A stretch of DNA of 59,340 nucleotides from an uncultured virus (IMG/VR IMGVR_UViG_3300025723_000019) (Duplodnaviria > Heunggongvirae > Uroviricota > Caudoviricetes): positions 62,001 to 121,340 of the IMG/VR virus record IMGVR_UViG_3300025723_000019; one strand, given 5' to 3'. The notes under the pieces were generated by a model, which was not told the DNA's origin, searched no databases, and worked only from the letters and a program-made list of their open reading frames with translations. This document shows, piece by piece, positions 1 to 59,340 of the stretch; the first letter of the stretch is position 1, and each line of letters starts with the position of its first letter. A program made the position numbers and the translations under genes.

Positions 1-30
1 GATACTGGCCCATCGAATCAAGGAGTGCCA

Positions 31-420
31 TTATTCTTTCAACGCCTTTCGGATTCTACGCTTTACGTCTTCTACGAGGTCGGGGAAATTGTCGGTAAAC
101 GGTTGTTCAAGGTACTTCGCCTGCGTTGGATACTCGTGGTAAGCATCCAAATCTTCGTGGACAATCACTGCGTAATCCACCAAATTGTCGCCGTAGGTGA
201 TTGACCCACCAACCGTGTTTTCGTCACGGAGCACGGCATCGTCAACTTGGCCACTCATCATCAAATCACCAGTGTCCACTGGGACTAACTCTTGGCTCAG
301 TTGAAAAACGAAGTGCAGATATTCGTTATAGGCATCAACCATTTCCTCCAAAACACGCTTTGGAGCGTTCATCATATTGAACAGGTGGAGCGAGACTTCG
401 GCAGTAAGTTCTTCGGCCAT
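31..420 (-). CDS. tail completion / neck protein (HK97 gp10-like)
   Basis: SQELVPVDTGDL..SG, DYAVIVHE and QAKYLEQP motifs; follows the head-tail genes. Confidence 0.7.
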   Translation of the reverse strand: MAEELTAEVSLHLFNMMNAPKRVLEEMVDAYNEYLHFVFQLSQELVPVDTGDLMMSGQVDDAVLRDENTVGGSITYGDNLVDYAVIVHEDLDAYHEYPTQAKYLEQPFTDNFPDLVEDVKRRIRKALKE

Positions 421-431
421 TTCACTGCCCC

Positions 432-842
432 CTATTCAAAGTGCAGAACGGTGTTGTACCCCGTCAGGCCAGTCTCATCGAAGTTGTTCTCTACATACAT
501 CACCACTGGGTACTTCAAGGATTCCTGCGTCTGGTTTGGGACAACGACCAGACACTCAGTAGTGAGGTTGGGGTAGAAACCGTTGAGGTAGGCACGGCCA
601 GAACTCATCCGGTCACGGCCATTTTCAGTGGCCAGCACCTTCATTTTGTACTCCAAGCGACACTTGTAGGTCACTGGTGGGCCGTATTCCACCGTCGAAC
701 CACTTTGCCCACTGCTGTTGACGTAGTGTCTCCCGTAGCCATCCAAAACCGGTGGGCCACCACCGGGGCTTTTTGCTGCAATCGGGTTTTGGACGATAAT
801 GGTCTGGGTCATTATCGCCAGAAGTTCTGGGTCAATACTCAC
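432..842 (-). CDS. head-tail stopper/closure-like protein
   Basis: 136 aa, beta-rich; lies between the adaptor and the gp10-like gene and overlaps the adaptor stop. Confidence 0.5.
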   Translation of the reverse strand: MSIDPELLAIMTQTIIVQNPIAAKSPGGGPPVLDGYGRHYVNSSGQSGSTVEYGPPVTYKCRLEYKMKVLATENGRDRMSSGRAYLNGFYPNLTTECLVVVPNQTQESLKYPVVMYVENNFDETGLTGYNTVLHFE

Positions 843-1357
843 GGTACATCGTTGCCGTTGTATTCATCGCCGTTGGCATCGGAGTTGTTTTCACCACCAC
901 CGGGGTTGTAGCCCATCCCGTAGGAAGTCGTTGTGCCGAGTTCTGAGTTCGTCGGCCAAGTGTTTTCAGTGAGGATGTACGGGTCAAGGCCACCAACTTT
1001 GAGTTCTGCCCAGAGTGCGTGGGGGTCAACGTTGGCAATCGGGGGATTGACACGACGGCTGCGAATCAGCAAGTCCTTGGCCAGACGCTCAAAACGCTGC
1101 GCTCGGTCACCGTAGCCTTGGCTCAGGGAGAGGCCACCGACGCTCTTGGAGACGTTGGTTGCCTGCTGGGTGAACTTGGCAGCCAAGTTGTAGCAACTGT
1201 TCGATGCAGCACGGTAGACATCCATATTCACCTCAGAGAGGTTGAAGTAGATTTCCTCGTCTTGGAGAAGCGGGTCACCTTCGTTGGTGTCTCCGATGAG
1301 GAAGCGCACGGCATCCTTGACGGAACTGGTTGGGTCTTGCGTGTATGTCCACGTCAT
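839..1357 (-). CDS. head-to-tail adaptor
   Basis: MTWTY..DP, DAVRFLIGDT, LLQDEEI and KSVGGLSLS pattern typical of adaptor proteins. Confidence 0.75.
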   Translation of the reverse strand: MTWTYTQDPTSSVKDAVRFLIGDTNEGDPLLQDEEIYFNLSEVNMDVYRAASNSCYNLAAKFTQQATNVSKSVGGLSLSQGYGDRAQRFERLAKDLLIRSRRVNPPIANVDPHALWAELKVGGLDPYILTENTWPTNSELGTTTSYGMGYNPGGGENNSDANGDEYNGNDVP

Positions 1358-1365
1358 CTTTTCAC

Positions 1366-1698
1366 CTACGACATCACTGGTTGGTCAATACGGATAGAGC
1401 CGGTCAACACACGCTGCTGCGCCGTTGGGCCGTAGGTTGCTGTCACTTGCAAGTACCACACACCGGGGGTCAACTTGTTGAGGTCACCGGGGTTCCAATT
1501 GACAATGAGATTTGGGGCGACGGCAAAGCCTTGAATCCCACTGGTCTTGGTCAAAACGGCTGGACTGGGGAAACGTCCAATCTTCAATTGGAACGACCAG
1601 TCCGGGATGCTGAAATCTATGACGTTCCCCACGGCATCTTCCCAAGTAAATTCCAGTTCTGGGAGACTGGCTGCTGGAGTTGGGTAGTTAATCGTCAT
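1366..1698 (-). CDS. small virion beta-sandwich protein (BppU N-terminal-like)
   Basis: 110 aa; FTWEDAVGNVIDFS...LTPGVWYLQVTAT...VLTGSIRI; structural context. Confidence 0.45.
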   Translation of the reverse strand: MTINYPTPAASLPELEFTWEDAVGNVIDFSIPDWSFQLKIGRFPSPAVLTKTSGIQGFAVAPNLIVNWNPGDLNKLTPGVWYLQVTATYGPTAQQRVLTGSIRIDQPVMS

Positions 1699-1700
1699 TT

Positions 1701-3191
1701 TTATGGGCCGTCCTTGTAAGAGCCTACTCCACCGTCTTCAAAAAGAATTTGGGACATTTCACCATACACCCCAGCAGCCGTTTTTTCGATATACGTTTCG
1801 GGCAGGGGGTTGGTGATGATGCGAGCAAAACTGAAGCACGAAGCGACCTGAACGAGGATTCCAGCACCGTTAACAATTGCTTGCAACGAACGGCTACTAG
1901 ATACGGCTTGCACCAGAGATGCTGCTGAATTGGTCAGGTAGGAAGTCTTCTTGGCTTCGGTCTTGGCCTCTACGAGTTTTGCTGCTCCAGTTTCCCTGTG
2001 AATCGTAGAGCGAACGCCTGCTTCGGCCTGTACGAAGGCCGTTTCACCAACTTCGGTTCGGGTACGCCCGGTTGTTGCAGCCGCAACGAACGTTTGGAAC
2101 GCAGAAGAAAGTCGGCCAAATCCGTGGCTCTTGGTATTGGTTTGCTGCGAGGATTCCACCACTGCCGAAATGGGCCGACGAACGTTTTGGCCCGTGGCTG
2201 CACTGACCAGCACTTCGGCAACTGTTGAAAGGCGTGGCAAGTTTTGCTTCTTGACGGCAGAACTACTTTGGAACAGGGCCGACGAAGAAAGGGCATTGCG
2301 GATTTTTCCACCAGTTGCCTCGGCTGCAAACGTTTCAGATATCGAACCAGTACGGGGAACAGTCCGGGAATCTACGCCATCAGTGGTGAACGTCTCCGTT
2401 GTCGTGCCGTTATTGACGAACGCAGCGATTCGCTGGCTTGTTTGGGATTCCACCAGAGATGCGTCGCTTACTTTTCCACGAATCGCACCATCGGCTGCTG
2501 GAACGGTCTGTTTTGGAAGGAAGCCAGCCATCCAGTACCCAAGGTAGCCAGCCCCAAGTGCGCCAAGGCCAAGGATGCTGTTCTTCTTGTGTTGCTCACG
2601 GGTATTGCGAAGTTCGACGTGGCTGACAAGGTTCCGGGCGTACTGCTTGTTGTTGGTGCTGGATTCAATAACACTCGCTTTTGAAACGACGTTCCTGCCG
2701 TAGACCTTTGGAGCAGCAGTGGTTTCCACTTCAAACACTGCGCTAACAGGGTTCCGTGTGCGGATGTCAACTGCTTGCGAGTTTTGGATTTCACTGGCCA
2801 AACTATTTTTTGTCCGGCTGGTCGCGTCTTCGGCAATGGCCGTTCCGTCTTGTTCCACAATGCTGGAAGCAGACTTTCGTGCAGATTTGTTGCCGTCGGT
2901 GGCTGTTGCTGTTTCTGCAACAGATGAGACAGTTTTGGAAGTGTGCGATGTCGTTCCCTCATCGGTTTCCACCAAAGCGTTGGAACTTGAACGAGCGTGG
3001 ATGACCGAAGTTTCGCCCGTGCTGTTTTCCAAAGCAGGAACTTCAGAAACTTTGTTGTACTTGTGGCTGTCAACGGCTTCGGCTATTTCGATTTCACTGG
3101 AGACGGCGACTTCCCCGATGGTGCGCCCACTGAAGAAGAACTCGGCACCACCAAGGAAAGTCTGTCCAATTTGCTCGTTAGCAAGAGGCAT
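1701..3191 (-). CDS. Ser/Thr/Ala-rich repetitive virion protein
   Basis: 496 aa with loose periodic repeats; directly follows the tail fibre gene. Confidence 0.5.
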   Translation of the reverse strand: MPLANEQIGQTFLGGAEFFFSGRTIGEVAVSSEIEIAEAVDSHKYNKVSEVPALENSTGETSVIHARSSSNALVETDEGTTSHTSKTVSSVAETATATDGNKSARKSASSIVEQDGTAIAEDATSRTKNSLASEIQNSQAVDIRTRNPVSAVFEVETTAAPKVYGRNVVSKASVIESSTNNKQYARNLVSHVELRNTREQHKKNSILGLGALGAGYLGYWMAGFLPKQTVPAADGAIRGKVSDASLVESQTSQRIAAFVNNGTTTETFTTDGVDSRTVPRTGSISETFAAEATGGKIRNALSSSALFQSSSAVKKQNLPRLSTVAEVLVSAATGQNVRRPISAVVESSQQTNTKSHGFGRLSSAFQTFVAAATTGRTRTEVGETAFVQAEAGVRSTIHRETGAAKLVEAKTEAKKTSYLTNSAASLVQAVSSSRSLQAIVNGAGILVQVASCFSFARIITNPLPETYIEKTAAGVYGEMSQILFEDGGVGSYKDGP

Positions 3192-3199
3192 CTAAACCC

Positions 3200-6100
3200 T
3201 TAGGTCGCAATAACAACGATGTAGCCTGCGCCACCATTTCCACCAACGCCAGTTGTTGTGTTGGCAGCAGCACCGCCTCCACCTCCACCTCCACCGTAAA
3301 CTCCGTTGGCTCCTGCTGGAGTTGGAGTGTTGTTGCCGTTTCCACCACCGGCACCCGGCGAAGCGTATCCAAAGGTGCTTCCACTCGTGGCTGCCGAACC
3401 AGAAACAACACCACCAGCACCAACGGTGGACATACCGGGCGAGATGTCTGGCTTTCCACCAGCCCCACCGTTGGAGTTGCCAGTGTTGAAACTGCATCCT
3501 CCACCGCCTCCACCGCCTCCAGTGAAGCCACCAAGGGTTCCCTGCTGAGCATTGGTTCCAGCAACACCAGCAGTTCCTCCAGTTCCCCCATAGCCCCCAA
3601 CGCCACCGTAGAGAACGTTTCCCGAAGTCTGAGCGTTGGTGACCACACCTTGGAAGTTGTAGATGAATGATGAAGTATTGAACTTTCCACCAGTCGAACC
3701 ACCCACCCCACCACTGGCGTAGCAGTAGGAGTTGGTCGCAGCGTTTGTTGAGCCGAAGTAGGTAGTCGCTCCCGTTCCCCCAGCAGCACCAGAAGTTGTC
3801 GTTGATGAGGCACAAGTCCCTCCAGTTCCACCACCACCGATGCCGTAAGGAATACCCGAAGAGATAAGGGACGCGGTGACAGGAATGTCAATAATTGTGG
3901 CATTTCCACCATTCCCGCCAACGCCCCCACTGGCGTAGCCGGTTGTCCCTGCAAAGTATCCACCACCTGCACCCCCACCTCCACCACCAACGCAGATGAC
4001 GTGAAGGTTGGTAGCCCAAGAAGGCACCGTGTAGGTTCCTGTCGTGCCAGCAGTTCCCGTTCCTCCCGTGGTGGAAAGGACCGTGACACTTGACTGTGCC
4101 GACCACGATGCAGCGTTTGTTGCTGAAGCCGTCAGAACTTGACCAGCAGAAGGCGTTCCGCTGATTGCTACACCCTGAACCTTGTTGACCGTGGCTGCTC
4201 CTGTATTGCCAACCGTCACATCACCAGAGAGCGTTTGCGGATTGGAACCAGTGAGCCAGACTGCATTAGTTGAACCGCTGATGCCTTGATACGAAACTGC
4301 CCCTCCTGCTGGAAGGGGGAAGGGTTGCACGGTTGCAGTGCCAGCGAAAGTGACTGCACCGGGTTGAGCCGTATTTGCGATGGTGAAAGTGTTGGTTGCA
4401 CCTGTAGAGGCAATCGTAAACGAACCGTTGTAGGCAGTAGAGCCACCGGCAGAAATGCCACCAAGGTAAACTGTCTGCCCGGTCAAGAAGTTGTGGGTTG
4501 TTCCAGTCGTGACTGTCCAAATGGTTCCGTTGGTGGAAATGCCGCCAACCCCAACGACATAGCCCGCATAGGTCGTGCCGTAAGCGTTGAGGATGCTTGG
4601 TGAACCCGTCACCTGTCCATTCGGCAAGAGGTAAACCGTCTGGGTAGAGCCATTGACGAGGATTTGCGGAATGTAGTTGTTTGTTGAAGCAGAGTTGAGG
4701 GTCAGTGCCGTTGATACGGTTCCGTTATAGACCGCCTTGTTGCCGAGGGTGAGAAGTGTATTCGCAGCAGTGATGTATTGAGTTGCGTTCAGATAGGAAG
4801 TAGCGGTCCAGTTTCCTGTTGAAATAGATGGCTGCACGAAGTAGTTGGTTCCGTCTGTCCAAACCAGTGCTGGAATACCCGACGATAGGTAATACGACGA
4901 TGACAAACCGTTGAGCGTCGCTGGCGAACTTGGTGTAATCGTGAGCGAGCCTGAGCCGTAATAGGTGGCAAGCCAAGGGGCTGAAGGAGCCGTTGCCGGA
5001 AGGGTCACAACGACTGTGCTGCTGAAGCGAACGAACTGTCCGTTATCAGATGCCGAGGCAGTCCAAGTTGTTGCGCTTGTTGCGTTTAGAACACCTGCGA
5101 CGAGACTTGCAGGACTTGATGTTGCACCTGTGACCCGACCCTTTGCGTCTAGTGAAATAATGGCGTGGGAGATAGTCGAACCCGATGAGCCGTAAGTGCC
5201 TGCGCCGGGGCCGGTTGTGGCAAGGGTGGCAGTTCCAGCAGCCGAAACCGTTACGTCGCCAGAAAGGGAAGTGGCTGCCCAAGTTGTGCCACTGAAGATG
5301 TAAACTTGACCAGCCGTTGTTCCGGTGGTGAAGGCTTGTCCTTGCCACGAACCGACACGGGGAGTTCCTGCCGTCGAACCCGTTGCGTTGAGGTCGCCGC
5401 CGAGCGTGATTACACCACTTGCACCCGTCGTAGCATTGGAAATGGAAAGCGTCGTGCCAGAGAGGGAGAGTGGAGCGTTTGCTGTTCCAAACGAACCACT
5501 TGCACCCGTCGCACCCGTTGCTCCTGTAGCACCAGTTGCCCCGGTTGCTCCAGTTGCACCTGTTGCTCCAGTTGCCCCGGTTGCCCCGGTGTTGCCAACG
5601 TTTCCAGCAACGGCAATAGACCACGATGACGGGCTGCCCGAACCAGCGAACGTATCTACGTTGATGGTGATTGACGTATTGGCCGTCAACGCCGTGATGG
5701 TGCCTTCAACGTATTGGCTCGTGTTCGCCGTAGAGATGGCACGAGCGCGCTGTCCAATTTGGAACGCCCCGGTTGAGGTGATACCGGAAAAAACTGCGCT
5801 TCCCGTGCCGAGGTTGACCGTAGAGGTTGAAGTGACACCTGAGTAGCCAGCACCAGTCGGGCCGGTGGCTCCAGTGGCTCCAGTGGCACCTGTGGCCCCT
5901 GTAGGGCCAATCTGGGTGTACATCACTTGCTGTACGGTCAAGATGATGGAAGGCGTAGCAGGGTAATTGCTACCCGCAGATTGAGCCAGTAACGTCACAC
6001 TCGTGGAATTAGATTCCCACATAAGTTGCAAGTAATCGTTGGCTGCGACGGTAAGCACAAAGTTCCACGAGGCAACTTTGTCGCTGTTCTGCTTGTCCAT

Positions 6101-7405
6101 CGTGACCGTGGTGTTGGTCTCTGTGAGGTCGCTGCCGTTCTTGCGGAGCCAAATCTGCACTTGGTCAATGCTGTTATCGGTCTGCGTGAGTTGCGCCGAG
6201 AACTGCACGTTGTAGGTTCCGGCGTTGGCAAACAAAATGTGGCTGCTGCTGGTGATGGAGACACCGTTGTTCTCCGCCGTGGTGTTGAAGGTCATTGCCG
6301 TAGGCGTGTTGGCAGAACCTACTGACTGCGTGGTGGTGTCGTAAAATGAACCGTAGTAGCCTAGTGTGCCACCAGCACCGGTAGGGCCAGTAGGCCCTGT
6401 CGGGCCGACACCACCGGATTGCACCCAAGTGATGGGGTCGGTTCCAATAATGGTGATTCCACTAGCACCGGAGCCAGTGGCGTTCATTACAAACGTTCGG
6501 CCTGCGTAGGAACTTCCTTGAATCGTAAGAACGTAGTCACCGGGAGCAACCTCGCCAGCAATGCTGTCGTTGTAGTCAGTTGCACGGGTGAGGACGTAGG
6601 GAGTGGTGGTATTTCCAACGGTAGTGAGCGTGTAAATGCCGTTGTACTTAGATTGCGTGCTGGTGTTTCCAGCAATCAACACACGGGAGTTAGCGTAGGA
6701 ACCAGTCAGACCCACCCCGTCAATTGTCAGCGTTCCCGTGCTGTTTCCCGTGATTCTTGCGCCGATACCCAAACCACCACTGGCATCGGTAGTACCGGCT
6801 GTGTACGAAGCATTGGTGCCGACAAGGACTGCTGCCCCGGTACCAAAGTCAGCCACAATCACTGATGAGTGGGCATTGGTGTTCGTTGTTGACCAGAACG
6901 GCCCAGTCGTGCCTGCAACCAAAACCTGCCCGGCAGAACCAATTGGAAGCCTGCTGAACGCCTGAGCCGTTGAACCGTAGAGGATGTCTCCGACTGCCTG
7001 AACTTGGCCAACGGTCTGGCTTACCGTGTAGTTGCCTTCTGAAATGTCAGAGGCTGTCAGAACAGGGATGACGGCAGCCGTAGCAAGGTGGCTTACTGCT
7101 GATGTCCCGTCTTGACCACGGACAACCCCAGTGAGCGTGATAGGAGAAGTAGTCCACGAAATCGTCTGCGCTGGAACCCAGACCTTTTCTTCAGAGGCCG
7201 AGTTGTAGTCAATGGACAGGAAGAAACCAGCGTTGGCCGTCGCTCCACTTGGTGAAGTGGCGATGCCGAGGCCAGTCCACGATGAGTACTGCGTCCCGGA
7301 AAACGTCAGTGAAATCGTTGACGTAGAACTGTTGATGCTCCCCGTCAGCGTGGCAGCGTATGCTCCACCGACGTATGAGTTCTGTGTATAAGGGGTGCGA
7401 GCCAT
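3200..7405 (-). CDS. long tail fibre-like protein with collagen-like repeats and a Gly-rich C-terminus
   Basis: 1401 aa, T/G/S/A-rich; (GAT)n and (GPT)n triplets; LSGDVTV repeats; C-terminal VICVGGGGGG glycine-rich domain. Confidence 0.75.
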   Translation of the reverse strand: MARTPYTQNSYVGGAYAATLTGSINSSTSTISLTFSGTQYSSWTGLGIATSPSGATANAGFFLSIDYNSASEEKVWVPAQTISWTTSPITLTGVVRGQDGTSAVSHLATAAVIPVLTASDISEGNYTVSQTVGQVQAVGDILYGSTAQAFSRLPIGSAGQVLVAGTTGPFWSTTNTNAHSSVIVADFGTGAAVLVGTNASYTAGTTDASGGLGIGARITGNSTGTLTIDGVGLTGSYANSRVLIAGNTSTQSKYNGIYTLTTVGNTTTPYVLTRATDYNDSIAGEVAPGDYVLTIQGSSYAGRTFVMNATGSGASGITIIGTDPITWVQSGGVGPTGPTGPTGAGGTLGYYGSFYDTTTQSVGSANTPTAMTFNTTAENNGVSITSSSHILFANAGTYNVQFSAQLTQTDNSIDQVQIWLRKNGSDLTETNTTVTMDKQNSDKVASWNFVLTVAANDYLQLMWESNSTSVTLLAQSAGSNYPATPSIILTVQQVMYTQIGPTGATGATGATGATGPTGAGYSGVTSTSTVNLGTGSAVFSGITSTGAFQIGQRARAISTANTSQYVEGTITALTANTSITINVDTFAGSGSPSSWSIAVAGNVGNTGATGATGATGATGATGATGATGATGATGASGSFGTANAPLSLSGTTLSISNATTGASGVITLGGDLNATGSTAGTPRVGSWQGQAFTTGTTAGQVYIFSGTTWAATSLSGDVTVSAAGTATLATTGPGAGTYGSSGSTISHAIISLDAKGRVTGATSSPASLVAGVLNATSATTWTASASDNGQFVRFSSTVVVTLPATAPSAPWLATYYGSGSLTITPSSPATLNGLSSSYYLSSGIPALVWTDGTNYFVQPSISTGNWTATSYLNATQYITAANTLLTLGNKAVYNGTVSTALTLNSASTNNYIPQILVNGSTQTVYLLPNGQVTGSPSILNAYGTTYAGYVVGVGGISTNGTIWTVTTGTTHNFLTGQTVYLGGISAGGSTAYNGSFTIASTGATNTFTIANTAQPGAVTFAGTATVQPFPLPAGGAVSYQGISGSTNAVWLTGSNPQTLSGDVTVGNTGAATVNKVQGVAISGTPSAGQVLTASATNAASWSAQSSVTVLSTTGGTGTAGTTGTYTVPSWATNLHVICVGGGGGGAGGGYFAGTTGYASGGVGGNGGNATIIDIPVTASLISSGIPYGIGGGGTGGTCASSTTTSGAAGGTGATTYFGSTNAATNSYCYASGGVGGSTGGKFNTSSFIYNFQGVVTNAQTSGNVLYGGVGGYGGTGGTAGVAGTNAQQGTLGGFTGGGGGGGGCSFNTGNSNGGAGGKPDISPGMSTVGAGGVVSGSAATSGSTFGYASPGAGGGNGNNTPTPAGANGVYGGGGGGGGAAANTTTGVGGNGGAGYIVVIAT
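5500..5600 (-). repeat. collagen-like (Gly-Ala-Thr)n coding repeat
   Basis: About 10 GAT triplets with varied codons; shorter runs near 5855-5905 and 6375-6410. Confidence 0.85.
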
Positions 7406-7433
7406 CGTCTATCCCCTAGGGGATTTCACCTCC

Positions 7434-8216
7434 CTAGTTGCTCATCAACCAAGTAGGCGTGACCGTCAGTGAATCGTTGGGGTTGAGAATAGGCGTTGAG
7501 GTGTCGGCAAAGTTTGCAATGTAGACAATCTTGCCCGACGTACCGCTTGCAACGTTGGTGATGAAGTAGCCACACACGGCAGGCCAAACGCCTTGGGCCG
7601 TGAACGTGACGGCTGGGGCAGTTGACTTCTGACCGTTTACAGCATCTCCAGCAGTCCACGCTGCGCCAGAGTTGCAGGTCGCAGAGAGCGCAGCCGAGAG
7701 AACCACAATGGAACTACCCGTTGGGATGTTGGTGATAACTCGTGTCTCCTGCGCCGACAAGGAATCGGTGACCGTGATGTTCATACCAACGGCAAGACCG
7801 GCAGTTGCACTAACCGTGAGCGTCCAAGTAGCGGTTGCTGAAAGTGCCGTCAAGGTACCACTCGTCGCACCAGTCGCAGCAGCAGTCGAACTCAGGCTGT
7901 ACGTCGCACTCACTCGTGCGTACCCGGCAGCAGTCGAATTAGCAGTTCCCAGTTCACGGAAAGTGACACCAGTACCGGTTCCACCACCGTTCGTCGTGTA
8001 GGTTCCCGTGTAGCCCGTGGCTGAATCAACGACAGCGAGAGTGGCTGCACCGTAAGGAACCTGCGTTCCAAGGCCACTGGATGAGGTGAAAAGACCGATG
8101 TAGTAAGGGTTGAGGCCCGTTGTCTGCGGGGTAGTCACACCACCGGAGTAGATGGCCAACTGGCTAAAAATAAGGTCAAGACCTTCGTTTGGAAATGCCT
8201 GAGCAGCAAGAGCCAT
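7434..8216 (-). CDS. virion structural (fibre-associated) protein
   Basis: 260 aa; NEGLDL, YIGLFT, GYARV, VTFT..W..V.GYFI pattern seen in phage fibre-linked proteins. Confidence 0.55.
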   Translation of the reverse strand: MALAAQAFPNEGLDLIFSQLAIYSGGVTTPQTTGLNPYYIGLFTSSSGLGTQVPYGAATLAVVDSATGYTGTYTTNGGGTGTGVTFRELGTANSTAAGYARVSATYSLSSTAAATGATSGTLTALSATATWTLTVSATAGLAVGMNITVTDSLSAQETRVITNIPTGSSIVVLSAALSATCNSGAAWTAGDAVNGQKSTAPAVTFTAQGVWPAVCGYFITNVASGTSGKIVYIANFADTSTPILNPNDSLTVTPTWLMSN

Positions 8217-8270
8217 CTGGTAAAACTCCTATGGGTAAGCGTAGTTGCCCCCCCATTTTGCCACACAATT

Positions 8271-8819
8271 TCAGATTTGGCGTTTGTTGTCCTGTTCCTC
8301 GTCGTAGAGAACCTTGGCGATGACAATGTGATTGGCAAGGTCGAGGAACGAGTTTTCAGCACTCTCGTGGTTCAGACGCTTGCCCGATGCTGCGTTAGCG
8401 ATGCGCTGCACCTTTTCCAAACCTCGGATGAAGCAGGACTTCCACGCTGAAACGCCGATTTGTTCGGCAGCCCGGTAGTTGGCATAGGGGTCACGGTTCG
8501 TGCCGTAGTCGTTGCTCTTAGAGATATGCAATTTCAGCATCTCGGACAGGACTGCACGGAAGCGTGGGTCGCCACCTTCGGGGAACTCTGGCTCAACCGG
8601 TGATGAAGCGAATTGGTACCCGGAGCCAGCCCTTCGACGGCCACCACCAGCCGTGACGAGACGCTTGGTCATCGTTGACTTCAAGGGTGCCTGAATAGCA
8701 CTGCCAGCCGTGTTCGTACCTTTCCAGTTCAGGATGTTCTCGTTCTCCTGTGCGAGGAATTGGTTGATTTCCTCCATCGAACGGCGTGGGTGTGGTGAAA
8801 CACGGTTGATGTCAGTCAT
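8271..8819 (-). CDS. DUF1599/Nmad1-like (MazG-like all-alpha) nucleotide-modification-associated protein
   Basis: KSNDYG..DPYANYR, EKVQRIAN, ESAENSFLDLANH. Confidence 0.6.
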   Translation of the reverse strand: MTDINRVSPHPRRSMEEINQFLAQENENILNWKGTNTAGSAIQAPLKSTMTKRLVTAGGGRRRAGSGYQFASSPVEPEFPEGGDPRFRAVLSEMLKLHISKSNDYGTNRDPYANYRAAEQIGVSAWKSCFIRGLEKVQRIANAASGKRLNHESAENSFLDLANHIVIAKVLYDEEQDNKRQI

Positions 8820-9324
8820 TGTTCTCCCTTTCGGCAATGTAGTGCTGGATGTCCTTCAGTGCTGCGTGAATCTCGTGCGTCAAGTGAGTATTGGAAGCCA
8901 AGTCCTTTTTGACCGCAGCAATGATTTCACTACTTGCTTTAGAGATTGTCAAGTGGGATAGGGCCTGCTCTGCTGCGATGGCATCGGCTCGCTTGGCGGC
9001 AATCAGCAAGATGGCCCCCTGAAGACCGGCGAGCATTGACAAGAACAGATTCAGCAAGATGTACGGGTACGGGTCAAAGCCATTGTTGTTCAAGGCAAAA
9101 CTATTCAGGACTGCCCAACTCGCCATAAACACGACGAACCAACCAACGAACGCCCACGAACCCATTTTGTTTCGCATAGCGTCGGCTGCTTTTTCACCAC
9201 GAGTGAGTTCTGCTCCTGTACGAACGCCGGGGAGTGGTGTCCAAGGATTGCGTGGGTCGTACCAATCTTCCCAATCGTCTTCTTCGGTACCGTCAATCCA
9301 CGGTGGGGGTACGCCGATTCCCAT
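8812..9324 (-). CDS. DUF1003 family membrane protein
   Basis: AADAM...MGSWAFV and FDPYPYILLNLFLSMLAGLQGAILL signature. Confidence 0.85.
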   Translation of the reverse strand: MGIGVPPPWIDGTEEDDWEDWYDPRNPWTPLPGVRTGAELTRGEKAADAMRNKMGSWAFVGWFVVFMASWAVLNSFALNNNGFDPYPYILLNLFLSMLAGLQGAILLIAAKRADAIAAEQALSHLTISKASSEIIAAVKKDLASNTHLTHEIHAALKDIQHYIAERENND

Positions 9325-9704
9325 TACGACAACATTTCTGCCCGTGTGGTGATTTTCACGCCGACCAGTTCTTCCAAAACGTGGGGGCGGTGCTTGTGGT
9401 AGGCGTAAACCGGCTTGCCAGTGTTCACGGCAACCAGTACTTCTGCCTTTGCGCCTTCAGACTTCGCCCAACCCGGCAGCACGATTACACCATCGCAACG
9501 CTGCACCATATCGAAGCAGTGCCACATTTGGTCGTAGTAGTTAGAATCGTCGGCTTGGATATCAGCACCCAATCGCTCTTTGGCAGCCTCTACGGGGCAA
9601 AGAGCGTCGAATCCGAGGCTTCTGAGGTGTTCCCGCGCTTCTTCAAAGGCAGGGAAGTTGGAGTGGGGCAGACCCCGCATCGGGCCGCACAAGTAATACG
9701 CCAT
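9324..9704 (-). CDS. DUF4406 / nucleoside 2-deoxyribosyltransferase-like protein
   Basis: YLCGPMRGLP..NFPAF, CDGVIVLPGWAKSEGAKAE. Confidence 0.8.
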   Translation of the reverse strand: MAYYLCGPMRGLPHSNFPAFEEAREHLRSLGFDALCPVEAAKERLGADIQADDSNYYDQMWHCFDMVQRCDGVIVLPGWAKSEGAKAEVLVAVNTGKPVYAYHKHRPHVLEELVGVKITTRAEMLS

Positions 9705-10996
9705 CAGATAATCAGTAAATCTCCCCAGCCACGAGAGCCGTAGTCAAGTCCGATACCAACCGTCAACATTCCAGCAGGGGAGTTTGCACCCGTCTGGCTT
9801 GTAAACCACTTAGAACCACCATCCATCGCTGGGCATTGGAACACTTGGCGACCAGTGCCTTCAGATGCGACGAAGTGGTGATAATGGCCAGAGATGAGGA
9901 TTGCGCTGTCCGCAGCCGGAGTGCGACCCATTACTTGGCCTTTCCACCACGCCTCAATCTTGGCAACCGTGCCTCCACCGTTGCCCTTTCCAAATTGGTG
10001 GCCGTGAGCGAACGTCACTGGCACACCACAGATGTCCAAGGTGATAGTCAAGTCTTCCTGAACGAGGCCGTCGAACTGGGGCATCGAAACATTGACGTAG
10101 CGTTCTGGGTTCTTCAGATAACAACGGTACGTTGAGGTGAAAACATCCAAATCGTCGTTGTCCAACCAGTCCGTGAACGCCTTGCCGTTCTTGCGGTTTT
10201 CACCGTGATTGCCCGGAACGGCAGTGAGGATGATTTGGATATCGGGGAAATTGTCTACCAACAATTCCACCATCCGGTCAATGAGGTAGACCACCAAGTC
10301 CTTCTGTTGGCGACGAGTGAGGACGGTTTGGAAAGTCTGCATATCGTAGTGACCGTCGCACTGCTCCACGAGGTCGCCCATTCCAGCAATGTAGATATGG
10401 CTAGGCGCACGACCAGCCTTACGCAGTTCCTTGACCCGTTCCACCACACGGTCTTGGGCGAGGCAGATGCGCTCGGTCATTGCATCTGGGCCACCCCCTT
10501 CCCCTTTTCCTGTCTGCCAATCGGAAAAAGTGACTACCAATGCACGGTTGCTGTTTACACTTGGGGCGGACTTCAGTGGCTTGCGCTTCAGAATCTTCTC
10601 GCACAACGTGTCCACGTTGATGGAGCGTTCACCACCTTGGCGACGGCGAATCTGCGCTCGGTAGTACTTCATTCGATGCACGGTTGGGTGACCGTCTGCA
10701 TCTCGGCCCATATTGGCATCCCAGCCACGGATATTGACGGAGCCGTCTACGACTTCCGTAGTGTCTGGTGAAAGCCCCCAGTCCTGCATAAGGACTTCCC
10801 AAAACGCCGGGTCTGGCTCATTGGGGAGAAGCGGTGAGGTGATGTAGCCCTCGTTGCCATTCCATTGGAACGATGGCTCAGTTCCTTTTGGAATGGTGTT
10901 GACGTGACGCTGTGGCAATGACGATGCTGCGTCACTTAGCGACACGATACGCCCCCTTGTGGGTGGATTCAGCAGGGCATTGACACTGGCCGTCAA
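9704..10996 (-). CDS. calcineurin-like metallophosphoesterase (Mre11-like nuclease of actinophages); start uncertain
   Basis: SDWQTGK, GDLVE, PGNHGE, AHGH and SGHYHH metal motifs. Confidence 0.8.
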   Translation of the reverse strand: MTASVNALLNPPTRGRIVSLSDAASSLPQRHVNTIPKGTEPSFQWNGNEGYITSPLLPNEPDPAFWEVLMQDWGLSPDTTEVVDGSVNIRGWDANMGRDADGHPTVHRMKYYRAQIRRRQGGERSINVDTLCEKILKRKPLKSAPSVNSNRALVVTFSDWQTGKGEGGGPDAMTERICLAQDRVVERVKELRKAGRAPSHIYIAGMGDLVEQCDGHYDMQTFQTVLTRRQQKDLVVYLIDRMVELLVDNFPDIQIILTAVPGNHGENRKNGKAFTDWLDNDDLDVFTSTYRCYLKNPERYVNVSMPQFDGLVQEDLTITLDICGVPVTFAHGHQFGKGNGGGTVAKIEAWWKGQVMGRTPAADSAILISGHYHHFVASEGTGRQVFQCPAMDGGSKWFTSQTGANSPAGMLTVGIGLDYGSRGWGDLLII

Positions 10997-11192
10997 GGTG
11001 ACGCTTCAGGGTCTTCTCGTTGAGTTTCTTGCCGTCGGCAGTGACCACTCTGGCAATCCAGCCAGCAGGCTTTTGGAGTTCAATCCACGATTTCAGCGTG
11101 GCAGTGTCATCCTTGTCTAACGACTTCAGGAAGTCTGCGAAGCGACAGGTGGATGATTGCTCAATACGCTTTTCAGCATCTCGCAGCGACAT
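10932..11192 (-). CDS. small hypothetical protein with Cys/His motif
   Basis: 86 aa; C...RH..G.C.C; coupled to the phosphoesterase gene. Confidence 0.55.
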   Translation of the reverse strand: MSLRDAEKRIEQSSTCRFADFLKSLDKDDTATLKSWIELQKPAGWIARVVTADGKKLNEKTLKRHLDGQCQCPAESTHKGAYRVAK

Positions 11193-11229
11193 ACGGAAAT
11201 CGTATCACCAGTATTGCCGTAAACTGTGG

Positions 11230-11586
11230 CTACTCGGTGGCTGGCTTCTTGACTGCCTTTTTCACCGTCTTCGCTGCTGGCTTCTTGGCCGGAGCCTTGG
11301 TCACAACAGGCTCGTCTACAGCCTCAGGCTCAACAACGGTTTCCACCTCAGGCTCGGCTTCCACGGGGGGCCAAACCCACCCGGCAGCAGCCAGTTCCTC
11401 GTCAAGGTGTTCCAATTCATACGGGGTCAAGGGCCTTGCCCATCCGTACAGTTCGATGTGGTCAAATCCTCGTCGTGTCCACGTTTCAGTGGAGACGAGA
11501 TTGTTCGGCCCAAACACAGAATCGCCAAAGGCACCGGCTGGGTACACTTTGGCGATTCTGTGTGTGAAGCGTGGTTCGGGGTTCAT
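11230..11586 (-). CDS. hypothetical protein with basic PAKK tail, after the capsid gene
   Basis: 118 aa; KAPAKKPAAKTVKK; TAGGCT -10-like element 6 nt upstream of ATG. Confidence 0.6.
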   Translation of the reverse strand: MNPEPRFTHRIAKVYPAGAFGDSVFGPNNLVSTETWTRRGFDHIELYGWARPLTPYELEHLDEELAAAGWVWPPVEAEPEVETVVEPEAVDEPVVTKAPAKKPAAKTVKKAVKKPATE

Positions 11587-11605
11587 ACCCCTAGCCTACT
11601 AGAGG

Positions 11606-12685
11606 CTAGATGGCCGTGCCACCGATGATGTTGCTGAAGAAGTAGCCGAGGTCGGCTGCGACAACCTTGTTGTCAAAGGCGATTTCACCTTCAACTCGGT
11701 CTGCCTTCAGTTCCTCCATACGGAAGCGGCTCACACCAACCGTGGTACCGAGGCCACCCGACACGCCAGTCCACATAAACGTGTAGCCAGCGGAGGGGGT
11801 CATCACACCGGGGTTCGGGGCGGTGTAGGCAAGCAGGGCGTTGTTGCCGACGGTGAACTTGTAGTTGCTGGAAGCAACACCAACACCGAGCAGGTCGCTC
11901 GCCGTCTCGTTCGCCGTGTTCACGACAGCCTTGGCGACCAGCACTCGGTCAACTCCAAAGAGTTGGGCGAGCAGGTCTTCGGTGACGATGGCACCGGCCT
12001 GAGTGAACTTGTAGCGGTCAACGAGAAGCGGGTGGTTCTTCAGCACTTGGAAGACACGGTAGCCAAGCACGAGGGTGTTCGGCTCGTAGCCCGTGGTCTG
12101 CAAGATGGCAGCCTTGGCGAGTTCCACGTCCGCAATCGGGTTGGAGTAGTAGGTTCCACCGTTGGTGTACGACGAGGTACCCGTCGCACCAACGTAGTCA
12201 TCCCACTGCCACACGGCAGTACCAGCGTTAACAGCCGCGGTAGAACCGGTAGCGGGCTGACCATTGACACCCAAGGCCCAGACACCGGCTTGGAAGTAGT
12301 CGCTGGCCCACTGAACCTCACGACGGAGAAGAAGACGCTGGGTGATGAACTGCGTCGCCTCCATATCGGGGTTGAGGGGGTTGTCGGAGTTGGCACGGGT
12401 CTGGTCACCAATGTCCTTGTGGAAAGCCCACACGTCGGCCATATAGGTGTCCGTGGTGAGGCCGTAGCCAGAACCAGCGGAGACGGTGCCATCAGCACGA
12501 CGCTGAGCCTCGTCACGGAACCAGTCATCCTTCGTGTACTTGAAGTACAGGTTGGACTTCTTGTCCACCGGGATGACAGGGAAAACCTTGTCAGCGATGA
12601 AGTTGTCGGTGTTCTGCAAGTACGCGACTGAAATGTTGGTCAGAATCGCGTCAATGTGAACATTTTGAACGTTTGGTTGGGGCAT
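11606..12685 (-). CDS. major capsid protein (lambda gpE-like family)
   Basis: VHIDAILTNISVAY, FIADKVFPVIPV, GYEPNTLVLG, VVAADLGYFF; strongly biased codon usage; position after scaffold and decoration genes. Confidence 0.9.
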   Translation of the reverse strand: MPQPNVQNVHIDAILTNISVAYLQNTDNFIADKVFPVIPVDKKSNLYFKYTKDDWFRDEAQRRADGTVSAGSGYGLTTDTYMADVWAFHKDIGDQTRANSDNPLNPDMEATQFITQRLLLRREVQWASDYFQAGVWALGVNGQPATGSTAAVNAGTAVWQWDDYVGATGTSSYTNGGTYYSNPIADVELAKAAILQTTGYEPNTLVLGYRVFQVLKNHPLLVDRYKFTQAGAIVTEDLLAQLFGVDRVLVAKAVVNTANETASDLLGVGVASSNYKFTVGNNALLAYTAPNPGVMTPSAGYTFMWTGVSGGLGTTVGVSRFRMEELKADRVEGEIAFDNKVVAADLGYFFSNIIGGTAI

Positions 12686-12706
12686 TGTTCAGGTTCCTTT
12701 CTAAAC

Positions 12707-13468
12707 CTATGCGTTGCGAGACGGGGCCGAAGCCGTGACAGCCATCGCAATGAGGTCACCCTGAGCACCGCTGGAAAGCGCAGTACCGTAAACCCACGAG
12801 GTAGGGCTGGCGTAAGAACCAGTCGTTGGGTAGGTGACAGGGACAACTGCGCCAGAGGTGTCAATCGTCAGAGCCTGACCGACGGTCACAGCAAGACCAC
12901 AAACAACCTTGGAGATACCCGAAAGGGTGACCTCAGCCTCAGCGAGGGCTTCAAGGTTGCCGCCAGCAGCAGTGCGGTACACCGGCTGGTTCTGAAGAAT
13001 ACCGATGGCCTTGGGGCCGGTTCCACCAGCGTTCACGGCAGTCGTGCCGGGAGCAGTCTGTCCGGCAACAATCGCCGTGGCAACAGGTTGGCTAGCAGGC
13101 TGACCCTGAACCGTGAGGGTAATCGAAGCGCTTGCGGTGGTACCGGGAGCAGCCTGCGAGATGGTGAACGAGCCAGCAGCAATGTTGATGCCGACAACCG
13201 TTGCACCAGCAAGACCGGCTGGCGCGGTGACGAGCGCACCGGGGACGATTCCAGCAAATGCTGCTGGGGTCGCCGTGGTACCGGTCACCGACACCGAGTT
13301 GCTACCAGCGGTCACGTTCGCAGTGATGGTCGCACTGGTCGAACCAAGGGAAACGAAGCGGAACTGCGGGGTGAAGACCGGGGTTCCAGCCGAGTTAACC
13401 TGCGTCGAAAGCGACGAATCGGCAACCAGCGAAACCTTGACGGTGTATGGATTTTGTTCCCAAGCCAT
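12707..13468 (-). CDS. capsid decoration/cement protein (DUF2190-like) with an inserted beta domain
   Basis: IGILQNQP...AEV..SGISKVV.G...G.AL...GTAL...GDLI; sits between scaffold and capsid genes. Confidence 0.65.
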   Translation of the reverse strand: MAWEQNPYTVKVSLVADSSLSTQVNSAGTPVFTPQFRFVSLGSTSATITANVTAGSNSVSVTGTTATPAAFAGIVPGALVTAPAGLAGATVVGINIAAGSFTISQAAPGTTASASITLTVQGQPASQPVATAIVAGQTAPGTTAVNAGGTGPKAIGILQNQPVYRTAAGGNLEALAEAEVTLSGISKVVCGLAVTVGQALTIDTSGAVVPVTYPTTGSYASPTSWVYGTALSSGAQGDLIAMAVTASAPSRNA

Positions 13469-13470
13469 AT

Positions 13471-14247
13471 TTATCGAGCCTTTTCAGCGAGGTACTGGGT
13501 GTAGAGGTCTGGGTTCGACTGGGCAACAGCCAGCAGAGCAGCCTCAAAGGACGGGGCCGTGCCGGAAGCAACAGCAGCCTTCGCGAGGTTCTCCATCTTG
13601 GAGTAGGAATCGTCGCTCGCAACAGGAGCGTCGGAACCAACCTCAGTGAAAACCACGTTGGTTTCAAGCAAAGCGTTGGCACTGTCAAGTGCCTTGACAA
13701 CCTCGTTCGCGAGGGTGCCATCGTTTTCAGCCAAGCGACGAAGCGCAGGGCCGACAATCGTGGGGTCAATGTTCAGGTGCGACCACTGAGCAGCCTTCAT
13801 CACGGCAGCCTCGTCAGCACGAGCGTCACGCTCGGCCAAAAGAGCCTGCTCTGAGGCAGCAGCCTTGCGGAGTGCAGCCTCGGCGTTAGCCGAAGCGTCA
13901 TCCAGCATCTTGCGGATAGCCGCAGGCATCGCCTTAATGATGTCAGCCTCGCTCGCAGCCTCAGGGATGATGACAACCTCTGGGGTTGACACCTCTGGGG
14001 TGAAAGACATAGTTTCCTCCTTGGAAACGAGGGTGGGGATTACTGCCTTGTTCGCTTCGACTTCCACTTCGTCGTTGGCATCATCTGCCAATTCGATTTC
14101 AGTGTCTTCGGGGCGAACTTCGTCAAGAACCGCAGCAACGTCAGAAGGATTGGCAGACTTCATCACTACCCAGCCATCGTGGAGGTGCGCCGGGCGGTCA
14201 ACGCCCGAAGTCTCCTTGATGTTCAGACGGACTAACTTACGAGCCAC
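13471..14247 (-). CDS. scaffold protein with N-terminal protease-like strand
   Basis: GTG start with AGGAG RBS; RLNIKETSGVDRPAH at the N-terminus; acidic Ala-rich helices; C-terminal NPDLYTQY. Confidence 0.7.
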   Translation of the reverse strand: MARKLVRLNIKETSGVDRPAHLHDGWVVMKSANPSDVAAVLDEVRPEDTEIELADDANDEVEVEANKAVIPTLVSKEETMSFTPEVSTPEVVIIPEAASEADIIKAMPAAIRKMLDDASANAEAALRKAAASEQALLAERDARADEAAVMKAAQWSHLNIDPTIVGPALRRLAENDGTLANEVVKALDSANALLETNVVFTEVGSDAPVASDDSYSKMENLAKAAVASGTAPSFEAALLAVAQSNPDLYTQYLAEKAR

Positions 14248-14293
14248 GCCATCTCCTAACGATTCATTGCCCATCTAGGGCTTGACTACTGAA

Positions 14294-14321
14294 ATCGTAG
14301 AAGACTTTTTGGAAGTGTCAA
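14294..14321 (-). promoter_or_regulatory. candidate promoter for the scaffold-capsid operon
   Basis: TTGACA-N16-TACGAT on the minus strand. Confidence 0.55.
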
Positions 14322-14352
14322 GCAATAGCGCGATATTGCGCTTGCCGAGGGC

Positions 14353-15150
14353 CTAGAAGACGGAGTAGTTGTCCTCTTGGCAGCGTTGTTGGAACGAACA
14401 CCAGTTGCACAGGATGGATGGCTGTGCTGGAAAATTGGAAGTCTCGTAGGCTCGCTCAATGGCTGCCCACACGGAACGCACACGAGTTTCAGCATCCCGG
14501 ATGTCAATGTCCGTCACGGTTTTTTCGATGGTGACTGCATCCTTGACGTAGATAAGGCTCATCACGCTGGGCCGTTCACCGTAAACCTTTTCGCACAGGT
14601 AGGCGTACACCTGACACGCTTCCAATGCCTTGGATTCGTACCGGGGCTTTGGAACCTTGCCGGTCTTGTAGTCACGGATGGCGAGTGTGCCATCTGGGAG
14701 CCGGTCTAGCCGGTCAATGATTCCTCGCAGGCCAAAGTCGCCCATATCCAAGTCCAAACGGATTTCGGTGGAAACCACGTCAATCGAACTGGGGTCTTCC
14801 ATCGTGAAGTAGGTGCGAATCAACTTGGTGATTTCGGCAGCGTACTTCTGCACACGGATTTCATCGAAGCCAAGTTCTTCAATCGCTTCGGGGGTCATAT
14901 ATTCCCGATAGAGCGAACGGAAGTGCTTCATCGCATTGTCCACTGTCCGGTCTTCGGGGGCTTCGTCACGGAACAGGTTTTCCAGCACGGCGTGGAAGAT
15001 AGTTCCCCGGTATGCAGCCTCACCCTTCTTCTCTGGCAGTCTCTCCACCGAGACGTACTGGTACTGGCGAGGGCAGTTTTTGAATTGGCTTACCCGACTT
15101 GGTGATACTCCGTCGGGCTTCTCACCGAGATAAACAGGGGTTGAGGACAT
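14353..15150 (-). CDS. RecB/Cas4-like PD-(D/E)XK exonuclease with 4-Cys cluster
   Basis: SPSR..F..CPRQY, GTIFH, GIIDRLD, DYKTGK, CNWCSFQQRC. Confidence 0.85.
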   Translation of the reverse strand: MSSTPVYLGEKPDGVSPSRVSQFKNCPRQYQYVSVERLPEKKGEAAYRGTIFHAVLENLFRDEAPEDRTVDNAMKHFRSLYREYMTPEAIEELGFDEIRVQKYAAEITKLIRTYFTMEDPSSIDVVSTEIRLDLDMGDFGLRGIIDRLDRLPDGTLAIRDYKTGKVPKPRYESKALEACQVYAYLCEKVYGERPSVMSLIYVKDAVTIEKTVTDIDIRDAETRVRSVWAAIERAYETSNFPAQPSILCNWCSFQQRCQEDNYSVF

Positions 15151-15180
15151 ACGTTCCACCATAGCAGAACGGTGTGACGT

Positions 15181-15438
15181 TTACTTGTACCGGCGAGCCT
15201 TACGAATCAACTTGTTGACTTCTTCGGCCAAAGCGAACGCAGCGTCAATGTCACGGGTGTAGATGCTGAAATCTTGGAACGGCATACCAATGCCGTTGAA
15301 CTGCTCACGCTGGATGAGGCGCAGTTCGGTGATTCCATTCCCCGACCAAACGACGTAGCGATACGGCTCGTCTACTGCTTCAAATTCGTTGAACTCGCCC
15401 TTCTTCCACACAAGCCGGGACTTGGTGAACGGCCACAT
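15181..15438 (-). CDS. hypothetical protein
   Basis: 85 aa; start overlaps the upstream stop. Confidence 0.55.
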   Translation of the reverse strand: MWPFTKSRLVWKKGEFNEFEAVDEPYRYVVWSGNGITELRLIQREQFNGIGMPFQDFSIYTRDIDAAFALAEEVNKLIRKARRYK

Positions 15439-15671
15439 CAGGCAGAACCCTCTGCGTACTGCACGAGGTGGGTGAACGGCTCAATGGATTCCAAGCGAGC
15501 AGTGAGGTCGGCCACCTGCTTGGTCAGTGCTTCGTTTTCACTGGCCAGCCGCGCAAGGGCATCCTGCTGGGTCAGTGCCTTTTGGACAAGGTTGTGCAAG
15601 TCTTCGTCGTTCGGCGTACCAAGGGTCATTTCCTTGGCAATCCTCTCGGCCAATTCGTTCAGTGAACTCAT
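15438..15671 (-). CDS. hypothetical coiled-coil protein
   Basis: Heptad pattern LARLASENEALTKQVADLTARLE. Confidence 0.55.
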   Translation of the reverse strand: MSSLNELAERIAKEMTLGTPNDEDLHNLVQKALTQQDALARLASENEALTKQVADLTARLESIEPFTHLVQYAEGSA

Positions 15672-15726
15672 CCTCAACTCCCTACTAGGGTTGCTGCACA
15701 TAGGTTAGCACAGATATTTAGTTTGC

Positions 15727-16119
15727 CTACACTTGACCCGTGTAGCGTGGGCAAGTTTCTAAGTCGTTCCAATCCGGGTGGAACTCAACGGCTGTACTCC
15801 GATGGCAGTGCAGACATTCCACCAACGCCTCTCCGAGGGCAATGCAATCTTTGTTGGTGATGCGCCAGTCGTGCTGGCAGAACTCCGGGTCAACATCTTG
15901 GACAGTGATGACGGTGCGCTTGTACCCGTCACGGCGAATCCGGCCTTCGACTTCCATTCTGACCAGCATCTGCTGAACCGTTGATGTACTCCGAATTCCT
16001 GTCGCAGTGCAGATACTTCGGATGGATGGTGAAAACCCCATCTCCCTACAGTGCCAAGCGATGTAGCGAAGAATCTCTGCGTCTTTACGACGGGGTGGCG
16101 TGTTCGGTTTCGTTCGCAT
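15727..16119 (-). CDS. LexA-type DNA-binding domain fused to a C-terminal Zn-ribbon
   Basis: EILRYI...GFSPSIRSIC...GIRSTSTV..L..ME..GRIRRD matches the LexA N-domain; then CQHDW...CLHC with no peptidase domain. Confidence 0.75.
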   Translation of the reverse strand: MRTKPNTPPRRKDAEILRYIAWHCREMGFSPSIRSICTATGIRSTSTVQQMLVRMEVEGRIRRDGYKRTVITVQDVDPEFCQHDWRITNKDCIALGEALVECLHCHRSTAVEFHPDWNDLETCPRYTGQV

Positions 16120-16190
16120 TTCACTACCGTACAGGGTTGAGTGTGTTGTTGCAAACCTCTGCTGAAGTGGATACGATAACGGGGCTTCGG

Positions 16191-16209
16191 TTGGCAGACA
16201 GTCTGCCAA
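16191..16209. promoter_or_regulatory. perfect inverted repeat, operator candidate
   Basis: TTGGCAGAC-A-GTCTGCCAA, ~70 bp upstream of the LexA-like gene. Confidence 0.45.
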
Positions 16210-16259
16210 GCCCTAACCCGAAGTACTGCAATGCTGCGTTAACCAACACCAGAAGTACC

Positions 16260-16300
16260 GACGAGGCGGCCTCTCCAACGGGCCGCTTCGTCATTTCTCT
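16260..16300 (+). terminator. GC-rich hairpin, possible terminator
   Basis: GACGAGGCGGCC...GGCCGCTTCGTC followed by ATTTCTCTT. Confidence 0.45.
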
Positions 16301-16328
16301 TGACACCCTGTAGTGGGGTTGGTATACT
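16300..16328 (+). promoter_or_regulatory. near-consensus sigma70/SigA promoter
   Basis: TTGACA-N17-TATACT with extended -10 TG. Confidence 0.8.
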
Positions 16329-16334
16329 GTGTTT

Positions 16335-16565
16335 GGAAGCACGTCGGCGTGGCGACGGTAAAAAGGGCATTAAGCCACGAGCGTTGTCAGAAGACAGGTT
16401 GCCACTTACGGTTCTTTGGAAGTCACCATCCAAAATTTCCTACCTTGGGTGACAAGGTTGGAAGCCGTATAAAAAGAACCATTGCCTATCGGATGGTGAT
16501 TTTGGCATATACAGATAGGTATGGGAGTAGCAGTCCCCTGATTACCAAGGCTTGGCCAGCCAACT
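16335..16565 (+). ncRNA. candidate structured non-coding RNA
   Basis: Downstream of a strong promoter; no credible ORF; several complementary segments including crossing helices. Confidence 0.45.
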
Positions 16566-16570
16566 GCAAT

Positions 16571-16855
16571 TCAATCCTGAGCGTCTTGCTCTGCCTCGGA
16601 GATGAGTGCGTCGGCAAAGGCCGAGATGTTGTCGAAGTCAATGCCTTGATGCGCTGCGAGCCGACCAGTGGCGAGGTGAAAAGCGTAGCGAAGTACGTCT
16701 TTCTCCTTTTCGATTTCGGCAATCTTGTTGTCCGTTGTGACGGTGTGCTGAATCAACTTGTCAATGTCTTCGGCGTACTTGTAGAGCAACTGGTGGCAGG
16801 TTTCCAAATCCCTTCGGGTGGTTTCCACCAACGCCTTCAGTTCTTTCTTCCTCAT
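16571..16855 (-). CDS. hypothetical coiled-coil protein
   Basis: MRKKELK...; ATGA overlap with the upstream small ORF. Confidence 0.55.
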   Translation of the reverse strand: MRKKELKALVETTRRDLETCHQLLYKYAEDIDKLIQHTVTTDNKIAEIEKEKDVLRYAFHLATGRLAAHQGIDFDNISAFADALISEAEQDAQD

Positions 16856-16995
16856 CGGTACCTTTCGGGAATAGGCCCCTTGTAGGGCGTTCCATTGAAC
16901 TCGGTGGTGAACGGGAACCGCTTCGTGCAGTTCTTGCAGTTCACCCACACCTTGCTTCCTACTGCGATGAGTTGCCATTCGTGCGGACAATCCAC
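16852..16995 (-). CDS. 47-aa Zn-ribbon protein (below ORF-track cutoff)
   Basis: MDCPHEWQLIAVGSKVWVNCKNCTKRF...; overlaps both neighbours. Confidence 0.6.
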   Translation of the reverse strand: MDCPHEWQLIAVGSKVWVNCKNCTKRFPFTTEFNGTPYKGPIPERYR

Positions 16996-17180
16996 TATTC
17001 CAAACCCCCAAGGAGAATGACGGCAATCCTATCCACAAACTGGAGTGCGTCGGCAATGTTGTCAAAGTCGGGCGTAGTGAAAAATGCGTGGAACGAGCCG
17101 TCGGCTTCTTCGTAGACCTTGGCGTAGAAACCGTTCCCATACCAAAGGCTGACTAGCCGTTTTTCACCTTCGCCCAGCAC
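16995..17180 (-). CDS. hypothetical protein
   Basis: 61 aa; coupled to both neighbours. Confidence 0.5.
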   Translation of the reverse strand: MLGEGEKRLVSLWYGNGFYAKVYEEADGSFHAFFTTPDFDNIADALQFVDRIAVILLGGLE

Positions 17181-17407
17181 TACTGCTCCCCAAAGAGAAT
17201 GAAGTCGCTCACTGGGGTGATGTACTCGGTGTCGGTTTCAATCCAAACCCGTGCGCCACATTTGTCCGGGGTGTCGCTCTGCACGAGGCGCATCGGGCCG
17301 TTGATGAGGATTTCACTGTAGTGAGCAACCCCTTTGTAGGTGCGAACGATGATGGCTGGTTCGCCCTTCTTGATTTTCTGTTGGTGAATATGAACGATGG
17401 CCTTCAC
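17180..17407 (-). CDS. conserved phage hypothetical protein
   Basis: IVHIHQQ...EILINGP...CGARVWIET; GTGA overlap start. Confidence 0.6.
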   Translation of the reverse strand: MKAIVHIHQQKIKKGEPAIIVRTYKGVAHYSEILINGPMRLVQSDTPDKCGARVWIETDTEYITPVSDFILFGEQ

Positions 17408-17583
17408 GCCTGTAGCCAGTCGCTTGGGCTTCCGAGCCGGACAACGCCGTAGCAAATCTCGTCATTTTCATCCAGCAACGCTTCTTCGGCATCCGTCAGT
17501 GGTGGAAAATCGTGGAAAGCGCAGTACTGCTGGGTACAGAAACCCGAAGCAATTCCAAATTCCAGCCATTCGTCAAACGTCAT
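17404..17583 (-). CDS. 59-aa hypothetical protein (below ORF-track cutoff)
   Basis: MTFDEWLEFG...C..HD.PPL...; 4-nt overlaps at both ends. Confidence 0.6.
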   Translation of the reverse strand: MTFDEWLEFGIASGFCTQQYCAFHDFPPLTDAEEALLDENDEICYGVVRLGSPSDWLQA

Positions 17584-18521
17584 TCGACCACCTCTATCTG
17601 GTAGAACATTGGGGCATCATCGTAGATACGGTTTTGTGCGATTTCACTGTACTCAGGGTTGAGTTCCGTACCAACAAAGTTCCTTCCGTGGCGCAGCGCA
17701 ACGACTGCCACCGTTCCACTTCCAGCAAACGGGTCAAGTACCGTGTCGCCGGGTGCTGAACCAGCAAGGATGCACGGCTCTGCAAGGGCCTCTGGCATCA
17801 CCGCAAAGTGCGCCCCTTTGAAGGGCTTAGTGTTGATAGTCCATACGTCACGCTTATTCCGCTTACCGTCATAGACCTTGTATTCGGGTGGTCGGGCATT
17901 GACCCCCTTTAGACCCTGCCTTTCAGCAGAACCCTTTGCCGCCTTTGTGCCAGCAGGGATAACGCCATCCTCTTTGATGGCCTCGTGGTCGTAGTAATAC
18001 CGAGGCGACTTGGTGAGCAGAAACAGATACTCGTGGCTCTTGGTGGGTCGGTCGGTGACGCTCTCGGGCATCGGATTGGGCTTGTGCCAGATGATGTCGC
18101 TGCGGAGATACCAGCCGTCTTGCTGAAGTGCGAACGCCACGCGCCAAGGTATGCCAATCAAGTCTTTCGGCTTCAGGCCAGTGGGCACTGGTGGTCGGCC
18201 TAGGGCTTTCAATGCGTCGTGTTGACCGTTTTCATTGCCCTTACGGTTACCACCACCACCAACTCCTGAGCCAGCATAACTGTCCCCAAGGTTGAGCCAC
18301 AAGGTTCCATCGTCAGACAGCACACGGCGCACCTCACGGAATACCTCCACCAGTTCATTGACGTAATCGTCTGGTGTCTGCTCTAGGCCAATCTGTCCAT
18401 CGTGTCCATAGTCACGCAGCCCGAAGTAGGGCGGTGAAGTGATGCAGGTGCGGACAGAGCCGTCGGGGATTTCGGCCAAGCGTGTACGCACGTCACCCAC
18501 GAGGATGCGAGCGTGTGGCAT
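17580..18521 (-). CDS. DNA methyltransferase, N4-C/N6-A, beta class
   Basis: ITSPPYFGLRDY precedes VLDPFAGSGT; also DIIWHKPNPMPES and HFAVMP. Confidence 0.92.
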   Translation of the reverse strand: MPHARILVGDVRTRLAEIPDGSVRTCITSPPYFGLRDYGHDGQIGLEQTPDDYVNELVEVFREVRRVLSDDGTLWLNLGDSYAGSGVGGGGNRKGNENGQHDALKALGRPPVPTGLKPKDLIGIPWRVAFALQQDGWYLRSDIIWHKPNPMPESVTDRPTKSHEYLFLLTKSPRYYYDHEAIKEDGVIPAGTKAAKGSAERQGLKGVNARPPEYKVYDGKRNKRDVWTINTKPFKGAHFAVMPEALAEPCILAGSAPGDTVLDPFAGSGTVAVVALRHGRNFVGTELNPEYSEIAQNRIYDDAPMFYQIEVVE

Positions 18522-18754
18522 TACTTCCCGCCGAAGCGCAGGTTGGCGTGCTTAGGGCAGAAGTGGGCTTCTTCAGTTGGAAGCCAATCCTCAGCATCCG
18601 GGGTTCCCGGCTCCGTTGCTCTCGTACACTCCGGCTCGTCGCACAGCCAAAGTGGTGAACGTTCTTCGGTCAGGGGGTCAACTCCGATTGCTTCAGTCAT
18701 ATAAGCAACCGTAGCAGGGTTGGTGATGCCGGGCAAGGAACCTAAAGAAATGAC

Positions 18755-18783
18755 TTGACTTTGTGACACCCATTCGCTAGACT
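18755..18783 (+). promoter_or_regulatory. promoter of the small + strand operon
   Basis: TTGACT-N17-TAGACT. Confidence 0.7.
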
Positions 18784-18814
18784 GGTGTTTAGTAGTGCCA
18801 AACGAGAGGAACCG

Positions 18815-19009
18815 ATGAAGAACTCATATGCCACCATCCCATCGCACGGGCCGTATGTTGTCACCCGTGACGGCGCAGTTATTTCGCCTGTGTTCAACGA
18901 GGGATTGTTTGAGGCAATCGGATGGCTGCATCGTCACCAAGGGCAGAGCGTTGACTACGCCATTAGGTACGGTGGCTACCGAATCACCAACCCCAGCGAA
19001 GACAACTAA
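18815..19009 (+). CDS. hypothetical protein
   Basis: GAGAGG RBS; downstream of the promoter. Confidence 0.6.
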   Translation: MKNSYATIPSHGPYVVTRDGAVISPVFNEGLFEAIGWLHRHQGQSVDYAIRYGGYRITNPSEDN

Positions 19010-19023
19010 CCGAGAGGAAACAG

Positions 19024-19275
19024 ATGCCACTTATCGAAGCATTGACCCCAAATGAACTTGCACAGATTCAGGCCGAATTGGATGCTGAAGGATGCGCTTG
19101 GCTCGTAGAGCGTGTTGTCGGCTACGACTACGACGATAACCCTCGCATTGAGATTCTTCCCTGTGGCGCAGCCACGGTTCTCACCGACGAGTACGGCTCG
19201 TGGCATTGTGCCAAGGGTCATCACCACCACACCTACGGCTCCCCGGCTTGGCAGAACGATGGGCAGTACGACTGA
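19024..19275 (+). CDS. hypothetical Cys/His protein
   Basis: GAGAGG RBS; PCGA...WHCAKGHHH. Confidence 0.6.
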   Translation: MPLIEALTPNELAQIQAELDAEGCAWLVERVVGYDYDDNPRIEILPCGAATVLTDEYGSWHCAKGHHHHTYGSPAWQNDGQYD

Positions 19276-19463
19276 TGGGACACCTCACGAGCAACCACTA
19301 CCCACCCGCGCCGACCACGCTGGTGCAGCAGCGCAAAGCACGTTGCACTTACTTCCGTGGGTGCGGTGGCGAGCAACCCTCAGCCAATCCATTGCCGTTC
19401 TTCAGGCCTCGGCCTGATGCTAAATTCGATTCCTACTACTGCGGATGCTACGGCTGGGACTAA
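19275..19463 (+). CDS. small Cys-rich phage protein
   Basis: RKARC...LPFF..RP...DSYYCGCYGWD; TGATG overlap. Confidence 0.65.
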   Translation: MGHLTSNHYPPAPTTLVQQRKARCTYFRGCGGEQPSANPLPFFRPRPDAKFDSYYCGCYGWD

Positions 19464-19489
19464 CTTCCGTTTGCTGAACCCTCGTCAAC

Positions 19490-19518
19490 TTGACACATTG
19501 CTGTCACCCGACTAGGGT
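19490..19518 (+). promoter_or_regulatory. promoter of the Rpf-like gene
   Basis: TTGACA-N17-TAGGGT, followed by an ~190 nt untranslated leader. Confidence 0.6.
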
Positions 19519-19714
19519 TTTCATCAACCACTTGGGAGGCCAATGACCCCATAAGGGCCGTGATAACGCCGACACACCCGATGCTGAATAAGCGAGGCCG
19601 TTGTATTCCACACCGGAACCGGACTGGGGTATGAATGTCGTATGGCGTTTGCCCGCACCACCACCACCTAGAACCTGCGTCTGCTGTACGACGCGTGACC
19701 TGAAGGAGTGTCCG

Positions 19715-20185
19715 ATGCGGCCTACCTTGTCTATCCGTTCCCTTATCGCTGTCTCCGTTGTCGCTATCGGGGCAGTGTTGTTGCAACCAGCCGGGGCATC
19801 TGCTCCGCACCATTCCAATTTCCACGGCCCACTTCACGGTGCGCCGAAACACGCTCCAGTGACCACCGTGGCGCATACGCCAGTGGCCCACAAGCCACCT
19901 GTCGTTCACCACGCTCCAAAGGGCTGGCCTTGGGGCGTGACTGCTACCGACCTGCGTGAGTGGAGCCGTGTGGCTTCTTGCGAGGAAGGTGGAAACTGGC
20001 ACGTCAGAGGCTCGCTCTACTCCGGGGGCCTCGGCATCACCAACTCCAACTGGCGATACTTCTCACGCGGGATGGGCTTCCCGGCGAACGCTGCTGATGC
20101 CACGCCTGTCCAGCAGGTCGCTGTGGCCAAGCGCATCAACGCTGGCTACGGAGTACCAGACCAGTACGGCTGCCACGCTTGGTGA
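19715..20185 (+). CDS. secreted resuscitation-promoting-factor-like lytic transglycosylase
   Basis: AAGGAG RBS; signal peptide ending AGA-SA; His/Pro linker; WSRVASCEEGGNW, YSGGLG, ATPVQQVAVA. Confidence 0.8.
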   Translation: MRPTLSIRSLIAVSVVAIGAVLLQPAGASAPHHSNFHGPLHGAPKHAPVTTVAHTPVAHKPPVVHHAPKGWPWGVTATDLREWSRVASCEEGGNWHVRGSLYSGGLGITNSNWRYFSRGMGFPANAADATPVQQVAVAKRINAGYGVPDQYGCHAW

Positions 20186-20231
20186 TAGCCTTATCCTGAC
20201 CCTGTTGGTCAGTTGCTCTATCCGGTAGTTA

Positions 20232-20256
20232 GGCCACCCTACGGGGTGGTCTTTCT
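20232..20256 (+). terminator. intrinsic terminator between convergent genes
   Basis: GGCCACCC-TACG-GGGTGGTC then TTTCT. Confidence 0.7.
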
Positions 20257-20437
20257 ACTTGCGACGCTTAAAGAAGCGAGACGTAGGAATCAGATTTGGA
20301 TTGACCGTCTTGGTGATTTCCGGCTCAGACGAATCCTCGTCAACGTTGGAAACATCCTCGGAACTGTCATCTTCGTCATCCCCGAACAGGTTGCCAGACC
20401 ACTTCCAAGTTGACGGGTCACGCTCTTGATTTGCCAT
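20255..20437 (-). CDS. small acidic protein with a basic tail, end of the cassette
   Basis: 60 aa; start directly follows GGATTTCACT. Confidence 0.45.
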   Translation of the reverse strand: MANQERDPSTWKWSGNLFGDDEDDSSEDVSNVDEDSSEPEITKTVNPNLIPTSRFFKRRK

Positions 20438-20446
20438 AGTGAAATC

Positions 20447-21805
20447 CTACCACTGTCCGTTTCGGGCAACCCAAGCGTCGTACTCGGCTGCCGAGACATT
20501 CATTCCCCGAACGGTCTTGGTGATTGCGTCGTGGGAGCGCAGTTTGCTTCCAAGGGCCTGAACGAGCAGGGCGTTGGCTGTCTTGGCGACTTCGCTGTCC
20601 TTGGCGAGTGAGGACACCAGCACGTTCTTGGCCGGGTCAAGTGCGCCAGTCTCGTCAACGTTGTCGTATCCAAAACCGTTGGGGGAAATGCTGACGCTTT
20701 CAGGGAGAACCATTGCGCTGCGATTCAGCACCATTGTGTAGTTGCGATTGTTGTCGTGATAAGCGTCGTACCCGGCGAGCGCAGGAAGCGAACTGGCAAT
20801 TTGGAAACTTTCAAAGGGCAATGCAATTGCCTTAGCCATTTTTTGGTAGGCGGCTTGTTGCTGCCCGTTTCCACCATAGATTTCGCCACCGTACATTTGA
20901 GCGTCAGCGAAAAGCCGGTTCTTGCTCATTATCGTGTCCCAGCCCGCTGCTCCAAAGGAGTTCGGGATGTCTTGACTTTCCAGCACGTTCGACGGGTTGG
21001 CCAACTTGCTACGGAAGATGCAGCCACCTGCCGGTTCACCAGCGTCTGGCCTAGAGTAATCGGCAGCAGTGTCTTTGGTACTTGATGTGTAAAACGCAGC
21101 ACCGTAGTTTCCACCACCGAACCTTGGCGTTCCAAAATAAAGGGATGACAGTTTGGCTTCTAATCCACTGCTTCCAGCAGTAATGCCGGAGAACAAGCAC
21201 GGGCCGGGGGTTTCAGCAAACTTCGCCTCACTGACCACCGTTGGCTTCTCGGCATAGCCAAGCATCCTCAGAATTGCTGCGCTTTCTGGGTCGGTGTTCC
21301 GATTGTCACGGGCAATGGTGTACTGCTTCCAGTACTCGTCGGGGTTGCACACGATGTGCGTGAAGTTTCTTTGGAAGATGGCTGCCCGTCGCTCGTTTTC
21401 AGCAGGGTCACTAGCAAAGGCCTTTTCCTGTGTCAGCCACTCCGTGAAGTTTTGGACATCCTCGGACAGTTTTTTTGTTGCTTCGGGGGAGATTCCACTT
21501 CCACCTTCGCCAGCGACCCATTGGTTCCCGTGAAAAACGTGACCGTTGACATCCCCCTTTTGGATTTCACCAGTGGCGAGGAACGCCGTCGCAGCATCTT
21601 TAAGTTCCTGCGGGGCCGGAATCCACGACGGCATCTTCGTCATTTTCAGTACGGCTGCCTGCTGGTCTGCGAGGGGTGCGTCAGTGACGTTCAAGAACCA
21701 CAACAGGTCGGGGATGGTGGTGATGAGCGTGTTCATACGCCACAAGTCCCAAGTACCGGTCTTAATCCAGTCTTCGTTCAGGGTGTTTGACGCGTTGGTT
21801 TCCAT
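20447..21805 (-). CDS. tagged protein with a PARP-like ADP-ribosyltransferase-fold domain
   Basis: IQKGDVNGHVFHGNQW; LFSG, GGGNYGAAFYTS, AGYDA, YTMVLNR; paralogous to two domains of the upstream polyprotein. Confidence 0.6.
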   Translation of the reverse strand: METNASNTLNEDWIKTGTWDLWRMNTLITTIPDLLWFLNVTDAPLADQQAAVLKMTKMPSWIPAPQELKDAATAFLATGEIQKGDVNGHVFHGNQWVAGEGGSGISPEATKKLSEDVQNFTEWLTQEKAFASDPAENERRAAIFQRNFTHIVCNPDEYWKQYTIARDNRNTDPESAAILRMLGYAEKPTVVSEAKFAETPGPCLFSGITAGSSGLEAKLSSLYFGTPRFGGGNYGAAFYTSSTKDTAADYSRPDAGEPAGGCIFRSKLANPSNVLESQDIPNSFGAAGWDTIMSKNRLFADAQMYGGEIYGGNGQQQAAYQKMAKAIALPFESFQIASSLPALAGYDAYHDNNRNYTMVLNRSAMVLPESVSISPNGFGYDNVDETGALDPAKNVLVSSLAKDSEVAKTANALLVQALGSKLRSHDAITKTVRGMNVSAAEYDAWVARNGQW

Positions 21806-21814
21806 TGGCTCAGT

Positions 21815-24800
21815 TTACGCGTTTCTACTGACTTGACGGATTCCGTACTGGCTGAATTCGTATCCGCTTGGAAGCACGGTGTCTTTGTCAGACTGCACGG
21901 CTGCAAATTCTGCTCCTGACAGGTTTGCGTTAGCAAGATTTGCACCTTTAAGGCTTACATCTCTAAAGTTTACATCTTCAAGGTTTGCACCTTCAAGATT
22001 GGCTTCCGAAAGGCGTGAGTTGCCAATCTCGGCCTTTGACAAGTTGCACCCAGAAAAATTGGCTTTAATGAAATCGCTTGCTGAAAAAAATGAACCCGAC
22101 AAGTTTGCGCCAGTGAGGTTGGCATTGCTGAAGTTTGCGCCATACCAAACGTGGTTAAGGTTTCCGTTGGAGCCGTTGCCATTCAAAAAAGGAGTGCGGT
22201 CTGTTGAAAAGTCAGCGTTTGTAAGATTTGCCCCTGAAAAATTTGCGTTTTGTGAGGGGGTTTCAAACTTTGCGCCTTGGAGGTTGGCACCCGAAAAATT
22301 AGCGTACTCTGCAATGTCTTTAATTTTGGCACCTTGCAAATCGGCATTGCGAAAATCGTTTTGACCATTGACTTGCCATTTGCCGGGGCCAGCCATTACA
22401 ACAATTTCGTCTTCGTCTAGACAACCCACGCCGGTTCTAGCACACGACAGAACTCGCTCTACTGGGACGGTGCCAGAAATCATAACTTCGCCAAAATGAC
22501 TTGCTTCGGTTGCTGAATAGGCAAACGAAGAAAGCGGGCGAAGTGGCACTTCTGAATTTGTTTTAAAACCTTTTGTCCAATCCGGTGGAGAACTTTGAGA
22601 ACGGAAAGTCATCCCTCGGTACACGGAAACTTCCTTGATTCCAGCAGCCTTGAAGTAATCCTGCGTTGCGTTGTACTGCGCCCGGAGGAAAGCCTTGTAG
22701 AAGTCACCGTTTTCACTGACAAGTTTGTCAACTTGTGCCTGTGTTGCTGTTGCTAAATTTGTAATTTGGTCTTGTTGTGCTGAATCAAGTTTCCCCCTAC
22801 TGCTGTAGCCGAGGAATTGCCTTGCTGCTTCTTTGTAATCCCAGTCAAAATGTCCAGCAAGACCGAACTCCTTGGCTGCTAATTGCTGCATTGCCAATGA
22901 CAGTGGAGAAGTGTCGTTCGACGTGTTGGCCCATTCCGAGACGAGTTTGCTGACGGCTGCTGCCCGTTCCTCTGGCTGCCTGCTGCCTAACGCTTCATCC
23001 CATTCGGGGCCGAGGCGAGAAGCAATGTCCTTGGCGATTGCTGCTTTGCAGTCACCACGAACCTTCATATCCCACTTGGGGCCTGTTAGACCCTTTTCCA
23101 CCGCTTCTGCGACCTTGCGACTGTTGAGGTACACGGAAACGTTGTCCCCCGGCTTGCTCTCGGCTTGGGAGATTTCACTGCCACCCTCTCCACCTGTCCA
23201 CTGGTTTCCGTGAAAGGGATGGCCTTCAACGTCGCCCTTTTGTACGGGCTTTTCGTATGGTTGAACCGGCACGTTGGTCAGTTCGTTGCCTACTGCGCCC
23301 TTTTCATCAAAGTTAAACTCGTTAAAGGATTTGTCACTACCAATGGTGATGTTCTTCGGGAGAACCAAAGCACCACGGTTTAACAGCATCGTGTAGTCAT
23401 CGTTTTTAATACCGACTTGCGGTACGGTCAGGGCATCAAAGCCAGCAAGTGCTGGAACGGCACTCATCCTCATTGAGTAGTCGGTCATTACTGCGTCAAT
23501 TTTGCCGTAAGCCGACGCTTGGTCTGGGGTGATGCCCTGTTTCATCAAGGGCAGCAGTGAAATACCTTCTGGCCTCTCGTAGGCCAAGCCGTCATAAGTC
23601 CAAGTGTTCGATGTGCTTTCCAACTTTGCTCTAAAAATGCAACTGTCTCCACCTCTACCAATTCTCGTGTACCCCACCGGGGTGTACTTCTCAGGGGAGG
23701 TGTAGAACGCTGCTCCGTAAAAACCACCACCGTAGCGAGGAACCTTCCCGTAGTACAACTGGGACATCTTGGTTCCGACTGAAGTTGAGCCGGTCTTGAT
23801 GCCGGAGAACAGGCACGGAGTTGGTACCTTGGCGAATTCTTCTTCGCTGACAACCCTTGGCTTTGCTCCGTATCCAAGCATCTGAAGAATTGCTGCGTTC
23901 ATAGGGTCGTTGCTTCGTTGCTCTTTTGCAATTTTGAATTGCCTGTTGTATTCGCCGGGGTTGCACAACACCATTGTCAAATTCTTGGCGAACAACGCCC
24001 TACGAGCGTCATCTTGCGACTTGTCTCCAAGTTGGCCTGAGATTGGGATGTCCTTTGAAGCGTTTTCGACGTACTGGCGAATTTCAGCAGTCTCCTTTGG
24101 TGACAACTCGCTTTTGAACTCTAGTTCGGGTGCTGGTGTCTCGGCCTTTGGTGGGGTTGGCTCTGGCTCTGGCTTTGGTTCTGGCTTCGGCTCTGGTGGT
24201 GATGCGACAGGCTTAGGGGCTTTTGGAACCCTAGGAGCCTTCGGAGCCTTTGCTTTGGGTGCCTTTGGTGCCTTCGCCGGGGCCTTGGCTGCCGAACTCG
24301 GCTTTCCACCACGGGTGTTGAAGCCACCCCCGACGGTCAACCACTGATTACCGTGAAACTGGTGGCCGGGAACGTCACCTTTGGAAATCGCTTCCTCTGG
24401 TGGGCCGTCAAGTTCAGTCAGAAGTGGGTTGCCCTCAATCCAGTTCTCCAAGAACGCCGATGCTGGAATCCACTGTCCCTCAACGTAAGCCTCTGCGTCA
24501 GTTCCGTCGTATCGGTAGTAGGCGAACGGCTTTCCTTCGGTGGTGGAATACTCGTAGTACGTCCACGCAGAAGCCTTGATACTCCGGGTGCCGATGTCTT
24601 CCACGCCAGCAGGAATGGAAACTTTGGCCCACATTTTCACCATCTTGGCCTGACCCTTTATGTAGGCAGGGTCTTTTGGATTCAGGTCACGGATGCGCTC
24701 GTAGATTCCGTGGGTCTTCGTGGCCATTGCTGCTGATTCCGGGGTGTGGAACTGCACCTCAAACATTTGGTTCTTGATGGGGTCGCGGAACAGGCCGTTG

Positions 24801-27800
24801 ATGCCTTTGTAGGAGTTGTGAGGGTCGGTGTTGAAGTAGTTGCGAATGGCAATGGTTTCATAGCCTTCCTTACGGAGGTCTGCCAAAGCCGATTTCACTC
24901 CGTCACTGAACTTCTTCTCATCCAACGCCAAGGTGTAGCGAATTGAATCCTTGACCGCCAGCGATGCCTGCTGTTCGGCTTCGGACTTGGGGCCAACGAA
25001 GTCTCGTGCGTCAAGGGCAATCTTGCGAGCCAGCGAATCTGCGCTTTTCAGCACCTTGTCTGGTTTAATGCGCTGCGCCCCTACTTCGGTAGCAGTCTCG
25101 GCAATCTCTTTGGTGATGCCCGGTTCGTTCTTCGCTGCCCTGCGATGCAGGGCTGAAGCCAAGAACGTTGCTACTTGGATGCCATTCGTGTACTGGTTCC
25201 CGTGGAACAGGTGTCCAACGAGGTCGCCTTTCTCAACTTTGTCGGGCAACGGGACAGGGACATCCTTCAACCCATCTCGGTTTCCAGCAATTGGATTGGG
25301 TAAGGCACCCCCTTCTCCAAAGTATGATTCTTTCATATTTACGGAAACTGTGGTGTTTTCAGGCAGAATCATCGAACTGCGATTCAACACCATTGTGTAG
25401 TTGTTCGTAGTGTCGTGGTAAGCGTCGAAACCCGCAAGTGCTGGGAGAGTACTGTAAATTTCATAACCACCAAATGCGTCTTCTAGATTAGGAAATGCCT
25501 CTCCTATAGACGCAAGAGTTTTTTGTTGTTCTGGTGAAAAGTGTGCTTCGCCGGGAATTTCGTTTATAAACGACCTTTCAATGTAGGCAGCAGTTTCATT
25601 GCTCAGCAAGTCGCTATTATGCAGATATGGTTGCTGGTTACTCGGCCTGTCCTTTTGATGGTAATCAGATTGCCAAACATTGGCAGGATTGTCTAATTTG
25701 CAACGAAAAATGCAACCATTTGTCCCTTTGTAATTAGCATAACCGGCTGGGGTCAACTTGCCCGGAGAGGTGTAAAACGCTGCTCCATACACGCCACCAC
25801 CATAACGGGGGACATCCCCGTAGTACATTTGCGACAACTTCGTCATAATGCCACTGCTGCCGTCCGTAAGGCCAGAATAAAGAACCTGTCCCGGCGTATT
25901 GGCAAACTGCTTTTCACTGAGTACAGTTGGCCTCTCGGAGTAGCCGAGCATTTGGAGAATTGCTGTACTTGACGGGTCGCTGGACTTGTTTTTTACAGCA
26001 ATGTCACGCTGTCGCAAGTATTCGGTGGGTTGCAACAGCAAGTTGGTGAGGTTTTCTTGAAGCGTTGCCCTTCTTTGTTCGGGGTTGTCTTCCTTCTTGA
26101 ACACCACTTTGTCGGTGTACTCGGAAACAAGTTTCTTGATGAGCGCAGTTGTCGCCGGTGGAAACTCGCTCTTTGCAGCGATATGCCCAATTGAGGCCGA
26201 CTTCGGGGCCGGGGCCAACGGTGCCGAGGGCTTTTCCACCTTGGGTTCTGGCTTTGGAGCAGGCTGAGGCTGAGGGGCAGGCGGTGGTGATGGGGCAACA
26301 GGCTTTGGCTTGGCTACTTGTGCAGCCTTTGGTGGCTTGGCTGCTGGGATGAGTGGCTTCCGGGGCTTTGGAGCCTTGGCAGCCTTCGGAGCCTTTGCTT
26401 TTCCACCAGAAGCATTGAACTTGCCACCGACAGTGACCCACTGGTTCCCGTGGAATTGGTGACCATCCACGTCGCCCTTTTGGACATCCGACTGCTGATA
26501 GTCGTATTGCGCTCGGCCACCGGCGAAGCAGGGCCGGATGTCGCCATCAGATTTCACTACATCATCGGACATCCCCGCTGTTGATGGGTCTGACCACTTC
26601 TCTGGGAGCAGTGCGCCCTTCTGCTCTGGGAATCCACCACCGAGTTGGGTCATCACGGAGTTTTGACCACGAGTTGCAGTGGTCATTGCCTGACGAGCGA
26701 GTGGGCCATACATTGAGGCGTGGCTGGCCCACGCCGCTTCTTCACCATTCCTGTCGAAGTTGCGCCCAGTGGCAGCGTGTCCAAAAGCGTCGTGGACAGC
26801 ACGGAATTCTTCGATTTCCCGGTTGGTGACGAACGGGTGGCCACCAGTGCTACTGGCAGACAGAACGGCCAAGTGATGGTTGTCGTGAACGTCTGCTGCC
26901 ATTTCAGCAGCATCCTTGTACGGGTCTTCCTTGACTACTTCGACCTTGACCCCAAGGGTCTTGGTTAGGTACTCAAATTGCTGATGGGTTTCCTTGACGA
27001 ACTCTCGGTAGGCAGCACGAGTGGATTCATCCACAGACGGCAGTGCAACGTAGTCCTTGGCGATTTCCAAAGCCCGTGACGGGTTGACTTTCACCTTGGA
27101 GTAGTCAATGTCGGGTCGCTGCAAGCCGACGCTCTTGGCGTATTCGGCTGCGCCCTTAGCAAGTTCGGCGTTTCCACCAGTCCATTGGTTGCCTCTGAAC
27201 GGATGTCCCGGCTCGTCGCCCTTGACAACGATTCGGTCTGCCCCCACAACGGATTTCACTACCGTGGCGAACTTGGCCAAGGTTTGGAAAGCCGCGATGA
27301 GTTGAGACAAGTTCTGCATCATTGTCTCGTGCTTGTCGCCCATTCCAATCTGGTGGAAGTCAATGGCGAGGTTTGCCAACTTCGGCTGGAGAATGAGCAG
27401 CGATTCTGGTGATACTCCGTTGTTCCAAAGGTCGCTAACGAAATCAGGCTTTAGAACACGGGGCCGGAAGTTGCACAAGGCGTGGTCAATGCCCACGATG
27501 CGCCCGTCGGGGGTGGAAATCCAATTCTTGGGCCGACGGTCTGCATTGGCGGTGAGGTAGTCGAACAGTTTCAGTGCTGTTCCCTGAGCGTTCTCCGGCA
27601 ACTCGGTCTGCCCGGCTTCTTCACCAGTCTGGCCGACGATGAACGGCATAATGACGGTCTTGGCACCAGAGCCGTAGAGGTGGCAGTCCCTAACCGGAGC
27701 GTTCATTGTTTCGCCCACCAGCGATGCCAAGTACTCCTGCGCTGCCAAGATTTCAGCAGGGTAGAGCCTGCCGGTCTTGTTGCCAACCCAGTCCTTCATC

Positions 27801-27943
27801 GTCTTGATGATGCCACCAGAGCCATCGGCAAACCGGACGTAGGTGAAACCGTCGTTCTGGTTCCCCTTGAAGCGACCTTCCAAAGGCTCCGTTCCGATTA
27901 CGTCAGTGTTGGTGAATTTAACAAAGTTCGGTTGGAACGTCAC
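21815..27943 (-). CDS. ~2040-aa multi-domain polyprotein: kinase, HDxxGH domain, ART-like, RelA/SpoT-like, ART-like, R-S-E ART, pentapeptide repeats
   Basis: Probable GTG start overlapping the upstream TAG; five KGDxxGHxFxGNQ tags at domain boundaries; domain motifs listed under findings. Confidence 0.8.
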   Translation of the reverse strand: MTFQPNFVKFTNTDVIGTEPLEGRFKGNQNDGFTYVRFADGSGGIIKTMKDWVGNKTGRLYPAEILAAQEYLASLVGETMNAPVRDCHLYGSGAKTVIMPFIVGQTGEEAGQTELPENAQGTALKLFDYLTANADRRPKNWISTPDGRIVGIDHALCNFRPRVLKPDFVSDLWNNGVSPESLLILQPKLANLAIDFHQIGMGDKHETMMQNLSQLIAAFQTLAKFATVVKSVVGADRIVVKGDEPGHPFRGNQWTGGNAELAKGAAEYAKSVGLQRPDIDYSKVKVNPSRALEIAKDYVALPSVDESTRAAYREFVKETHQQFEYLTKTLGVKVEVVKEDPYKDAAEMAADVHDNHHLAVLSASSTGGHPFVTNREIEEFRAVHDAFGHAATGRNFDRNGEEAAWASHASMYGPLARQAMTTATRGQNSVMTQLGGGFPEQKGALLPEKWSDPSTAGMSDDVVKSDGDIRPCFAGGRAQYDYQQSDVQKGDVDGHQFHGNQWVTVGGKFNASGGKAKAPKAAKAPKPRKPLIPAAKPPKAAQVAKPKPVAPSPPPAPQPQPAPKPEPKVEKPSAPLAPAPKSASIGHIAAKSEFPPATTALIKKLVSEYTDKVVFKKEDNPEQRRATLQENLTNLLLQPTEYLRQRDIAVKNKSSDPSSTAILQMLGYSERPTVLSEKQFANTPGQVLYSGLTDGSSGIMTKLSQMYYGDVPRYGGGVYGAAFYTSPGKLTPAGYANYKGTNGCIFRCKLDNPANVWQSDYHQKDRPSNQQPYLHNSDLLSNETAAYIERSFINEIPGEAHFSPEQQKTLASIGEAFPNLEDAFGGYEIYSTLPALAGFDAYHDTTNNYTMVLNRSSMILPENTTVSVNMKESYFGEGGALPNPIAGNRDGLKDVPVPLPDKVEKGDLVGHLFHGNQYTNGIQVATFLASALHRRAAKNEPGITKEIAETATEVGAQRIKPDKVLKSADSLARKIALDARDFVGPKSEAEQQASLAVKDSIRYTLALDEKKFSDGVKSALADLRKEGYETIAIRNYFNTDPHNSYKGINGLFRDPIKNQMFEVQFHTPESAAMATKTHGIYERIRDLNPKDPAYIKGQAKMVKMWAKVSIPAGVEDIGTRSIKASAWTYYEYSTTEGKPFAYYRYDGTDAEAYVEGQWIPASAFLENWIEGNPLLTELDGPPEEAISKGDVPGHQFHGNQWLTVGGGFNTRGGKPSSAAKAPAKAPKAPKAKAPKAPRVPKAPKPVASPPEPKPEPKPEPEPTPPKAETPAPELEFKSELSPKETAEIRQYVENASKDIPISGQLGDKSQDDARRALFAKNLTMVLCNPGEYNRQFKIAKEQRSNDPMNAAILQMLGYGAKPRVVSEEEFAKVPTPCLFSGIKTGSTSVGTKMSQLYYGKVPRYGGGFYGAAFYTSPEKYTPVGYTRIGRGGDSCIFRAKLESTSNTWTYDGLAYERPEGISLLPLMKQGITPDQASAYGKIDAVMTDYSMRMSAVPALAGFDALTVPQVGIKNDDYTMLLNRGALVLPKNITIGSDKSFNEFNFDEKGAVGNELTNVPVQPYEKPVQKGDVEGHPFHGNQWTGGEGGSEISQAESKPGDNVSVYLNSRKVAEAVEKGLTGPKWDMKVRGDCKAAIAKDIASRLGPEWDEALGSRQPEERAAAVSKLVSEWANTSNDTSPLSLAMQQLAAKEFGLAGHFDWDYKEAARQFLGYSSRGKLDSAQQDQITNLATATQAQVDKLVSENGDFYKAFLRAQYNATQDYFKAAGIKEVSVYRGMTFRSQSSPPDWTKGFKTNSEVPLRPLSSFAYSATEASHFGEVMISGTVPVERVLSCARTGVGCLDEDEIVVMAGPGKWQVNGQNDFRNADLQGAKIKDIAEYANFSGANLQGAKFETPSQNANFSGANLTNADFSTDRTPFLNGNGSNGNLNHVWYGANFSNANLTGANLSGSFFSASDFIKANFSGCNLSKAEIGNSRLSEANLEGANLEDVNFRDVSLKGANLANANLSGAEFAAVQSDKDTVLPSGYEFSQYGIRQVSRNA
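21880..22360 (-). repeat. pentapeptide repeats
   Basis: ANFSG, ANLQG, ANLTG, ANLEG, ANLAN series. Confidence 0.9.
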
Positions 27944-28986
27944 TAGACCATCCTGTCGTACATCTTCTTCGCAGTTGGGTCGTTGCCAGTGACAAAGGGG
28001 AACGCCTTTTCCATTACTCCGACGCACTTATCAACAGCATCTTTTTCAAAGGTGGTGTTGTTCTTGGCTGCCTGCAAATCCTTCAGGCCGGTGTACATCT
28101 GGGTCAACCTATCGGAGTTTATGCGCTTCAACACAGCAAATTGCACAAGGTCGGAGGACTGTGGTGGAAAAGGCTCGTGACGGGCGTTTCCCAAGCAAAG
28201 CGAGTGGTCAATCGCTACGACTTGGCTATCCTGAGTGACCCAGTTGCGGGGGGTCAGATTGGTGTACATAAAGTTTCCAAAATGACGGTCACCGTTGCCA
28301 ATCAACTTGTCGAAAAAGTACATTTCGTTTCGCTGCTGGTTGCACTCCGATGAAACATTGTCTGCTCCACGACTGTCAAATGCTGTTTCACCCTTGATGA
28401 GGGGCATCACAATCTTCTTCGGCTCACCCGGAACCGGCTCAGCCTTGGCAATTGAAATACCCATCGCTGCGCCGATTTTTCCAGCAGCGACTTCGGCCTT
28501 AGCAAGTTGTTTTGGGGAATTTTTTCCCCATTCTGCTAGACCCTTCACCACACCGGCACTGCCATCCTTCATCGTGACGAGTTGCAGTCCAGTGTTCTGC
28601 GCTCCACCCTTGGAACCTAACTTCTTGTCGTAGGAAGCAATTTCGTTGGTGGCCAGAACCTTGGGGCCGGGTTCATTCCAGTCCTTGACGGCTGGCTTCA
28701 GGGATTGCTGAGGCTCAGGGAGTTTTACTGGCGGTGGAGTTGGCTTTGGTGTTTCGGGGCGTGGTGGGGTAGGAGCCGGGGGCTTGGGGGCTGCAACACG
28801 GCGTGGGGCTGGTGCTGGCTTTGGCGCGGCTGCCCTGCGCTGACCGGCAGGCTTCGGCTTCGCTGCTGGTCGGGGCTTTCCACCACCTGCATTGAACTTT
28901 CCTGAACCGTTAATCCACTGATTGCCGTGGAATTCGTGACCTACAACGTCACCTTTAAGGATTTCGAGAATTTGTCGGAAGTTCAT
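27943..28986 (-). CDS. tagged HipA/PI3-4-kinase-like protein
   Basis: ILKGDVVGHEFHGNQW; P/K/A linker; GVVK, AEVAA, FDKLIGNGDRHFGN, VAIDHSL. Confidence 0.8.
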   Translation of the reverse strand: MNFRQILEILKGDVVGHEFHGNQWINGSGKFNAGGGKPRPAAKPKPAGQRRAAAPKPAPAPRRVAAPKPPAPTPPRPETPKPTPPPVKLPEPQQSLKPAVKDWNEPGPKVLATNEIASYDKKLGSKGGAQNTGLQLVTMKDGSAGVVKGLAEWGKNSPKQLAKAEVAAGKIGAAMGISIAKAEPVPGEPKKIVMPLIKGETAFDSRGADNVSSECNQQRNEMYFFDKLIGNGDRHFGNFMYTNLTPRNWVTQDSQVVAIDHSLCLGNARHEPFPPQSSDLVQFAVLKRINSDRLTQMYTGLKDLQAAKNNTTFEKDAVDKCVGVMEKAFPFVTGNDPTAKKMYDRMV

Positions 28987-29007
28987 ACCATTTCACCCAT
29001 TTAAAGA

Positions 29008-30153
29008 CTACTTGATGATTTTGGGGAAAGCCTGCTCCAGTGTTGCTTGCATTACCTTGACTTTTGGAAGTTCCTCTTGGTTCAGGGTTCCACCACTGAT
29101 GAGAGACTTCAGGGACTTGTTGATTTGGTTCAATCGGGACGGCTTAATGCTGTACTGGGTCACAACGCTTTGGAGTTCTCGTGAACTTGGTGGAAACAAG
29201 GAACGGAACGCCAGCGAATGGTCAATGCCGACCAGTTTGGAATCTGGGGTGATTGCGTCGGCAATGGTCAATCCCTGCTTCAGGCGAACGGTTTGGGAGC
29301 CGTCTTTCTTTGTGAACGGCTCAAAGGCAGTCGGGTTGGTGTTCGTGACCATCACGTTCTCGCAGTGTCGGTCACCGTTGCCGACCATTGTGTCGAACAG
29401 GCGCATTTCACCAAGGGCTGCACGGAATTGGGGCGGGTACCCGTCGGGGTCGCCAGTGCCGGGGTTAAAGTTCTCTTTCCGCATCATTGCCATCGGCCCG
29501 CAGCAAGTTGCCCACGTCTCGCCCTGCACCCACGGCTGGATTACAGCATCCTTTTGGCCGGGAACGCCGATACAGTCACGAATAGGCGCACCGATAGCCT
29601 GTCCGATTTTGGATGACAGCACTTCGGCTTTCGCCATTTCTTCTGCTGGAATCCCGTTCCATTGCCCGATGGTCTTCGCTACACCCTTGGAGCCGTCATC
29701 GAAGGTGACTTTGCCCATCTTGATTTGCTGCGCTCCACCGAGATGCAGAGATTCATCGTTGTTCTGTATCTTTTCACTGGTGAAGGGTAAGAATCCCTTG
29801 CCCGGCTTAAAGGGTGGCTCTTTGGCTTCCTTTGGTGATGGGGCGTAGTCGGCAGGCGTTGATGTCGGCTGCTTCTGAGCATTGAGGTGGTTGTTGATGA
29901 TGGACAACAACACGCTGTTCAGGTCACGCTGCTTTGGATTCTTCGCTGCTGGCTTCTGAGGGGCAGGGCGTGGGGCTGGTTGCTTCTTTGGGGCTGCTGG
30001 CTGACGAACTGCTGCCTTGGGCTTCTTTCCACCACCACGGGGTTTGTTGCCCTTGACGTTGAACCCACCGGCTTCGTTGACCCACTGATTACCGTGAAAG
30101 TCGTGTCCGGGTACATCACCTTTCAGAATTGTGGTGATGCTTCTCCAGTCCAT
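29008..30153 (-). CDS. tagged HipA/PI3-4-kinase-like protein
   Basis: ILKGDVPGHDFHGNQW; basic linker; GVAK, AEVLS, FDTMVGNGDRHCEN, VGIDHSL. Confidence 0.8.
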   Translation of the reverse strand: MDWRSITTILKGDVPGHDFHGNQWVNEAGGFNVKGNKPRGGGKKPKAAVRQPAAPKKQPAPRPAPQKPAAKNPKQRDLNSVLLSIINNHLNAQKQPTSTPADYAPSPKEAKEPPFKPGKGFLPFTSEKIQNNDESLHLGGAQQIKMGKVTFDDGSKGVAKTIGQWNGIPAEEMAKAEVLSSKIGQAIGAPIRDCIGVPGQKDAVIQPWVQGETWATCCGPMAMMRKENFNPGTGDPDGYPPQFRAALGEMRLFDTMVGNGDRHCENVMVTNTNPTAFEPFTKKDGSQTVRLKQGLTIADAITPDSKLVGIDHSLAFRSLFPPSSRELQSVVTQYSIKPSRLNQINKSLKSLISGGTLNQEELPKVKVMQATLEQAFPKIIK

Positions 30154-30458
30154 TAGTCAACTGTCCACGTCGTAGGCTCGTCGGTGGCGAACATCAGTCC
30201 GTTGCTCCAACCGTTCAGGTAGTCGTAGATTTCACTGTCCGTGAAGTTGTCCATCCCGTCGTTGGCTGCACGGTCACGGATGGCCTGCACCATATTGGCT
30301 GCGGTTCCCTCATCGGCAGTCAGAACGCCGTTTTCCAGCGTGGCAGTCCCGTAGCAACCGTTTTCGGGCATCGAAACGTTGTAGAAGTAGAGCATCTTGG
30401 CTTCGGGAGCCGGGGTTGCGTCTTTCTTCAGGTTGGTGAAAATGTCTCTAGCCTTCAT
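30153..30458 (-). CDS. hypothetical acidic protein
   Basis: 101 aa; GGAG RBS; coupled to the kinase gene. Confidence 0.6.
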   Translation of the reverse strand: MKARDIFTNLKKDATPAPEAKMLYFYNVSMPENGCYGTATLENGVLTADEGTAANMVQAIRDRAANDGMDNFTDSEIYDYLNGWSNGLMFATDEPTTWTVD

Positions 30459-30466
30459 CGCTGCTC

Positions 30467-32842
30467 CTATTTGACGTAGTTCTTCGGTGACTGGCCGAAC
30501 CCAAGGTAAAGGCTACCAGTCGGGGTTGGAGGTGGTGATACTGGCTTCTGGCCGTTCACGAGTTGCCAACGGTTGTCAATGGGGCGTGAGCAGGTAGAGC
30601 AGACGTACACCGGCGCACCGGTCACGAACTGGCCGTTGAACGAACCGTCTGCGTTTCTACCAATCCACTGCTCTGGCACCCTGACAGTGTTCTGATGCCC
30701 TGAAGCGCAGTGAGCCGTAAAGAGGGCGTTGTAAGGGTCGAATCGAACGATTCCACCTTTGGAATGTTGGTTGCCTCGGAAGACGTGACCCTGCAAGTCC
30801 CCCTTGAAGAACAAGTACTCGGAAAGGAGCGTCGAAGTGATGAAGTCCAGTGCCTTCTTGGTTGCCGTCGGCTTCCCTTGCCCTTGGTTCTCGGCGTTGT
30901 TGGCGTTAGCCCACTGGGTGGTGAGTTTCAACGCTTCGCCGTGGTTCACCGACAGTCGGTAGACAGGCATCTTGGCTCCGTTGTGGAAGTGGATGCCAAC
31001 TGCTGCTGCCCAAGTGTGGTGACCGTCAAGGACGTAGCCATCTTTGGAAATGAGAATCCTCATCTTGTCCGGGATGGCACTGTCCTTGAAAGACCGGAAG
31101 ATGGCAGCAGATTTCACTGCAAACACTTCCTTCTGCACGGGCTTCAAGGTAGTTGGGTCAACGTCTTCCTTGGTTGCCGTCACGCCGTTGTTCTTCTCCA
31201 AGTCGCTGAGGAACTGTGGGCGTTGTTCGGTTTCCACCTGAGGCATATCCACTCGTGCGATGCCCAGACCGTCCTTGCCCATCAACCGTGTTCCGTCAAT
31301 GCGAAGTTCCGTAATGTCGGACTTCAGGAACTCGTGGCCGATTCCACCCTTCATCCCCTCAAAAAAAGTTTCCAAGTTCTTCTCGTCAATGACGGGTTGC
31401 TTCCCGTCGTTCAGGCTTTTCAGCACTTTGACGGCAAACTGCCTTCTGTCTTCCCTTGTATCGCCCTTTGGAGTGAGAACTCGTTCTCCCAAGTCTTGGC
31501 TCGTGGGGTTTGGCTTCACGCCTTCCAGTGGTGATTTATTGTCCGGGGCAGTGTTGCCTTCGCCACCTGTCCACTGATTCCCACGAAAGGGGTGGCCGGG
31601 GTCATCTCCCTTAGTGAGAGCGAGTTGGCCCGTGTTGGTGCTGATGAAGTCCTTGTTTCGTTCCCACGACTTGTCGGCCTGTGCGCTGGCTGCTGCTGCC
31701 TTCGCTGCTGATGCTGGAACAATTTTGAAGTTTTTCCCAGCCCGCAGGTACTTTTCGATAGCATCTGCCGTTGCTGAATTGGCTGAGTAGGCCCGCCACT
31801 GGTCACTGGCGAGCGACGAGAGGAACCTAGCCTTGTCGCTTTGCAAGCCTTCTGGGACGTTATGGATGGATGAGACGATTTGCTTCCAACGGTCTTGGTG
31901 AATGTCGGCAATGTCTCTGGCTTCGTTGATGAGTGGGCCTGCCGATGCCGGGTCAATGTAGGTCTTCTTGCTCAGTTTGGAAGACAACTTTTCAGCACGG
32001 CCTGACGCTTCTCCACCCGTGAACTGATTTCCGTGGAAGATGTGTCCGAGGAAGTCGCCCTTTTGGATTTCACTGCCCACAACCGACTTGGCCCACGAGT
32101 AGCCAGCATCGCCACCCCACGCATACCACGCCACCTTGCCGGGGCTTGGCTCATCCCAGTGTGGTGAATCCTTGTCGCCCTGATGACGGTCAAAATAGGC
32201 CTTCATACGCTTCAGGGTGTCCATAGACACAGCGTGGCCGTTGGCGAGGTCTGAGGCTCGTTTACGGCCCACTGAGGTGAATCCGTCGCCAGCCTTTCCA
32301 TCCTTCATCCACGCCAAAGCCTTCTTCGCTGCTTCTTGAACGCCCTTTGGAGGGGTAAAGGATTCTGACTTTGCTACAGGCTTCCTGTAGGTTCCACCAC
32401 GACGCTTGTACTCTTGGACAACCCAGCCGTTTGCGACTGCTGATGGGTAGACATCGAACTTCTTCTTTGCGTCTGCCTTGACCCGGCTGTAGAGTTTCTT
32501 GTTCGCTGGCTCGCCCTTGCGGTCAGAAATGATGCCCGTGTAGTCGGTATCGTCATCGGCTTTGGAGATTTCACTTTCGGCGTGGCCTGCTGGCTCCCCG
32601 GTTGCTCCAATATGACGCAGTTGGCAAAAGCCTTCGGGGTTGTCAATATACTTTCCAGCAATAGCGACGCATTGCTCAAAGTCTCCGGGCTGGCCCCAGT
32701 CAATCTGGCCATCAGCACCGTCTTCGTACCAGTCAATTAAGCCAGAAGCATCTCCGGCCTTGTGGATTTCAAATGTACGAGCGAACTTGACCCACGAAAG
32801 AATTTGACCATCGGAAGACATAAGTTCTCCTAGAAATAGCAA
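30467..32842 (-). CDS. multi-domain tagged protein: several small phage-head domains plus a ParB/Srx-like domain
   Basis: Three tags; IDWGQPGDF..C; YPSAVANGWVVQEYKRRGG; KRMKAYFDRH..AWGGDAG; LKPVQKE..ILISKDGYVLDGHHTWAA. Confidence 0.75.
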   Translation of the reverse strand: MLFLGELMSSDGQILSWVKFARTFEIHKAGDASGLIDWYEDGADGQIDWGQPGDFEQCVAIAGKYIDNPEGFCQLRHIGATGEPAGHAESEISKADDDTDYTGIISDRKGEPANKKLYSRVKADAKKKFDVYPSAVANGWVVQEYKRRGGTYRKPVAKSESFTPPKGVQEAAKKALAWMKDGKAGDGFTSVGRKRASDLANGHAVSMDTLKRMKAYFDRHQGDKDSPHWDEPSPGKVAWYAWGGDAGYSWAKSVVGSEIQKGDFLGHIFHGNQFTGGEASGRAEKLSSKLSKKTYIDPASAGPLINEARDIADIHQDRWKQIVSSIHNVPEGLQSDKARFLSSLASDQWRAYSANSATADAIEKYLRAGKNFKIVPASAAKAAAASAQADKSWERNKDFISTNTGQLALTKGDDPGHPFRGNQWTGGEGNTAPDNKSPLEGVKPNPTSQDLGERVLTPKGDTREDRRQFAVKVLKSLNDGKQPVIDEKNLETFFEGMKGGIGHEFLKSDITELRIDGTRLMGKDGLGIARVDMPQVETEQRPQFLSDLEKNNGVTATKEDVDPTTLKPVQKEVFAVKSAAIFRSFKDSAIPDKMRILISKDGYVLDGHHTWAAAVGIHFHNGAKMPVYRLSVNHGEALKLTTQWANANNAENQGQGKPTATKKALDFITSTLLSEYLFFKGDLQGHVFRGNQHSKGGIVRFDPYNALFTAHCASGHQNTVRVPEQWIGRNADGSFNGQFVTGAPVYVCSTCSRPIDNRWQLVNGQKPVSPPPTPTGSLYLGFGQSPKNYVK

Positions 32843-32906
32843 GTGCCACTACTTTATCCCAGACTTCGGGATTTCAGTAGTGGCACTGCTACGACAATGT
32901 GTGGAT

Positions 32907-34214
32907 TTACTGGCCAGCAGCCTTGCGACTTGCGAGGTCGGCTTGGTACGCAGCACCAGCCTTCAGGTCAGTACGGATGCGGTCAGCCTCGCCGTAGTGG
33001 AAGCCTTGGGACTGGACACCGGCAGGCATATTCTTGCCCGACTTCACGTCCGGGTGGTCAGCGTGTTCCTTCAGAACCGTGCTGATTCCGTAGTGTGCGC
33101 CAGCACCCTTTTCAAAGTGGCCCTTGGATTCCAAGAACTTGGCAGCAGCAGCAGCGTGTTGGCCAGCAGCCTTCAGCGCACGACCATCGGCCATTGCCTT
33201 GACACCGTTAGCGAGGTGGCCTTCGGCAGCCTTGGCGTAGCGAGCCATCTTGGACTTCCAGCCTTCCTTGATGCCACGAGCAGAGGTGGAAACGCCACCG
33301 GTGTACTGGTTGCCGTTGAACGGGTGACCGGGCTGTGCGCCAGAACCCTCGCCACCCTTGGTGAAGATGTAGTTCTGGTAGGCAGCCGACTTTTGGAAGT
33401 CACGGGTAAGCAACGCCTCGGTGCTGAAAGCGTTCTTCATCATCGGGTGTTCCGGGTTGTCCGGGTAGTCGTAAATCGAACCCAGAACCATTTCGTCAGA
33501 GACGGCAGCAGCGCCCTTGCAGGTGGGGCAAGATTCCTCGCCGTGCCCCATACAGGATGGGCAGAGGTTCCTCAGCGCAGCCGGGACTGCTTCGTTGTAA
33601 GTATCGGCCATCGCCGCGTCCTTTCGGAGTGATTTGGTGGTGGAATCTGACCAAGATTCGGGAAGTTGGTCAGTCGCATTCAGGGCCTTTGCCTGTGCGA
33701 TGATGTGCGCCTTGACCGCATCTGGGTTCTTGGCACGACCATACGACGAGATGGCGTTCTTCAGGTCGCCAACCGTCTTGATTGGGTAGGAGCCGTCGGG
33801 CATAGCCTTACCCTTTTCAGCGAGGTCTTGACGCTCCGTGTCCGAAACTTCACGCTTGGCGATGTCACGAAGACCTTCCAAAGCAGACTTGACGAGCGAC
33901 AGTTCGTCAACAGCCTTTTCAGCAGCCTTGTCAGCGTCACGGTAGCCAGCGAGCGTGTTGTTGTAAATTGAGCGCAGTTCTTCGCGGTTCGATGCGCCCT
34001 TCTCAACGGCAGTGAAGTAGGCGATTTCAGCGGCCTTCATCTGCTCGGTGGCCTTCACAAGACGGAAGTTGGCGTTGTCAACTGCTGAAAGAGCCTCAAC
34101 TTCCATACGGGCAGCCTTGGCAATCTGGTCGCCAGCGATGCGCCCAGCCACCTCGTCACGGCCCTTTTGGTAAAAGGTCACAACGTCTGGCGTGGTGTTT
34201 GGAACTTGAATCAT
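32907..34214 (-). CDS. tagged protein: coiled coil, AMPDGSYPI domain, CxxCxGxG knuckle, His/Ala helices
   Basis: LAEKGKAMPDGSYPI...GRA...LPESW; CPSCMGHG..CPTCKG; FTKGGEGSGAQPGHPFNGNQY. Confidence 0.7.
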   Translation of the reverse strand: MIQVPNTTPDVVTFYQKGRDEVAGRIAGDQIAKAARMEVEALSAVDNANFRLVKATEQMKAAEIAYFTAVEKGASNREELRSIYNNTLAGYRDADKAAEKAVDELSLVKSALEGLRDIAKREVSDTERQDLAEKGKAMPDGSYPIKTVGDLKNAISSYGRAKNPDAVKAHIIAQAKALNATDQLPESWSDSTTKSLRKDAAMADTYNEAVPAALRNLCPSCMGHGEESCPTCKGAAAVSDEMVLGSIYDYPDNPEHPMMKNAFSTEALLTRDFQKSAAYQNYIFTKGGEGSGAQPGHPFNGNQYTGGVSTSARGIKEGWKSKMARYAKAAEGHLANGVKAMADGRALKAAGQHAAAAAKFLESKGHFEKGAGAHYGISTVLKEHADHPDVKSGKNMPAGVQSQGFHYGEADRIRTDLKAGAAYQADLASRKAAGQ

Positions 34215-34269
34215 ACGAGAAATCCTTTCGCGTCTTTAGAAAGACTACACCGAGAATTGGAAATACTTA

Positions 34270-34737
34270 CTAGCCTTCTTCGTGCAGTATGTCGTGGAGG
34301 GGGTGGTCTTTCGGAAGACCGCCTGCGTACTTGTTCCCTTGGAAAGCGTGACCCTGCGTAATGTCGGGGCTACCCGCACCACCACTACCAAGACCACTGG
34401 TGTGGTACGACGAATCAGGCCTGCTTGGTGAAACGTCCGGCGTACCCATTTGACCCATTGGGCCTTCGGCGTGGCCGACCTTTCCACTACCTGCATCCGG
34501 GGTACCCTCACGGTATTGGCGGCCGGGGTCGTTGTAGCGACTGACCATTGCGGCCCAACGGTCACGTCCAGCATCGCCTTGACGGTGCAGTTCGGGGTTA
34601 GAAGTGGTGTTCGGGCCACTGCCGGAACCCTGCGTGTACTGGTTGCCGTGGAACTCGTGGCCAGCCATATCCTTGATGACATCGTAGCCAAAGGACTTCA
34701 AAATCCACTCTGCGATTTCTGCGTTGGAAACAGTCAT
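34270..34737 (-). CDS. small Gly-rich protein with two tag variants
   Basis: VIKDMAGHEFHGNQY and QGHAFQGNKY. Confidence 0.7.
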   Translation of the reverse strand: MTVSNAEIAEWILKSFGYDVIKDMAGHEFHGNQYTQGSGSGPNTTSNPELHRQGDAGRDRWAAMVSRYNDPGRQYREGTPDAGSGKVGHAEGPMGQMGTPDVSPSRPDSSYHTSGLGSGGAGSPDITQGHAFQGNKYAGGLPKDHPLHDILHEEG

Positions 34738-34751
34738 TTCACTGCCCTTTC

Positions 34752-35057
34752 TTAGATTTCCGAAATGCCCACGGAAATCGTGGCGTTAGTTGCAATCCCG
34801 TTGATTTGTCCACTGAACTGATTGGAAAACCAACTGGAACTTGGTTGTACTCCGATTCCAGCACCCGTGGCTGCCGTGCCACCGAGAGAGAGCCAGAGAA
34901 TGTTGCCAGCCGTGCTGGAACCGTTTGTAATCCAAACGCCCTGACGTTGCTGGTTGGCGACCAAAAGCGTGGTTCCACCAGAAGCAGTAGAGCAAGAGAC
35001 GCTACTGCCCGGTGTGTTTGCCCACAGCGAAGTTTGGTTTGGTGAAGTAGTGGCCAT
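34752..35057 (-). CDS. small beta-rich virion-type protein
   Basis: LLVANQQRQGVWITN...LWLSLG...GIGVQP pattern. Confidence 0.55.
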   Translation of the reverse strand: MATTSPNQTSLWANTPGSSVSCSTASGGTTLLVANQQRQGVWITNGSSTAGNILWLSLGGTAATGAGIGVQPSSSWFSNQFSGQINGIATNATISVGISEI

Positions 35058-35060
35058 TTA

Positions 35061-36134
35061 TTAGTACGTCACACGGCTATTTGCTCGTTGGCCTGCCTTC
35101 ATCGTGTCTTCAGTCAGTGCAGCAGCAGCGTGGCTAGCAGCCTCGGCGTGGTCAAGTCGTGACTTCTCCCAAGCGCCGGGATGGACGGTGTTACTGAATG
35201 GCGCTGCGTCAATGTGGGCCTGTGCAGCAGCGAAATGGGCTTGTGCAGCAAGTTCGGCACCACGAATGCCATCTTTGACCATCTGGCTTGTGGCCGATGC
35301 TGGGTCAGCCTTGGCATCTTCGGCAGCCTTCAGGAGTTCTTTGCCAATAGCGATGTGTCTATCAAGAATACTCTGATGAATACTGGTCTGGGGAACGCCT
35401 GCTCGCTCATTAGCACGAATGTCACTTGCTGCCGTCGCTACATTGCGCGCATTTTGCCAAGGAGCGAGGTCGTTGGGGCCATCACCACGGCCACCGCCAG
35501 TGGCGTACTGGTTCCCCTCAAAAGGGTGGCCAGCCTGTGCGCCACTGCCGGGGCCACCCTTCGCCAGAAAGTAAGGTGCGCCACTGGGAAGTTGGATATC
35601 AGGAGTTTGCCATCCCAGTGCAGCAGTGGTTTGTGGGCCAGAAGCAGCGACAGTTGCCTTTGCAGCAGCGTTGCTCGCAGCAGAAACTTGGGAAGCGGTC
35701 GGCTTCTTCTCGTCAAGACCCAAGCGTCCACCCCACTCACCCTGAGCCTTTAGCACGGTTTCAGAAGCAGCGAGGTGCGCTGAAGAAGCCTTGTCGTGGA
35801 GTTGCGCTTCCTTTTCCATTTGCTTTGCCAGCGCAACGTTGCCCATCCCATTGAGGGCAACTGCATTGGCTTGCTCGTGAAGATATTTTGCCATCTTGTT
35901 GTGGTAGCCAGCGTGGTCAACGTGAGCCTGAGCGATGTCCTTTGCCGTGTATGGTGAAATGTTCCCTCGGTTCTTCGTGACGAACTGGGCCAGACGAGTT
36001 GCCGTGTCCTGTGCGCTACCTTGGGTGTATTGGTTCCCACGAAACTCGTGTCCCGGAAGGTCACCTTTGAGGATTTCAGTGAGTGACTTGCCGATTGGGT
36101 CAAGTGCGTCTGGGTGGAATGGGTTCTGGGTCAT
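35061..36134 (-). CDS. tagged His/Ala-rich helical protein
   Basis: ILKGDLPGHEFRGNQY and LAKGGPGSGAQAGHPFEGNQY; AHFAAAQAHIDAA. Confidence 0.7.
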   Translation of the reverse strand: MTQNPFHPDALDPIGKSLTEILKGDLPGHEFRGNQYTQGSAQDTATRLAQFVTKNRGNISPYTAKDIAQAHVDHAGYHNKMAKYLHEQANAVALNGMGNVALAKQMEKEAQLHDKASSAHLAASETVLKAQGEWGGRLGLDEKKPTASQVSAASNAAAKATVAASGPQTTAALGWQTPDIQLPSGAPYFLAKGGPGSGAQAGHPFEGNQYATGGGRGDGPNDLAPWQNARNVATAASDIRANERAGVPQTSIHQSILDRHIAIGKELLKAAEDAKADPASATSQMVKDGIRGAELAAQAHFAAAQAHIDAAPFSNTVHPGAWEKSRLDHAEAASHAAAALTEDTMKAGQRANSRVTY

Positions 36135-36142
36135 TTTTTGTC

Positions 36143-36601
36143 CTAACCGAGTGAGGCTTGGAGTTGCCAAGCCCATTTGTCGTGCATTTCGATTCGGCCA
36201 GCGAGGAAGTTTGCAATTCCCTGCTTACCAGTATTGCTAGCGATTTGGAACGCCGAGTTCAGGCTTTCCAGCACACCGTTGTTTACTGCGATGAGGTCGG
36301 TCACGAGCGTCGTGTGGTCGTAATCGGCAACCGGGATGTCCGACACCGAAGCGATTCCAGCAAGGTCAGTCAACCGGAAAGGGGCGAACACGCCGACCTT
36401 TCGGATGCTTTCACCAAGACCGTCAAGGCTTTCCCACACGTCGTTGTAGATTTCCTCAAACTTTGCGTGGTACTGGGGGAAGTCGGTGCCGACGATGTTC
36501 CAATGAAAAGCGTGGACGCGGTGATACATCACAGTGGCATCAGCGAGACAAGTCGCCAACGCCACCGGAAGTGTCACTGAGCCATCCTTTTCAACCAGCA
36601 T
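36143..36601 (-). CDS. dps: Dps family ferritin-like DNA-protection protein
   Basis: HAFHWNIVG.DF..YH.KFEEIY, D.L.E.IR, HDKWAWQL. Confidence 0.9.
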   Translation of the reverse strand: MLVEKDGSVTLPVALATCLADATVMYHRVHAFHWNIVGTDFPQYHAKFEEIYNDVWESLDGLGESIRKVGVFAPFRLTDLAGIASVSDIPVADYDHTTLVTDLIAVNNGVLESLNSAFQIASNTGKQGIANFLAGRIEMHDKWAWQLQASLG

Positions 36602-36603
36602 TA

Positions 36604-37194
36604 CTAAGCCGATTCTGCCTGCGGGATGGCACCGGAGATGGCAGCACTCATACGGTGTGCGCCGATTTCACTCTCGTTGTTCATTGCCGTGGTTGCAGCC
36701 TTGACTGCCTCACTGTGGCTCGCCTGAGCCTTCATTGCAAGAAGCGAGAGGGTGTGGGCATCAGCACCCGAACGGAGCGCAGAAGCGTAGGCACGAACGT
36801 CCTTGTTGGCGATTTCAGCAGCGTCGCCAGCGTGGTGGGCAGCAGCGTAGCCAGTCTTCGCAGTCTGGTGAAGCATCGGGTCTGCGCCGTTGGTGTTGAG
36901 CCGAGCAGCAGCCCAAGCGTAGTGACGAGCAGCAGTGTTGAAGTGGCGCATTGCGACACCGTGGCTACCACGCATCAACGCAGCCTGAGCAGCAGCCATA
37001 TGTGACGATGCAGCGTCAAGGTGCTGACCGTGGCTCCACGACTTTTCGCCTTCTGGGTTGTCGTGGCTCCGAGACTGTGGGACACCACCGGTGGTGCCGT
37101 TGCCACGGAATGGGTGTCCCTCGTGTTCACCCGAACCGGGGCCACCCTTCGCCAGAACCAGCCATTCCTCAATTTGCGAATCGTAATCCGACAT
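36604..37194 (-). CDS. tagged His/Ala-rich helical protein
   Basis: LAKGGPGSGEHEGHPFRGNG; HLDAASSHMAAA. Confidence 0.7.
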   Translation of the reverse strand: MSDYDSQIEEWLVLAKGGPGSGEHEGHPFRGNGTTGGVPQSRSHDNPEGEKSWSHGQHLDAASSHMAAAQAALMRGSHGVAMRHFNTAARHYAWAAARLNTNGADPMLHQTAKTGYAAAHHAGDAAEIANKDVRAYASALRSGADAHTLSLLAMKAQASHSEAVKAATTAMNNESEIGAHRMSAAISGAIPQAESA

Positions 37195-37249
37195 TTGGAC
37201 TTCCTTTACTAAGTCGTGGTTGCAATAATGCTACCAATGGTTTTGCTTT

Positions 37250-38869
37250 TCAGTAGTTGTAGTGAGGTGCGCCACTGGGGAAGGACGAAGACACTGGAGC
37301 AAGCCCCGTGTCCCCTGCCAAATTGAGTGCTTGGTCAGTAGCCTCATTTGCGCCACGGCTTGCTCTAACGGCTGGGAAAGCGGCGTCAATACTTTCTTGA
37401 CCAATTCCCTTTTCAGCAGTCACTTTGGCTGCTTCTTCGTGTGCCTGAGCCGCCTCTGCGTGAAGTTCAGCGGCGTGACGCAAAGAACTGGAGGTAATGG
37501 GGTGCTGGCTATCTAAGGCTTTTTGAGCAAGGTCGCGCAACTTGCTAGACATATCACGGTGTAGCGATGCTGCGATTTCGTGCTGTGCCGACACACTCTC
37601 TGGGTCGGCTTCGTCATCGTGCTGAAGATGCAAGTTGTTTGCAATCTTTAGGTGGTCGTTCGCACTGCGTGCTTCGGCATACTGATTACCGTGGAATTCG
37701 TGGCCGGGAACGTCTCCCTTTTGCACCTTGACTTCGCTCTTGATAACTCCAGTACGGCTACCTTCCAAACGCTGTGTGAGCAAACCTACAACGGCATCGT
37801 GAGAAGCAAGTTTCGCTTGGCTATCAGCAACATCTTGCTTTGCCTCATAACGCCCATCGCCAACTTCTTGTAAGGCGGAGGGGATGCGGTTTAGTTGAGC
37901 AAGATAGTCCTTACTCAACTGCAAATCCTGTTCCAATTCGCCTCTTTGAGCGTCAATGTGTTCCTCAACGCTTTTAGATGGGTCTTTCTCAATGCGTTGG
38001 GCTAACCGACCAGCCAACAAGTATCGCCGCTTGTTCTCTGCGGCGTTTTTACCACCACGCTTGTCGTATGCGGAAGCGATGCTTCGCAGTGCTGTGGATG
38101 CCGCGCCGTGGGTGTATTGGTTTCCGTGAAACTCGTGTCCAACGACATCGCCTTTGGAAACATTGGCTGCTTCCTCGGCTTTCACCTCGGTATACTTGGC
38201 TCGCATACGAGCGCAGTCGGCTTCTGACTTGCAGGGCGGGTCGCCGTGCATTGCGTGCCAATCGTCGTGGTCTTGGTCGTGACGGATGACATCAGCAAGA
38301 CTTTCGCCCATACTCTTGGCAACGCCCGTGTCGAACGAGGTGCGGTTAAACGCTTGCTGCGACATCAAGAACGCACGGTGGGCTGCTCGCCACACCTTGT
38401 TCTCGGTATTCCACCTCGCCGGGAGAATCTGTCCGTGCTTCCCATCCCAGTGCTGGTCAACAACCACTGGGGCCATCATAAAAGCAACTCGCTGGGCATC
38501 CAAATGTGCGCCGTAGGCATCACCGTGGCCGGAAATGGCTTGGATGTAGCCAGTGGGGTTGGCTGCTTGGAGTTGCATTGCGAACTGACGGTGCTGTTCG
38601 GCCAAGTCCCCGTGCTTCTGGGCGAGAACGATGTAGTCCTCGTCAACAAGCGGAGGAACGCCGTTTTGGTGAAGCGTCGAATTCTCGTGGATGGCCACAA
38701 TCATTCGGGCATCGTTCATCAGTTGCCCGGCTGCTGCAACGTAAGGATTGGAAGCGTCAAAGTTTTCCGGCAGTTGGGCGTTTGGGTAGAGCGAACCCAA
38801 GTCCTTGGCCACCTTCACCCAATTGTTCTCGCCAAGGATTTCACCAACAGACTTGCAAAACTCTGACAT
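37250..38869 (-). CDS. tagged multi-segment helical protein
   Basis: VSKGDVVGHEFHGNQY and VQKGDVPGHEFHGNQY; HDDWHAMHGDPPC; HAAELHAEAAQAHEEAA. Confidence 0.7.
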   Translation of the reverse strand: MSEFCKSVGEILGENNWVKVAKDLGSLYPNAQLPENFDASNPYVAAAGQLMNDARMIVAIHENSTLHQNGVPPLVDEDYIVLAQKHGDLAEQHRQFAMQLQAANPTGYIQAISGHGDAYGAHLDAQRVAFMMAPVVVDQHWDGKHGQILPARWNTENKVWRAAHRAFLMSQQAFNRTSFDTGVAKSMGESLADVIRHDQDHDDWHAMHGDPPCKSEADCARMRAKYTEVKAEEAANVSKGDVVGHEFHGNQYTHGAASTALRSIASAYDKRGGKNAAENKRRYLLAGRLAQRIEKDPSKSVEEHIDAQRGELEQDLQLSKDYLAQLNRIPSALQEVGDGRYEAKQDVADSQAKLASHDAVVGLLTQRLEGSRTGVIKSEVKVQKGDVPGHEFHGNQYAEARSANDHLKIANNLHLQHDDEADPESVSAQHEIAASLHRDMSSKLRDLAQKALDSQHPITSSSLRHAAELHAEAAQAHEEAAKVTAEKGIGQESIDAAFPAVRASRGANEATDQALNLAGDTGLAPVSSSFPSGAPHYNY

Positions 38870-38876
38870 TTCGTTC

Positions 38877-40703
38877 CTACTTTCCGAGGGTGGGGAAGTT
38901 CTTCAAGGTTTGTTCGTCGGTGGGGAGGTCAACTTCCACGCCTGAACCGGTGCCGCCGATGGAGTATCCACGGATTTCACCCTTCTTGACGAGTTCCCAA
39001 GCCCAAGGCTCCCACTGAACGCCGAGGAACACAGTTCCGGCAGGGAACGCAGTCTTGGTGATTTGCCCAGTGTCGGCTTGAAGCATTGGAACTTCGATTG
39101 GGTGTGGCCACGTCAGGGCCTCAACCCACTTGCCAGCCACAATGTTCACATTGTGCTGAAGTCGAATGTCCCTGTCGCCGTTCTCCACATAACCCCAGAG
39201 TGCCTTTTGGAGTTCTTCGGGGTCAGTCCACTCGCCGTGGGCATCACTGCGGTTTGGAACGTACCAAGGGCCGAGCGTGTATCGCTTTTCGTCAGACTTT
39301 TGGATTTGGTTCGGGATTTCACTGGACTTCTGCATCAAGTTTGCGTCTTGCATCACTTCAGGCGCAGCCTCAGCGAGAACCGTCATATTCTTCGGCTTGC
39401 GAGTACGCATCTTCTTTCCACCAGACCAGTCTGGGGAATCAACGTGAACGCCACCAACACCGGGGCCGTAGTCCTTCTCAACATCCGAATCATCCGAATC
39501 GTCATCGTCGCTGGAATCTTCGTCGTTCTCGTAGCGTTCCTCATCCTCAAAGGGGTCATCCTCATCCTTCTTGCGACGGGACTTGTAGTAGGTGTCTGCC
39601 TCAGCCGAAGCCTGAATCAGCACAGGAACAATGTTGAACTTGCACCAGCCACTGGGGTTGCAGGTCACAGCCACCCAGTCGCACGAGTTGTTGTCGCCAC
39701 AAGCGACGCAGTTGGCGCAGGTGTTTCCGCTACCGATGTACGGGGAAGCGTCAGTGTAGGCAGCGTCGGTGGTCGGGATGCGACCCATCTGCTCAACGAG
39801 TTCGTCAAGACTGTCGGCCAATTCCACCTGCCACGGGTCAAGACCATCACGCCAGTCATCGCCAAGGGGCGATATTTCACTGGAGTTGTCTTCAGGAGCA
39901 GCGACATCCGGGGTCACCACGGCAACCATCGGTGCAGACATATCGTCACTTGACGAACTGCTGCTGCTGGACGAACTACTGCTAGATGACGAAGAAGAAC
40001 TGTCATCGTCGCTGCTGGAGGAACTGCTGGAACTAGACGATGAGGAAGAACTACTAGAACTTGACGAACTTGATGAGGAAGAACTACTAGACGAGGAATC
40101 CTCACTGTCCTCGCTAGAGGTGGAATCGTCAGACGAATCGTCTTGTCCGCCTTGGACTGCCTGAAGAATGGCTGCAACGGTGTTGGGGTCGAGGTTCACT
40201 TGCACGGCTCCATCGGTGGTGGAATCATCAGAAGAATCGTCGGGAGCGTTGTCAACCGGGCTGCTGTTGAACGTGAACGGGAACCCAATCGCCTTGTCCA
40301 ACGGCTCGCAGATGGAAGTTTCCACCACTGAGCCACAGATGAGACAGGGCTGCACACCGTCGAAGTCGTTCTTGCTCTTGGTGAACGGGTGGGGAACGTT
40401 GGCGAGGCCCTTAGCGATGTTTCGGCTGATGAGACGCTTTTCGGCGTTCGGAGACATATCTTCCTTGCCGAAGATGCGCTCGGAGAGACGCTTCCAAATG
40501 TGGTTGTTGTCCGTTTCACCATTGGGAACGATGACCAGTGCGACTTCGCCACTCTTTTCAATTGCCATCAAGTCGGCAGTGACGTGGCCCTCGGTCAAAA
40601 GGTCAGCAGCACCCTCACGAACGTCGGCAGGCAACGACTTGTTCACGACGATTTCACTGAGGGAAATGTCTGCCACCACATCCAGTACGTTCATTTGTTC
40701 CAC
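38877..40703 (-). CDS. XkdF-like prohead serine protease with long N-terminal extension (poly-Ser/Asp tract, HiPIP-like Cys cluster)
   Basis: C-terminal KRYTLGPWYVP..DAHGEW..EELQKA, IRLQH, WELVKKGEIRGYSIGG; follows the portal. Confidence 0.85.
   Translation of the reverse strand: MEQMNVLDVVADISLSEIVVNKSLPADVREGAADLLTEGHVTADLMAIEKSGEVALVIVPNGETDNNHIWKRLSERIFGKEDMSPNAEKRLISRNIAKGLANVPHPFTKSKNDFDGVQPCLICGSVVETSICEPLDKAIGFPFTFNSSPVDNAPDDSSDDSTTDGAVQVNLDPNTVAAILQAVQGGQDDSSDDSTSSEDSEDSSSSSSSSSSSSSSSSSSSSSSSSSSSSSDDDSSSSSSSSSSSSSSSSSSDDMSAPMVAVVTPDVAAPEDNSSEISPLGDDWRDGLDPWQVELADSLDELVEQMGRIPTTDAAYTDASPYIGSGNTCANCVACGDNNSCDWVAVTCNPSGWCKFNIVPVLIQASAEADTYYKSRRKKDEDDPFEDEERYENDEDSSDDDDSDDSDVEKDYGPGVGGVHVDSPDWSGGKKMRTRKPKNMTVLAEAAPEVMQDANLMQKSSEIPNQIQKSDEKRYTLGPWYVPNRSDAHGEWTDPEELQKALWGYVENGDRDIRLQHNVNIVAGKWVEALTWPHPIEVPMLQADTGQITKTAFPAGTVFLGVQWEPWAWELVKKGEIRGYSIGGTGSGVEVDLPTDEQTLKNFPTLGK
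39950..40140 (-). repeat. poly-Ser/Asp low-complexity tract
   Basis: Two long Ser runs encoded by mixed TCN/AGY codons. Confidence 0.9.
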
Positions 40704-40760
40704 GGGCCTTTTTCTCCTTGCGCGCTTGGGGTAAATGCTATCCTATGTTTAGGAAATGGC

Positions 40761-40874
40761 CTATCGCTTTTGGGAGCGAACCGGTGCTGATACGGTGCCT
40801 CGTGCCGAGCCAACCCTGATTGCTGGCTTCTTCTTTGGCTTTGACGCTTTCACCTTGCGAATATGAATCGTCAC
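40761..40874 (-). CDS. 37-aa highly basic peptide (below ORF-track cutoff)
   Basis: GTGA overlap with the portal stop; MTIHIRKVKASKPKKKPAIRVGSARGTVSAPVRSQKR. Confidence 0.45.
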   Translation of the reverse strand: MTIHIRKVKASKPKKKPAIRVGSARGTVSAPVRSQKR

Positions 40875-42511
40875 GAAGTCGGCCCTTGGTTGTTGGTAAG
40901 AGGCCCGTTTACGCCAGTTGGTTTCTTGTTGCCACCCTTACCTGATGGTGGAACCTGCCCAGTTTCGCCGGGATAGCCCTGACTGGAGATGTCGGCTTGG
41001 ATTCCACTACCACCCGACTGGTCGTTCAGACCGCCTTGGGGATTCTTCACGCCAGATGAGACGGTATTGGATTGTGGTGATGAGGAACGGCTGCCCGTGT
41101 TGGTTGCAACGAACTTGCCCTTGGCATCCTGCATCGCCGGGTCGGGGGCGATTTGGTTTCCACCATAACGAACGTTGTCGGCAAGACCGTTCGGCTCAGG
41201 CTGGAACAACGGAAGTCCGGCCAACTCACGCAGGTAGTCTTCCAAATTGTTGTCCGGGGTGAGCAATTGTGCTGTTGACAGGTTGGCGAGGAAGCCACCG
41301 AGTTCGTTCAGGTCAATGGCGTTCACCTGACCGTAGGTCAAGTTGGGGCAGCGAGCCGTGTCGAAGCCGTTCAGGGCCATAAGGCGTGGGATGGCGTGGC
41401 TGTTGAAGACCTCGGCAATCAGTCGAATCCACGATTCCACCGCAGCCATAAACAGGTCAACTTTGGAAGCACCCAGAGCGAACGAACCGACGCTCTCGTG
41501 GCCGAGCATAATGAAGTCGGCCAGACAGGTCATCGCAATTTGCTGGTTGTATCGGGTAATGATTTGGTCAGTGTTGAACTGACGTGCGCCACCGGAGTTC
41601 AGCAACTTGAAGTCCACGAGTTGCTTGCCGTTCTCATCGAACATCATCGGGAGGATTACACCCTCAGTTTCGTTGCGCTTTACACCACGGACAATGCGCT
41701 CCATAGCGTTGAGCGAAGCCCTTTCAGCAGGCGTAGCAGTCGCACTCATCCATTCGGCTGGGACGTAGCCAACCGGAAGCCCGGCGAGGTCACGTTCCAC
41801 CCCAACGGCTTCAAATTCTTCAATACGACGCTTGTAGTACCACGACTTGAACGAGTTTCGCAGGATGGAGCGACCTTCCGGGTTGCCTCGTGCTGAAGTC
41901 GTACGGAACAGTAGGGCCTTCTCAATGGGGATGACGTTCAGGCGACCCGTGGTGGGGTCACGTTGAATCATCGCTTTTACACCACCGGATTCATCGAACT
42001 GCCACTGCCAAAGGCTGTCTTGCGCTCGCATTGCAATCTTGCGCCAGCCAACCTTGTTGTCGCTGTACTTGGAGCGCAGGCTGGGGTCTTTCTGGTCTGG
42101 CCCCTTGCGCTGCTTGTAGACGATTTCAAAGTACGACCAGCCGTAGGTCAAAAACGACACAATGGCAATCATCAACTCGTGCCACGAATGGGACATATCG
42201 TCCATACATTCCTGTACGAAGATGGCAGCAGCATTGTCGGTATCAAGTGGTGTTTCGCCAGTCGGGTCGCTGTAGGGGTCTACACGCCAGTCCACCTGAA
42301 GAATGACGCGCTCAACGGCAAAGAGAATCGCCCCGATAATCGGGTCGTTTTCAGCCATATCCCGGTAGGCAGTGAGAGACTGTCGGCCTCGGAGTTGAGG
42401 CAGGATATCGTCAATGACGAATCCACCCGTGCGCCACAGACCAGTGGCACCGAGTTCGCTAAAGTTATCTACCTGTGGAAGCGGGTCGTTTGGATTTGGA
42501 TTATCTGGCAT
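40871..42511 (-). CDS. portal protein (Mu gp29/DUF935-like)
   Basis: YRDM..NDPIIGAIL, YGWSYFEIVYK, GNPEGRSILR, EAVGVERDLAGLPV, GSFALG. Confidence 0.88.
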   Translation of the reverse strand: MPDNPNPNDPLPQVDNFSELGATGLWRTGGFVIDDILPQLRGRQSLTAYRDMAENDPIIGAILFAVERVILQVDWRVDPYSDPTGETPLDTDNAAAIFVQECMDDMSHSWHELMIAIVSFLTYGWSYFEIVYKQRKGPDQKDPSLRSKYSDNKVGWRKIAMRAQDSLWQWQFDESGGVKAMIQRDPTTGRLNVIPIEKALLFRTTSARGNPEGRSILRNSFKSWYYKRRIEEFEAVGVERDLAGLPVGYVPAEWMSATATPAERASLNAMERIVRGVKRNETEGVILPMMFDENGKQLVDFKLLNSGGARQFNTDQIITRYNQQIAMTCLADFIMLGHESVGSFALGASKVDLFMAAVESWIRLIAEVFNSHAIPRLMALNGFDTARCPNLTYGQVNAIDLNELGGFLANLSTAQLLTPDNNLEDYLRELAGLPLFQPEPNGLADNVRYGGNQIAPDPAMQDAKGKFVATNTGSRSSSPQSNTVSSGVKNPQGGLNDQSGGSGIQADISSQGYPGETGQVPPSGKGGNKKPTGVNGPLTNNQGPTS

Positions 42512-42884
42512 CCCTGCTCCGTGCGTCAATGGCTTGGCTAGCCTCTATAAGGCTACTACCGGATTTCACTGCTGCCACGATGCGTCTGCGTTGGCTCAGT
42601 GAATGGCCGCCCCAGATACCGAACTGCTCGTCAATTCCGACTTCCAAACATTTGTAGCGCACTGGGCAGGCAAGACAGAACTTCCGAGCCGGGATGAGGT
42701 GTTTCCCGCCCGGAGTTTCGTGTCGCTCAGGGAAGAACAGGTCAATATGGTCGGCCTTTGGAACGCTGCGACAGGCTGCTTCGTCAGTCCAATCTGGCCT
42801 CTTTACTGCGCTGTAAAGGTCGAAGTCCAAGTAGATGAGGTCAATGTCCTCGTACTGGGCCTTCAAGTTCCTGTCCACGTCCAA
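42501..42884 (-). CDS. whiB: WhiB family transcription factor
   Basis: W...AAC, LFFP, CLACPVRYKC, GIWGG. Confidence 0.9.
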   Translation of the reverse strand: MDVDRNLKAQYEDIDLIYLDFDLYSAVKRPDWTDEAACRSVPKADHIDLFFPERHETPGGKHLIPARKFCLACPVRYKCLEVGIDEQFGIWGGHSLSQRRRIVAAVKSGSSLIEASQAIDARSRDAR

Positions 42885-43094
42885 CTAAAAGTCCCCTTCG
42901 TAGATTGAGCAGAAAGCCAAGAACTTCAGGGCTTGGTTTTCAGTAAACCCTGCATCCATCAAGGATTGGAACGCTTCTTGCATCTCTACAAAGGCGAGGG
43001 TTAGTGGTGATGGTTCATCGCCAGCGAACGGGTTCGTGATGTCCTTATCGAAGTCATCGTCGTTTGGCTCAGGCAAATCCACATTCCAAAACAT
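42885..43094 (-). CDS. conserved small actinophage protein
   Basis: EMQEAFQSLMDAGFTENQAL. Confidence 0.65.
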   Translation of the reverse strand: MFWNVDLPEPNDDDFDKDITNPFAGDEPSPLTLAFVEMQEAFQSLMDAGFTENQALKFLAFCSIYEGDF

Positions 43095-43114
43095 ACAACA
43101 TTTAGAAATGTTGT
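43095..43114. promoter_or_regulatory. perfect inverted repeat at the head of the whiB-portal gene run
   Basis: ACAACATTT-AG-AAATGTTGT abutting the start codon. Confidence 0.5.
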
Positions 43115-43137
43115 GCTAGGGAGTTGCCCGGACGTGC

Positions 43138-43170
43138 AAAAACCACCCAGTCCGAAGAAAGGGTGGCTTT
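43138..43170 (-). terminator. intrinsic terminator after ssb
   Basis: CCACCC...GGGTGG stem with a T-run on the minus strand. Confidence 0.55.
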
Positions 43171-43211
43171 GCTGGTAAGTGCCTTACGGTCACTCCCGAA
43201 TGGTCAAAGGA

Positions 43212-43676
43212 CTAGAACGGCTCGTCCTCAAAACGCTGGTTGTCGGCTCGGTTAGAGCCAAACGACGTGCGTGTGGTGTTGCTGCCAGAGTTGTAGCCAG
43301 AGTTTCCACCATCGGTGGTGCGCTCGTTCTTGGTCACAACTGCGCTGGCGTACTTCAGGGAAGCGGCGACTTCATCAACGATGACCACCAACTTGGAACG
43401 CTTGGCTCCAGTCTCCTTGTCTTCCCAGTTCTCCTGCTCAACTCGGCCAGTCACGACGAGCCGGGTTCCCTTGGTCACGGAGCCTGCAATGTTTTCAGCA
43501 AGTTCCTTGAACGCGGTGCAGTCGAAGTAGGAAGCCTCGGTTTCCCATTCTCCGTTGGCGTTCTTCTTGTTCTTGTTCACCGCGAGGGAGAACGGCAAGT
43601 AAGAAACCCCACCCTGACTGACCTTTAATTCCGGGTCACGGGTGAGGTTGCCGATGAGTGTGATGTTTGCGGGCAT
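43212..43676 (-). CDS. ssb: single-stranded DNA-binding protein
   Basis: ITLIGNLTRDPEL, LAENIAGSVTKGTRLVVTGR, acidic EDEPF tail. Confidence 0.95.
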   Translation of the reverse strand: MPANITLIGNLTRDPELKVSQGGVSYLPFSLAVNKNKKNANGEWETEASYFDCTAFKELAENIAGSVTKGTRLVVTGRVEQENWEDKETGAKRSKLVVIVDEVAASLKYASAVVTKNERTTDGGNSGYNSGSNTTRTSFGSNRADNQRFEDEPF

Positions 43677-43699
43677 AGAACCCTCTCCTATCTTGGTTG

Positions 43700-43960
43700 T
43701 TATTGCTTGGGTTGACGCTCATCCTTCAGTAAAGAACGAACTGCGTTAATTGTAGCAAGGTTCTTGGCCACTTGTCCACCCCGGTTGGCTGCCAATTGTT
43801 GGCGCACTTCCATCTTGGGCAGTCCGGTCATTTCCACCAGCCACTCCACGGCTTGGTTCAGCATCGCAAGTCGCAGGTTGTCCAACGAGATGCCTGCTCG
43901 CAGCCCTTCCTCTAGGGCGATGCACCGGATTTCACTGGATTCGATGGGGAGATTTTCCAT
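43700..43960 (-). CDS. hypothetical protein
   Basis: 86-aa ORF in the minus-strand gene run. Confidence 0.5.
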   Translation of the reverse strand: MENLPIESSEIRCIALEEGLRAGISLDNLRLAMLNQAVEWLVEMTGLPKMEVRQQLAANRGGQVAKNLATINAVRSLLKDERQPKQ

Positions 43961-44034
43961 TGGGCTTCCAAACGTGTTGGTTTCCCTAAGGCTACACGAC
44001 CTTCCAAAAGTAAGGGGGGTTCATCAAGGTGATT

Positions 44035-44586
44035 TCATCCCAGCCAGTCGTGCAATTCCTTGAACCGGTCTTCGCCCAGCCACGCCTTGAACTCATCCAC
44101 TTGCTCGGTAGGAACCGAGATTCCGATACCGGTAGAAAAGACGTTGCTCGTGGTTTCGCAGGCCAAGGCCACAGGGACAGGCGTGTGCTGAAGCGTCTCC
44201 TGCACCCAGTCGTTGAACAGGGCCTTACGCCTCACGGTTTCGTCGGGCATCCCGGTAGTCCAGCCGGACAAGATTTCGGTGTAGCCCTCAACTGAGGTTT
44301 CCGTGTGGCCACGATGGGCGTTGGTTGCCTTCCAGTACGAGGTGATTTTGGGGGTTGTCCATTCCTCGTAGTTCTCGCCATCCACGATGAACCACGAACC
44401 GACCAAGACCTTGGTTGGTTCTTCCTCACCGGGGGTGAACAGCAGCAGCGTGGAGCCTTCGTTAATGTCTGCGCTGTGGCACTGCTCGCAGTAGGTGTTC
44501 TCGTCTCGGCCTATTCCGTACCAATCCTCATCGGGGTTGATTTCGGATTCGCAAAAGGCGCACGTTATGACAGTTGCTTCTTCCAT
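44035..44586 (-). CDS. hypothetical protein with N-terminal Zn finger
   Basis: CAFC...YCEQC; GAGG RBS. Confidence 0.6.
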   Translation of the reverse strand: MEEATVITCAFCESEINPDEDWYGIGRDENTYCEQCHSADINEGSTLLLFTPGEEEPTKVLVGSWFIVDGENYEEWTTPKITSYWKATNAHRGHTETSVEGYTEILSGWTTGMPDETVRRKALFNDWVQETLQHTPVPVALACETTSNVFSTGIGISVPTEQVDEFKAWLGEDRFKELHDWLG

Positions 44587-44722
44587 TGGTTAGTTCCTCT
44601 CGTTGCAGATGGGGCATCGGTTCCAGCACGGCTCGTTGACCTGAGCGCAGGATTCGATTAACTCAGGATTGCGATGGTGGATGGAACACCGGGGGCAGAT
44701 GCTCGCCAGTTGGCGAAGCAGG

Positions 44723-45076
44723 CTAGGGGACGGTGATTCGGTGTGAGGCTGCAAGGGTTCGCAGTGCGTCAATGTGGGCCTGTGCAGCGCGCAGGGCCTC
44801 TCTAAGGGTTGACAGGTTGTTGGCTGCAAGCAGGTGGGCGTATCGCTCGTCTTCAGTGTTGACCGTGGCGATGTCATCCACGGCATCCACGGTGGACTTC
44901 TCCCCTCTGCTGAACGCATCGTGGCGAGCGAGCAGGCGTTCCCGCGAGAAGCGCACCTTGAAGTCGGCCTCGGCTTTTGCTGTTGTTACGGCTGCTGCAC
45001 GGATTTCGTCAACAAGACTTTCCATCCGTTCAACCTCTGCTTCGATGGCTACGGCAATCTGCGCTTGGGTCAACAT
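44723..45076 (-). CDS. helical protein, possibly UvsY-like
   Basis: AKAEADFK...STVD...LRA...IDALRTL pattern. Confidence 0.45.
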   Translation of the reverse strand: MLTQAQIAVAIEAEVERMESLVDEIRAAAVTTAKAEADFKVRFSRERLLARHDAFSRGEKSTVDAVDDIATVNTEDERYAHLLAANNLSTLREALRAAQAHIDALRTLAASHRITVP

Positions 45077-45144
45077 TGAGGCACCTCGGTATCGGTATCG
45101 GTGTAGGCCACTTTAGTCTCTGACCGGTGGTGATGCAAGTTGGG

Positions 45145-45375
45145 TCAGTCGCCCACTCGTGGGGCGAGCCACCAGTCACGGTGCTTGATTTTGGAGTTGG
45201 CCATAAACTTCTCCACGATTCCCCAGCCTGCTTTGATGGCTGCGTCAAACGTGCTGAAGTCCCCACCGCGCTTGTAGGTGGTGCCGTTGGGTGCGACCAC
45301 TTGGTAGCCGTAGCGGTTGTTGGGCTTCACGGTGGCGATGGACTGCCACTTGCCGGTGTAGAAAGAATCGGTCAT
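45145..45375 (-). CDS. hypothetical protein
   Basis: ATGA overlap with the upstream gene. Confidence 0.5.
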   Translation of the reverse strand: MTDSFYTGKWQSIATVKPNNRYGYQVVAPNGTTYKRGGDFSTFDAAIKAGWGIVEKFMANSKIKHRDWWLAPRVGD

Positions 45376-45554
45376 TGCTCGCTCCTGTTCTGTCGGCAGG
45401 CCTTCCGGCTTGCCTCTCGCTTCTTGTTGGGGATGGTGACTGCGTTCCCCCCACGCCACTCGGTGAGGCTCCCACCGTTGGCGAAGTGGGCATTGCGCCG
45501 TGCTGAACGGATGAGGTTCACGTCGCTCTGTGTGGTCTTCTTTTGCTTTGCCAT
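45372..45554 (-). CDS. small basic protein, leaderless
   Basis: WRG..VTIPNKKREASRKACR; promoter 6 nt upstream. Confidence 0.65.
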   Translation of the reverse strand: MAKQKKTTQSDVNLIRSARRNAHFANGGSLTEWRGGNAVTIPNKKREASRKACRQNRSEQ

Positions 45555-45560
45555 ACCCTA

Positions 45561-45589
45561 ATCCTACATTAAGGCTGTGGCATCGTCAA
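45561..45589 (-). promoter_or_regulatory. promoter (family member)
   Basis: TTGACG-N17-TAGGAT followed by TAGGGT. Confidence 0.7.
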
Positions 45590-45600
45590 GACCCAAAGCC

Positions 45601-45632
45601 AAAGAACCCCTGCCAACTTCGACAGGGGTTCC
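45601..45632 (-). terminator. intrinsic terminator
   Basis: GAACCCCTG...CAGGGGTTC then TTT on the minus strand. Confidence 0.65.
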
Positions 45633-45648
45633 CGGCTGGTGGTGATGC

Positions 45649-46281
45649 CTAGACCAGACCGAGCCGTGCAGCGCAGTCTGGGCCGAGGCCACGGTGGATG
45701 CTCGCTGGCACCGTGAGGGTGCGGAGGCAAGCGAGGCAGTTGCCCGACGAGAGAGCGTGAGCCTCAGCGAGGTTCAGGAAGTTCTGCCGAGCCTCGTCGG
45801 TGCTGCCAGTCACGAGGAACTGGGCTGCTGCGATGATGCGGTGCTTGTCCTGTGCTGAACCCCAGACCTTGATGCCCTGAGGGGTCACGAAGCCGAAGCC
45901 CTTGTACTTCTGCCGACCATCCACTGCCGTGAGGTAGGAGATGACCACCTTGCCGTCTGCCCACGCCTCTGAGCGCACCCGGAAAGTGACGTGTCCCTCA
46001 GCGTCGTGAACCGTGTACAGACCCTCAGCGACTTGCTGAACCGGCTGTGGAGCCACCGTCTGCACGGCTGGGCGAGGGGCTGCTGCGCCACCCTGACGGT
46101 AGGGAAGACCCTTCAGCACGTCAATGAGTTGTGAGGCTCCGGCCTTGGAAAGGATGCCGTCTTCGATGTCATCCAAGCGGGCGAGAACGTCTGCTGGGAC
46201 AACTCGCTTGGAGACGAGGCTGTTGATGAACGCCACTTGCTTCTCGGTGGCTTCGCTGAACTCGGTGTTGATGCTGGTCAC
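45649..46281 (-). CDS. DUF6011-like Zn-ribbon protein
   Basis: ATEKQVAFI..L N-domain; C-terminal CLACLRTLTVPASIHRGLGPDCA. Confidence 0.7.
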   Translation of the reverse strand: MTSINTEFSEATEKQVAFINSLVSKRVVPADVLARLDDIEDGILSKAGASQLIDVLKGLPYRQGGAAAPRPAVQTVAPQPVQQVAEGLYTVHDAEGHVTFRVRSEAWADGKVVISYLTAVDGRQKYKGFGFVTPQGIKVWGSAQDKHRIIAAAQFLVTGSTDEARQNFLNLAEAHALSSGNCLACLRTLTVPASIHRGLGPDCAARLGLV

Positions 46282-46322
46282 TTGGTTGTTCCTTCCTGTT
46301 GTCTGATTTACTTCTTACCCTA

Positions 46323-46351
46323 AGTCTACCTAAGGGGTGTCACACTGTCAA
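46323..46351 (-). promoter_or_regulatory. promoter (family member)
   Basis: TTGACA-N17-TAGACT followed by TAGGGT. Confidence 0.8.
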
Positions 46352-46371
46352 CCCCTTAAATAGATTTTTTT

Positions 46372-47061
46372 CTAGGCCTCTTGGTTGGCGCGTGCGACCA
46401 ACGCATCGAACTCGGCCTTCAAGTACGCATCGCTCTGAGCGATTTGGTCTTCGACCATTTCGACTGCACGAGCCACGGCCTCGGCCTTGGTGCTGAAGAA
46501 CTCACCGGTTGCGAAGTACCGGCCAGTCACGAACACGACCTCGCCGTCTTCGTTGAACTCAGGGCTGACCTGAGCCGTGTGACGCTCATCCCACTGGCCG
46601 TTCCATCCTTTGCAGCAGCCACGCACTTCCCACACGCCCCTGCCGTTGTTCCGTGCAGGCCCTTGGTTGATGGCCCACTCAGTCGGGGTGAAGCCACGAG
46701 CCACTCGCTCTTGCGCGTAGCGAATGGAATCCCTCCGGCCTTGAATTTGACGAGCGTCACGACGAGCGTTCGCACCGTCAATCTTCTTGATGAGGATGGT
46801 CAAGATTCGCTTGGTGCCGCGCTCGTTGGTGTTTTGCCGAGCGACAATCTCGGCCTGCTTCTTCTTCAACTCTGCCACGAGCGTGGCTTCCTGCTCGGCA
46901 GTGATGATGATGGAGCCACTTTCCCAAGTCCAGTAGTTGTTGCGGAATTGGATTTCGCTCCTGAACTCTGGGCTGATTCGGTTGCAGGCACTGGAGACGA
47001 TGTACAACTCGCCCTTGGTCAACGGGATGGTTTCGTTCATCGTGATGGTTGCCGTAATCAT
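46372..47061 (-). CDS. hypothetical protein
   Basis: 229 aa; GAGGGG RBS; own promoter. Confidence 0.65.
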   Translation of the reverse strand: MITATITMNETIPLTKGELYIVSSACNRISPEFRSEIQFRNNYWTWESGSIIITAEQEATLVAELKKKQAEIVARQNTNERGTKRILTILIKKIDGANARRDARQIQGRRDSIRYAQERVARGFTPTEWAINQGPARNNGRGVWEVRGCCKGWNGQWDERHTAQVSPEFNEDGEVVFVTGRYFATGEFFSTKAEAVARAVEMVEDQIAQSDAYLKAEFDALVARANQEA

Positions 47062-47108
47062 CTGGTGTTTCCCCTCTGTTTGGTTTGGATTGGATACTTC
47101 TGAACCTA

Positions 47109-47137
47109 ATTATGCCTAACCAAAATTCAAAAGTCAA
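47109..47137 (-). promoter_or_regulatory. promoter
   Basis: TTGACT-N17-CATAAT with A/T-rich upstream sequence. Confidence 0.7.
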
Positions 47138-47313
47138 GGGGTTAGTCAAAGTTTTTTTCGGGAAAGCAAGAACCCCCCGCCGAAGCAGGGGGTCTGCCAG
47201 CAGCACCGTCGCTGGAGCGATGTAGGGTGCGCTTTGCTTACGATGAGCAAACAAGAAGGGAACTCTGTCGTAAGGGTGTCGGAATCCTACACCTCGCTCG
47301 TGTGTGCGTCAAC

Positions 47314-47478
47314 TCATTCAAAGCCACCGTGGGCGAGGTTGCCGTTGTGAACGAAGATGAACGTTCCGTCATCCAAGGTGATTTCCTGATGGCCGTTGAC
47401 AATCTCGGCCTTGACGATGGTTCGACCAATCGCAAAGGCCATTGCCTTTTCGATGGTGTCGGGGGTTGCGCTGGTCAT
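47314..47478 (-). CDS. 54-aa hypothetical protein (below ORF-track cutoff)
   Basis: AAAGGA RBS; MTSATPDTIEKAMAFAIGRTIVKAEI... Confidence 0.55.
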   Translation of the reverse strand: MTSATPDTIEKAMAFAIGRTIVKAEIVNGHQEITLDDGTFIFVHNGNLAHGGFE

Positions 47479-47733
47479 CTGCCAGTCCTTTCTGTAGGTG
47501 GCTCTAGTCTGCCAGACCGTGCGGACAAAAAATGCACCGCCGGAGTTTGTGTGGACATTTGGGGGTGGCTATGCTGACCGTGCGCCGGGGCTGCTGAGCG
47601 TCTTCTGGTCAAGATAGGAATGGTTCCTACTCAGTGGCTCCGGCGATTTGACTTTGGTGTTCGCAGGACATAGACTGTCCCAGCCGGGGTCGTGGTGGCT
47701 ACTGGTCGGTTGTTCTCCTTGCGACCCCGGCAA

Positions 47734-48138
47734 TTATGAATCGTGACCATCCGATTCGTGGTGGTGTTCGATTTCCTCGCTCAACTCTTTGAGAGTTGCC
47801 TCTGCCATCAGAAGCGCAGCCTCTGCTTCCAGCAACCTTTCGTCAACCTGTTCGGCCTCGTGGTCGCGGACAAGACGCTCGCCCCACTTGGTGCCGATGT
47901 AGGCACCGGCGAAGTTGCCCAGCACCAATGCTGAAAGCATTACGACGAGCCGTGTCGTGCCGTGGCCGTTCAGCGTGTTGACCGAGTAGCGAGCAGCGAC
48001 AATCCAAAACAGGGCGTAGCCAGCCTCAAAGATGCCAGCCTTGAACGCGGCGTTCCGGGCCTCGGCCTGCACCATAAACACTGAAAAGATGTTGGCCCCA
48101 AGGAAGCACCCAAGGGTGGCCAGTGCTGTGAGCCACAT
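47734..48138 (-). CDS. three-TM membrane protein of the lysis module
   Basis: Three hydrophobic segments plus an acidic helical tail. Confidence 0.6.
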   Translation of the reverse strand: MWLTALATLGCFLGANIFSVFMVQAEARNAAFKAGIFEAGYALFWIVAARYSVNTLNGHGTTRLVVMLSALVLGNFAGAYIGTKWGERLVRDHEAEQVDERLLEAEAALLMAEATLKELSEEIEHHHESDGHDS

Positions 48139-48581
48139 TATTGAATGAGGTTCCTAATGACGAACGAGGCTTCCCAGTCGGCTGCTGATGCGCTGTGAAC
48201 CCCGGCGTGGCCACGATGGTGGCGAACGCAGTACACGATGCAGTTGGCTGCACTTTCCACCCAAGCACCCACCCTGTCAGGGTCGGAGATGCCGGGGTAT
48301 CGCTTCTCAAAGAGAGCGAGGTCAATGGAGTTGAGCAAAGCGAACTCAACGTGGGCGTGATGGATTTCCAAAGGGTGGGACAAGTCACATTCAGTGAAAT
48401 CCCCCTTCTCTACCCCGTAGGCGCAACGCCACTTCTCCGGGTCTTTCTTCCATTCCCGTTGGAGATGGTGAAAGTCAACGTAGTGAGGGTCATCCTCTCG
48501 TGCCGAGTGTTCTGGGTACACGACGAGGTAGGAGTGTGTGAACTTTTGGATATGCGCGCCGACAGCCCCGTCTTCACTCAT
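48138..48581 (-). CDS. His/Cys-rich HNH-like protein
   Basis: LEIHHAHVE...N...YCVRHHRG..GVH. Confidence 0.55.
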   Translation of the reverse strand: MSEDGAVGAHIQKFTHSYLVVYPEHSAREDDPHYVDFHHLQREWKKDPEKWRCAYGVEKGDFTECDLSHPLEIHHAHVEFALLNSIDLALFEKRYPGISDPDRVGAWVESAANCIVYCVRHHRGHAGVHSASAADWEASFVIRNLIQ

Positions 48582-48894
48582 CGCCAGTCCCCTTGTCCAG
48601 TGAAATGTCTGTCTTTGTGTCAATGTGATGGTCAAGTCGGGCCGTCAACTGCTTGACATCGGCCTTCACTTCCCGTACAACGGCAATAATTCGACGGTTT
48701 TCACTGCTGTTCTTGGCTTGGGCCTCGGCCAACGCCTTCTTCAGGTCAGTGACTTCGGAGCGTTTTGGAAGTCGCCCGTTCAGCCACCTGCCGAGTGAGC
48801 CGACGGAGCCGACAATCAGCACGATGGCGAGAACGGTTTGCCAGATGTTGTAAGTGTTCTGGGTGACGATTACGGCTTCCACAGGGCTACCCAC
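48574..48894 (-). CDS. single-TM coiled-coil protein (holin-like); start uncertain
   Basis: One TM segment followed by a coiled coil; directly after the endolysin. Confidence 0.55.
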   Translation of the reverse strand: MGSPVEAVIVTQNTYNIWQTVLAIVLIVGSVGSLGRWLNGRLPKRSEVTDLKKALAEAQAKNSSENRRIIAVVREVKADVKQLTARLDHHIDTKTDISLDKGTGDE

Positions 48895-50114
48895 GTCTGG
48901 TAGGTCGTGATGCCGGAGATGTGGATGTGGTTCTTCTTTTGGAAGCCACGCAACTTTCCAGCAGTCGAACTGCCGAAAATGCCGTCAACCTTGACCGGGA
49001 ATCCGTGCTTCGTGAGCAACTGCTGAAGTTGCACGATTTTCGGTGCATTGACCGAGCCGACACGCAGCACGGGGTAGTTCCGAGGCCACGGGTAGGGGCG
49101 AGCCTTCTTCAGGTACCAGTTCGTAGCGTGGTCAGTGAGGGAAGACCACTTGCCATCTACTGGAATCCCGATGCGATACTGCCACTTTCGCACGGCAAGG
49201 TACGTCGTTTCACCAAACACACCATCAACCTGCTTCGCAGTCAGGTAGCCGTAGTGGTGAAGTACCTGTTGCAGGTAGACAACCTTGGGGCCGTGGGAGC
49301 CGTAGGCGTAGATGGGAGCCGGGTGACGGTTCTGTCCGGGGGTCGGGGGCTTCACGCCTGCGCCGGTCACAGTGGCCCACCACAATGGCTCGGCTGCTGA
49401 AAGGTCAGTGTGACCCTTGATGCCGGGGATGTTGGCCACGCTCGTGTACTGCCACATAGACCAGCCCTGCGAGTTCCACGCTGATGGCGTGTGAGGCAAC
49501 GGCAGGTTGCAGACGTTTCGCACGTTGGCGTAGCCGTTCGGGTACGCAGCGAGCCAGAGGCGCATTTCAGTGAGGCCCTGAGCCGTTCCCCAGCCGTAGA
49601 AGCCACCCGTGTAGAGAATTGGAGTACGACCCGACAACTGCTTCACGGTGCTAAACCACTGCTCGGCCCACTTGATGGTGGCCGGAACGGAGAGTTCGTT
49701 AACTTCCAAATCCAAAGCAGGGGGCAGAGTTCCGGTTGCGCCACCGGATTTCACAAAGAACGTGGCTGAGGCCACAGCCGATGCCTTGCCGGGGCGGGCA
49801 AAGTAGTACGACCCGTAGGGGATGCCGACCTTCTTGGAATCAGCAGCGTCGGTAGCCCAGTTTGGATTGACGTAGGCCGTGCCTTCGGAGTTCTTGATGT
49901 AGACCCCGGAGATTCCGTTTTTGGAAATCTTTGTCCAGTCGAACGGATACACGTTGTTGCTGGAAACGTCAATTACTCGCACCCACGTCTTGCAATTGGA
50001 GTGGGCGTAGGCCGTTGCTGCGCCAGCACTGGTACCCAGTGGCACAAGGCAGGAAACGGCAGCCAGCGTGGTGATGGCTAGCCAGTTGAGCAGGTTCTTG
50101 GGGTCAAGGCGCAT
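48870..50114 (-). CDS. endolysin: signal peptide, GH25 muramidase, two peptidoglycan-binding domains
   Basis: IDVSSNN, IKNSEG, GSYYFA, PPALDLE, WQYTS; two LQ..L...VDG.FG..T repeats. Confidence 0.9.
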   Translation of the reverse strand: MRLDPKNLLNWLAITTLAAVSCLVPLGTSAGAATAYAHSNCKTWVRVIDVSSNNVYPFDWTKISKNGISGVYIKNSEGTAYVNPNWATDAADSKKVGIPYGSYYFARPGKASAVASATFFVKSGGATGTLPPALDLEVNELSVPATIKWAEQWFSTVKQLSGRTPILYTGGFYGWGTAQGLTEMRLWLAAYPNGYANVRNVCNLPLPHTPSAWNSQGWSMWQYTSVANIPGIKGHTDLSAAEPLWWATVTGAGVKPPTPGQNRHPAPIYAYGSHGPKVVYLQQVLHHYGYLTAKQVDGVFGETTYLAVRKWQYRIGIPVDGKWSSLTDHATNWYLKKARPYPWPRNYPVLRVGSVNAPKIVQLQQLLTKHGFPVKVDGIFGSSTAGKLRGFQKKNHIHISGITTYQTWVALWKP

Positions 50115-50158
50115 ACGTTCATCGTATCGCCAAGTTCGTAAAACCTTTTAGGTGAAAT

Positions 50159-50482
50159 TCAAACGCTCAGTCGGCCCATCTTCTTCGTCACGATGACGTT
50201 GATGATGTTCTGTTGTGGTTCCCACAGGGCGATTCGCTGCTGCGAGCGCATCTTGTGGCGTTGGTTCGGCGTGGTTCCACCTTGGTAGCCGTGTCCCTCG
50301 TGATGCAATGCCCACTCCAAGCACGGTTCCACCACCGGGCAGTTAGCGCAAGTGTTGATGGCCTCAGCCGGGTACTTTACGTTGGATGCTCCGAGTTCGG
50401 GGTAGAAAATGTTCACGTTCATTCCCCGGCAGGCTGCCTGTCCAATCCATTCAGCACGAGTTGACGATTTCGGCTTTGCCAC
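50159..50482 (-). CDS. whiB: WhiB family transcription factor
   Basis: W...AACRG, IFYP, CANCPVVEPCLEWAL, GYQGG (variant of GVWGG). Confidence 0.85.
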   Translation of the reverse strand: MAKPKSSTRAEWIGQAACRGMNVNIFYPELGASNVKYPAEAINTCANCPVVEPCLEWALHHEGHGYQGGTTPNQRHKMRSQQRIALWEPQQNIINVIVTKKMGRLSV

Positions 50483-50769
50483 TATTCAATCTCCTGATAG
50501 TCCTGACCAAGCACCAATCGGTGCCTTCTGTGCCTGAGCGTCTTTTTGTCTTCGCACCCAGCAAGGGTCATCCCCTGCTTCGCTGCTTCAAGTTCAACGC
50601 TCGCATCTAGTTCTACCTCATCTGCGAGGGGTAGTGGTGCGATTTTGGCGAGGATGTTAGAGCCAGCAGGGATTTCTACCAAGTAGAGCCGGTGCTTGCC
50701 CTTATGCTTCGCCCGGTCACTCTTTGCTGAATAGATGTACCGACGAGCAATGACCGGTTCGCTAGTCAT
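50482..50769 (-). CDS. hypothetical protein
   Basis: 95 aa; overlaps neighbours. Confidence 0.5.
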   Translation of the reverse strand: MTSEPVIARRYIYSAKSDRAKHKGKHRLYLVEIPAGSNILAKIAPLPLADEVELDASVELEAAKQGMTLAGCEDKKTLRHRRHRLVLGQDYQEIE

Positions 50770-51028
50770 CGCTCGGCCTAGGGATTACATCGGCCTGCCA
50801 CCATTCGATGTGGTTCTCCCACTTCGTGGTGACTATCCATCCCTTGGAGCGCAGATAGTCCTCTAGCCGTGCTGCGTCTTCTGCCGTGAACGGAAAGTCC
50901 ACCTCGTACATCGTGATGAAACTGTCCGTGCTGAAGTTCACGCCTTCGGGCAGAACGTGGAGTTCGTAGGGCAACTCGCTCGGTGGGATTGTCAGGGCTG
51001 CTTGCATCATAGGTTCCACCCTACTCAA
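50762..51028 (-). CDS. hypothetical protein
   Basis: 88 aa; overlaps neighbours. Confidence 0.5.
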   Translation of the reverse strand: MSRVEPMMQAALTIPPSELPYELHVLPEGVNFSTDSFITMYEVDFPFTAEDAARLEDYLRSKGWIVTTKWENHIEWWQADVIPRPSDD

Positions 51029-51906
51029 CTTGCTTGGAGAGCAACGTAGTCCTCACCGTCAATGGTGTACTCCACCGGGATACCGGCTTGCAGCATTTCT
51101 GCAAATCGGTTGACAATGGCTTGCTTCACCTCAGTGCGAACTAAATCCCAAGCAGCCTTGACATTCTCGGTGACCTTCTTGGCATCCTCAACGACGTTGT
51201 TTGACGAGGTGAACCACTGCCAGACGCGGCCATCGTTCTCACGGCGCACCGCAGAGTTGACGGCAACGGCGATGCCAGACCGATTCGGGTGGTCGTAGTT
51301 AGGCCCTTCCATCCTCAACCGGGTGCTGATGTTGCCGTCTTCCACTTGAATGTTGTAGTCCATCCGGTAGTAGAAGTAGCCCTGCGAACCTTCTTCGCCC
51401 ACGACCCACTTTGCTGACTGGTGCTGGGAGTTGCCGTTGCCAGTGCCTGCGGTTGGCTCAGGCAACCCGGCTTCCAAAGCGTTGTACAGGTCAATGAGGT
51501 AGTCAATGTTCTGACGGTTGATGTCGGGGATGTCGGACAGGCCAATCACCCTGAACACGTCACGGCGCACGGCGTGTAGGTGCGAAGCCCCGCGTGCGGT
51601 GATTGCTTCGTCAATGGCCTTGATGAACTGGCTAAGGGCTTTGCGCTCTTTATCCGAGGACTGGTCGCGCAGAGCCACGGCCTCGGCGCGGATTTCGTCA
51701 ACGGCCTTAATCGAAATGCTGATGCGCGCACGAGAGAGGTCGGAGTAGTCCAAGTCCATAAGGTCTGCGACCCGGCTACCGGGAGCAATGCCCATCCCAA
51801 CTAGGAGTGGGGTGGAGTTCCAATCTGGTGATGTTGTTGCTGCTTGCTCGGCAGCAATTCTCGTGAGGTACTGGTGGACTGCTTCCTTGTTGTAGGTGAT
51901 GCTCAC
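51025..51906 (-). CDS. hypothetical protein
   Basis: GTG start after AGGAAGGA; own promoter. Confidence 0.6.
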   Translation of the reverse strand: MSITYNKEAVHQYLTRIAAEQAATTSPDWNSTPLLVGMGIAPGSRVADLMDLDYSDLSRARISISIKAVDEIRAEAVALRDQSSDKERKALSQFIKAIDEAITARGASHLHAVRRDVFRVIGLSDIPDINRQNIDYLIDLYNALEAGLPEPTAGTGNGNSQHQSAKWVVGEEGSQGYFYYRMDYNIQVEDGNISTRLRMEGPNYDHPNRSGIAVAVNSAVRRENDGRVWQWFTSSNNVVEDAKKVTENVKAAWDLVRTEVKQAIVNRFAEMLQAGIPVEYTIDGEDYVALQAS

Positions 51907-51941
51907 GGGTTTCCTTCCTATTGAATCCAATGGCTACCCTA

Positions 51942-51970
51942 ATTCTACATTAGGGGTGTGGCAAAGTCAA
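51942..51970 (-). promoter_or_regulatory. promoter (family member)
   Basis: TTGACT-N17-TAGAAT followed by TAGGGT. Confidence 0.8.
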
Positions 51971-52299
51971 GTCACAATGGTGAAGTAGTGAGGGGTCTTG
52001 CCCTTTGGCTGCTCCCACCGGCGACGGTGGGTGGTCGTGGTCTTCTTCGGCAGTGGCCTCAGGGCTGGCCGTGAGACTGGCCGTGGGGCTTGCTGCTGAA
52101 CCTTGGGCATTGCGTAGGGGATGCCGTCGAATTCCTTGATTTTGTACACCACGTCTGCGATGCCTGCGTATCGCTCCACGAGGTCGTATCCCAGAGCGTC
52201 GGCTTCTCCCCGGTAGCAAGTTTTGGTTTCCACCTGCATATCGCCAAGCATTACGGAGACTTGCACGAGGTCGGTTTCGTCATATCTGCGGTTCGTCAT
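51967..52299 (-). CDS. hypothetical protein, leaderless
   Basis: TACACT 6 nt upstream of ATG. Confidence 0.5.
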   Translation of the reverse strand: MTNRRYDETDLVQVSVMLGDMQVETKTCYRGEADALGYDLVERYAGIADVVYKIKEFDGIPYAMPKVQQQAPRPVSRPALRPLPKKTTTTHRRRWEQPKGKTPHYFTIVT

Positions 52300-52344
52300 A
52301 CCCACAGTGTAGCATACTCAACTAAAACCTGCTATAGTGTTGGT

Positions 52345-52755
52345 ATGACAACTGACACCCACACCAAAACGGCACTGTTCTTCGCTTATGGGACATTGCG
52401 TAAGGGACAACGCCTGCACGATTGGATTGCCGATGAGGTGATTCAGGAAGTAGGCACCGGGACAATGAAAGGCGCACGGCTTTTCTACAGTTCTACGCAC
52501 AGAGCGTTCCCCTACCTCGTGATGACCGATAACCCGAACGACAGGGCCGTTGGAGAAATCTACGAAGTACCGTTGAACGATTCCATCCTCGCAATGTTGC
52601 AGATGGAGCAGAACGCTGGCTACACCATTGTCGAAAGTATCGCTGAGTTCGATGGGGTGGAGTACCCCGTCATCGTCTGCGAATGGCGACACGAATACGG
52701 CGAGCCGGTCACCGACAACGACTGGATTGCCGATTCGCGGAAAGAGTGGTGGTGA
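52345..52755 (+). CDS. gamma-glutamylcyclotransferase (AIG2-like) family protein
   Basis: LFFAYGTLRKG, FPYLV, VGEIYEV; TATAGT 6 nt upstream of ATG. Confidence 0.85.
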   Translation: MTTDTHTKTALFFAYGTLRKGQRLHDWIADEVIQEVGTGTMKGARLFYSSTHRAFPYLVMTDNPNDRAVGEIYEVPLNDSILAMLQMEQNAGYTIVESIAEFDGVEYPVIVCEWRHEYGEPVTDNDWIADSRKEWW

Positions 52756-53183
52756 TGATGACAGAGCCACGAGGCTTCGCCAAACTGCTCAACGAGGACG
52801 AGGTGACAGCAATCGCCATCCTCTTTGAGATGACCGACGCACAGGTCGAAGCGATGGATGACGCAGCCCTCGCTCGTCTCTACGACATTGACGTTAGCGA
52901 ACTGCCGTACTACCTACTGAGCAACGAGCGATTCGATGAACTGGTAGACGAGGGGCTGGAGGAATGGGAAGCGGCTCACCTCAGAGACGAGCATCCCGAC
53001 CTGTTCGATGACTTGCTGTTCGATGAAGACGGTCTAATCGAAGACCGACTGTTTGCAGAGAAGTCGCTTGTCCCGATGAAGCCACCGAAGAAGTTCGGTC
53101 AGGACACGTTCCGTTTCCAAAGCCAAATGCGAAAGCACAACCCACCAAAGCCGGTACAACACCACTTTGAATTAGTCAACTAA
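52755..53183 (+). CDS. very acidic hypothetical protein
   Basis: TGATG overlap; D/E-rich with a basic C-terminus. Confidence 0.6.
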   Translation: MMTEPRGFAKLLNEDEVTAIAILFEMTDAQVEAMDDAALARLYDIDVSELPYYLLSNERFDELVDEGLEEWEAAHLRDEHPDLFDDLLFDEDGLIEDRLFAEKSLVPMKPPKKFGQDTFRFQSQMRKHNPPKPVQHHFELVN

Positions 53184-53189
53184 GGAGCA

Positions 53190-53660
53190 ATGATGTTTAC
53201 GTCATACGACGAACTGCTGGAGGCGATGGCCGACAGCCTTGATGAAGACACACTGGACGAAGTGTTCACTAGCCCTGAGCCACTGCCAGAGCCGGAGCAG
53301 GTTTCCACCTGCGCCTGTGGCAATCCTGCTTGTCGCCTAACGTCCAAGGTCGTTCGTACCCCACACGGTACGGCGAGCCGGTACACGAACCACCGATGCA
53401 GGTGCGAGCCGTGTGCTGAAGCGTACCGAGTGTTCCGTAAGCGATATCTCGTGCAGCGACCTGCCGTGTGTGGGTGTGGCAACACGAGTTGCACCCGGCA
53501 TACCCGGCGTGAGGTGAAGCACGGCTTGTCGTGCTACTTCCGGCACCGGTGTCGCTGCGTGACCTGCAAGACAGCGATGCGGGACTACCAGCGTGAGCGT
53601 CGGGAACGGCTCCGTGGTGAATCGGAGCCAGTGGCCGTCACAATGTATCCTGTCGGTTAG
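53190..53660 (+). CDS. protein with a duplicated Cys/His zinc module
   Basis: Two copies of C.CGN..C...HG...Y..HRCRC..C; AAGGAG RBS. Confidence 0.7.
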   Translation: MMFTSYDELLEAMADSLDEDTLDEVFTSPEPLPEPEQVSTCACGNPACRLTSKVVRTPHGTASRYTNHRCRCEPCAEAYRVFRKRYLVQRPAVCGCGNTSCTRHTRREVKHGLSCYFRHRCRCVTCKTAMRDYQRERRERLRGESEPVAVTMYPVG

Positions 53661-53809
53661 TCGCAGCAACTATCTCGCCAGCCACACCCACGGCACTTGA
53701 AGTGGGCGTGTTCTGGCGTGAGTTTTCCACCACAGAGTGGACATTCGGAGAACACAGCAAAGGGGTTGCACTCGGCTTGTACCGGTGTGACCCCTTCAGT
53801 GCTTTCCAC
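53657..53809 (-). CDS. 50-aa CPxCG-type zinc-finger microprotein (below ORF-track cutoff)
   Basis: CPLCGGKLTPEHAHFKCRGCGWRDSCCD. Confidence 0.65.
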   Translation of the reverse strand: MESTEGVTPVQAECNPFAVFSECPLCGGKLTPEHAHFKCRGCGWRDSCCD

Positions 53810-54100
53810 CTAGACCTGCCAAGTGGGTTTCGGCTGCGGAGGGATTTGCAGTTGCTGGATAACCTTCGCTGAGGCCTGCGCCTGCTGAAACGCCTTGTCG
53901 TAGTCGGTGTCAATGCCCTCAGACAGGATGGCCAACACTTCCTCAACCGGCTTCTCGGTAATCATTGACAAGGAGTGGATGGCTCGGTTCAACATCTGCC
54001 GTTCGATGTAGTGAATCTTCTTGATGGCTTCGATGCCCTCATCCACGGCGATTTGCTCAACGGTTTCTTCGTCAATCGGTTGTGGTGAATCTTCAGTCAT
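53810..54100 (-). CDS. hypothetical protein
   Basis: 96 aa; AAGGAG RBS. Confidence 0.55.
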   Translation of the reverse strand: MTEDSPQPIDEETVEQIAVDEGIEAIKKIHYIERQMLNRAIHSLSMITEKPVEEVLAILSEGIDTDYDKAFQQAQASAKVIQQLQIPPQPKPTWQV

Positions 54101-54449
54101 TAAACAACTCCTTCAGGGTCTTTGCGTCTATTCCAATTACTTCCCCGGCCACACGCATTGCTGCCCGAAGTCGTTCCGTCGTGGCCGTGATGATTTCACT
54201 AGCCTTGTTGTCCAAACGGACAACAATTCCTGCGTCATCCAAACTGTCAACCAGTTCGTTCCACGCTGCTCGCTGGATGAGGATGAGTTCCACCGCAGCA
54301 GCCAACGCCATATCAACGGCGATGCTCAACTGCTCGTCATCAGAAAGACCGAACACGTCTCCGGTTGCGGGGTTTGCATCTTCGGGTGCAGTGAAATCTT
54401 CTTGCTGTGGCATCACGATTTCAAAAAATCTGCGAATGACGTTCTTCAC
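54093..54449 (-). CDS. hypothetical helical protein
   Basis: 118 aa in the minus-strand run. Confidence 0.5.
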   Translation of the reverse strand: MKNVIRRFFEIVMPQQEDFTAPEDANPATGDVFGLSDDEQLSIAVDMALAAAVELILIQRAAWNELVDSLDDAGIVVRLDNKASEIITATTERLRAAMRVAGEVIGIDAKTLKELFND

Positions 54450-54454
54450 GGGGG

Positions 54455-54637
54455 CTAACTTACACCTTTTGAGGTGCCGTTGACGGCCCTTAGGAGCATA
54501 TTTACGGTTTCCACCTTGACATATTGCGATTCGATGAAGAACATCACGCTTCCGTTGTAATCTTCAATGCTCCAGCCCGGCGTGGGGGCTTCTTCGTAGG
54601 TGGCAATCCAAGGGGTGGGGTTCTCAAATGGGTTCAT
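54455..54637 (-). CDS. hypothetical protein
   Basis: MNPFENPTPW..., 60 aa. Confidence 0.45.
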   Translation of the reverse strand: MNPFENPTPWIATYEEAPTPGWSIEDYNGSVMFFIESQYVKVETVNMLLRAVNGTSKGVS

Positions 54638-55049
54638 CTTCGTACCCAAGGAGATTGTGGCCCCAGTCCCATCCGTTTGGAACGTCCACTGAAAACGCAA
54701 TGTAGGTCTTGCCATCTTCAGGGATGTAGGTCTGCTTCACGACTTCGTTGACGGCATATCCGACGTTCTTCGCCAAGTCCACGGCCATCTGGTCTGAGAT
54801 TTCACTGCTAGCAAACGCAATAGTCAACGGCTTTGGAACGACTTGCACCCATTGGTAGTCCCCGTCAATAGTCCATAGCCCGTAGGGTTGCCAGCCAACA
54901 GTTTCAGCACTCTTGGTTGCTTTTTCTTGGTCGGTGACCGGGTGCATCGTTGCCAGAGGAACGGAGTGTGTGATGATGCCTTCGGCGTTGAGCAGCGAGA
55001 TTGCCGTGTCTCGTTCTTTGGTGATTTCCAAAATGCAGAGCATTGTCAT
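54624..55049 (-). CDS. hypothetical protein
   Basis: 141 aa; ATGA overlap. Confidence 0.55.
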   Translation of the reverse strand: MTMLCILEITKERDTAISLLNAEGIITHSVPLATMHPVTDQEKATKSAETVGWQPYGLWTIDGDYQWVQVVPKPLTIAFASSEISDQMAVDLAKNVGYAVNEVVKQTYIPEDGKTYIAFSVDVPNGWDWGHNLLGYEDEPI

Positions 55050-55318
55050 TCTTCCTCGTCGGGCGGCAACAACGCTACCAAATCGGCTACTTCTTGTGCG
55101 TGTTCGTGCAGGTGGGCGACACTTTCGCCACTGCGAACGAGACGAACGAATTCCAGCCCCGTCATATTGAGGCGAACCTTGGCGAACTGGTCTACGCCAA
55201 GCCAGATGTCCATAACCGAGAACTCTTTAAGGATTTCACTGCGAACTGCGTCTTCTTCTTCATTCGCCATTTGGAAACCACGGCTCCCCGTTGCGAAGAA
55301 TTGGTTCGCAGCCGTCAA
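55046..55318 (-). CDS. hypothetical protein; true start probably the internal MANEEE
   Basis: Fills the gap between neighbouring genes. Confidence 0.45.
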   Translation of the reverse strand: MTAANQFFATGSRGFQMANEEEDAVRSEILKEFSVMDIWLGVDQFAKVRLNMTGLEFVRLVRSGESVAHLHEHAQEVADLVALLPPDEEE

Positions 55319-55763
55319 TCGGCTCGGTCAAGGTGATTACGTCAACGCCTGCCTCGGACAAGATGAGGTCGGCCAGCAAGGTGCTTTCTTCCCAGTGCAG
55401 ATGGTCAGATTGGCTCGTGTAGCGCACAAGTCTGCTGATGCCTGCCTGAGCAATCGCCCTAGCGCAGTCGGCGCAGGCTGCCCAGACAGCCACCATCGTC
55501 AGGCCCTCGGTCTTCAGGCCGTTTCTAGCAGCCGCGTAGATGGAGTTGCGCTCGGCGTGTTCGACAAACGCGTACTTGGTAGGTCGTACCCAGCGTTTGT
55601 CGAAGTATTCCACCCCAGCCGGGAACTCGTTGACGGCCAATGTCTGTGGGATGAGGGACAAGCCCCTTACCAGCACTGCTGCGTTTTGGGTTGATGGGTC
55701 TGGCGATTGTTGGGCAGTCCTCACGAGGCCAGCCATAATTTTCACCACCGCATCGTGGGTCAC
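55260..55763 (-). CDS. dCMP deaminase-like protein
   Basis: SPDPSTQ, EHAERNSIY, ACADCARAI, L.EAGV. Confidence 0.88.
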   Translation of the reverse strand: MTHDAVVKIMAGLVRTAQQSPDPSTQNAAVLVRGLSLIPQTLAVNEFPAGVEYFDKRWVRPTKYAFVEHAERNSIYAAARNGLKTEGLTMVAVWAACADCARAIAQAGISRLVRYTSQSDHLHWEESTLLADLILSEAGVDVITLTEPIDGCEPILRNGEPWFPNGE

Positions 55764-55969
55764 TTTGACGTAGATGCGTTCTTTGAGTTTGCAATCCCAA
55801 AGAAAATTTGCAACGTTCCACCAAGTGCCAGCGAGTAGCAGAGCGCGCCGATGGCAGGCTTCCAGCCGAAGACGATGAATACGACCAGTGGGCCGAAGAT
55901 GACCGTCAAGCCAAAGGCAATGAAAACCAAAAGGAAAATTGCCAAGACAAAAAATTCCAGCACTTTCAC
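55760..55969 (-). CDS. small membrane protein
   Basis: Two hydrophobic segments. Confidence 0.6.
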   Translation of the reverse strand: MKVLEFFVLAIFLLVFIAFGLTVIFGPLVVFIVFGWKPAIGALCYSLALGGTLQIFFGIANSKNASTSK

Positions 55970-56199
55970 GACAACTTCCTCACCCTCACCGAGACGTAAT
56001 GCTCGTCGTTTTCATCGAAGCCACGCAATTCCAACTCGTCGGACACAACCAACGGAACCTCTTTGGTGAAGGTTCCGTTGGACTGCATCCAAAAGTAGAA
56101 GGGGAACTTGCGCTCAACGTATCCACGGACTTCTTGGCCTGAACTGCAATAGGCCGTAGTCGGTGGCTCGGTTTCTACCACTACTTCGTATCTCGTCAT
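55966..56199 (-). CDS. hypothetical protein
   Basis: 77 aa; GTGA overlap downstream. Confidence 0.5.
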   Translation of the reverse strand: MTRYEVVVETEPPTTAYCSSGQEVRGYVERKFPFYFWMQSNGTFTKEVPLVVSDELELRGFDENDEHYVSVRVRKLS

Positions 56200-56242
56200 A
56201 GGGGTAAGACTACACCCCTAGTCAGCGACGTGGGTGGGGGGA

Positions 56243-56977
56243 TTAAACCTCGATGGTGACGAAGTTGCCGGTGTCGTTGTCCCGGTTCAGGCCGTTGACC
56301 ACGGTTCCTGAATCCAACGTGCAAGTGTAGAACTGGTGAAGGTGGCCGTGGTACGCCGTGTGCGCTCCACAGGCATCCAAAGCAGCCCGAACCCGGTTCT
56401 GGTTCTCAATGGACTTCTCGGCAGCCTGAGGCCCCCACTGGCTCAACTTGCGTCGAAGGCCAGCAGTCTCCTGAACGCCAGTCGGCGCATCGTGGCTGAG
56501 GAAGATATCGGCAGGGCCGTTGCTGATTGACCGAGCAACATCTTCGTCAGTGACCATCTCCTGAGGCCACCACGAGACGTGTGGCTTGCGATACTTGATG
56601 TCCACCGAATACGCCCCACCGAAGGCACGGAAAGTGGTGTCGCCAATCACGAGGTTAGAGCCACGAGACAGGTAGGTGACCCCATCGGCAATGGGGACGT
56701 GACCGTTCTCGTCTTGGTCAAGGTCGAACAACATATCGAAGTTCTCGTGGTTTCCGTCTAGCCAGTAGAACGGCACACCGGTCTGCTGAACCATCTCGGC
56801 AGTTAACGCCGAGAAGTCACACAGCCCATCCGGGCCAATTGACCAGCCGTAGCCGTAGTCGCCCACTTGGATAATGGCAGAGCAATCCCCATAGTGGGCC
56901 TTGGAGAAAACTTGTTGGAGAGCGTGCGGATTGCCGTGCAAATCCCCGGCAAGCAGCACTTTTGTCTTGTTTGTCAT
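56243..56977 (-). CDS. metallophosphoesterase
   Basis: AGDLHGN, QVGDYG, DGNHEN, GGAYSVD, SHDAP, HGHLH. Confidence 0.9.
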   Translation of the reverse strand: MTNKTKVLLAGDLHGNPHALQQVFSKAHYGDCSAIIQVGDYGYGWSIGPDGLCDFSALTAEMVQQTGVPFYWLDGNHENFDMLFDLDQDENGHVPIADGVTYLSRGSNLVIGDTTFRAFGGAYSVDIKYRKPHVSWWPQEMVTDEDVARSISNGPADIFLSHDAPTGVQETAGLRRKLSQWGPQAAEKSIENQNRVRAALDACGAHTAYHGHLHQFYTCTLDSGTVVNGLNRDNDTGNFVTIEV

Positions 56978-56983
56978 ACCTTC

Positions 56984-57012
56984 AGTGTACCTTAGGTGGT
57001 TTCGGAAGTCAA
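56984..57012 (-). promoter_or_regulatory. promoter of a leaderless gene
   Basis: TTGACT-N17-TACACT, 6 nt from ATG. Confidence 0.75.
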
Positions 57013-57094
57013 GTCCCGTTCCAGCATCCGAGCGCAGGGTTCCAAAACGCAGTACGCTGCGTCAAGTCATAACCCGTAGGAAAGGGATTTCACT

Positions 57095-58342
57095 ATGTTG
57101 TCGCTCACGATGATTGTCAAGAACGGCGAGGAACACATCGCCCAGACGCTGGTGTGTGCCAAGGAAATTTGTGACGAAATGATTGTCGTGGACACTGGTT
57201 CTACCGACAAGACCGTCGAAATTGCCAAGTCCTACGGAGCCAAGGTCTTCCACTTTGACTGGATTGACGATTTCAGTGCAGCCCGCAACGAGGCCATCCG
57301 TCACGCCACGGGCGATTGGTTGATTTGGCTGGACTGCGGCGACGTGATTCCACCACAGGCCATCGAAGGGTTCAAGAACCTGAAGATGCAACTGAAGACC
57401 AATAAGGAAGTGGACTTCGTTTGGTGCAACATCAACCGGGGCATCACTGACGAAGGCGTTGTGGTGTTCAAGTTCAACACGCCCCGTTTCTGGCGAGCCT
57501 CGGTCAAGACCAAGTGGATTGGTGCTGTTCACGAATACCTAGACCGTTCCAACGAGAACGCTTTGATTTGGGCCGATGCGTGGGTGGATGACCCGTTGGC
57601 GATGAACAACACTCCGACGGAGCGCAACATCAAGATTCTGCGTGGACTTTTGGATAAGGGCGATGATTCACCACGCACTGCCTACTACTACGCCAACGAA
57701 CTTCGTGACCATAAGCGTTGGGATGAGGCCATCGAAGCCTACGACCACTTCCTGAGCCTGAACCATTTCACTTGGGAGTACTACGACGCTTTGGTTTCGC
57801 AAGCCAACTGCTACCGACAGGGTGACCCTGAGCGCACCAAGGGTGGTTTGGAAAAGGCCGTTGACTGCTACTTCAAGGCAATGCAGTTCACGCCTATCCG
57901 TGCTGAAGCCTACGTTGCCCTAGGGGACATTTCCTACGAGGCCCAGCGTTGGGATGGCGCAGTGCCGTTCTATCGTGCGGTGATTGGGATGAAGCGACCA
58001 ATGGAAGGCTTCGTCATTGAGACTGCCTACACTTGGCTGCCTTGGGACAGGCTGTCCATTTGCTACGGGAATATGGGACTGCTGGAAGAAGCCGTCGAAG
58101 CCACCGAGCGTTGCCTGCGTGAAGCCCCACCGAGCGAGTGGATGCGCTTGTGCAAGAACCTCACGATGTATCACCAAGCCATCCAGCAGAACCGTCAGAA
58201 CTTTGAAGTTTGGAAGGCCCAGCAACAGCAGTTGCTCCAGCAGCAGCAAGATGCTCAGAACGCGGCGAAGCAGCAGAAGGCATTGCCCCCTGCTGCCAAG
58301 CAAGTCTCTAATGGCCGGGTGACCCCGAAGAAGGTTCGCTAG
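57095..58342 (+). CDS. GT2 family glycosyltransferase with TPR repeats
   Basis: LSLTMIVKN.E, VVDTGSTDKT, DDFSAARN, WLDCGD, WIGAVHE, then TPR-like helices. Confidence 0.9.
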   Translation: MLSLTMIVKNGEEHIAQTLVCAKEICDEMIVVDTGSTDKTVEIAKSYGAKVFHFDWIDDFSAARNEAIRHATGDWLIWLDCGDVIPPQAIEGFKNLKMQLKTNKEVDFVWCNINRGITDEGVVVFKFNTPRFWRASVKTKWIGAVHEYLDRSNENALIWADAWVDDPLAMNNTPTERNIKILRGLLDKGDDSPRTAYYYANELRDHKRWDEAIEAYDHFLSLNHFTWEYYDALVSQANCYRQGDPERTKGGLEKAVDCYFKAMQFTPIRAEAYVALGDISYEAQRWDGAVPFYRAVIGMKRPMEGFVIETAYTWLPWDRLSICYGNMGLLEEAVEATERCLREAPPSEWMRLCKNLTMYHQAIQQNRQNFEVWKAQQQQLLQQQQDAQNAAKQQKALPPAAKQVSNGRVTPKKVR

Positions 58343-58566
58343 ACCACGAACAAGTGCGGGGGTGTTTCGACCTCGTGCTTCGTGCCGTAGTAGTCCACGA
58401 TGGTCACCGTGCCGCGCTGCCAGACCTCGCCGGTGTAGCCCTTGGTGTTGCGGTAGTGGTGAACAATCAGATGGCTAGCGTCGGCCTTGGCTTGACCTAT
58501 TGACGCAGCGTCAACGTAGAACGTTCGTGACCGCTTGCCGTGTTTCGCTCTGACGCAATATCGCAT
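58339..58566 (-). CDS. hypothetical protein
   Basis: 75 aa; convergent with the GT2 gene. Confidence 0.5.
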   Translation of the reverse strand: MRYCVRAKHGKRSRTFYVDAASIGQAKADASHLIVHHYRNTKGYTGEVWQRGTVTIVDYYGTKHEVETPPHLFVV

Positions 58567-58575
58567 ACGCCCAAC

Positions 58576-58842
58576 CTACTTTGATTCCTCGTCGTACTTC
58601 TCCATCGTGCTGATGAGGATGCCGAAGACGAGAGCGACCACGGCGTAGACCACGACAATCCAAAATGCCGACAGGAACAACTGGCCAGCGAACGTGGTGG
58701 TGTGGAGCCGGACAGTGGCCACGGATACGAACAGGGTCGCCCAGAGGAACGAGCAGAGGTGAAGCCACTTGGCCCACGGCTTCCATCGAAGCCGGAGCCG
58801 ACGAGCGTGCTTTGGCCGACGAGCGTGCTTGGCCGCGGTCAT
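58576..58842 (-). CDS. two-TM membrane protein with KHAR N-terminus
   Basis: AKHARRPKHARR followed by two hydrophobic segments. Confidence 0.55.
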   Translation of the reverse strand: MTAAKHARRPKHARRLRLRWKPWAKWLHLCSFLWATLFVSVATVRLHTTTFAGQLFLSAFWIVVVYAVVALVFGILISTMEKYDEESK

Positions 58843-59108
58843 TGCGCCACCCGGAGTGGGGTGCTGTCACCCTCAACGAGAGCCTGCACTGCCTCACGAG
58901 CCGCGTACCACTCAGCCCATTCTTCCTCGCTGTGACGATTCACGTCAAGGAGCGTGGGGAGCAGGTCGGCAATCTTGGCGAGGTGCATTGAGAGGTACAT
59001 CGCCGCGGTGTCGGACACCCAAGTCCGACCCGGTGGCAATGCGATGTCGCTCAGACGCTCAGACGCTTCGCGGAGGATGTTCAGTTCGGGGACTTGGTTC
59101 TCGGTCAT
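58839..59108 (-). CDS. hypothetical protein
   Basis: 89 aa; ATGA overlaps. Confidence 0.55.
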   Translation of the reverse strand: MTENQVPELNILREASERLSDIALPPGRTWVSDTAAMYLSMHLAKIADLLPTLLDVNRHSEEEWAEWYAAREAVQALVEGDSTPLRVAQ

Positions 59109-59305
59109 CGGGCCACCTTGTGGTTGTAGTTGGATGAGGTGATGTCGCTGGCCTCGTCACGCTCGCTCCATCCGGGGGACAGGCGGTTGATGACCTTGGT
59201 GAGGCGCACGATTCGGTAGTCGCACCAAGTGTGCTGACGCTCAGACGCTGCAAGTGCAGCCGTGAGGCGAGCCACTTCTTTCTTCAGTTGACGCTTCGTG
59301 GTCAT
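59105..59305 (-). CDS. hypothetical protein
   Basis: AAGGAG RBS before MTTKRQ. Confidence 0.5.
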   Translation of the reverse strand: MTTKRQLKKEVARLTAALAASERQHTWCDYRIVRLTKVINRLSPGWSERDEASDITSSNYNHKVAR

Positions 59306-59340
59306 TGGTTCTCCTTGGTTGGTCGGTGTCACACCGGTAT

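What the first reader, a model, noticed from the sequence alone, without database searches (positions are those of the whole stretch)
419..57772. Genome-wide, strand-biased over-represented DNA word GATTTCACT
Seen by manual count, so a minimum: exact GATTTCACT on + at 2787, 3090, 8923, 17309, 17640, 23171, 24891, 26550, 27252, 30228, 31110, 32066, 32567, 36664, 39315, 40650, 42562, 43928, 54192, 54798, 55232 and 57086 (22). The reverse complement occurs at 7308, 20438, 48393 and 54390 (4). Further ATTTCACT cores lie at 419, 16118, 34736, 39874, 57765 and, reversed, 5151 and 48599. A uniform model expects about 0.23 copies of a 9-mer per strand in 59 kb. In minus-strand genes it is read as Ser-Glu-Ile (16 times) and Val-Lys-Ser (5 times), and reversed as DFT or ISL, so it is a nucleic-acid signal. 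Inference: a dispersed asymmetric protein-binding site, comparable to mycobacteriophage stoperators, Chi/KOPS-type polar sites or packaging/organisation sites.
Basis: seen in the sequence. Interest (0 to 1): 0.85.

Follow-up and report, generated by a model that had tools for sequence, protein, structure and literature searches.

The report
Over-represented DNA word in an actinophage
A nine-letter DNA word occurs about fifty times in this large bacterial-virus genome, far more often than chance or the needs of its genes allow, and related viruses share it, so something still unidentified probably reads it.

Summary
GATTTCACT occurs 26 times in the window (22+/4-) and 51 times in the 121-kb phage genome, against fewer than one expected. 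Five kinds of shuffle do not reproduce the count: dinucleotide, synonymous-codon, dinucleotide-preserving synonymous, codon-order, and two that also respect this phage's extreme restriction-site purge.

The word bends the proteins. Ser-Glu-Ile is 4-fold over-represented, and 21 of 29 copies are spelled AGTGAAATC.

The strand bias is real but secondary. Against a coding-aware null, both orientations are enriched about equally (10.8x and 17.3x). I therefore do not support a polar Chi/KOPS/stoperator-type reading.

The word is not abundant in 406 sampled Actinomycetota genomes. It is enriched in diverged relatives of the same phage family, mostly at non-homologous places, and its tenth letter differs between lineages.

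It is the sharpest member of a set of TG-rich words (TTYCASCA, 281 copies). These words almost never lie within about 45 bp of each other, and relatives show the same gap.

My best reading is a selected, orientation-free recognition word read by a bulky sequence-specific factor. Which factor, and to what end, is unknown.

Earlier notes of this scan describe restriction-word purging in other phages. None describes this word.

The parts
2787..2795 (+). GATTTCACT; read as Ser-Glu-Ile in minus-strand gene 1701-3191
3090..3098 (+). GATTTCACT; SEI in gene 1701-3191 (-)
7308..7316 (-). GATTTCACT on the minus (coding) strand; T-I-S-L in gene 3200-7405 (-)
8923..8931 (+). GATTTCACT; SEI in gene 8812-9324 (-), DUF1003 protein
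17309..17317 (+). GATTTCACT; SEI in gene 17180-17455 (-)
17640..17648 (+). GATTTCACT; SEI in gene 17580-18521 (-), N6/N4 DNA methylase
20438..20446 (-). GATTTCACT, non-coding; directly abuts the ATG of minus-strand gene 20255-20437
23171..23179 (+). GATTTCACT; SEI in the 2070-aa gene 21815-28027 (-)
24891..24899 (+). GATTTCACT; G-V-K-S in gene 21815-28027 (-)
26550..26558 (+). GATTTCACT; V-V-K-S in gene 21815-28027 (-)
27252..27260 (+). GATTTCACT; V-V-K-S in gene 21815-28027 (-)
30228..30236 (+). GATTTCACT; SEI in gene 30153-30458 (-)
31110..31118 (+). GATTTCACT; A-V-K-S in gene 30467-32842 (-)
32066..32074 (+). GATTTCACT; SEI in gene 30467-32842 (-)
32567..32575 (+). GATTTCACT; SEI in gene 30467-32842 (-). 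Five relatives have GGTGAAATC (GEI) at this place
36664..36672 (+). GATTTCACT; SEI in gene 36604-37194 (-)
39315..39323 (+). GATTTCACT; SEI in gene 38877-40703 (-), protease-domain protein
40650..40658 (+). GATTTCACT; SEI in gene 38877-40703 (-)
42562..42570 (+). GATTTCACT; A-V-K-S in WhiB gene 42501-42884 (-)
43928..43936 (+). GATTTCACT; SEI in gene 43700-43960 (-)
48393..48401 (-). GATTTCACT, non-coding; lies between a GAAGGGG ribosome-site-like run and the GTG of ORF 48026-48388 (-)
54192..54200 (+). GATTTCACT; SEI in gene 54093-54449 (-)
54390..54398 (-). GATTTCACT on the coding strand; D-F-T in gene 54093-54449 (-)
54798..54806 (+). GATTTCACT; SEI in gene 54624-55049 (-)
55232..55240 (+). 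GATTTCACT; no gene in my calls, but the minus strand reads SEILKEF here
57086..57094 (+). GATTTCACT, non-coding; directly abuts the ATG of plus-strand glycosyltransferase gene 57095-58342
1..59340 (.). Background in which the word sits. TTYCASCA (reverse complement TGSTGRAA) occurs 134 times in the window. Enriched words keep about 45 bp apart. AGCT, CATG, GATC and CCWGG are wholly absent

Best explanation
GATTTCACT(R), reverse complement (Y)AGTGAAATC, is a positively selected, exact, double-stranded DNA recognition word of one family of large WhiB-encoding actinophages.

Shown:
- Copies lie wherever the coding sequence tolerates them, in either orientation, in five reading frames and in non-coding DNA.
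- They cost rare codons and altered amino acids.
- Diverged relatives carry the word mostly at non-homologous positions.
- The strand bias follows from almost all genes lying on one strand and from the SEI/VKS readings being the easiest to accommodate.
- The word belongs to a wider class of TG-rich words (TGSTGRAA and kin) whose members almost never lie within about 45 bp of each other.

Inferred:
- Extra sites near an existing one bring no benefit, so each site acts over roughly 50 bp. That is what a bulky sequence-specific protein, or an enzyme that docks on the word, would give.
- What docking achieves is not established. Possibilities are marking phage DNA as self against a nuclease, packaging choice, coating, or modification or nicking.
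For: Enrichment:
- 26 in the window against 0.42 expected.
- 37/14 in the genome against 0.59/0.46 under an order-2 Markov model; it is the top 9-mer, z = 47.
- Synonymous shuffles give 8.6/5.6, codon-order shuffles 5.5/5.3.
- Dinucleotide-preserving synonymous shuffles give 17.8/6.9, max 24/10.
- Restriction-avoidance-constrained chains give 9.1/5.6 and 5.5/5.2.

Sharpness:
- 51 exact copies, against 68 for all one-mismatch variants together; the best single variant has 13.
- Position 10 is a purine in 48 of 51 sites, and the flanks are otherwise uninformative.

The word overrides coding:
- The SEI tripeptide occurs 29 times against 6.8 expected, and 21 of 29 are spelled AGTGAAATC, about 1.4 expected.
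- AGT-GAA is used in 8 of 114 Ser-Glu pairs not followed by Ile, but in 23 of 29 that are.
- Non-coding density is 11 sites in 17,429 nt; coding density is 40 in 103,911 nt.

Both orientations are enriched: 10.8x and 17.3x in coding DNA.

Relatives:
- 33 of 69 portal-linked IMG/VR loci carry the word.
- Whole records hold 37 sites in 108.7 kb, 26 in 85.2 kb and 8 in 95 kb, but 0 in 75.3 kb and 0 in 69.5 kb.
- A motif-only scan recovered two further family members: 27 sites in 16.7 kb and 9 in 15.8 kb.
- Shared positions are few: 0 of 7, 0 of 9, 1 of 8 and 2 of 8 sites of L033, L052, L015 and L011 align to a site of ours.
- Orthologous places read GEI, AEI or TEI, one base away.
- Position 10 is A in 25 of 27 sites of L159, against G in 35 of 51 here.

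Exclusion zone:
- Pairs among 332 TTYCASCA and GATTTCACT sites at 0-45 bp number 3 against 40.8 expected, and counts are normal beyond that.
- 41 frequent 6-mers used as controls have a median ratio of 1.03.
- 13 relative loci show 4 against 64.5 at 0-45 bp and 6 against 21.5 at 45-60 bp.
- The exclusion holds between different words and between opposite orientations.
Against: - No binder was identified and no binding was tested.
- Presence of the DNA methylase does not track the word: a 79%-identical copy sits in a record with 0 sites.
- The terminase small subunit is present in one word-bearing and one word-free record.
- The ParB-like protein was found only in word-bearing records, but it was also missing from two other word-bearing fragments. 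All these records are 13-87% complete.
- There is no local cluster of sites that would mark an operator or an origin.
- A contiguous exact 9-10-bp asymmetric site in about 50 copies matches no characterised phage protein known to me.
- The broader TTYCASCA enrichment is partly predicted by lower-order words (Markov order 5 gives 35 of 76). Small actinobacterial genomes show a 3-5x excess over the control, so part of that class may be codon context rather than a site.
- The host is unknown, and the genomes searched are a sample.
- The avoidance-constrained nulls cap only the total count of avoided words, not each word separately.
Confidence: 0.45

Rival explanations
1. A polar, orientation-dependent site. 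It would be a stoperator-like block to transcription, or a Chi/KOPS-like signal read by a translocating enzyme in one direction.
For: 37:14 strand bias in the genome and 22:4 in the window. Within genes, 29 sites have AGTGAAATC on the sense strand and 11 the opposite. Relatives show 52 sense to 24 antisense. G407 has 8:0.
Against: Fold enrichment over the coding-aware null is no higher for the favoured orientation (10.8x against 17.3x). Other relatives show 14:23 and 16:10. 40 of 51 sites lie inside genes, many of them deep inside long genes. No orientation switch was seen, and spacing is Poisson. No integrase or immunity repressor turned up in the Pfam or PHROG scans. The PHROG scan covered only 54 of my 138 called proteins, all from the first 42 kb.
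Confidence: 0.1
2. A by-product of this phage's extreme purge of restriction-type words, combined with strong codon-context bias. On this view the word is simply one of the few safe spellings left.
For: AGCT, CATG, GATC and CCWGG are entirely absent (0 against 354, 212, 372 and 260 expected), and about 110 words are at 20% of expectation or less. Codon-pair bias is extreme: GGT-GGA 86 against 17.9, GAC-GCC 1 against 49. GAA-ATC is forced by the loss of GATC (92 of 124 Glu-Ile pairs). Many other words are also inflated.
Against: Shuffles that never let the total count of purged words rise still give only 9.1/5.6 (synonymous) and 5.5/5.2 (codon order), against 37/14; 11 of those null counts are fixed non-coding sites. 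4-mer and 5-mer statistics predict 0.9 and 3.3 copies. AGT before GAA is chosen only when ATC follows. Non-coding DNA has the highest density. Relatives with different purged sets share the word.
Confidence: 0.12
3. A word of the host chromosome (uptake sequence, Chi, or an architecture-imparting word) that the phage has adopted.
For: The features resemble USS/DUS and Chi: an exact 9-10-mer, both orientations, preferred reading frames, presence in coding DNA. Which word is enriched changes with the G+C content of the relatives, as a host-linked trait would.
Against: In 406 Actinomycetota genomes the largest count is 41 per genome. Phage-like density would give about 800-1,200. Four apparent clusters in those genomes are ordinary cellular DNA. 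TTYCASCA reaches at most about 0.38 per kb in 151 genomes, against 2.3 per kb in the phage. The motif-only scan of viral contigs returned only members of this phage family as clearly enriched.
Confidence: 0.07
4. Molecular drive without a cellular function. A biased process would convert near-matches to the exact word and spread it, as uptake bias does for USS. Candidates are preferential packaging or replication of word-rich DNA in mixed infections, or biased short-patch repair.
For: Sites arise at places where relatives are one base away (GGT, GCT or ACT followed by GAAATC). Positions turn over between relatives. Density differs 4-fold within the family. The exact word is strongly preferred over its variants.
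Against: A drive still needs a sequence-specific reader, so this overlaps the main explanation. The 45-bp exclusion points to a local saturating benefit rather than a count-based drive. No candidate mechanism is encoded in any recognisable way.
Confidence: 0.13
5. An RNA-level signal in the messages, such as a small-RNA seed target, a ribonuclease site or a ribosome-pausing element.
For: Most copies put AGUGAAAUC in the mRNA (29 of 40 genic sites). Seven non-coding copies lie within about 22 nt of a start codon.
Against: The antisense orientation is enriched at least as strongly against the null. No Rfam family and no unusually stable fold was found in the one intergenic region I folded (z = -1.0). 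The exclusion holds between opposite orientations.
Confidence: 0.04

Closest known systems
Stoperators of Cluster A mycobacteriophages (L5, Bxb1)
   Same: Dozens of copies of a short asymmetric word are spread over an actinophage genome. The consensus is lineage-specific and drifts between relatives (passages read in PMC6550527).
   Different: Stoperators are 13 bp, number 20-30, are oriented with transcription, and are bound by the immunity repressor of a temperate phage. Here the word is 9-10 bp and occurs 51 times, 40 of them inside genes. Both orientations are equally enriched once coding is allowed for. No repressor or integrase was recognised.
DNA uptake sequences (USS of Pasteurellaceae, DUS of Neisseriaceae; recalled, not looked up)
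   Same: An exact 9-12-mer core in both orientations, inside genes in favoured reading frames, at about one per 1-2 kb. One-base-off variants are far rarer.
   Different: Those words belong to the bacterial chromosome and are driven by competence. Here the word is abundant in a phage family and not in the 406 host-phylum genomes searched.
Chi sites and KOPS/SRS polar words (recalled)
   Same: Over-represented asymmetric 5-8-mers read by a DNA-translocating enzyme. A Chi-like role as a self-mark against a nuclease is one possible purpose.
   Different: Those are host-chromosome words with an orientation tied to replication. Here there is no host enrichment and no polarity beyond what coding predicts.
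Restriction-site avoidance in virulent phages (Rusinov et al. 2018, PMC6286503; abstract read)
   Same: This genome is an extreme case: 0 AGCT, CATG, GATC and CCWGG, and about 110 purged words. That shapes every word count in it.
   Different: Avoidance removes words. The finding is a word that is added, and avoidance-aware nulls do not produce it.
Sequence-specific nick sites of T5-like and some Pseudomonas phages (recalled)
   Same: A short asymmetric consensus is dispersed in a phage genome and read by a phage enzyme. Nicks too close together would be harmful, which could give a minimum spacing.
   Different: Known cases have a handful to about 15 sites. No nicking enzyme was recognised here beyond one weak HNH hit. 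Read-end data could not be obtained.

Membership tests
Stoperator/operator system (Cluster A mycobacteriophages) | 13-bp asymmetric site, 20-30 per genome | tested here: not met
   The informative length is 9 bp plus a purine at position 10. There are 51 copies. The family definition comes from passages of PMC6550527.
Stoperator/operator system (Cluster A mycobacteriophages) | Sites predominantly in one orientation relative to transcription | tested here: inconclusive
   The raw ratio is 29:11 in genes. Fold enrichment over the coding-aware null is 10.8x against 17.3x, so there is no excess polarity.
Stoperator/operator system (Cluster A mycobacteriophages) | A cognate immunity repressor in a temperate phage | tested here: not met
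   No integrase or repressor family appeared among my 138 called proteins in Pfam, or among 54 of the 138 in PHROGs. Small HTH proteins exist but are uncharacterised.
DNA uptake sequence (USS/DUS) | Hyper-abundant in the chromosome of the (competent) host | tested here: not met
   The maximum is 41 copies per genome in 406 Actinomycetota genomes. The host itself is unknown, so this applies only to the genomes searched.
DNA uptake sequence (USS/DUS) | Exact core, both orientations, tolerated in coding frames | tested here: met
Chi | Over-represented in the host genome and read by RecBCD/AddAB/AdnAB from one side | tested here: not met
   There is no host-phylum enrichment. Enzyme recognition cannot be tested with these tools.
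KOPS/SRS-type polar words | Skew that follows the replication arms and switches at the terminus | tested here: not met
   No switch was seen. Orientation follows the gene strand and coding constraints. Cumulative GC skew rises monotonically over the window.
DnaA boxes | TTATCCACA / TTGTCCACA-type 9-mers | tested here: not met
   Canonical boxes occur 0-3 times, as in the shuffles.
Restriction-site avoidance | Short, mostly palindromic words far below expectation | tested here: met
   Met for AGCT, CATG, GATC, CCWGG and many 6-mers. This describes the genome's background, not the enriched word.

The most novel reading that the evidence does not exclude
A virus-owned 'signature word' system. This actinophage family writes a family-specific exact word, plus weaker TG-rich relatives of it, into its DNA at most once per about 50 bp. 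A bulky phage-specific factor reads these words to tell phage DNA from host DNA. The purpose could be to spare phage DNA from a nuclease that destroys host or rival DNA, or to choose it for packaging. It would be the viral counterpart of Chi or uptake sequences, and word and reader would co-evolve between sub-lineages (tenth letter G or A; other words in lower-G+C relatives).
Probability: 0.22. Interest if true: 0.9.

Novelty: new variant of a known kind. Interest (0 to 1): 0.72.

Why it matters
Dispersed recognition words such as Chi, uptake sequences, KOPS and stoperators have each revealed a DNA-handling machine. Here a 9-10-mer is selected strongly enough to reshape protein sequences across a 121-kb phage genome. 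It recurs independently in relatives and keeps a fixed minimum distance from kindred words, yet it matches none of the known systems.

It occurs in a phage family that also shows some of the most complete restriction-site purging I have seen. The two may be parts of one strategy for handling host defences.

The word gives a direct handle for finding the unknown reader, by oligonucleotide pull-down or by allele-word association. It may also serve as a cheap sequence signature for assigning metagenomic fragments to this family.

Tried and rejected
- DnaA-box reading: canonical boxes are not enriched.
- Operator or origin cluster: no 400-bp stretch holds more than 6 matches at up to 2 mismatches, and no stretch holds more than one exact copy.
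- Composite site with TTYCASCA at a fixed offset: none; instead, no TTYCASCA lies within 40 bp.
- Second motif in the flanks: nothing beyond the adjacent 1-2 bases.
- Small RNA or known RNA family at non-coding copies: none. The only Rfam hit is an unrelated Pistol ribozyme, and the fold of L001:6857-7067 is ordinary.
- tRNAs as a host clue: none found.
- Host clue from the portal protein in species genomes: the best hit is 53% identical, with no close relative or prophage.
- Apparent clusters of the word in G067, G384, G110 and G191: ordinary cellular DNA with normal GATC content.
- GACGACAGTT in L014/L019 looked like another lineage word. It is a local acidic Asp-Asp-Ser-Ser protein repeat.
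Beyond two family members it gave only tandem repeats and one marginal AT-rich contig, L215 (5 sites, 2 of them by ascertainment).
- Closest cultured relative, Arthrobacter phage Kovu: 0 copies in 50 kb.
- Determinant by gene presence: methylase, ParB-like protein and terminase small subunit were all inconclusive.
- Literature: 0 papers hold either spelling of the word. Three other searches and passages of the COBRA paper on whiB actinophages (PMC10914622) mention no such motif.
- Earlier notes of this scan hold nothing on this genome.

Full report
**What the window is.** The window is bases 62,001-121,340 of a 121,340-bp virus record. A 127-bp terminal overlap suggests a circular or terminally redundant assembly (listed as direct terminal repeats). 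It is a tailed phage of an actinobacterium:
- Pfam and PHROG scans find two WhiB proteins, a GH25 lysin with peptidoglycan-binding repeats, a Mu-type portal, SSB, a Cas4-like nuclease, an N6/N4 DNA methylase and a dCMP deaminase in the window.
- The first half holds terminase large (with an intein) and small subunits, a two-domain ParB-like protein, an SNF2 helicase, a Sak4-like protein, RusA, Mu Gam and a DnaD-like replication initiator.
- The closest cultured relatives are Arthrobacter phages at about 66-68% nucleotide identity over 13-21% of a 5.3-kb query.

Nearly all genes lie on the minus strand. I called genes with my own crude ORF caller (138 genes, 85.9% of the genome).

**The observation.** All 26 listed positions are right: 22 on + and 4 on -. 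100 dinucleotide shuffles average 0.42 copies. The reading-frame tallies (16 SEI, 5 VKS, DFT/ISL when reversed) are right. Genome-wide there are 37+/14- copies, and this is the most over-represented 9-mer (z = 47 against an order-2 Markov model).

**Is it more than coding and composition?** Every null I could build falls short of 37/14.

| Null model | + strand | - strand |
|---|---|---|
| Within-gene synonymous shuffles | 8.6 | 5.6 |
| Codon-order shuffles | 5.5 | 5.3 |
| Synonymous shuffles keeping every dinucleotide | 17.8 (max 24) | 6.9 (max 10) |
| Markov models of order 3 / 4 (+ strand only) | 0.9 / 3.3 | not given |

About 11 copies in each shuffle null are non-coding sites that cannot move.

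The proteins themselves are bent:
- Ser-Glu-Ile occurs 29 times against 6.8 expected, and 21 of the 29 are spelled AGTGAAATC where codon usage predicts about 1.4.
- AGT-GAA is used in 8 of 114 Ser-Glu pairs not followed by Ile, but in 23 of 29 that are.
- The rarer Lys codon AAA is used in 9 of 12 Val-Lys-Ser tripeptides.

The word is sharp. There are 51 exact copies against 68 for all 27 one-mismatch variants together, and the best single variant has 13. A purine follows in 48 of 51 sites, and the flanks carry no other information. Non-coding DNA has the highest density: 11 sites in 17.4 kb against 40 in 103.9 kb.

**The strand bias.** In coding DNA the + orientation is 31 observed against 2.87 expected, and the - orientation 9 against 0.52. 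That is 10.8-fold and 17.3-fold. The bias is therefore what one expects when genes lie on one strand and SEI/VKS are easier to fit than DFT/ISL. Relatives show 14:23, 16:10, 8:0, 19:8 and 7:2 on their contigs. Pooled over 13 relative loci, the peptide spectrum is the same: SEI at 44 of 94 sites, DFT at 12. Long-range spacing is Poisson (CV 0.95, max gap 10.5 kb). I see no polarity that needs explaining.

The genome has no AGCT, CATG, GATC or CCWGG at all, where synonymous shuffles expect 354, 212, 372 and 260. It has one GASTC and 8 GGWCC. Most 6-bp palindromes that shuffles predict in double figures are also absent, along with several asymmetric type IIS-like words. In total about 110 words are at 20% of expectation or less. 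Codon-pair use is correspondingly extreme: GGT-GGA 86 against 17.9, GAC-GCC 1 against 49. Relatives each lack their own set of 4-mers, and AGCT is missing in all close ones. This is restriction-site avoidance (abstract of PMC6286503) in a very complete form.

It explains part of the word. GAG-ATC is forbidden, so Glu-Ile is GAA-ATC in 92 of 124 cases. It does not explain the whole word. Chains of synonymous or codon-order swaps that never let the total count of purged words rise give 9.1/5.6 and 5.5/5.2. These chains cap only that total, not each word, so they are not the last word on this question.

**Other inflated words, and a spacing rule.**
- TTYCASCA (reverse complement TGSTGRAA) occurs 281 times (134 in the window). 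Against synonymous shuffles, coding DNA alone gives 165/89 observed against about 18/17 expected.
- It is less specific than GATTTCACT: a Markov model of order 5 already predicts 35 of the 76 TTCCACCA copies.
- Small actinobacterial genomes show a 3-5-fold excess over a reversed control. They reach at most about 0.38 per kb, against 2.3 per kb here.

These words and GATTTCACT avoid one another at short range:
- Among 332 sites, 3 pairs lie 0-45 bp apart where 40.8 are expected. Counts are normal from 45 bp on.
- No TTYCASCA lies within 40 bp of any GATTTCACT; from the counts I expect about 9.6.
- 41 frequent 6-mers used as controls have a median ratio of 1.03. The lowest ratios belong to sub-words of the same class.
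- The gap holds between different words and between opposite orientations, so it is not a matter of repeat instability.
- Other frequent words that share the exclusion are all of the TGSTGR type.
- The gap is reproduced in 13 loci of relatives: 4 against 64.5 at 0-45 bp and 6 against 21.5 at 45-60 bp.

If sites exist only because selection favours them, and a second site near an existing one brings nothing, close pairs should occur only at the unselected background rate. That is what is seen. I take this to mean that each site acts over roughly 50 bp.

**Relatives and hosts.**
- Portal-based retrieval gave 69 IMG/VR loci, and 33 carry the word. All but one of these have G+C of about 51-59%; L022 (46% G+C) has a single site.
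- Relatives with 45-52% G+C and similar portal identity have none, and show other top words: TGCTGAAA 18:2 in L046, and TTTCCAAAC in L043 and L049.
- Whole records hold 37, 26, 8, 0 and 0 copies.
- Relatives at about 72-77% nucleotide identity carry the word mostly in DNA that does not align with this genome, or at other positions. A minority of sites is shared.
- Orthologous codons elsewhere read GGT, GCT or ACT followed by GAA-ATC.
- A scan of the viral collection for two copies 60-90 bp apart returned two more members of the same family as its only clearly enriched hits. One has 27 copies in 16.7 kb and A rather than G at position 10 in 25 of 27.
- In 406 Actinomycetota genomes the word never exceeds 41 copies. 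Thirteen of those genomes are flagged unpublished, and I use only the pooled statement. Apparent clusters there are ordinary DNA.
- Arthrobacter phage Kovu has none in 50 kb.

The word is thus a trait of a phage lineage, not of any host-phylum genome I searched. The host itself remains unknown.

**Who reads it?** I could not tell.
- Presence of the methylase does not track the word.
- The terminase small subunit occurs with and without the word, and its N-terminal 51 residues do not align in either case.
- The ParB-like protein was found only in word-bearing records (G406, L159, L184 and this genome). It was also missing from two word-bearing fragments.
- All these records are partial.
- There is no site cluster that would mark an operator or an origin, and canonical DnaA boxes are not enriched.
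- No literature mentions the word.
- Read data could not be used.

**Verdict.** Its asymmetry is a consequence of coding. It fails the membership tests for stoperators, uptake sequences, Chi, KOPS and DnaA boxes.

The most likely account (about 0.45) is a selected, orientation-free recognition word for a bulky, family-specific DNA-reading factor, with the TG-rich words as weaker members of the same class. The purpose of the reading is open.

The main rivals are:
- a residue of the word purge that my nulls did not capture (0.12);
- a drive-like process (0.13);
- true polarity (0.10);
- a host word (0.07);
- an RNA signal (0.04).

Noticed in passing
window 1-59340 and the whole genome (G000): AGCT, CATG, GATC and CCWGG are wholly absent. 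GASTC, GGWCC, CTCGA and GTWAC are nearly absent, as are most 6-bp palindromes. About 110 words are at 20% of the synonymous-shuffle expectation or less. Relatives lack different sets of 4-mers.
   Followed up: partly
whole genome; 134 sites in the window: TTYCASCA (TGSTGRAA) occurs 281 times in all frames and both orientations. It and kindred TGSTGR words, together with GATTTCACT, almost never lie within about 45 bp of each other. Relatives show the same gap.
   Followed up: partly
whole genome coding sequences: Codon-pair bias is extreme: GGT-GGA 86 against 17.9 expected, GAC-GCC 1 against 49, GCC-GCC 5 against 49. T|G junctions are favoured (1.37) and T|A disfavoured (0.47).
   Followed up: partly
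window 16342-16403 (+): Rfam Pistol ribozyme match over the full model length: 50.5 bits against a gathering score of 34.5.
   Followed up: no
L001:3608-4936 (-) and L001:2979-3629 (-): The terminase large subunit is split in my ORF calls and carries Hint/intein domains.
   Followed up: no
window 20438, 48393, 57086: Three non-coding copies sit directly (0-4 nt) upstream of a start codon, between a ribosome-site-like run and the start. In the first half of the genome, four reverse-oriented copies sit 16-22 nt upstream of starts.
   Followed up: partly
L001:6964-7079: The closest pair of copies in the genome (107 bp apart, inverted) flanks the 3' end of the terminase small-subunit gene. The gap also holds two copies of a 14-mer, GCAACAACGACGGC.
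   Followed up: no
L159 (IMG/VR contig, 16,683 bp): This relative of the early/replication region has 27 copies of the word, one per 618 bp. Position 10 is A in 25 of 27.
   Followed up: partly
L014:5027-8334, L019:12307-16661: GACGACAGTT recurs 11 and 6 times on one strand. It comes from local Asp-Asp-Ser-Ser low-complexity protein repeats, not from a dispersed word.
   Followed up: yes
L179:10001-10342: An unrelated viral contig holds 22 copies of the word in a tandem array with 9-bp and 18-bp steps.
   Followed up: no
G406 (record of L052): This relative carries two adjacent copies of the N6/N4 methylase gene, 76% and 66% identical to the window's.
   Followed up: no
L001:342-2207 (+): An amidoligase and a class-II glutamine amidotransferase sit side by side at one end of the genome. 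With the dCMP deaminase and the deoxyribosyltransferase-like gene in the window, they hint at nucleotide or DNA-base chemistry.
   Followed up: no

Follow-up and report, generated by a model that had tools for sequence, protein, structure and literature searches.

We analysed a 59,340-nt window, the whole stretch of DNA under study, which is the right half (positions 62001-121340) of a complete 121,340-bp phage record. A block of genes that share a short peptide tag lies in it between the portal and protease genes and the scaffold and capsid genes, on a single strand with minimal gaps. The head-assembly genes around the block are the following.

40871..42529, minus strand, Mu-type portal protein (Pfam Portal_Mu, 1.7e-31; phrog_113, 2e-84)
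38877..40703, minus strand, 608-aa ORF with a C-terminal XkdF-type prohead protease (Peptidase_S78_2 at residues 467-587, 1.3e-13)
38943..39305, minus strand, XkdF (Peptidase_S78_2) protease domain (Pfam; D, H and S columns invariant in the alignment)
13471..14274, minus strand, probable scaffold (phrog_13547), adjoining the capsid gene in relatives too
11606..12685, minus strand, major capsid protein (phrog_1005, 5.1e-95)

The portal is 52% identical to Arthrobacter phage portals. The protease ORF comes after it and has a long N-terminal extension with a poly-Ser/Asp tract, and the tagged block begins 8 nt downstream of this ORF, as expected from the initial annotation, which had placed the block directly behind a prohead protease. 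The tag is absent from the sequences of the phage's own protease, scaffold and capsid protein. A short site that recurs ahead of the tag, [VIL]xKG as judged by eye, was present twice in the protease ORF and 0 times in the scaffold, capsid protein and portal. A promoter and terminator scan of the tagged block gave no excess over shuffles.

The tag is a linear stretch of about 15 residues with the consensus [VIL]-x-K-G-D-x-x-G-H-x-F-[HR]-G-N-Q-[YW]. A regular-expression search of the six-frame translation for GH.F.GN gave 19 matches, all on the minus strand between 21521 and 38140 and none elsewhere in the 59,340-nt window. The tag cores found in this way are listed here.

38117..38140, minus strand, GHEFHGNQ
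37682..37705, minus strand, GHEFHGNQ
37096..37119, minus strand, GHPFRGNG
36030..36053, minus strand, GHEFRGNQ
35508..35531, minus strand, GHPFEGNQ
34639..34662, minus strand, GHEFHGNQ
34330..34353, minus strand, GHAFQGNK
33306..33329, minus strand, GHPFNGNQ
32024..32047, minus strand, GHIFHGNQ
31574..31597, minus strand, GHPFRGNQ
30767..30790, minus strand, GHVFRGNQ
30085..30108, minus strand, GHDFHGNQ
28918..28941, minus strand, GHEFHGNQ
27185..27208, minus strand, GHPFRGNQ
26441..26464, minus strand, GHQFHGNQ
25193..25216, minus strand, GHLFHGNQ
24344..24367, minus strand, GHQFHGNQ
23201..23224, minus strand, GHPFHGNQ
21521..21544, minus strand, GHVFHGNQ

The same 19 copies in 10 ORFs, at positions agreeing within 3 nt, had been reported by the initial annotation. 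Mononucleotide shuffles of the window (n = 200) averaged 0.01 matches and never exceeded 1, and the reversed window sequence gave 0. When the five invariant codons were compared between copies, the first and second positions were 100% identical and the third positions 47% identical. Since there are 19 copies against 0.01 expected and third codon positions are free, we conclude that the tag is real and selected as a peptide, which upholds the earlier view that it is conserved as peptide rather than as DNA.

The 10 tagged ORFs span 20447-38869 on the minus strand and carry 1, 5, 1, 1, 3, 1, 2, 2, 1 and 2 tags. They and their untagged neighbors are laid out as follows; HA denotes a His/Ala helical domain.

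37250..38869, minus strand, tagged ORF, 539 aa; tags at residues 244 and 389, an HA domain after each
36604..37194, minus strand, tagged ORF, 196 aa; variant KGGPGSG...GHPFRGN at residue 26, then an HA domain
36691..37050, minus strand, HA domain, predicted four-helix bundle (AF2 model)
36143..36601, minus strand, untagged Dps/ferritin-like ORF within the block (Pfam Ferritin, 4.5e-15; phrog_3636)
35061..36176, minus strand, tagged ORF, 371 aa; tags at residues 42 and 216, HA domains after both, N-terminal NPF...KGD leader
34752..35057, minus strand, untagged ORF, 101 aa; no family in Pfam or PHROGs
34270..34737, minus strand, tagged ORF, 155 aa; tags at residues 26 and 129 (the latter GHAFQGNK)
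32907..34214, minus strand, tagged ORF, 435 aa; tag at residue 296, then an HA domain
30467..32842, minus strand, tagged ORF, 791 aa; tags at residues 266, 416 and 685, DUF5872 at 112-157, phrog_2859 at 469-654
30153..30458, minus strand, untagged ORF, 101 aa; no family in Pfam or PHROGs
29008..30153, minus strand, tagged ORF, 381 aa; tag at residue 16, Pro/Ala/Lys linker, PI3/PI4-kinase-like domain; phrog_3162
27943..28986, minus strand, tagged ORF, 347 aa; tag at residue 16, Pro/Ala/Lys linker, PI3/PI4-/HipA-like kinase domain
21815..28027, minus strand, polyvalent ORF, 2070 aa; five tags (residues 274, 522, 938, 1221 and 1602) at module boundaries
24593..25153, minus strand, small alarmone synthetase (RelA/SpoT-like) module of the 2070-aa ORF (PDB 8vx3 SaSAS, 5.7e-16)
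22388..22645, minus strand, weak DRAT-like (ADP-ribosyltransferase) stretch (Pfam DRAT, 0.0027, under the cut-off)
21893..22138, minus strand, pentapeptide repeats at the C terminus of the 2070-aa ORF (Pfam Pentapeptide, 2e-28)
20447..21805, minus strand, tagged ORF, 452 aa; tag at residue 88, post-tag domain recurring twice in the 2070-aa ORF

The domains behind the window's tags are mutually unrelated, and what is common to them is one short peptide encoded with the head genes. The 2070-aa ORF strings together a kinase-like N terminus, a phrog_3170 module, two copies of the 452-aa-ORF domain, the alarmone synthetase, the DRAT-like stretch and the pentapeptide repeats, which makes it a polyvalent protein by the criterion of 2 to 15 effector/enzyme domains per chain. 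The domain labels given earlier fared unevenly. The RelA/SpoT label held with the 8vx3 match, and this module also matched the C-terminal part of NCBIfam XopAD (6.5e-29, far under the cut-off). The kinase labels lie near the Pfam cut-offs: PI3_PI4_kinase scored 29.1 bits in the 347-aa ORF (cut-off 27.1), where HipA_2 scored 26.2 bits (cut-off 27), and 25.7 bits (1.2e-05) in the 381-aa ORF, under 27.1. The ART-like label is a lead, given by the DRAT match, by PF03496 on the cluster relative P0005, and by an Atlas lead to ART-PolyVal (0.90) for the 452-aa ORF with no Pfam match in the window. For the ParB-like label, Pfam gave no match in the 791-aa ORF. The 15 window ORFs showed no match to MuF (PF04233) at E<=0.01; ART-PolyVal, MuF and ParB are found on tag carriers elsewhere. 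PDB sequence searches gave no match for the phrog_3170 module or the 452-aa-ORF domain, the latter also without a Pfam match, and a marginal chaperonin chain (E = 0.09) as the sole match for the middle part of the 791-aa ORF.

The whole 121,340-bp genome holds 26 tags, 7 of them outside the head block and far from head genes, at 15.5-20.4 kb and 32.8 kb; the motif is thus confined to the block within the window, as had been claimed, but not within the genome. The neighbors of these tags are ParB and SNF2-helicase genes, and a tag also lies between HslV-like and ClpP/crotonase-like genes. Tags at protein N termini are often preceded by a short leader, NPF...LLK..S.YPV, and basic Pro/Ala/Lys linkers come after some tags.

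A 39-nt degenerate tag pattern matched at least 218 stretches in IMG/VR and 2 in 185,579 prokaryote genomes (596 Gb), both on MAG contigs. The tag is almost virus-only, and because it is essentially absent from bacterial genomes, the phages that bear it are not typical prophages. At the protein level, 1987 clusters (50% identity) match the tag at E<=0.001, with up to 9 copies per protein. For the 120 best multi-tag proteins, the medians are position 40 for the first tag, 228 residues for the distance from the last tag to the C terminus, and 187 residues for the gap between tags. The tag precedes modules, in line with the original description of it near N termini or at domain boundaries; a few tags lie 8-20 residues from a C terminus. 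The lineages that bear it differ in portal and capsid families and apparently in hosts, which include that of Xanthomonas phage Rb1 and those of WhiB-encoding actinophage-like genomes. Rb1 is the sole cultured match, through a protein annotated "internal head protein." It was found by tblastn of a 26-aa tag against 50,697 phage records as a single marginal match (E=3, motif present), and the gene cluster that carries its tag also has a DarA-N-like gene and encodes a giant SNF2 ATPase. A tblastn search with the tagged protein P0120 gave no match, so with these searches we found no well-studied cultured carrier. Pfam, NCBIfam and PHROGs have no family model for the tag itself, full-text literature searches on motif spellings returned no paper describing it, and searches of the CTS/MuF and XkdF literature returned nothing on it, which agrees with the earlier remark that it is not a named system.

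In other lineages, the tag is found in one chain with four procapsid-internal parts: the XkdF prohead protease, the scaffold, MuF and the portal. XkdF is joined through a tag to a Zeta/AAA_33 kinase (L068/P0121; Pfam PF14550, PF06414 and PF13671), to an HA domain (L076), to an HA domain and coiled-coil scaffold (L020, L053 and P0133/P0134) and, with more sequence between XkdF and the tag, to a ParB-like domain (L021 and L060). One chain reads tag-GNAT-tag-MuF (L023), and one portal ORF (G001) has 2646 aa and 6 tags. We compared tagged IMG/VR records of at least 43 kb with random records of at least 36.8 kb for the co-occurrence with XkdF-type proteases that the initial annotation had put forward as a check. 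XkdF (PF14550) was present in 14 of 20 tagged and 1 of 20 random records (Fisher p = 4e-5, a value that overstates the link because the 20 tagged records are not phylogenetically independent). Among these records, it was present in 3/3 tagged ones at least 90% complete versus 0/14 complete random ones. Two tagged records gave no detectable XkdF: G001, which has the most tags and is 87% complete, and the complete genome of Xanthomonas phage Rb1. Laroye has XkdF and no tag. The conclusion that the tag is tied to the head-assembly machinery is supported.

We put at roughly one in two the probability that the tag is a loading and processing signal for head cargo, akin to the T4 capsid-targeting sequence (CTS); this reading would entail encapsidation, protease recognition, cleavage and delivery. 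The tag would mark modules built into the procapsid interior, among them kinase-like, alarmone-synthetase, ART-like, GNAT and ParB-like enzymes and the His/Ala four-helix bundle. The head-assembly machinery, most likely the XkdF-type prohead protease, would recognize it, and recognition would draw free-standing tagged proteins into the assembling prohead. The tag would also mark cut sites at which multi-module chains are parted from their anchors (portal, MuF, protease or scaffold) and from each other, and the freed modules would stay beside the DNA inside the head until infection, when they would pass into the host. The earlier proposal of a portable address for interchangeable effectors stands as to a portable, head-linked peptide on interchangeable effector-like modules and is weakened by the 7 of 26 tags outside the head block. 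These tags also count against a simple form of the loading and processing reading, as do the protease-scaffold fusions, in which an address is redundant, and the tags 8-20 residues from a C terminus, where cleavage would release nothing. The two tagged records that gave no XkdF, and the lack of a tag on this phage's own protease, scaffold and capsid protein, likewise speak against it. We suggest, tentatively, the wider claim that a large uncultured group of lytic phages uses the tag as a general, transferable signal for capsid loading and release, by which any tagged protein would be taken into the prohead via the maturation protease and freed inside.

The tag might instead be a cleavage junction with no targeting role, a prohead protease site that separates polyprotein modules anchored to the capsid. 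Its place at module boundaries, directly after XkdF domains and between protease and scaffold (L020 and L053), its co-occurrence with XkdF, and the cleavage of ejection proteins by the giant-phage prohead protease in accounts of SPN3US all fit this idea. However, many tagged proteins are free-standing single modules that lack an anchor and carry the tag 10-30 residues in (27943-28986, 29008-30153, 36604-37194 and the second tag cluster of the genome), and a bare cleavage site would have no evident use there. Some tags are C-terminal, and about 12 conserved residues are much more than the 3-residue sites of T4 and phiKZ-type prohead proteases. When a natural XkdF-tag chain was modeled with AF2 (L068, 215 aa, 24-row alignment), the protease part was of moderate quality and the tag, at pLDDT ~50, was undocked; as weak evidence it may be set against a junction, and it says nothing either way on protease recognition. 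We consider a junction alone unlikely.

Another possibility is that tagged proteins polymerize into a core-like mass inside the head, with the tag as an assembly motif that binds HA bundles or DNA and is not recognized by the protease. A full HA domain comes next in 83 of 303 distinct tag matches and a partial one in 77, HA units are present in the protease-scaffold fusions and in the Rb1 "internal head protein," and the linkers after some tags are basic. Yet 143 of the 303 have no HA domain behind them, and the HA bundle had no structural match in BFVD at E<=0.001. In an AF2 model of the HA domain (56-row alignment), residues 41-160 had pLDDT >90, while the tag part, at ~50, was not packed on its own bundle. 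The tag is thus predicted to be flexible and disordered, as expected for a motif that binds in trans, a point in favor of the loading and processing reading. An assembly motif of this kind seems to us improbable.

The loading and processing reading has also to be weighed against action after injection, in which the tag would dock onto a conserved host factor, act as a degron or mark a site of self-processing that releases effector modules in the new cell. Host-directed effectors are what many modules resemble (alarmone synthetase, kinase-like, ART-like and pentapeptide), and the 7 tags outside the head module fit as well. Against this, tags are part of protease-scaffold fusions and portal chains, whose work is done during assembly, and they occur in phages of apparently different hosts; their absence from cellular genomes indicates that the tag does not mimic a common host motif. 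We give this explanation little credence.

For a loading and processing signal, the closest precedent is T4. The T4 CTS is removed by the prohead protease, which fits the tag's link to a protease. The account in PMC3012670 has the short CTS as the only element common to diverse packaged anti-host proteins (IPI-III and Alt), which it directs into the scaffolding core. The tag likewise places one short peptide on otherwise unrelated proteins encoded with head genes. The CTS occurs once per protein, at the N terminus, and in one phage group, whereas the tag occurs up to 9 times per chain, also internally and sometimes C-terminally, and is far more conserved, across lineages with different portal and capsid families. 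For P1 DarB, a large anti-restriction enzyme injected with the DNA, PMC9024508 reports that the first 30 residues are enough to direct a reporter to the capsid interior; its authors found no consensus among Dar N termini. The tag is, in contrast, one consensus common to thousands of proteins. A likeness to the Dar system is the DarA-N-like gene near the tag of Rb1.

Polyvalent proteins, as outlined by Iyer et al. 2017 (PMC5512222), are multi-domain chains that mix ART, MuF, ParB, kinase, GNAT and similar domains. Their genes lie close to those for portal and terminase, packaging and injection are predicted for the proteins, and metallopeptidase domains are proposed to process them. Tag carriers have the same Pfam families and a phage context, with portal and protease directly upstream of the window's tagged block. 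On 120 tag carriers, a hand count from the domain table gave MuF PF04233 on 10, PF03496 on 8, ART-PolyVal on 6, PI3_PI4 kinase on 5, GNAT on 5 and ParBc on 4; topoisomerase I and Tpt1 are also among the carriers' domains. The string "GNQ" is not in the main text of that paper, and relative to that text the inter-module tag and its XkdF link are additions to the picture. A further likeness is to MuF toxins, seen in the MuF domains of tag carriers, L023 included; in this case, MuF is found only in relatives and not in the window's ORFs. Temperate phages have polymorphic toxins of this kind, whose effector domains are fused to MuF, a protein inside the capsid. Giant-phage prohead proteases cut at short A/S/G-x-E motifs. 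Accounts of these phages (SPN3US and phiKZ type) report that the prohead protease processes many head-internal proteins and that these are ejected into the host; the protease is of another family, and those accounts describe no long conserved tag. Encapsulin cargo-loading peptides and the HK97 protease targeting tail illustrate that a short peptide suffices to load an HK97-fold shell, and their sequences are not known to be related to the tag.

Phage proteins that are packaged and injected reach the host cell ahead of any other weapon, and they are hard to recognize from sequence outside T4, P1, N4 and the giant phages. A conserved tag marking cargo modules would make cargo discovery a motif scan, with about 2,000 clusters already carrying it; if the wider claim is true, such a scan would by itself catalog the proteins that thousands of phages inject. 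The tag would expose a varied effector set (alarmone synthetases, kinases, ARTs, GNATs, ParB-like nucleases, topoisomerase I and Tpt1) and give a handle on how XkdF-type proteases choose their clients. If it is sufficient for loading, it would be a tool for packing chosen proteins into phage capsids.

One tagged ORF lies between the HslV-like and ClpP/crotonase-like genes here and in L013, L044, L052 and L066, and the tag could be a recognition signal of this peptidase pair. The HslV-like family (phrog_1040) is present in 7 of 20 tagged records versus 1 of 20 controls, but in 0/3 complete tagged records, all three of which have XkdF. The HslV-like peptidase was rejected as tag partner on this count, and we regard a role for the pair as extremely improbable. 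The 7 positive records look like left-arm fragments of this phage's relatives.

The tag, a peptide of about 15 residues around the core GH.F.GN, occurs 19 times in the window, always on the minus strand, and the matches are spread over 10 of the 13 ORFs of a block that follows the prohead protease. This reproduces, copy for copy, the 19 tags of the initial annotation. Two hundred shuffles gave a mean of 0.01 matches, and the reversed sequence gave none. Between copies, the five invariant codons never differed in their first two bases, and their third base agreed in 47% of pairs; selection on the tag therefore acts at the peptide level, as the initial annotation had maintained in calling it conserved as peptide rather than DNA. 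The gene order around the block is as follows:

42529-40871 (minus strand): Mu-type portal, first in the minus-strand gene order
40703-38877 (minus strand): 608-aa ORF with an XkdF-type prohead protease (Peptidase_S78_2, 1.3e-13) as its C-terminal 120 residues
38869-20447 (minus strand): 13 tightly packed ORFs, the tagged block, downstream of the protease ORF
between the tagged block and the probable scaffold: methylase, nucleases and other genes
14274-13471 (minus strand): probable scaffold, then a further head protein
12685-11606 (minus strand): major capsid protein, after the further head protein

The source record (121,340 bp), of which the window covers positions 62001-121340, carries direct terminal repeats and is 100% complete according to CheckV. 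Because the window encodes two WhiB-like regulators and a portal with 52% identity to those of Arthrobacter phages, the host is likely an actinobacterium. The three untagged ORFs of the block are two of 101 aa and a Dps/ferritin-like gene in its middle (36143-36601, minus strand; Pfam Ferritin, 4.5e-15). With many of the nearby tagged modules being helical bundles rich in His, one can conceive of a link to the handling of metal or DNA within the head.

The 308 distinct IMG/VR instances gave the consensus [VIL]-x-K-G-D-[VLF]-x-G-H-[PE]-F-[HR]-G-N-Q-[YW]-T-x-G-x-G, in which K, G, D, G, H, F, G, N and Q were set by the search pattern and the other positions were free. The variant K-G-G-x-G-S-G-x-x-x-G-H-P-F-x-G-N has other residues in place of the KGD part, and NPF...LLK..S.YPV often stands ahead of the tag at protein N termini. 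In the best 120 multi-tag proteins (two to seven tags each), the median position is 40 for the first tag, the gap between tags has a median of 187 residues, and a median of 228 residues separates the last tag from the C terminus. From these positions and gaps, the repeating unit is a tag followed by a module; a few tags lie only 8 to 20 residues from the C terminus. Among 303 distinct tag matches from a local profile search, a His/Ala-rich helical (HA) domain comes after the tag in complete form in 83 and in partial form in 77. AlphaFold2, given a 56-row alignment, gave a four-helix bundle for the HA domain (pLDDT above 90); in this model the tag had a pLDDT of about 50 and was not packed on the bundle, as would be expected of a linear motif acting in trans.

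Homologues of the window's portal, capsid protein or protease lie within 10 kb of a tag in 16 of 35 groups of long loci. From the remaining 19 groups, 18 loci (183 ORFs) were scanned with PHROGs. In L020 and L053 the tag lay inside head maturation protease ORFs, in L023 at residue 5 of a MuF-like head protein and in L025 next to a MuF polyvalent protein; L029 has it in five ORFs immediately upstream of the small terminase. ParB/helicase and HslV contexts, as found elsewhere in the window's source genome, also recur among these loci, and the locus of the nineteenth group, L077, has the same gene order as the window. Several chains join the tag to head proteins directly: XkdF, tag and a Zeta-like kinase (L068; protein cluster P0121, with PF14550, PF06414 and PF13671); XkdF, tag, basic linker and a ParB-like domain (L021 and L060); XkdF, tag and a helical bundle (L076); and the same followed by a coiled-coil scaffold (L020, L053, P0133 and P0134). 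In the tag-rich record G001, from which L010, L065 and L342 derive, the portal ORF (2646 residues, in the region of about 37.4-48.5 kb) carries six tags and is followed by about 31 kb of tag-rich ORFs. Four proteins of the procapsid interior thus each occur in one chain with the tag. These same-chain fusions are the strongest argument that the tagged modules are head-internal, as we infer from the gene fusions.

We give a probability of about 0.5 to the reading that fits most of the facts, in which the tag, by analogy with the capsid targeting sequence (CTS) of phage T4 internal proteins, would combine recruitment and processing. The tag would be recognized by the machinery of head assembly, with the XkdF protease as the most likely part; recognition would draw free-standing tagged proteins into the prohead, and the tag would mark the sites at which chains are cut from their anchors and modules from each other. 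If the tag were purely a cleavage junction, single-module proteins that start with it would be hard to explain, and we consider this unlikely. A pure address is hard to square with tags inside protease-scaffold fusions. It is less probable still that the tag serves as an assembly motif of an inner body. PMC3012670 describes the T4 CTS as the only conserved part of diverse internal defense proteins and as sufficient to load foreign proteins, and PMC9024508 reports that an N-terminal signal of 30 residues suffices for the packaged P1 protein DarB, with no consensus among the signals of the Dar proteins.

The initial annotation had proposed a check of whether the tag co-occurs with XkdF-type proteases. 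PF14550 was present in 14 of 20 tagged records of at least 43 kb, including all three that are at least 90% complete, versus 1 of 20 random IMG/VR records of at least 36.8 kb drawn via an arbitrary 14-mer (0 of 14 complete ones; Fisher P = 4e-5, with tagged records that are not independent, several being relatives of the window's phage). Five of the six tagged records without PF14550 are fragments, 35 to 69% complete. The association is not strict: PF14550 was not found in the sixth, G001 (87% complete and richest in tags), or in the complete Xanthomonas phage Rb1, and no tag was found in Arthrobacter phage Laroye, which has XkdF. In a single-chain model of a natural XkdF-tag protein, the tag was not placed. 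An HslV-like peptidase was present in 7 of 20 tagged records versus 1 of 20 random ones; we rejected it as the tag's partner because none of the three complete tagged records has it, and we regard an HslV-related signal as very improbable.

Precomputed Pfam domains on the best 120 tag carriers were counted, and about 70 of the carriers had none.

Pfam domains among the best 120 tag carriers
Phage_Mu_F: 10
ADPrib_exo_Tox: 8
ART-PolyVal: 6
PI3_PI4 kinase: 5
GNAT families: 5
ParBc: 4
PARP: 3
NUDIX: 2
Topoisom_I: 2
Zeta toxin, Tpt1, LigT, SprT-like: present

This repertoire is the same as that of the polyvalent proteins in the portion of Iyer et al. 2017 (PMC5512222) used for comparison. That the tag acts after injection is a reading we hold improbable. 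Within the window, the RelA/SpoT label of the initial annotation stood, as a small alarmone synthetase module (24593-25153, minus strand; PDB 8vx3 SaSAS, 5.7e-16). The two kinase-like modules scored near Pfam cut-offs, and the ART-like label, for the domain of ORF 20447-21805 that has two more copies in the 2070-aa ORF, is a language-model lead to ART-PolyVal (0.90). Pentapeptide repeats also occur (Pfam, 2e-28). The alarmone synthetase module has a further match, to the C-terminal 190 residues of a type III effector model (NCBIfam XopAD/skwp; 6.5e-29, far under the model cut-off).

In IMG/VR, a degenerate 39-nt tag pattern has at least 218 matching stretches, and single contigs among the matches listed carry as many as about 24 tags; prokaryotes (one genome per species; 185,579 species, 596 Gb) gave two stretches, both on MAG contigs. 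The motif is therefore not common in non-phage proteins, a point that the initial annotation had raised, and practically no tag-bearing phages occur as prophages. Against 1.84 billion proteins, a profile of the window's 19 tags matched 1987 cluster representatives (E ≤ 0.001), of which 453 reached 1e-10; one protein held nine copies. The only cultured carrier found was Xanthomonas phage Rb1 (PQ569993.1, locus L217), in which an "internal head protein" (5808-9473, 1222 aa) has one tag at residue 739, with an acidic stretch before it and a His/Ala-rich segment after it. The gene adjoins a DarA-N-like gene, an M12B-like peptidase and a giant SNF2 ATPase.

The class to which these proteins belong is already known, namely packaged polyvalent or MuF-linked effectors and capsid-targeting peptides. 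No description of the tag peptide was found in literature outside subscription journals searched by motif spellings, the main text of PMC5512222 has zero occurrences of "GNQ," and Pfam, NCBIfam and PHROGs hold no model for the tag.

Several features of the head genes and linkers were also recorded. In the protease ORF (38877-40703, minus strand), the N-terminal extension is 460 residues long, belongs to no known family and contains a Ser/Asp run of about 70 residues at about 39900-40150. Some cargo linkers are strongly basic (Pro/Ala/Lys), and pairing by charge with this run is a speculation. One tag sub-type, GNQW-[VLI]-x-x-x-G-[GK]-F-N-x-x-G-G-K, precedes a Pro/Ala/Lys-rich basic linker of 60 to 90 residues (24280-24340, 26380-26440, 28850-28915 and 30020-30080, minus strand). 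Between the XkdF domain and the tag, L021:6590-8209 and L060:1265-2911 share a short conserved stretch (...VMREF.RG.LKSSSGK.V...KQAMAIA.SE...). The cargo block separates the protease gene of the window from the scaffold gene, about 24.6 kb away, and the N-terminal part of the probable scaffold (13471-14274, minus strand; ...GVDRPAH...VVMK) resembles the SLVD.PA strand after the GFSIGG motif in the XkdF-scaffold fusions L020, L053 and P0133. A hairpin scan of the region as a whole was not above shuffles; the best hairpin (20231-20252, plus strand; 9 pairs, 6 of them G-C) is at the point of convergence between the minus-strand block and a transglycosylase-like gene on the plus strand.

Counted over the whole genome, there are 26 tags, seven of which lie outside the window. 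Six of these (15.5-20.4 kb, both strands) surround a ParB-like gene and an SNF2 helicase, and the seventh (32.8 kb) is flanked by a ClpP/crotonase-like gene and an HslV-like peptidase gene. The set of six forms a second cluster, of five tagged ORFs on both strands around the ParB-like gene (G000:C1:15146-21007, in the whole record), and this cluster lies next to the helicase (983 aa); similar contexts occur in L028, L034, L043 and L044. The other site is a trio (G000:C1:31441-33454) of the ClpP/crotonase-like gene (phrog_1128), one or two small tagged ORFs and the HslV-like peptidase gene (phrog_1040). A RusA gene follows this trio, which recurs in L013, L044, L052 and L066.
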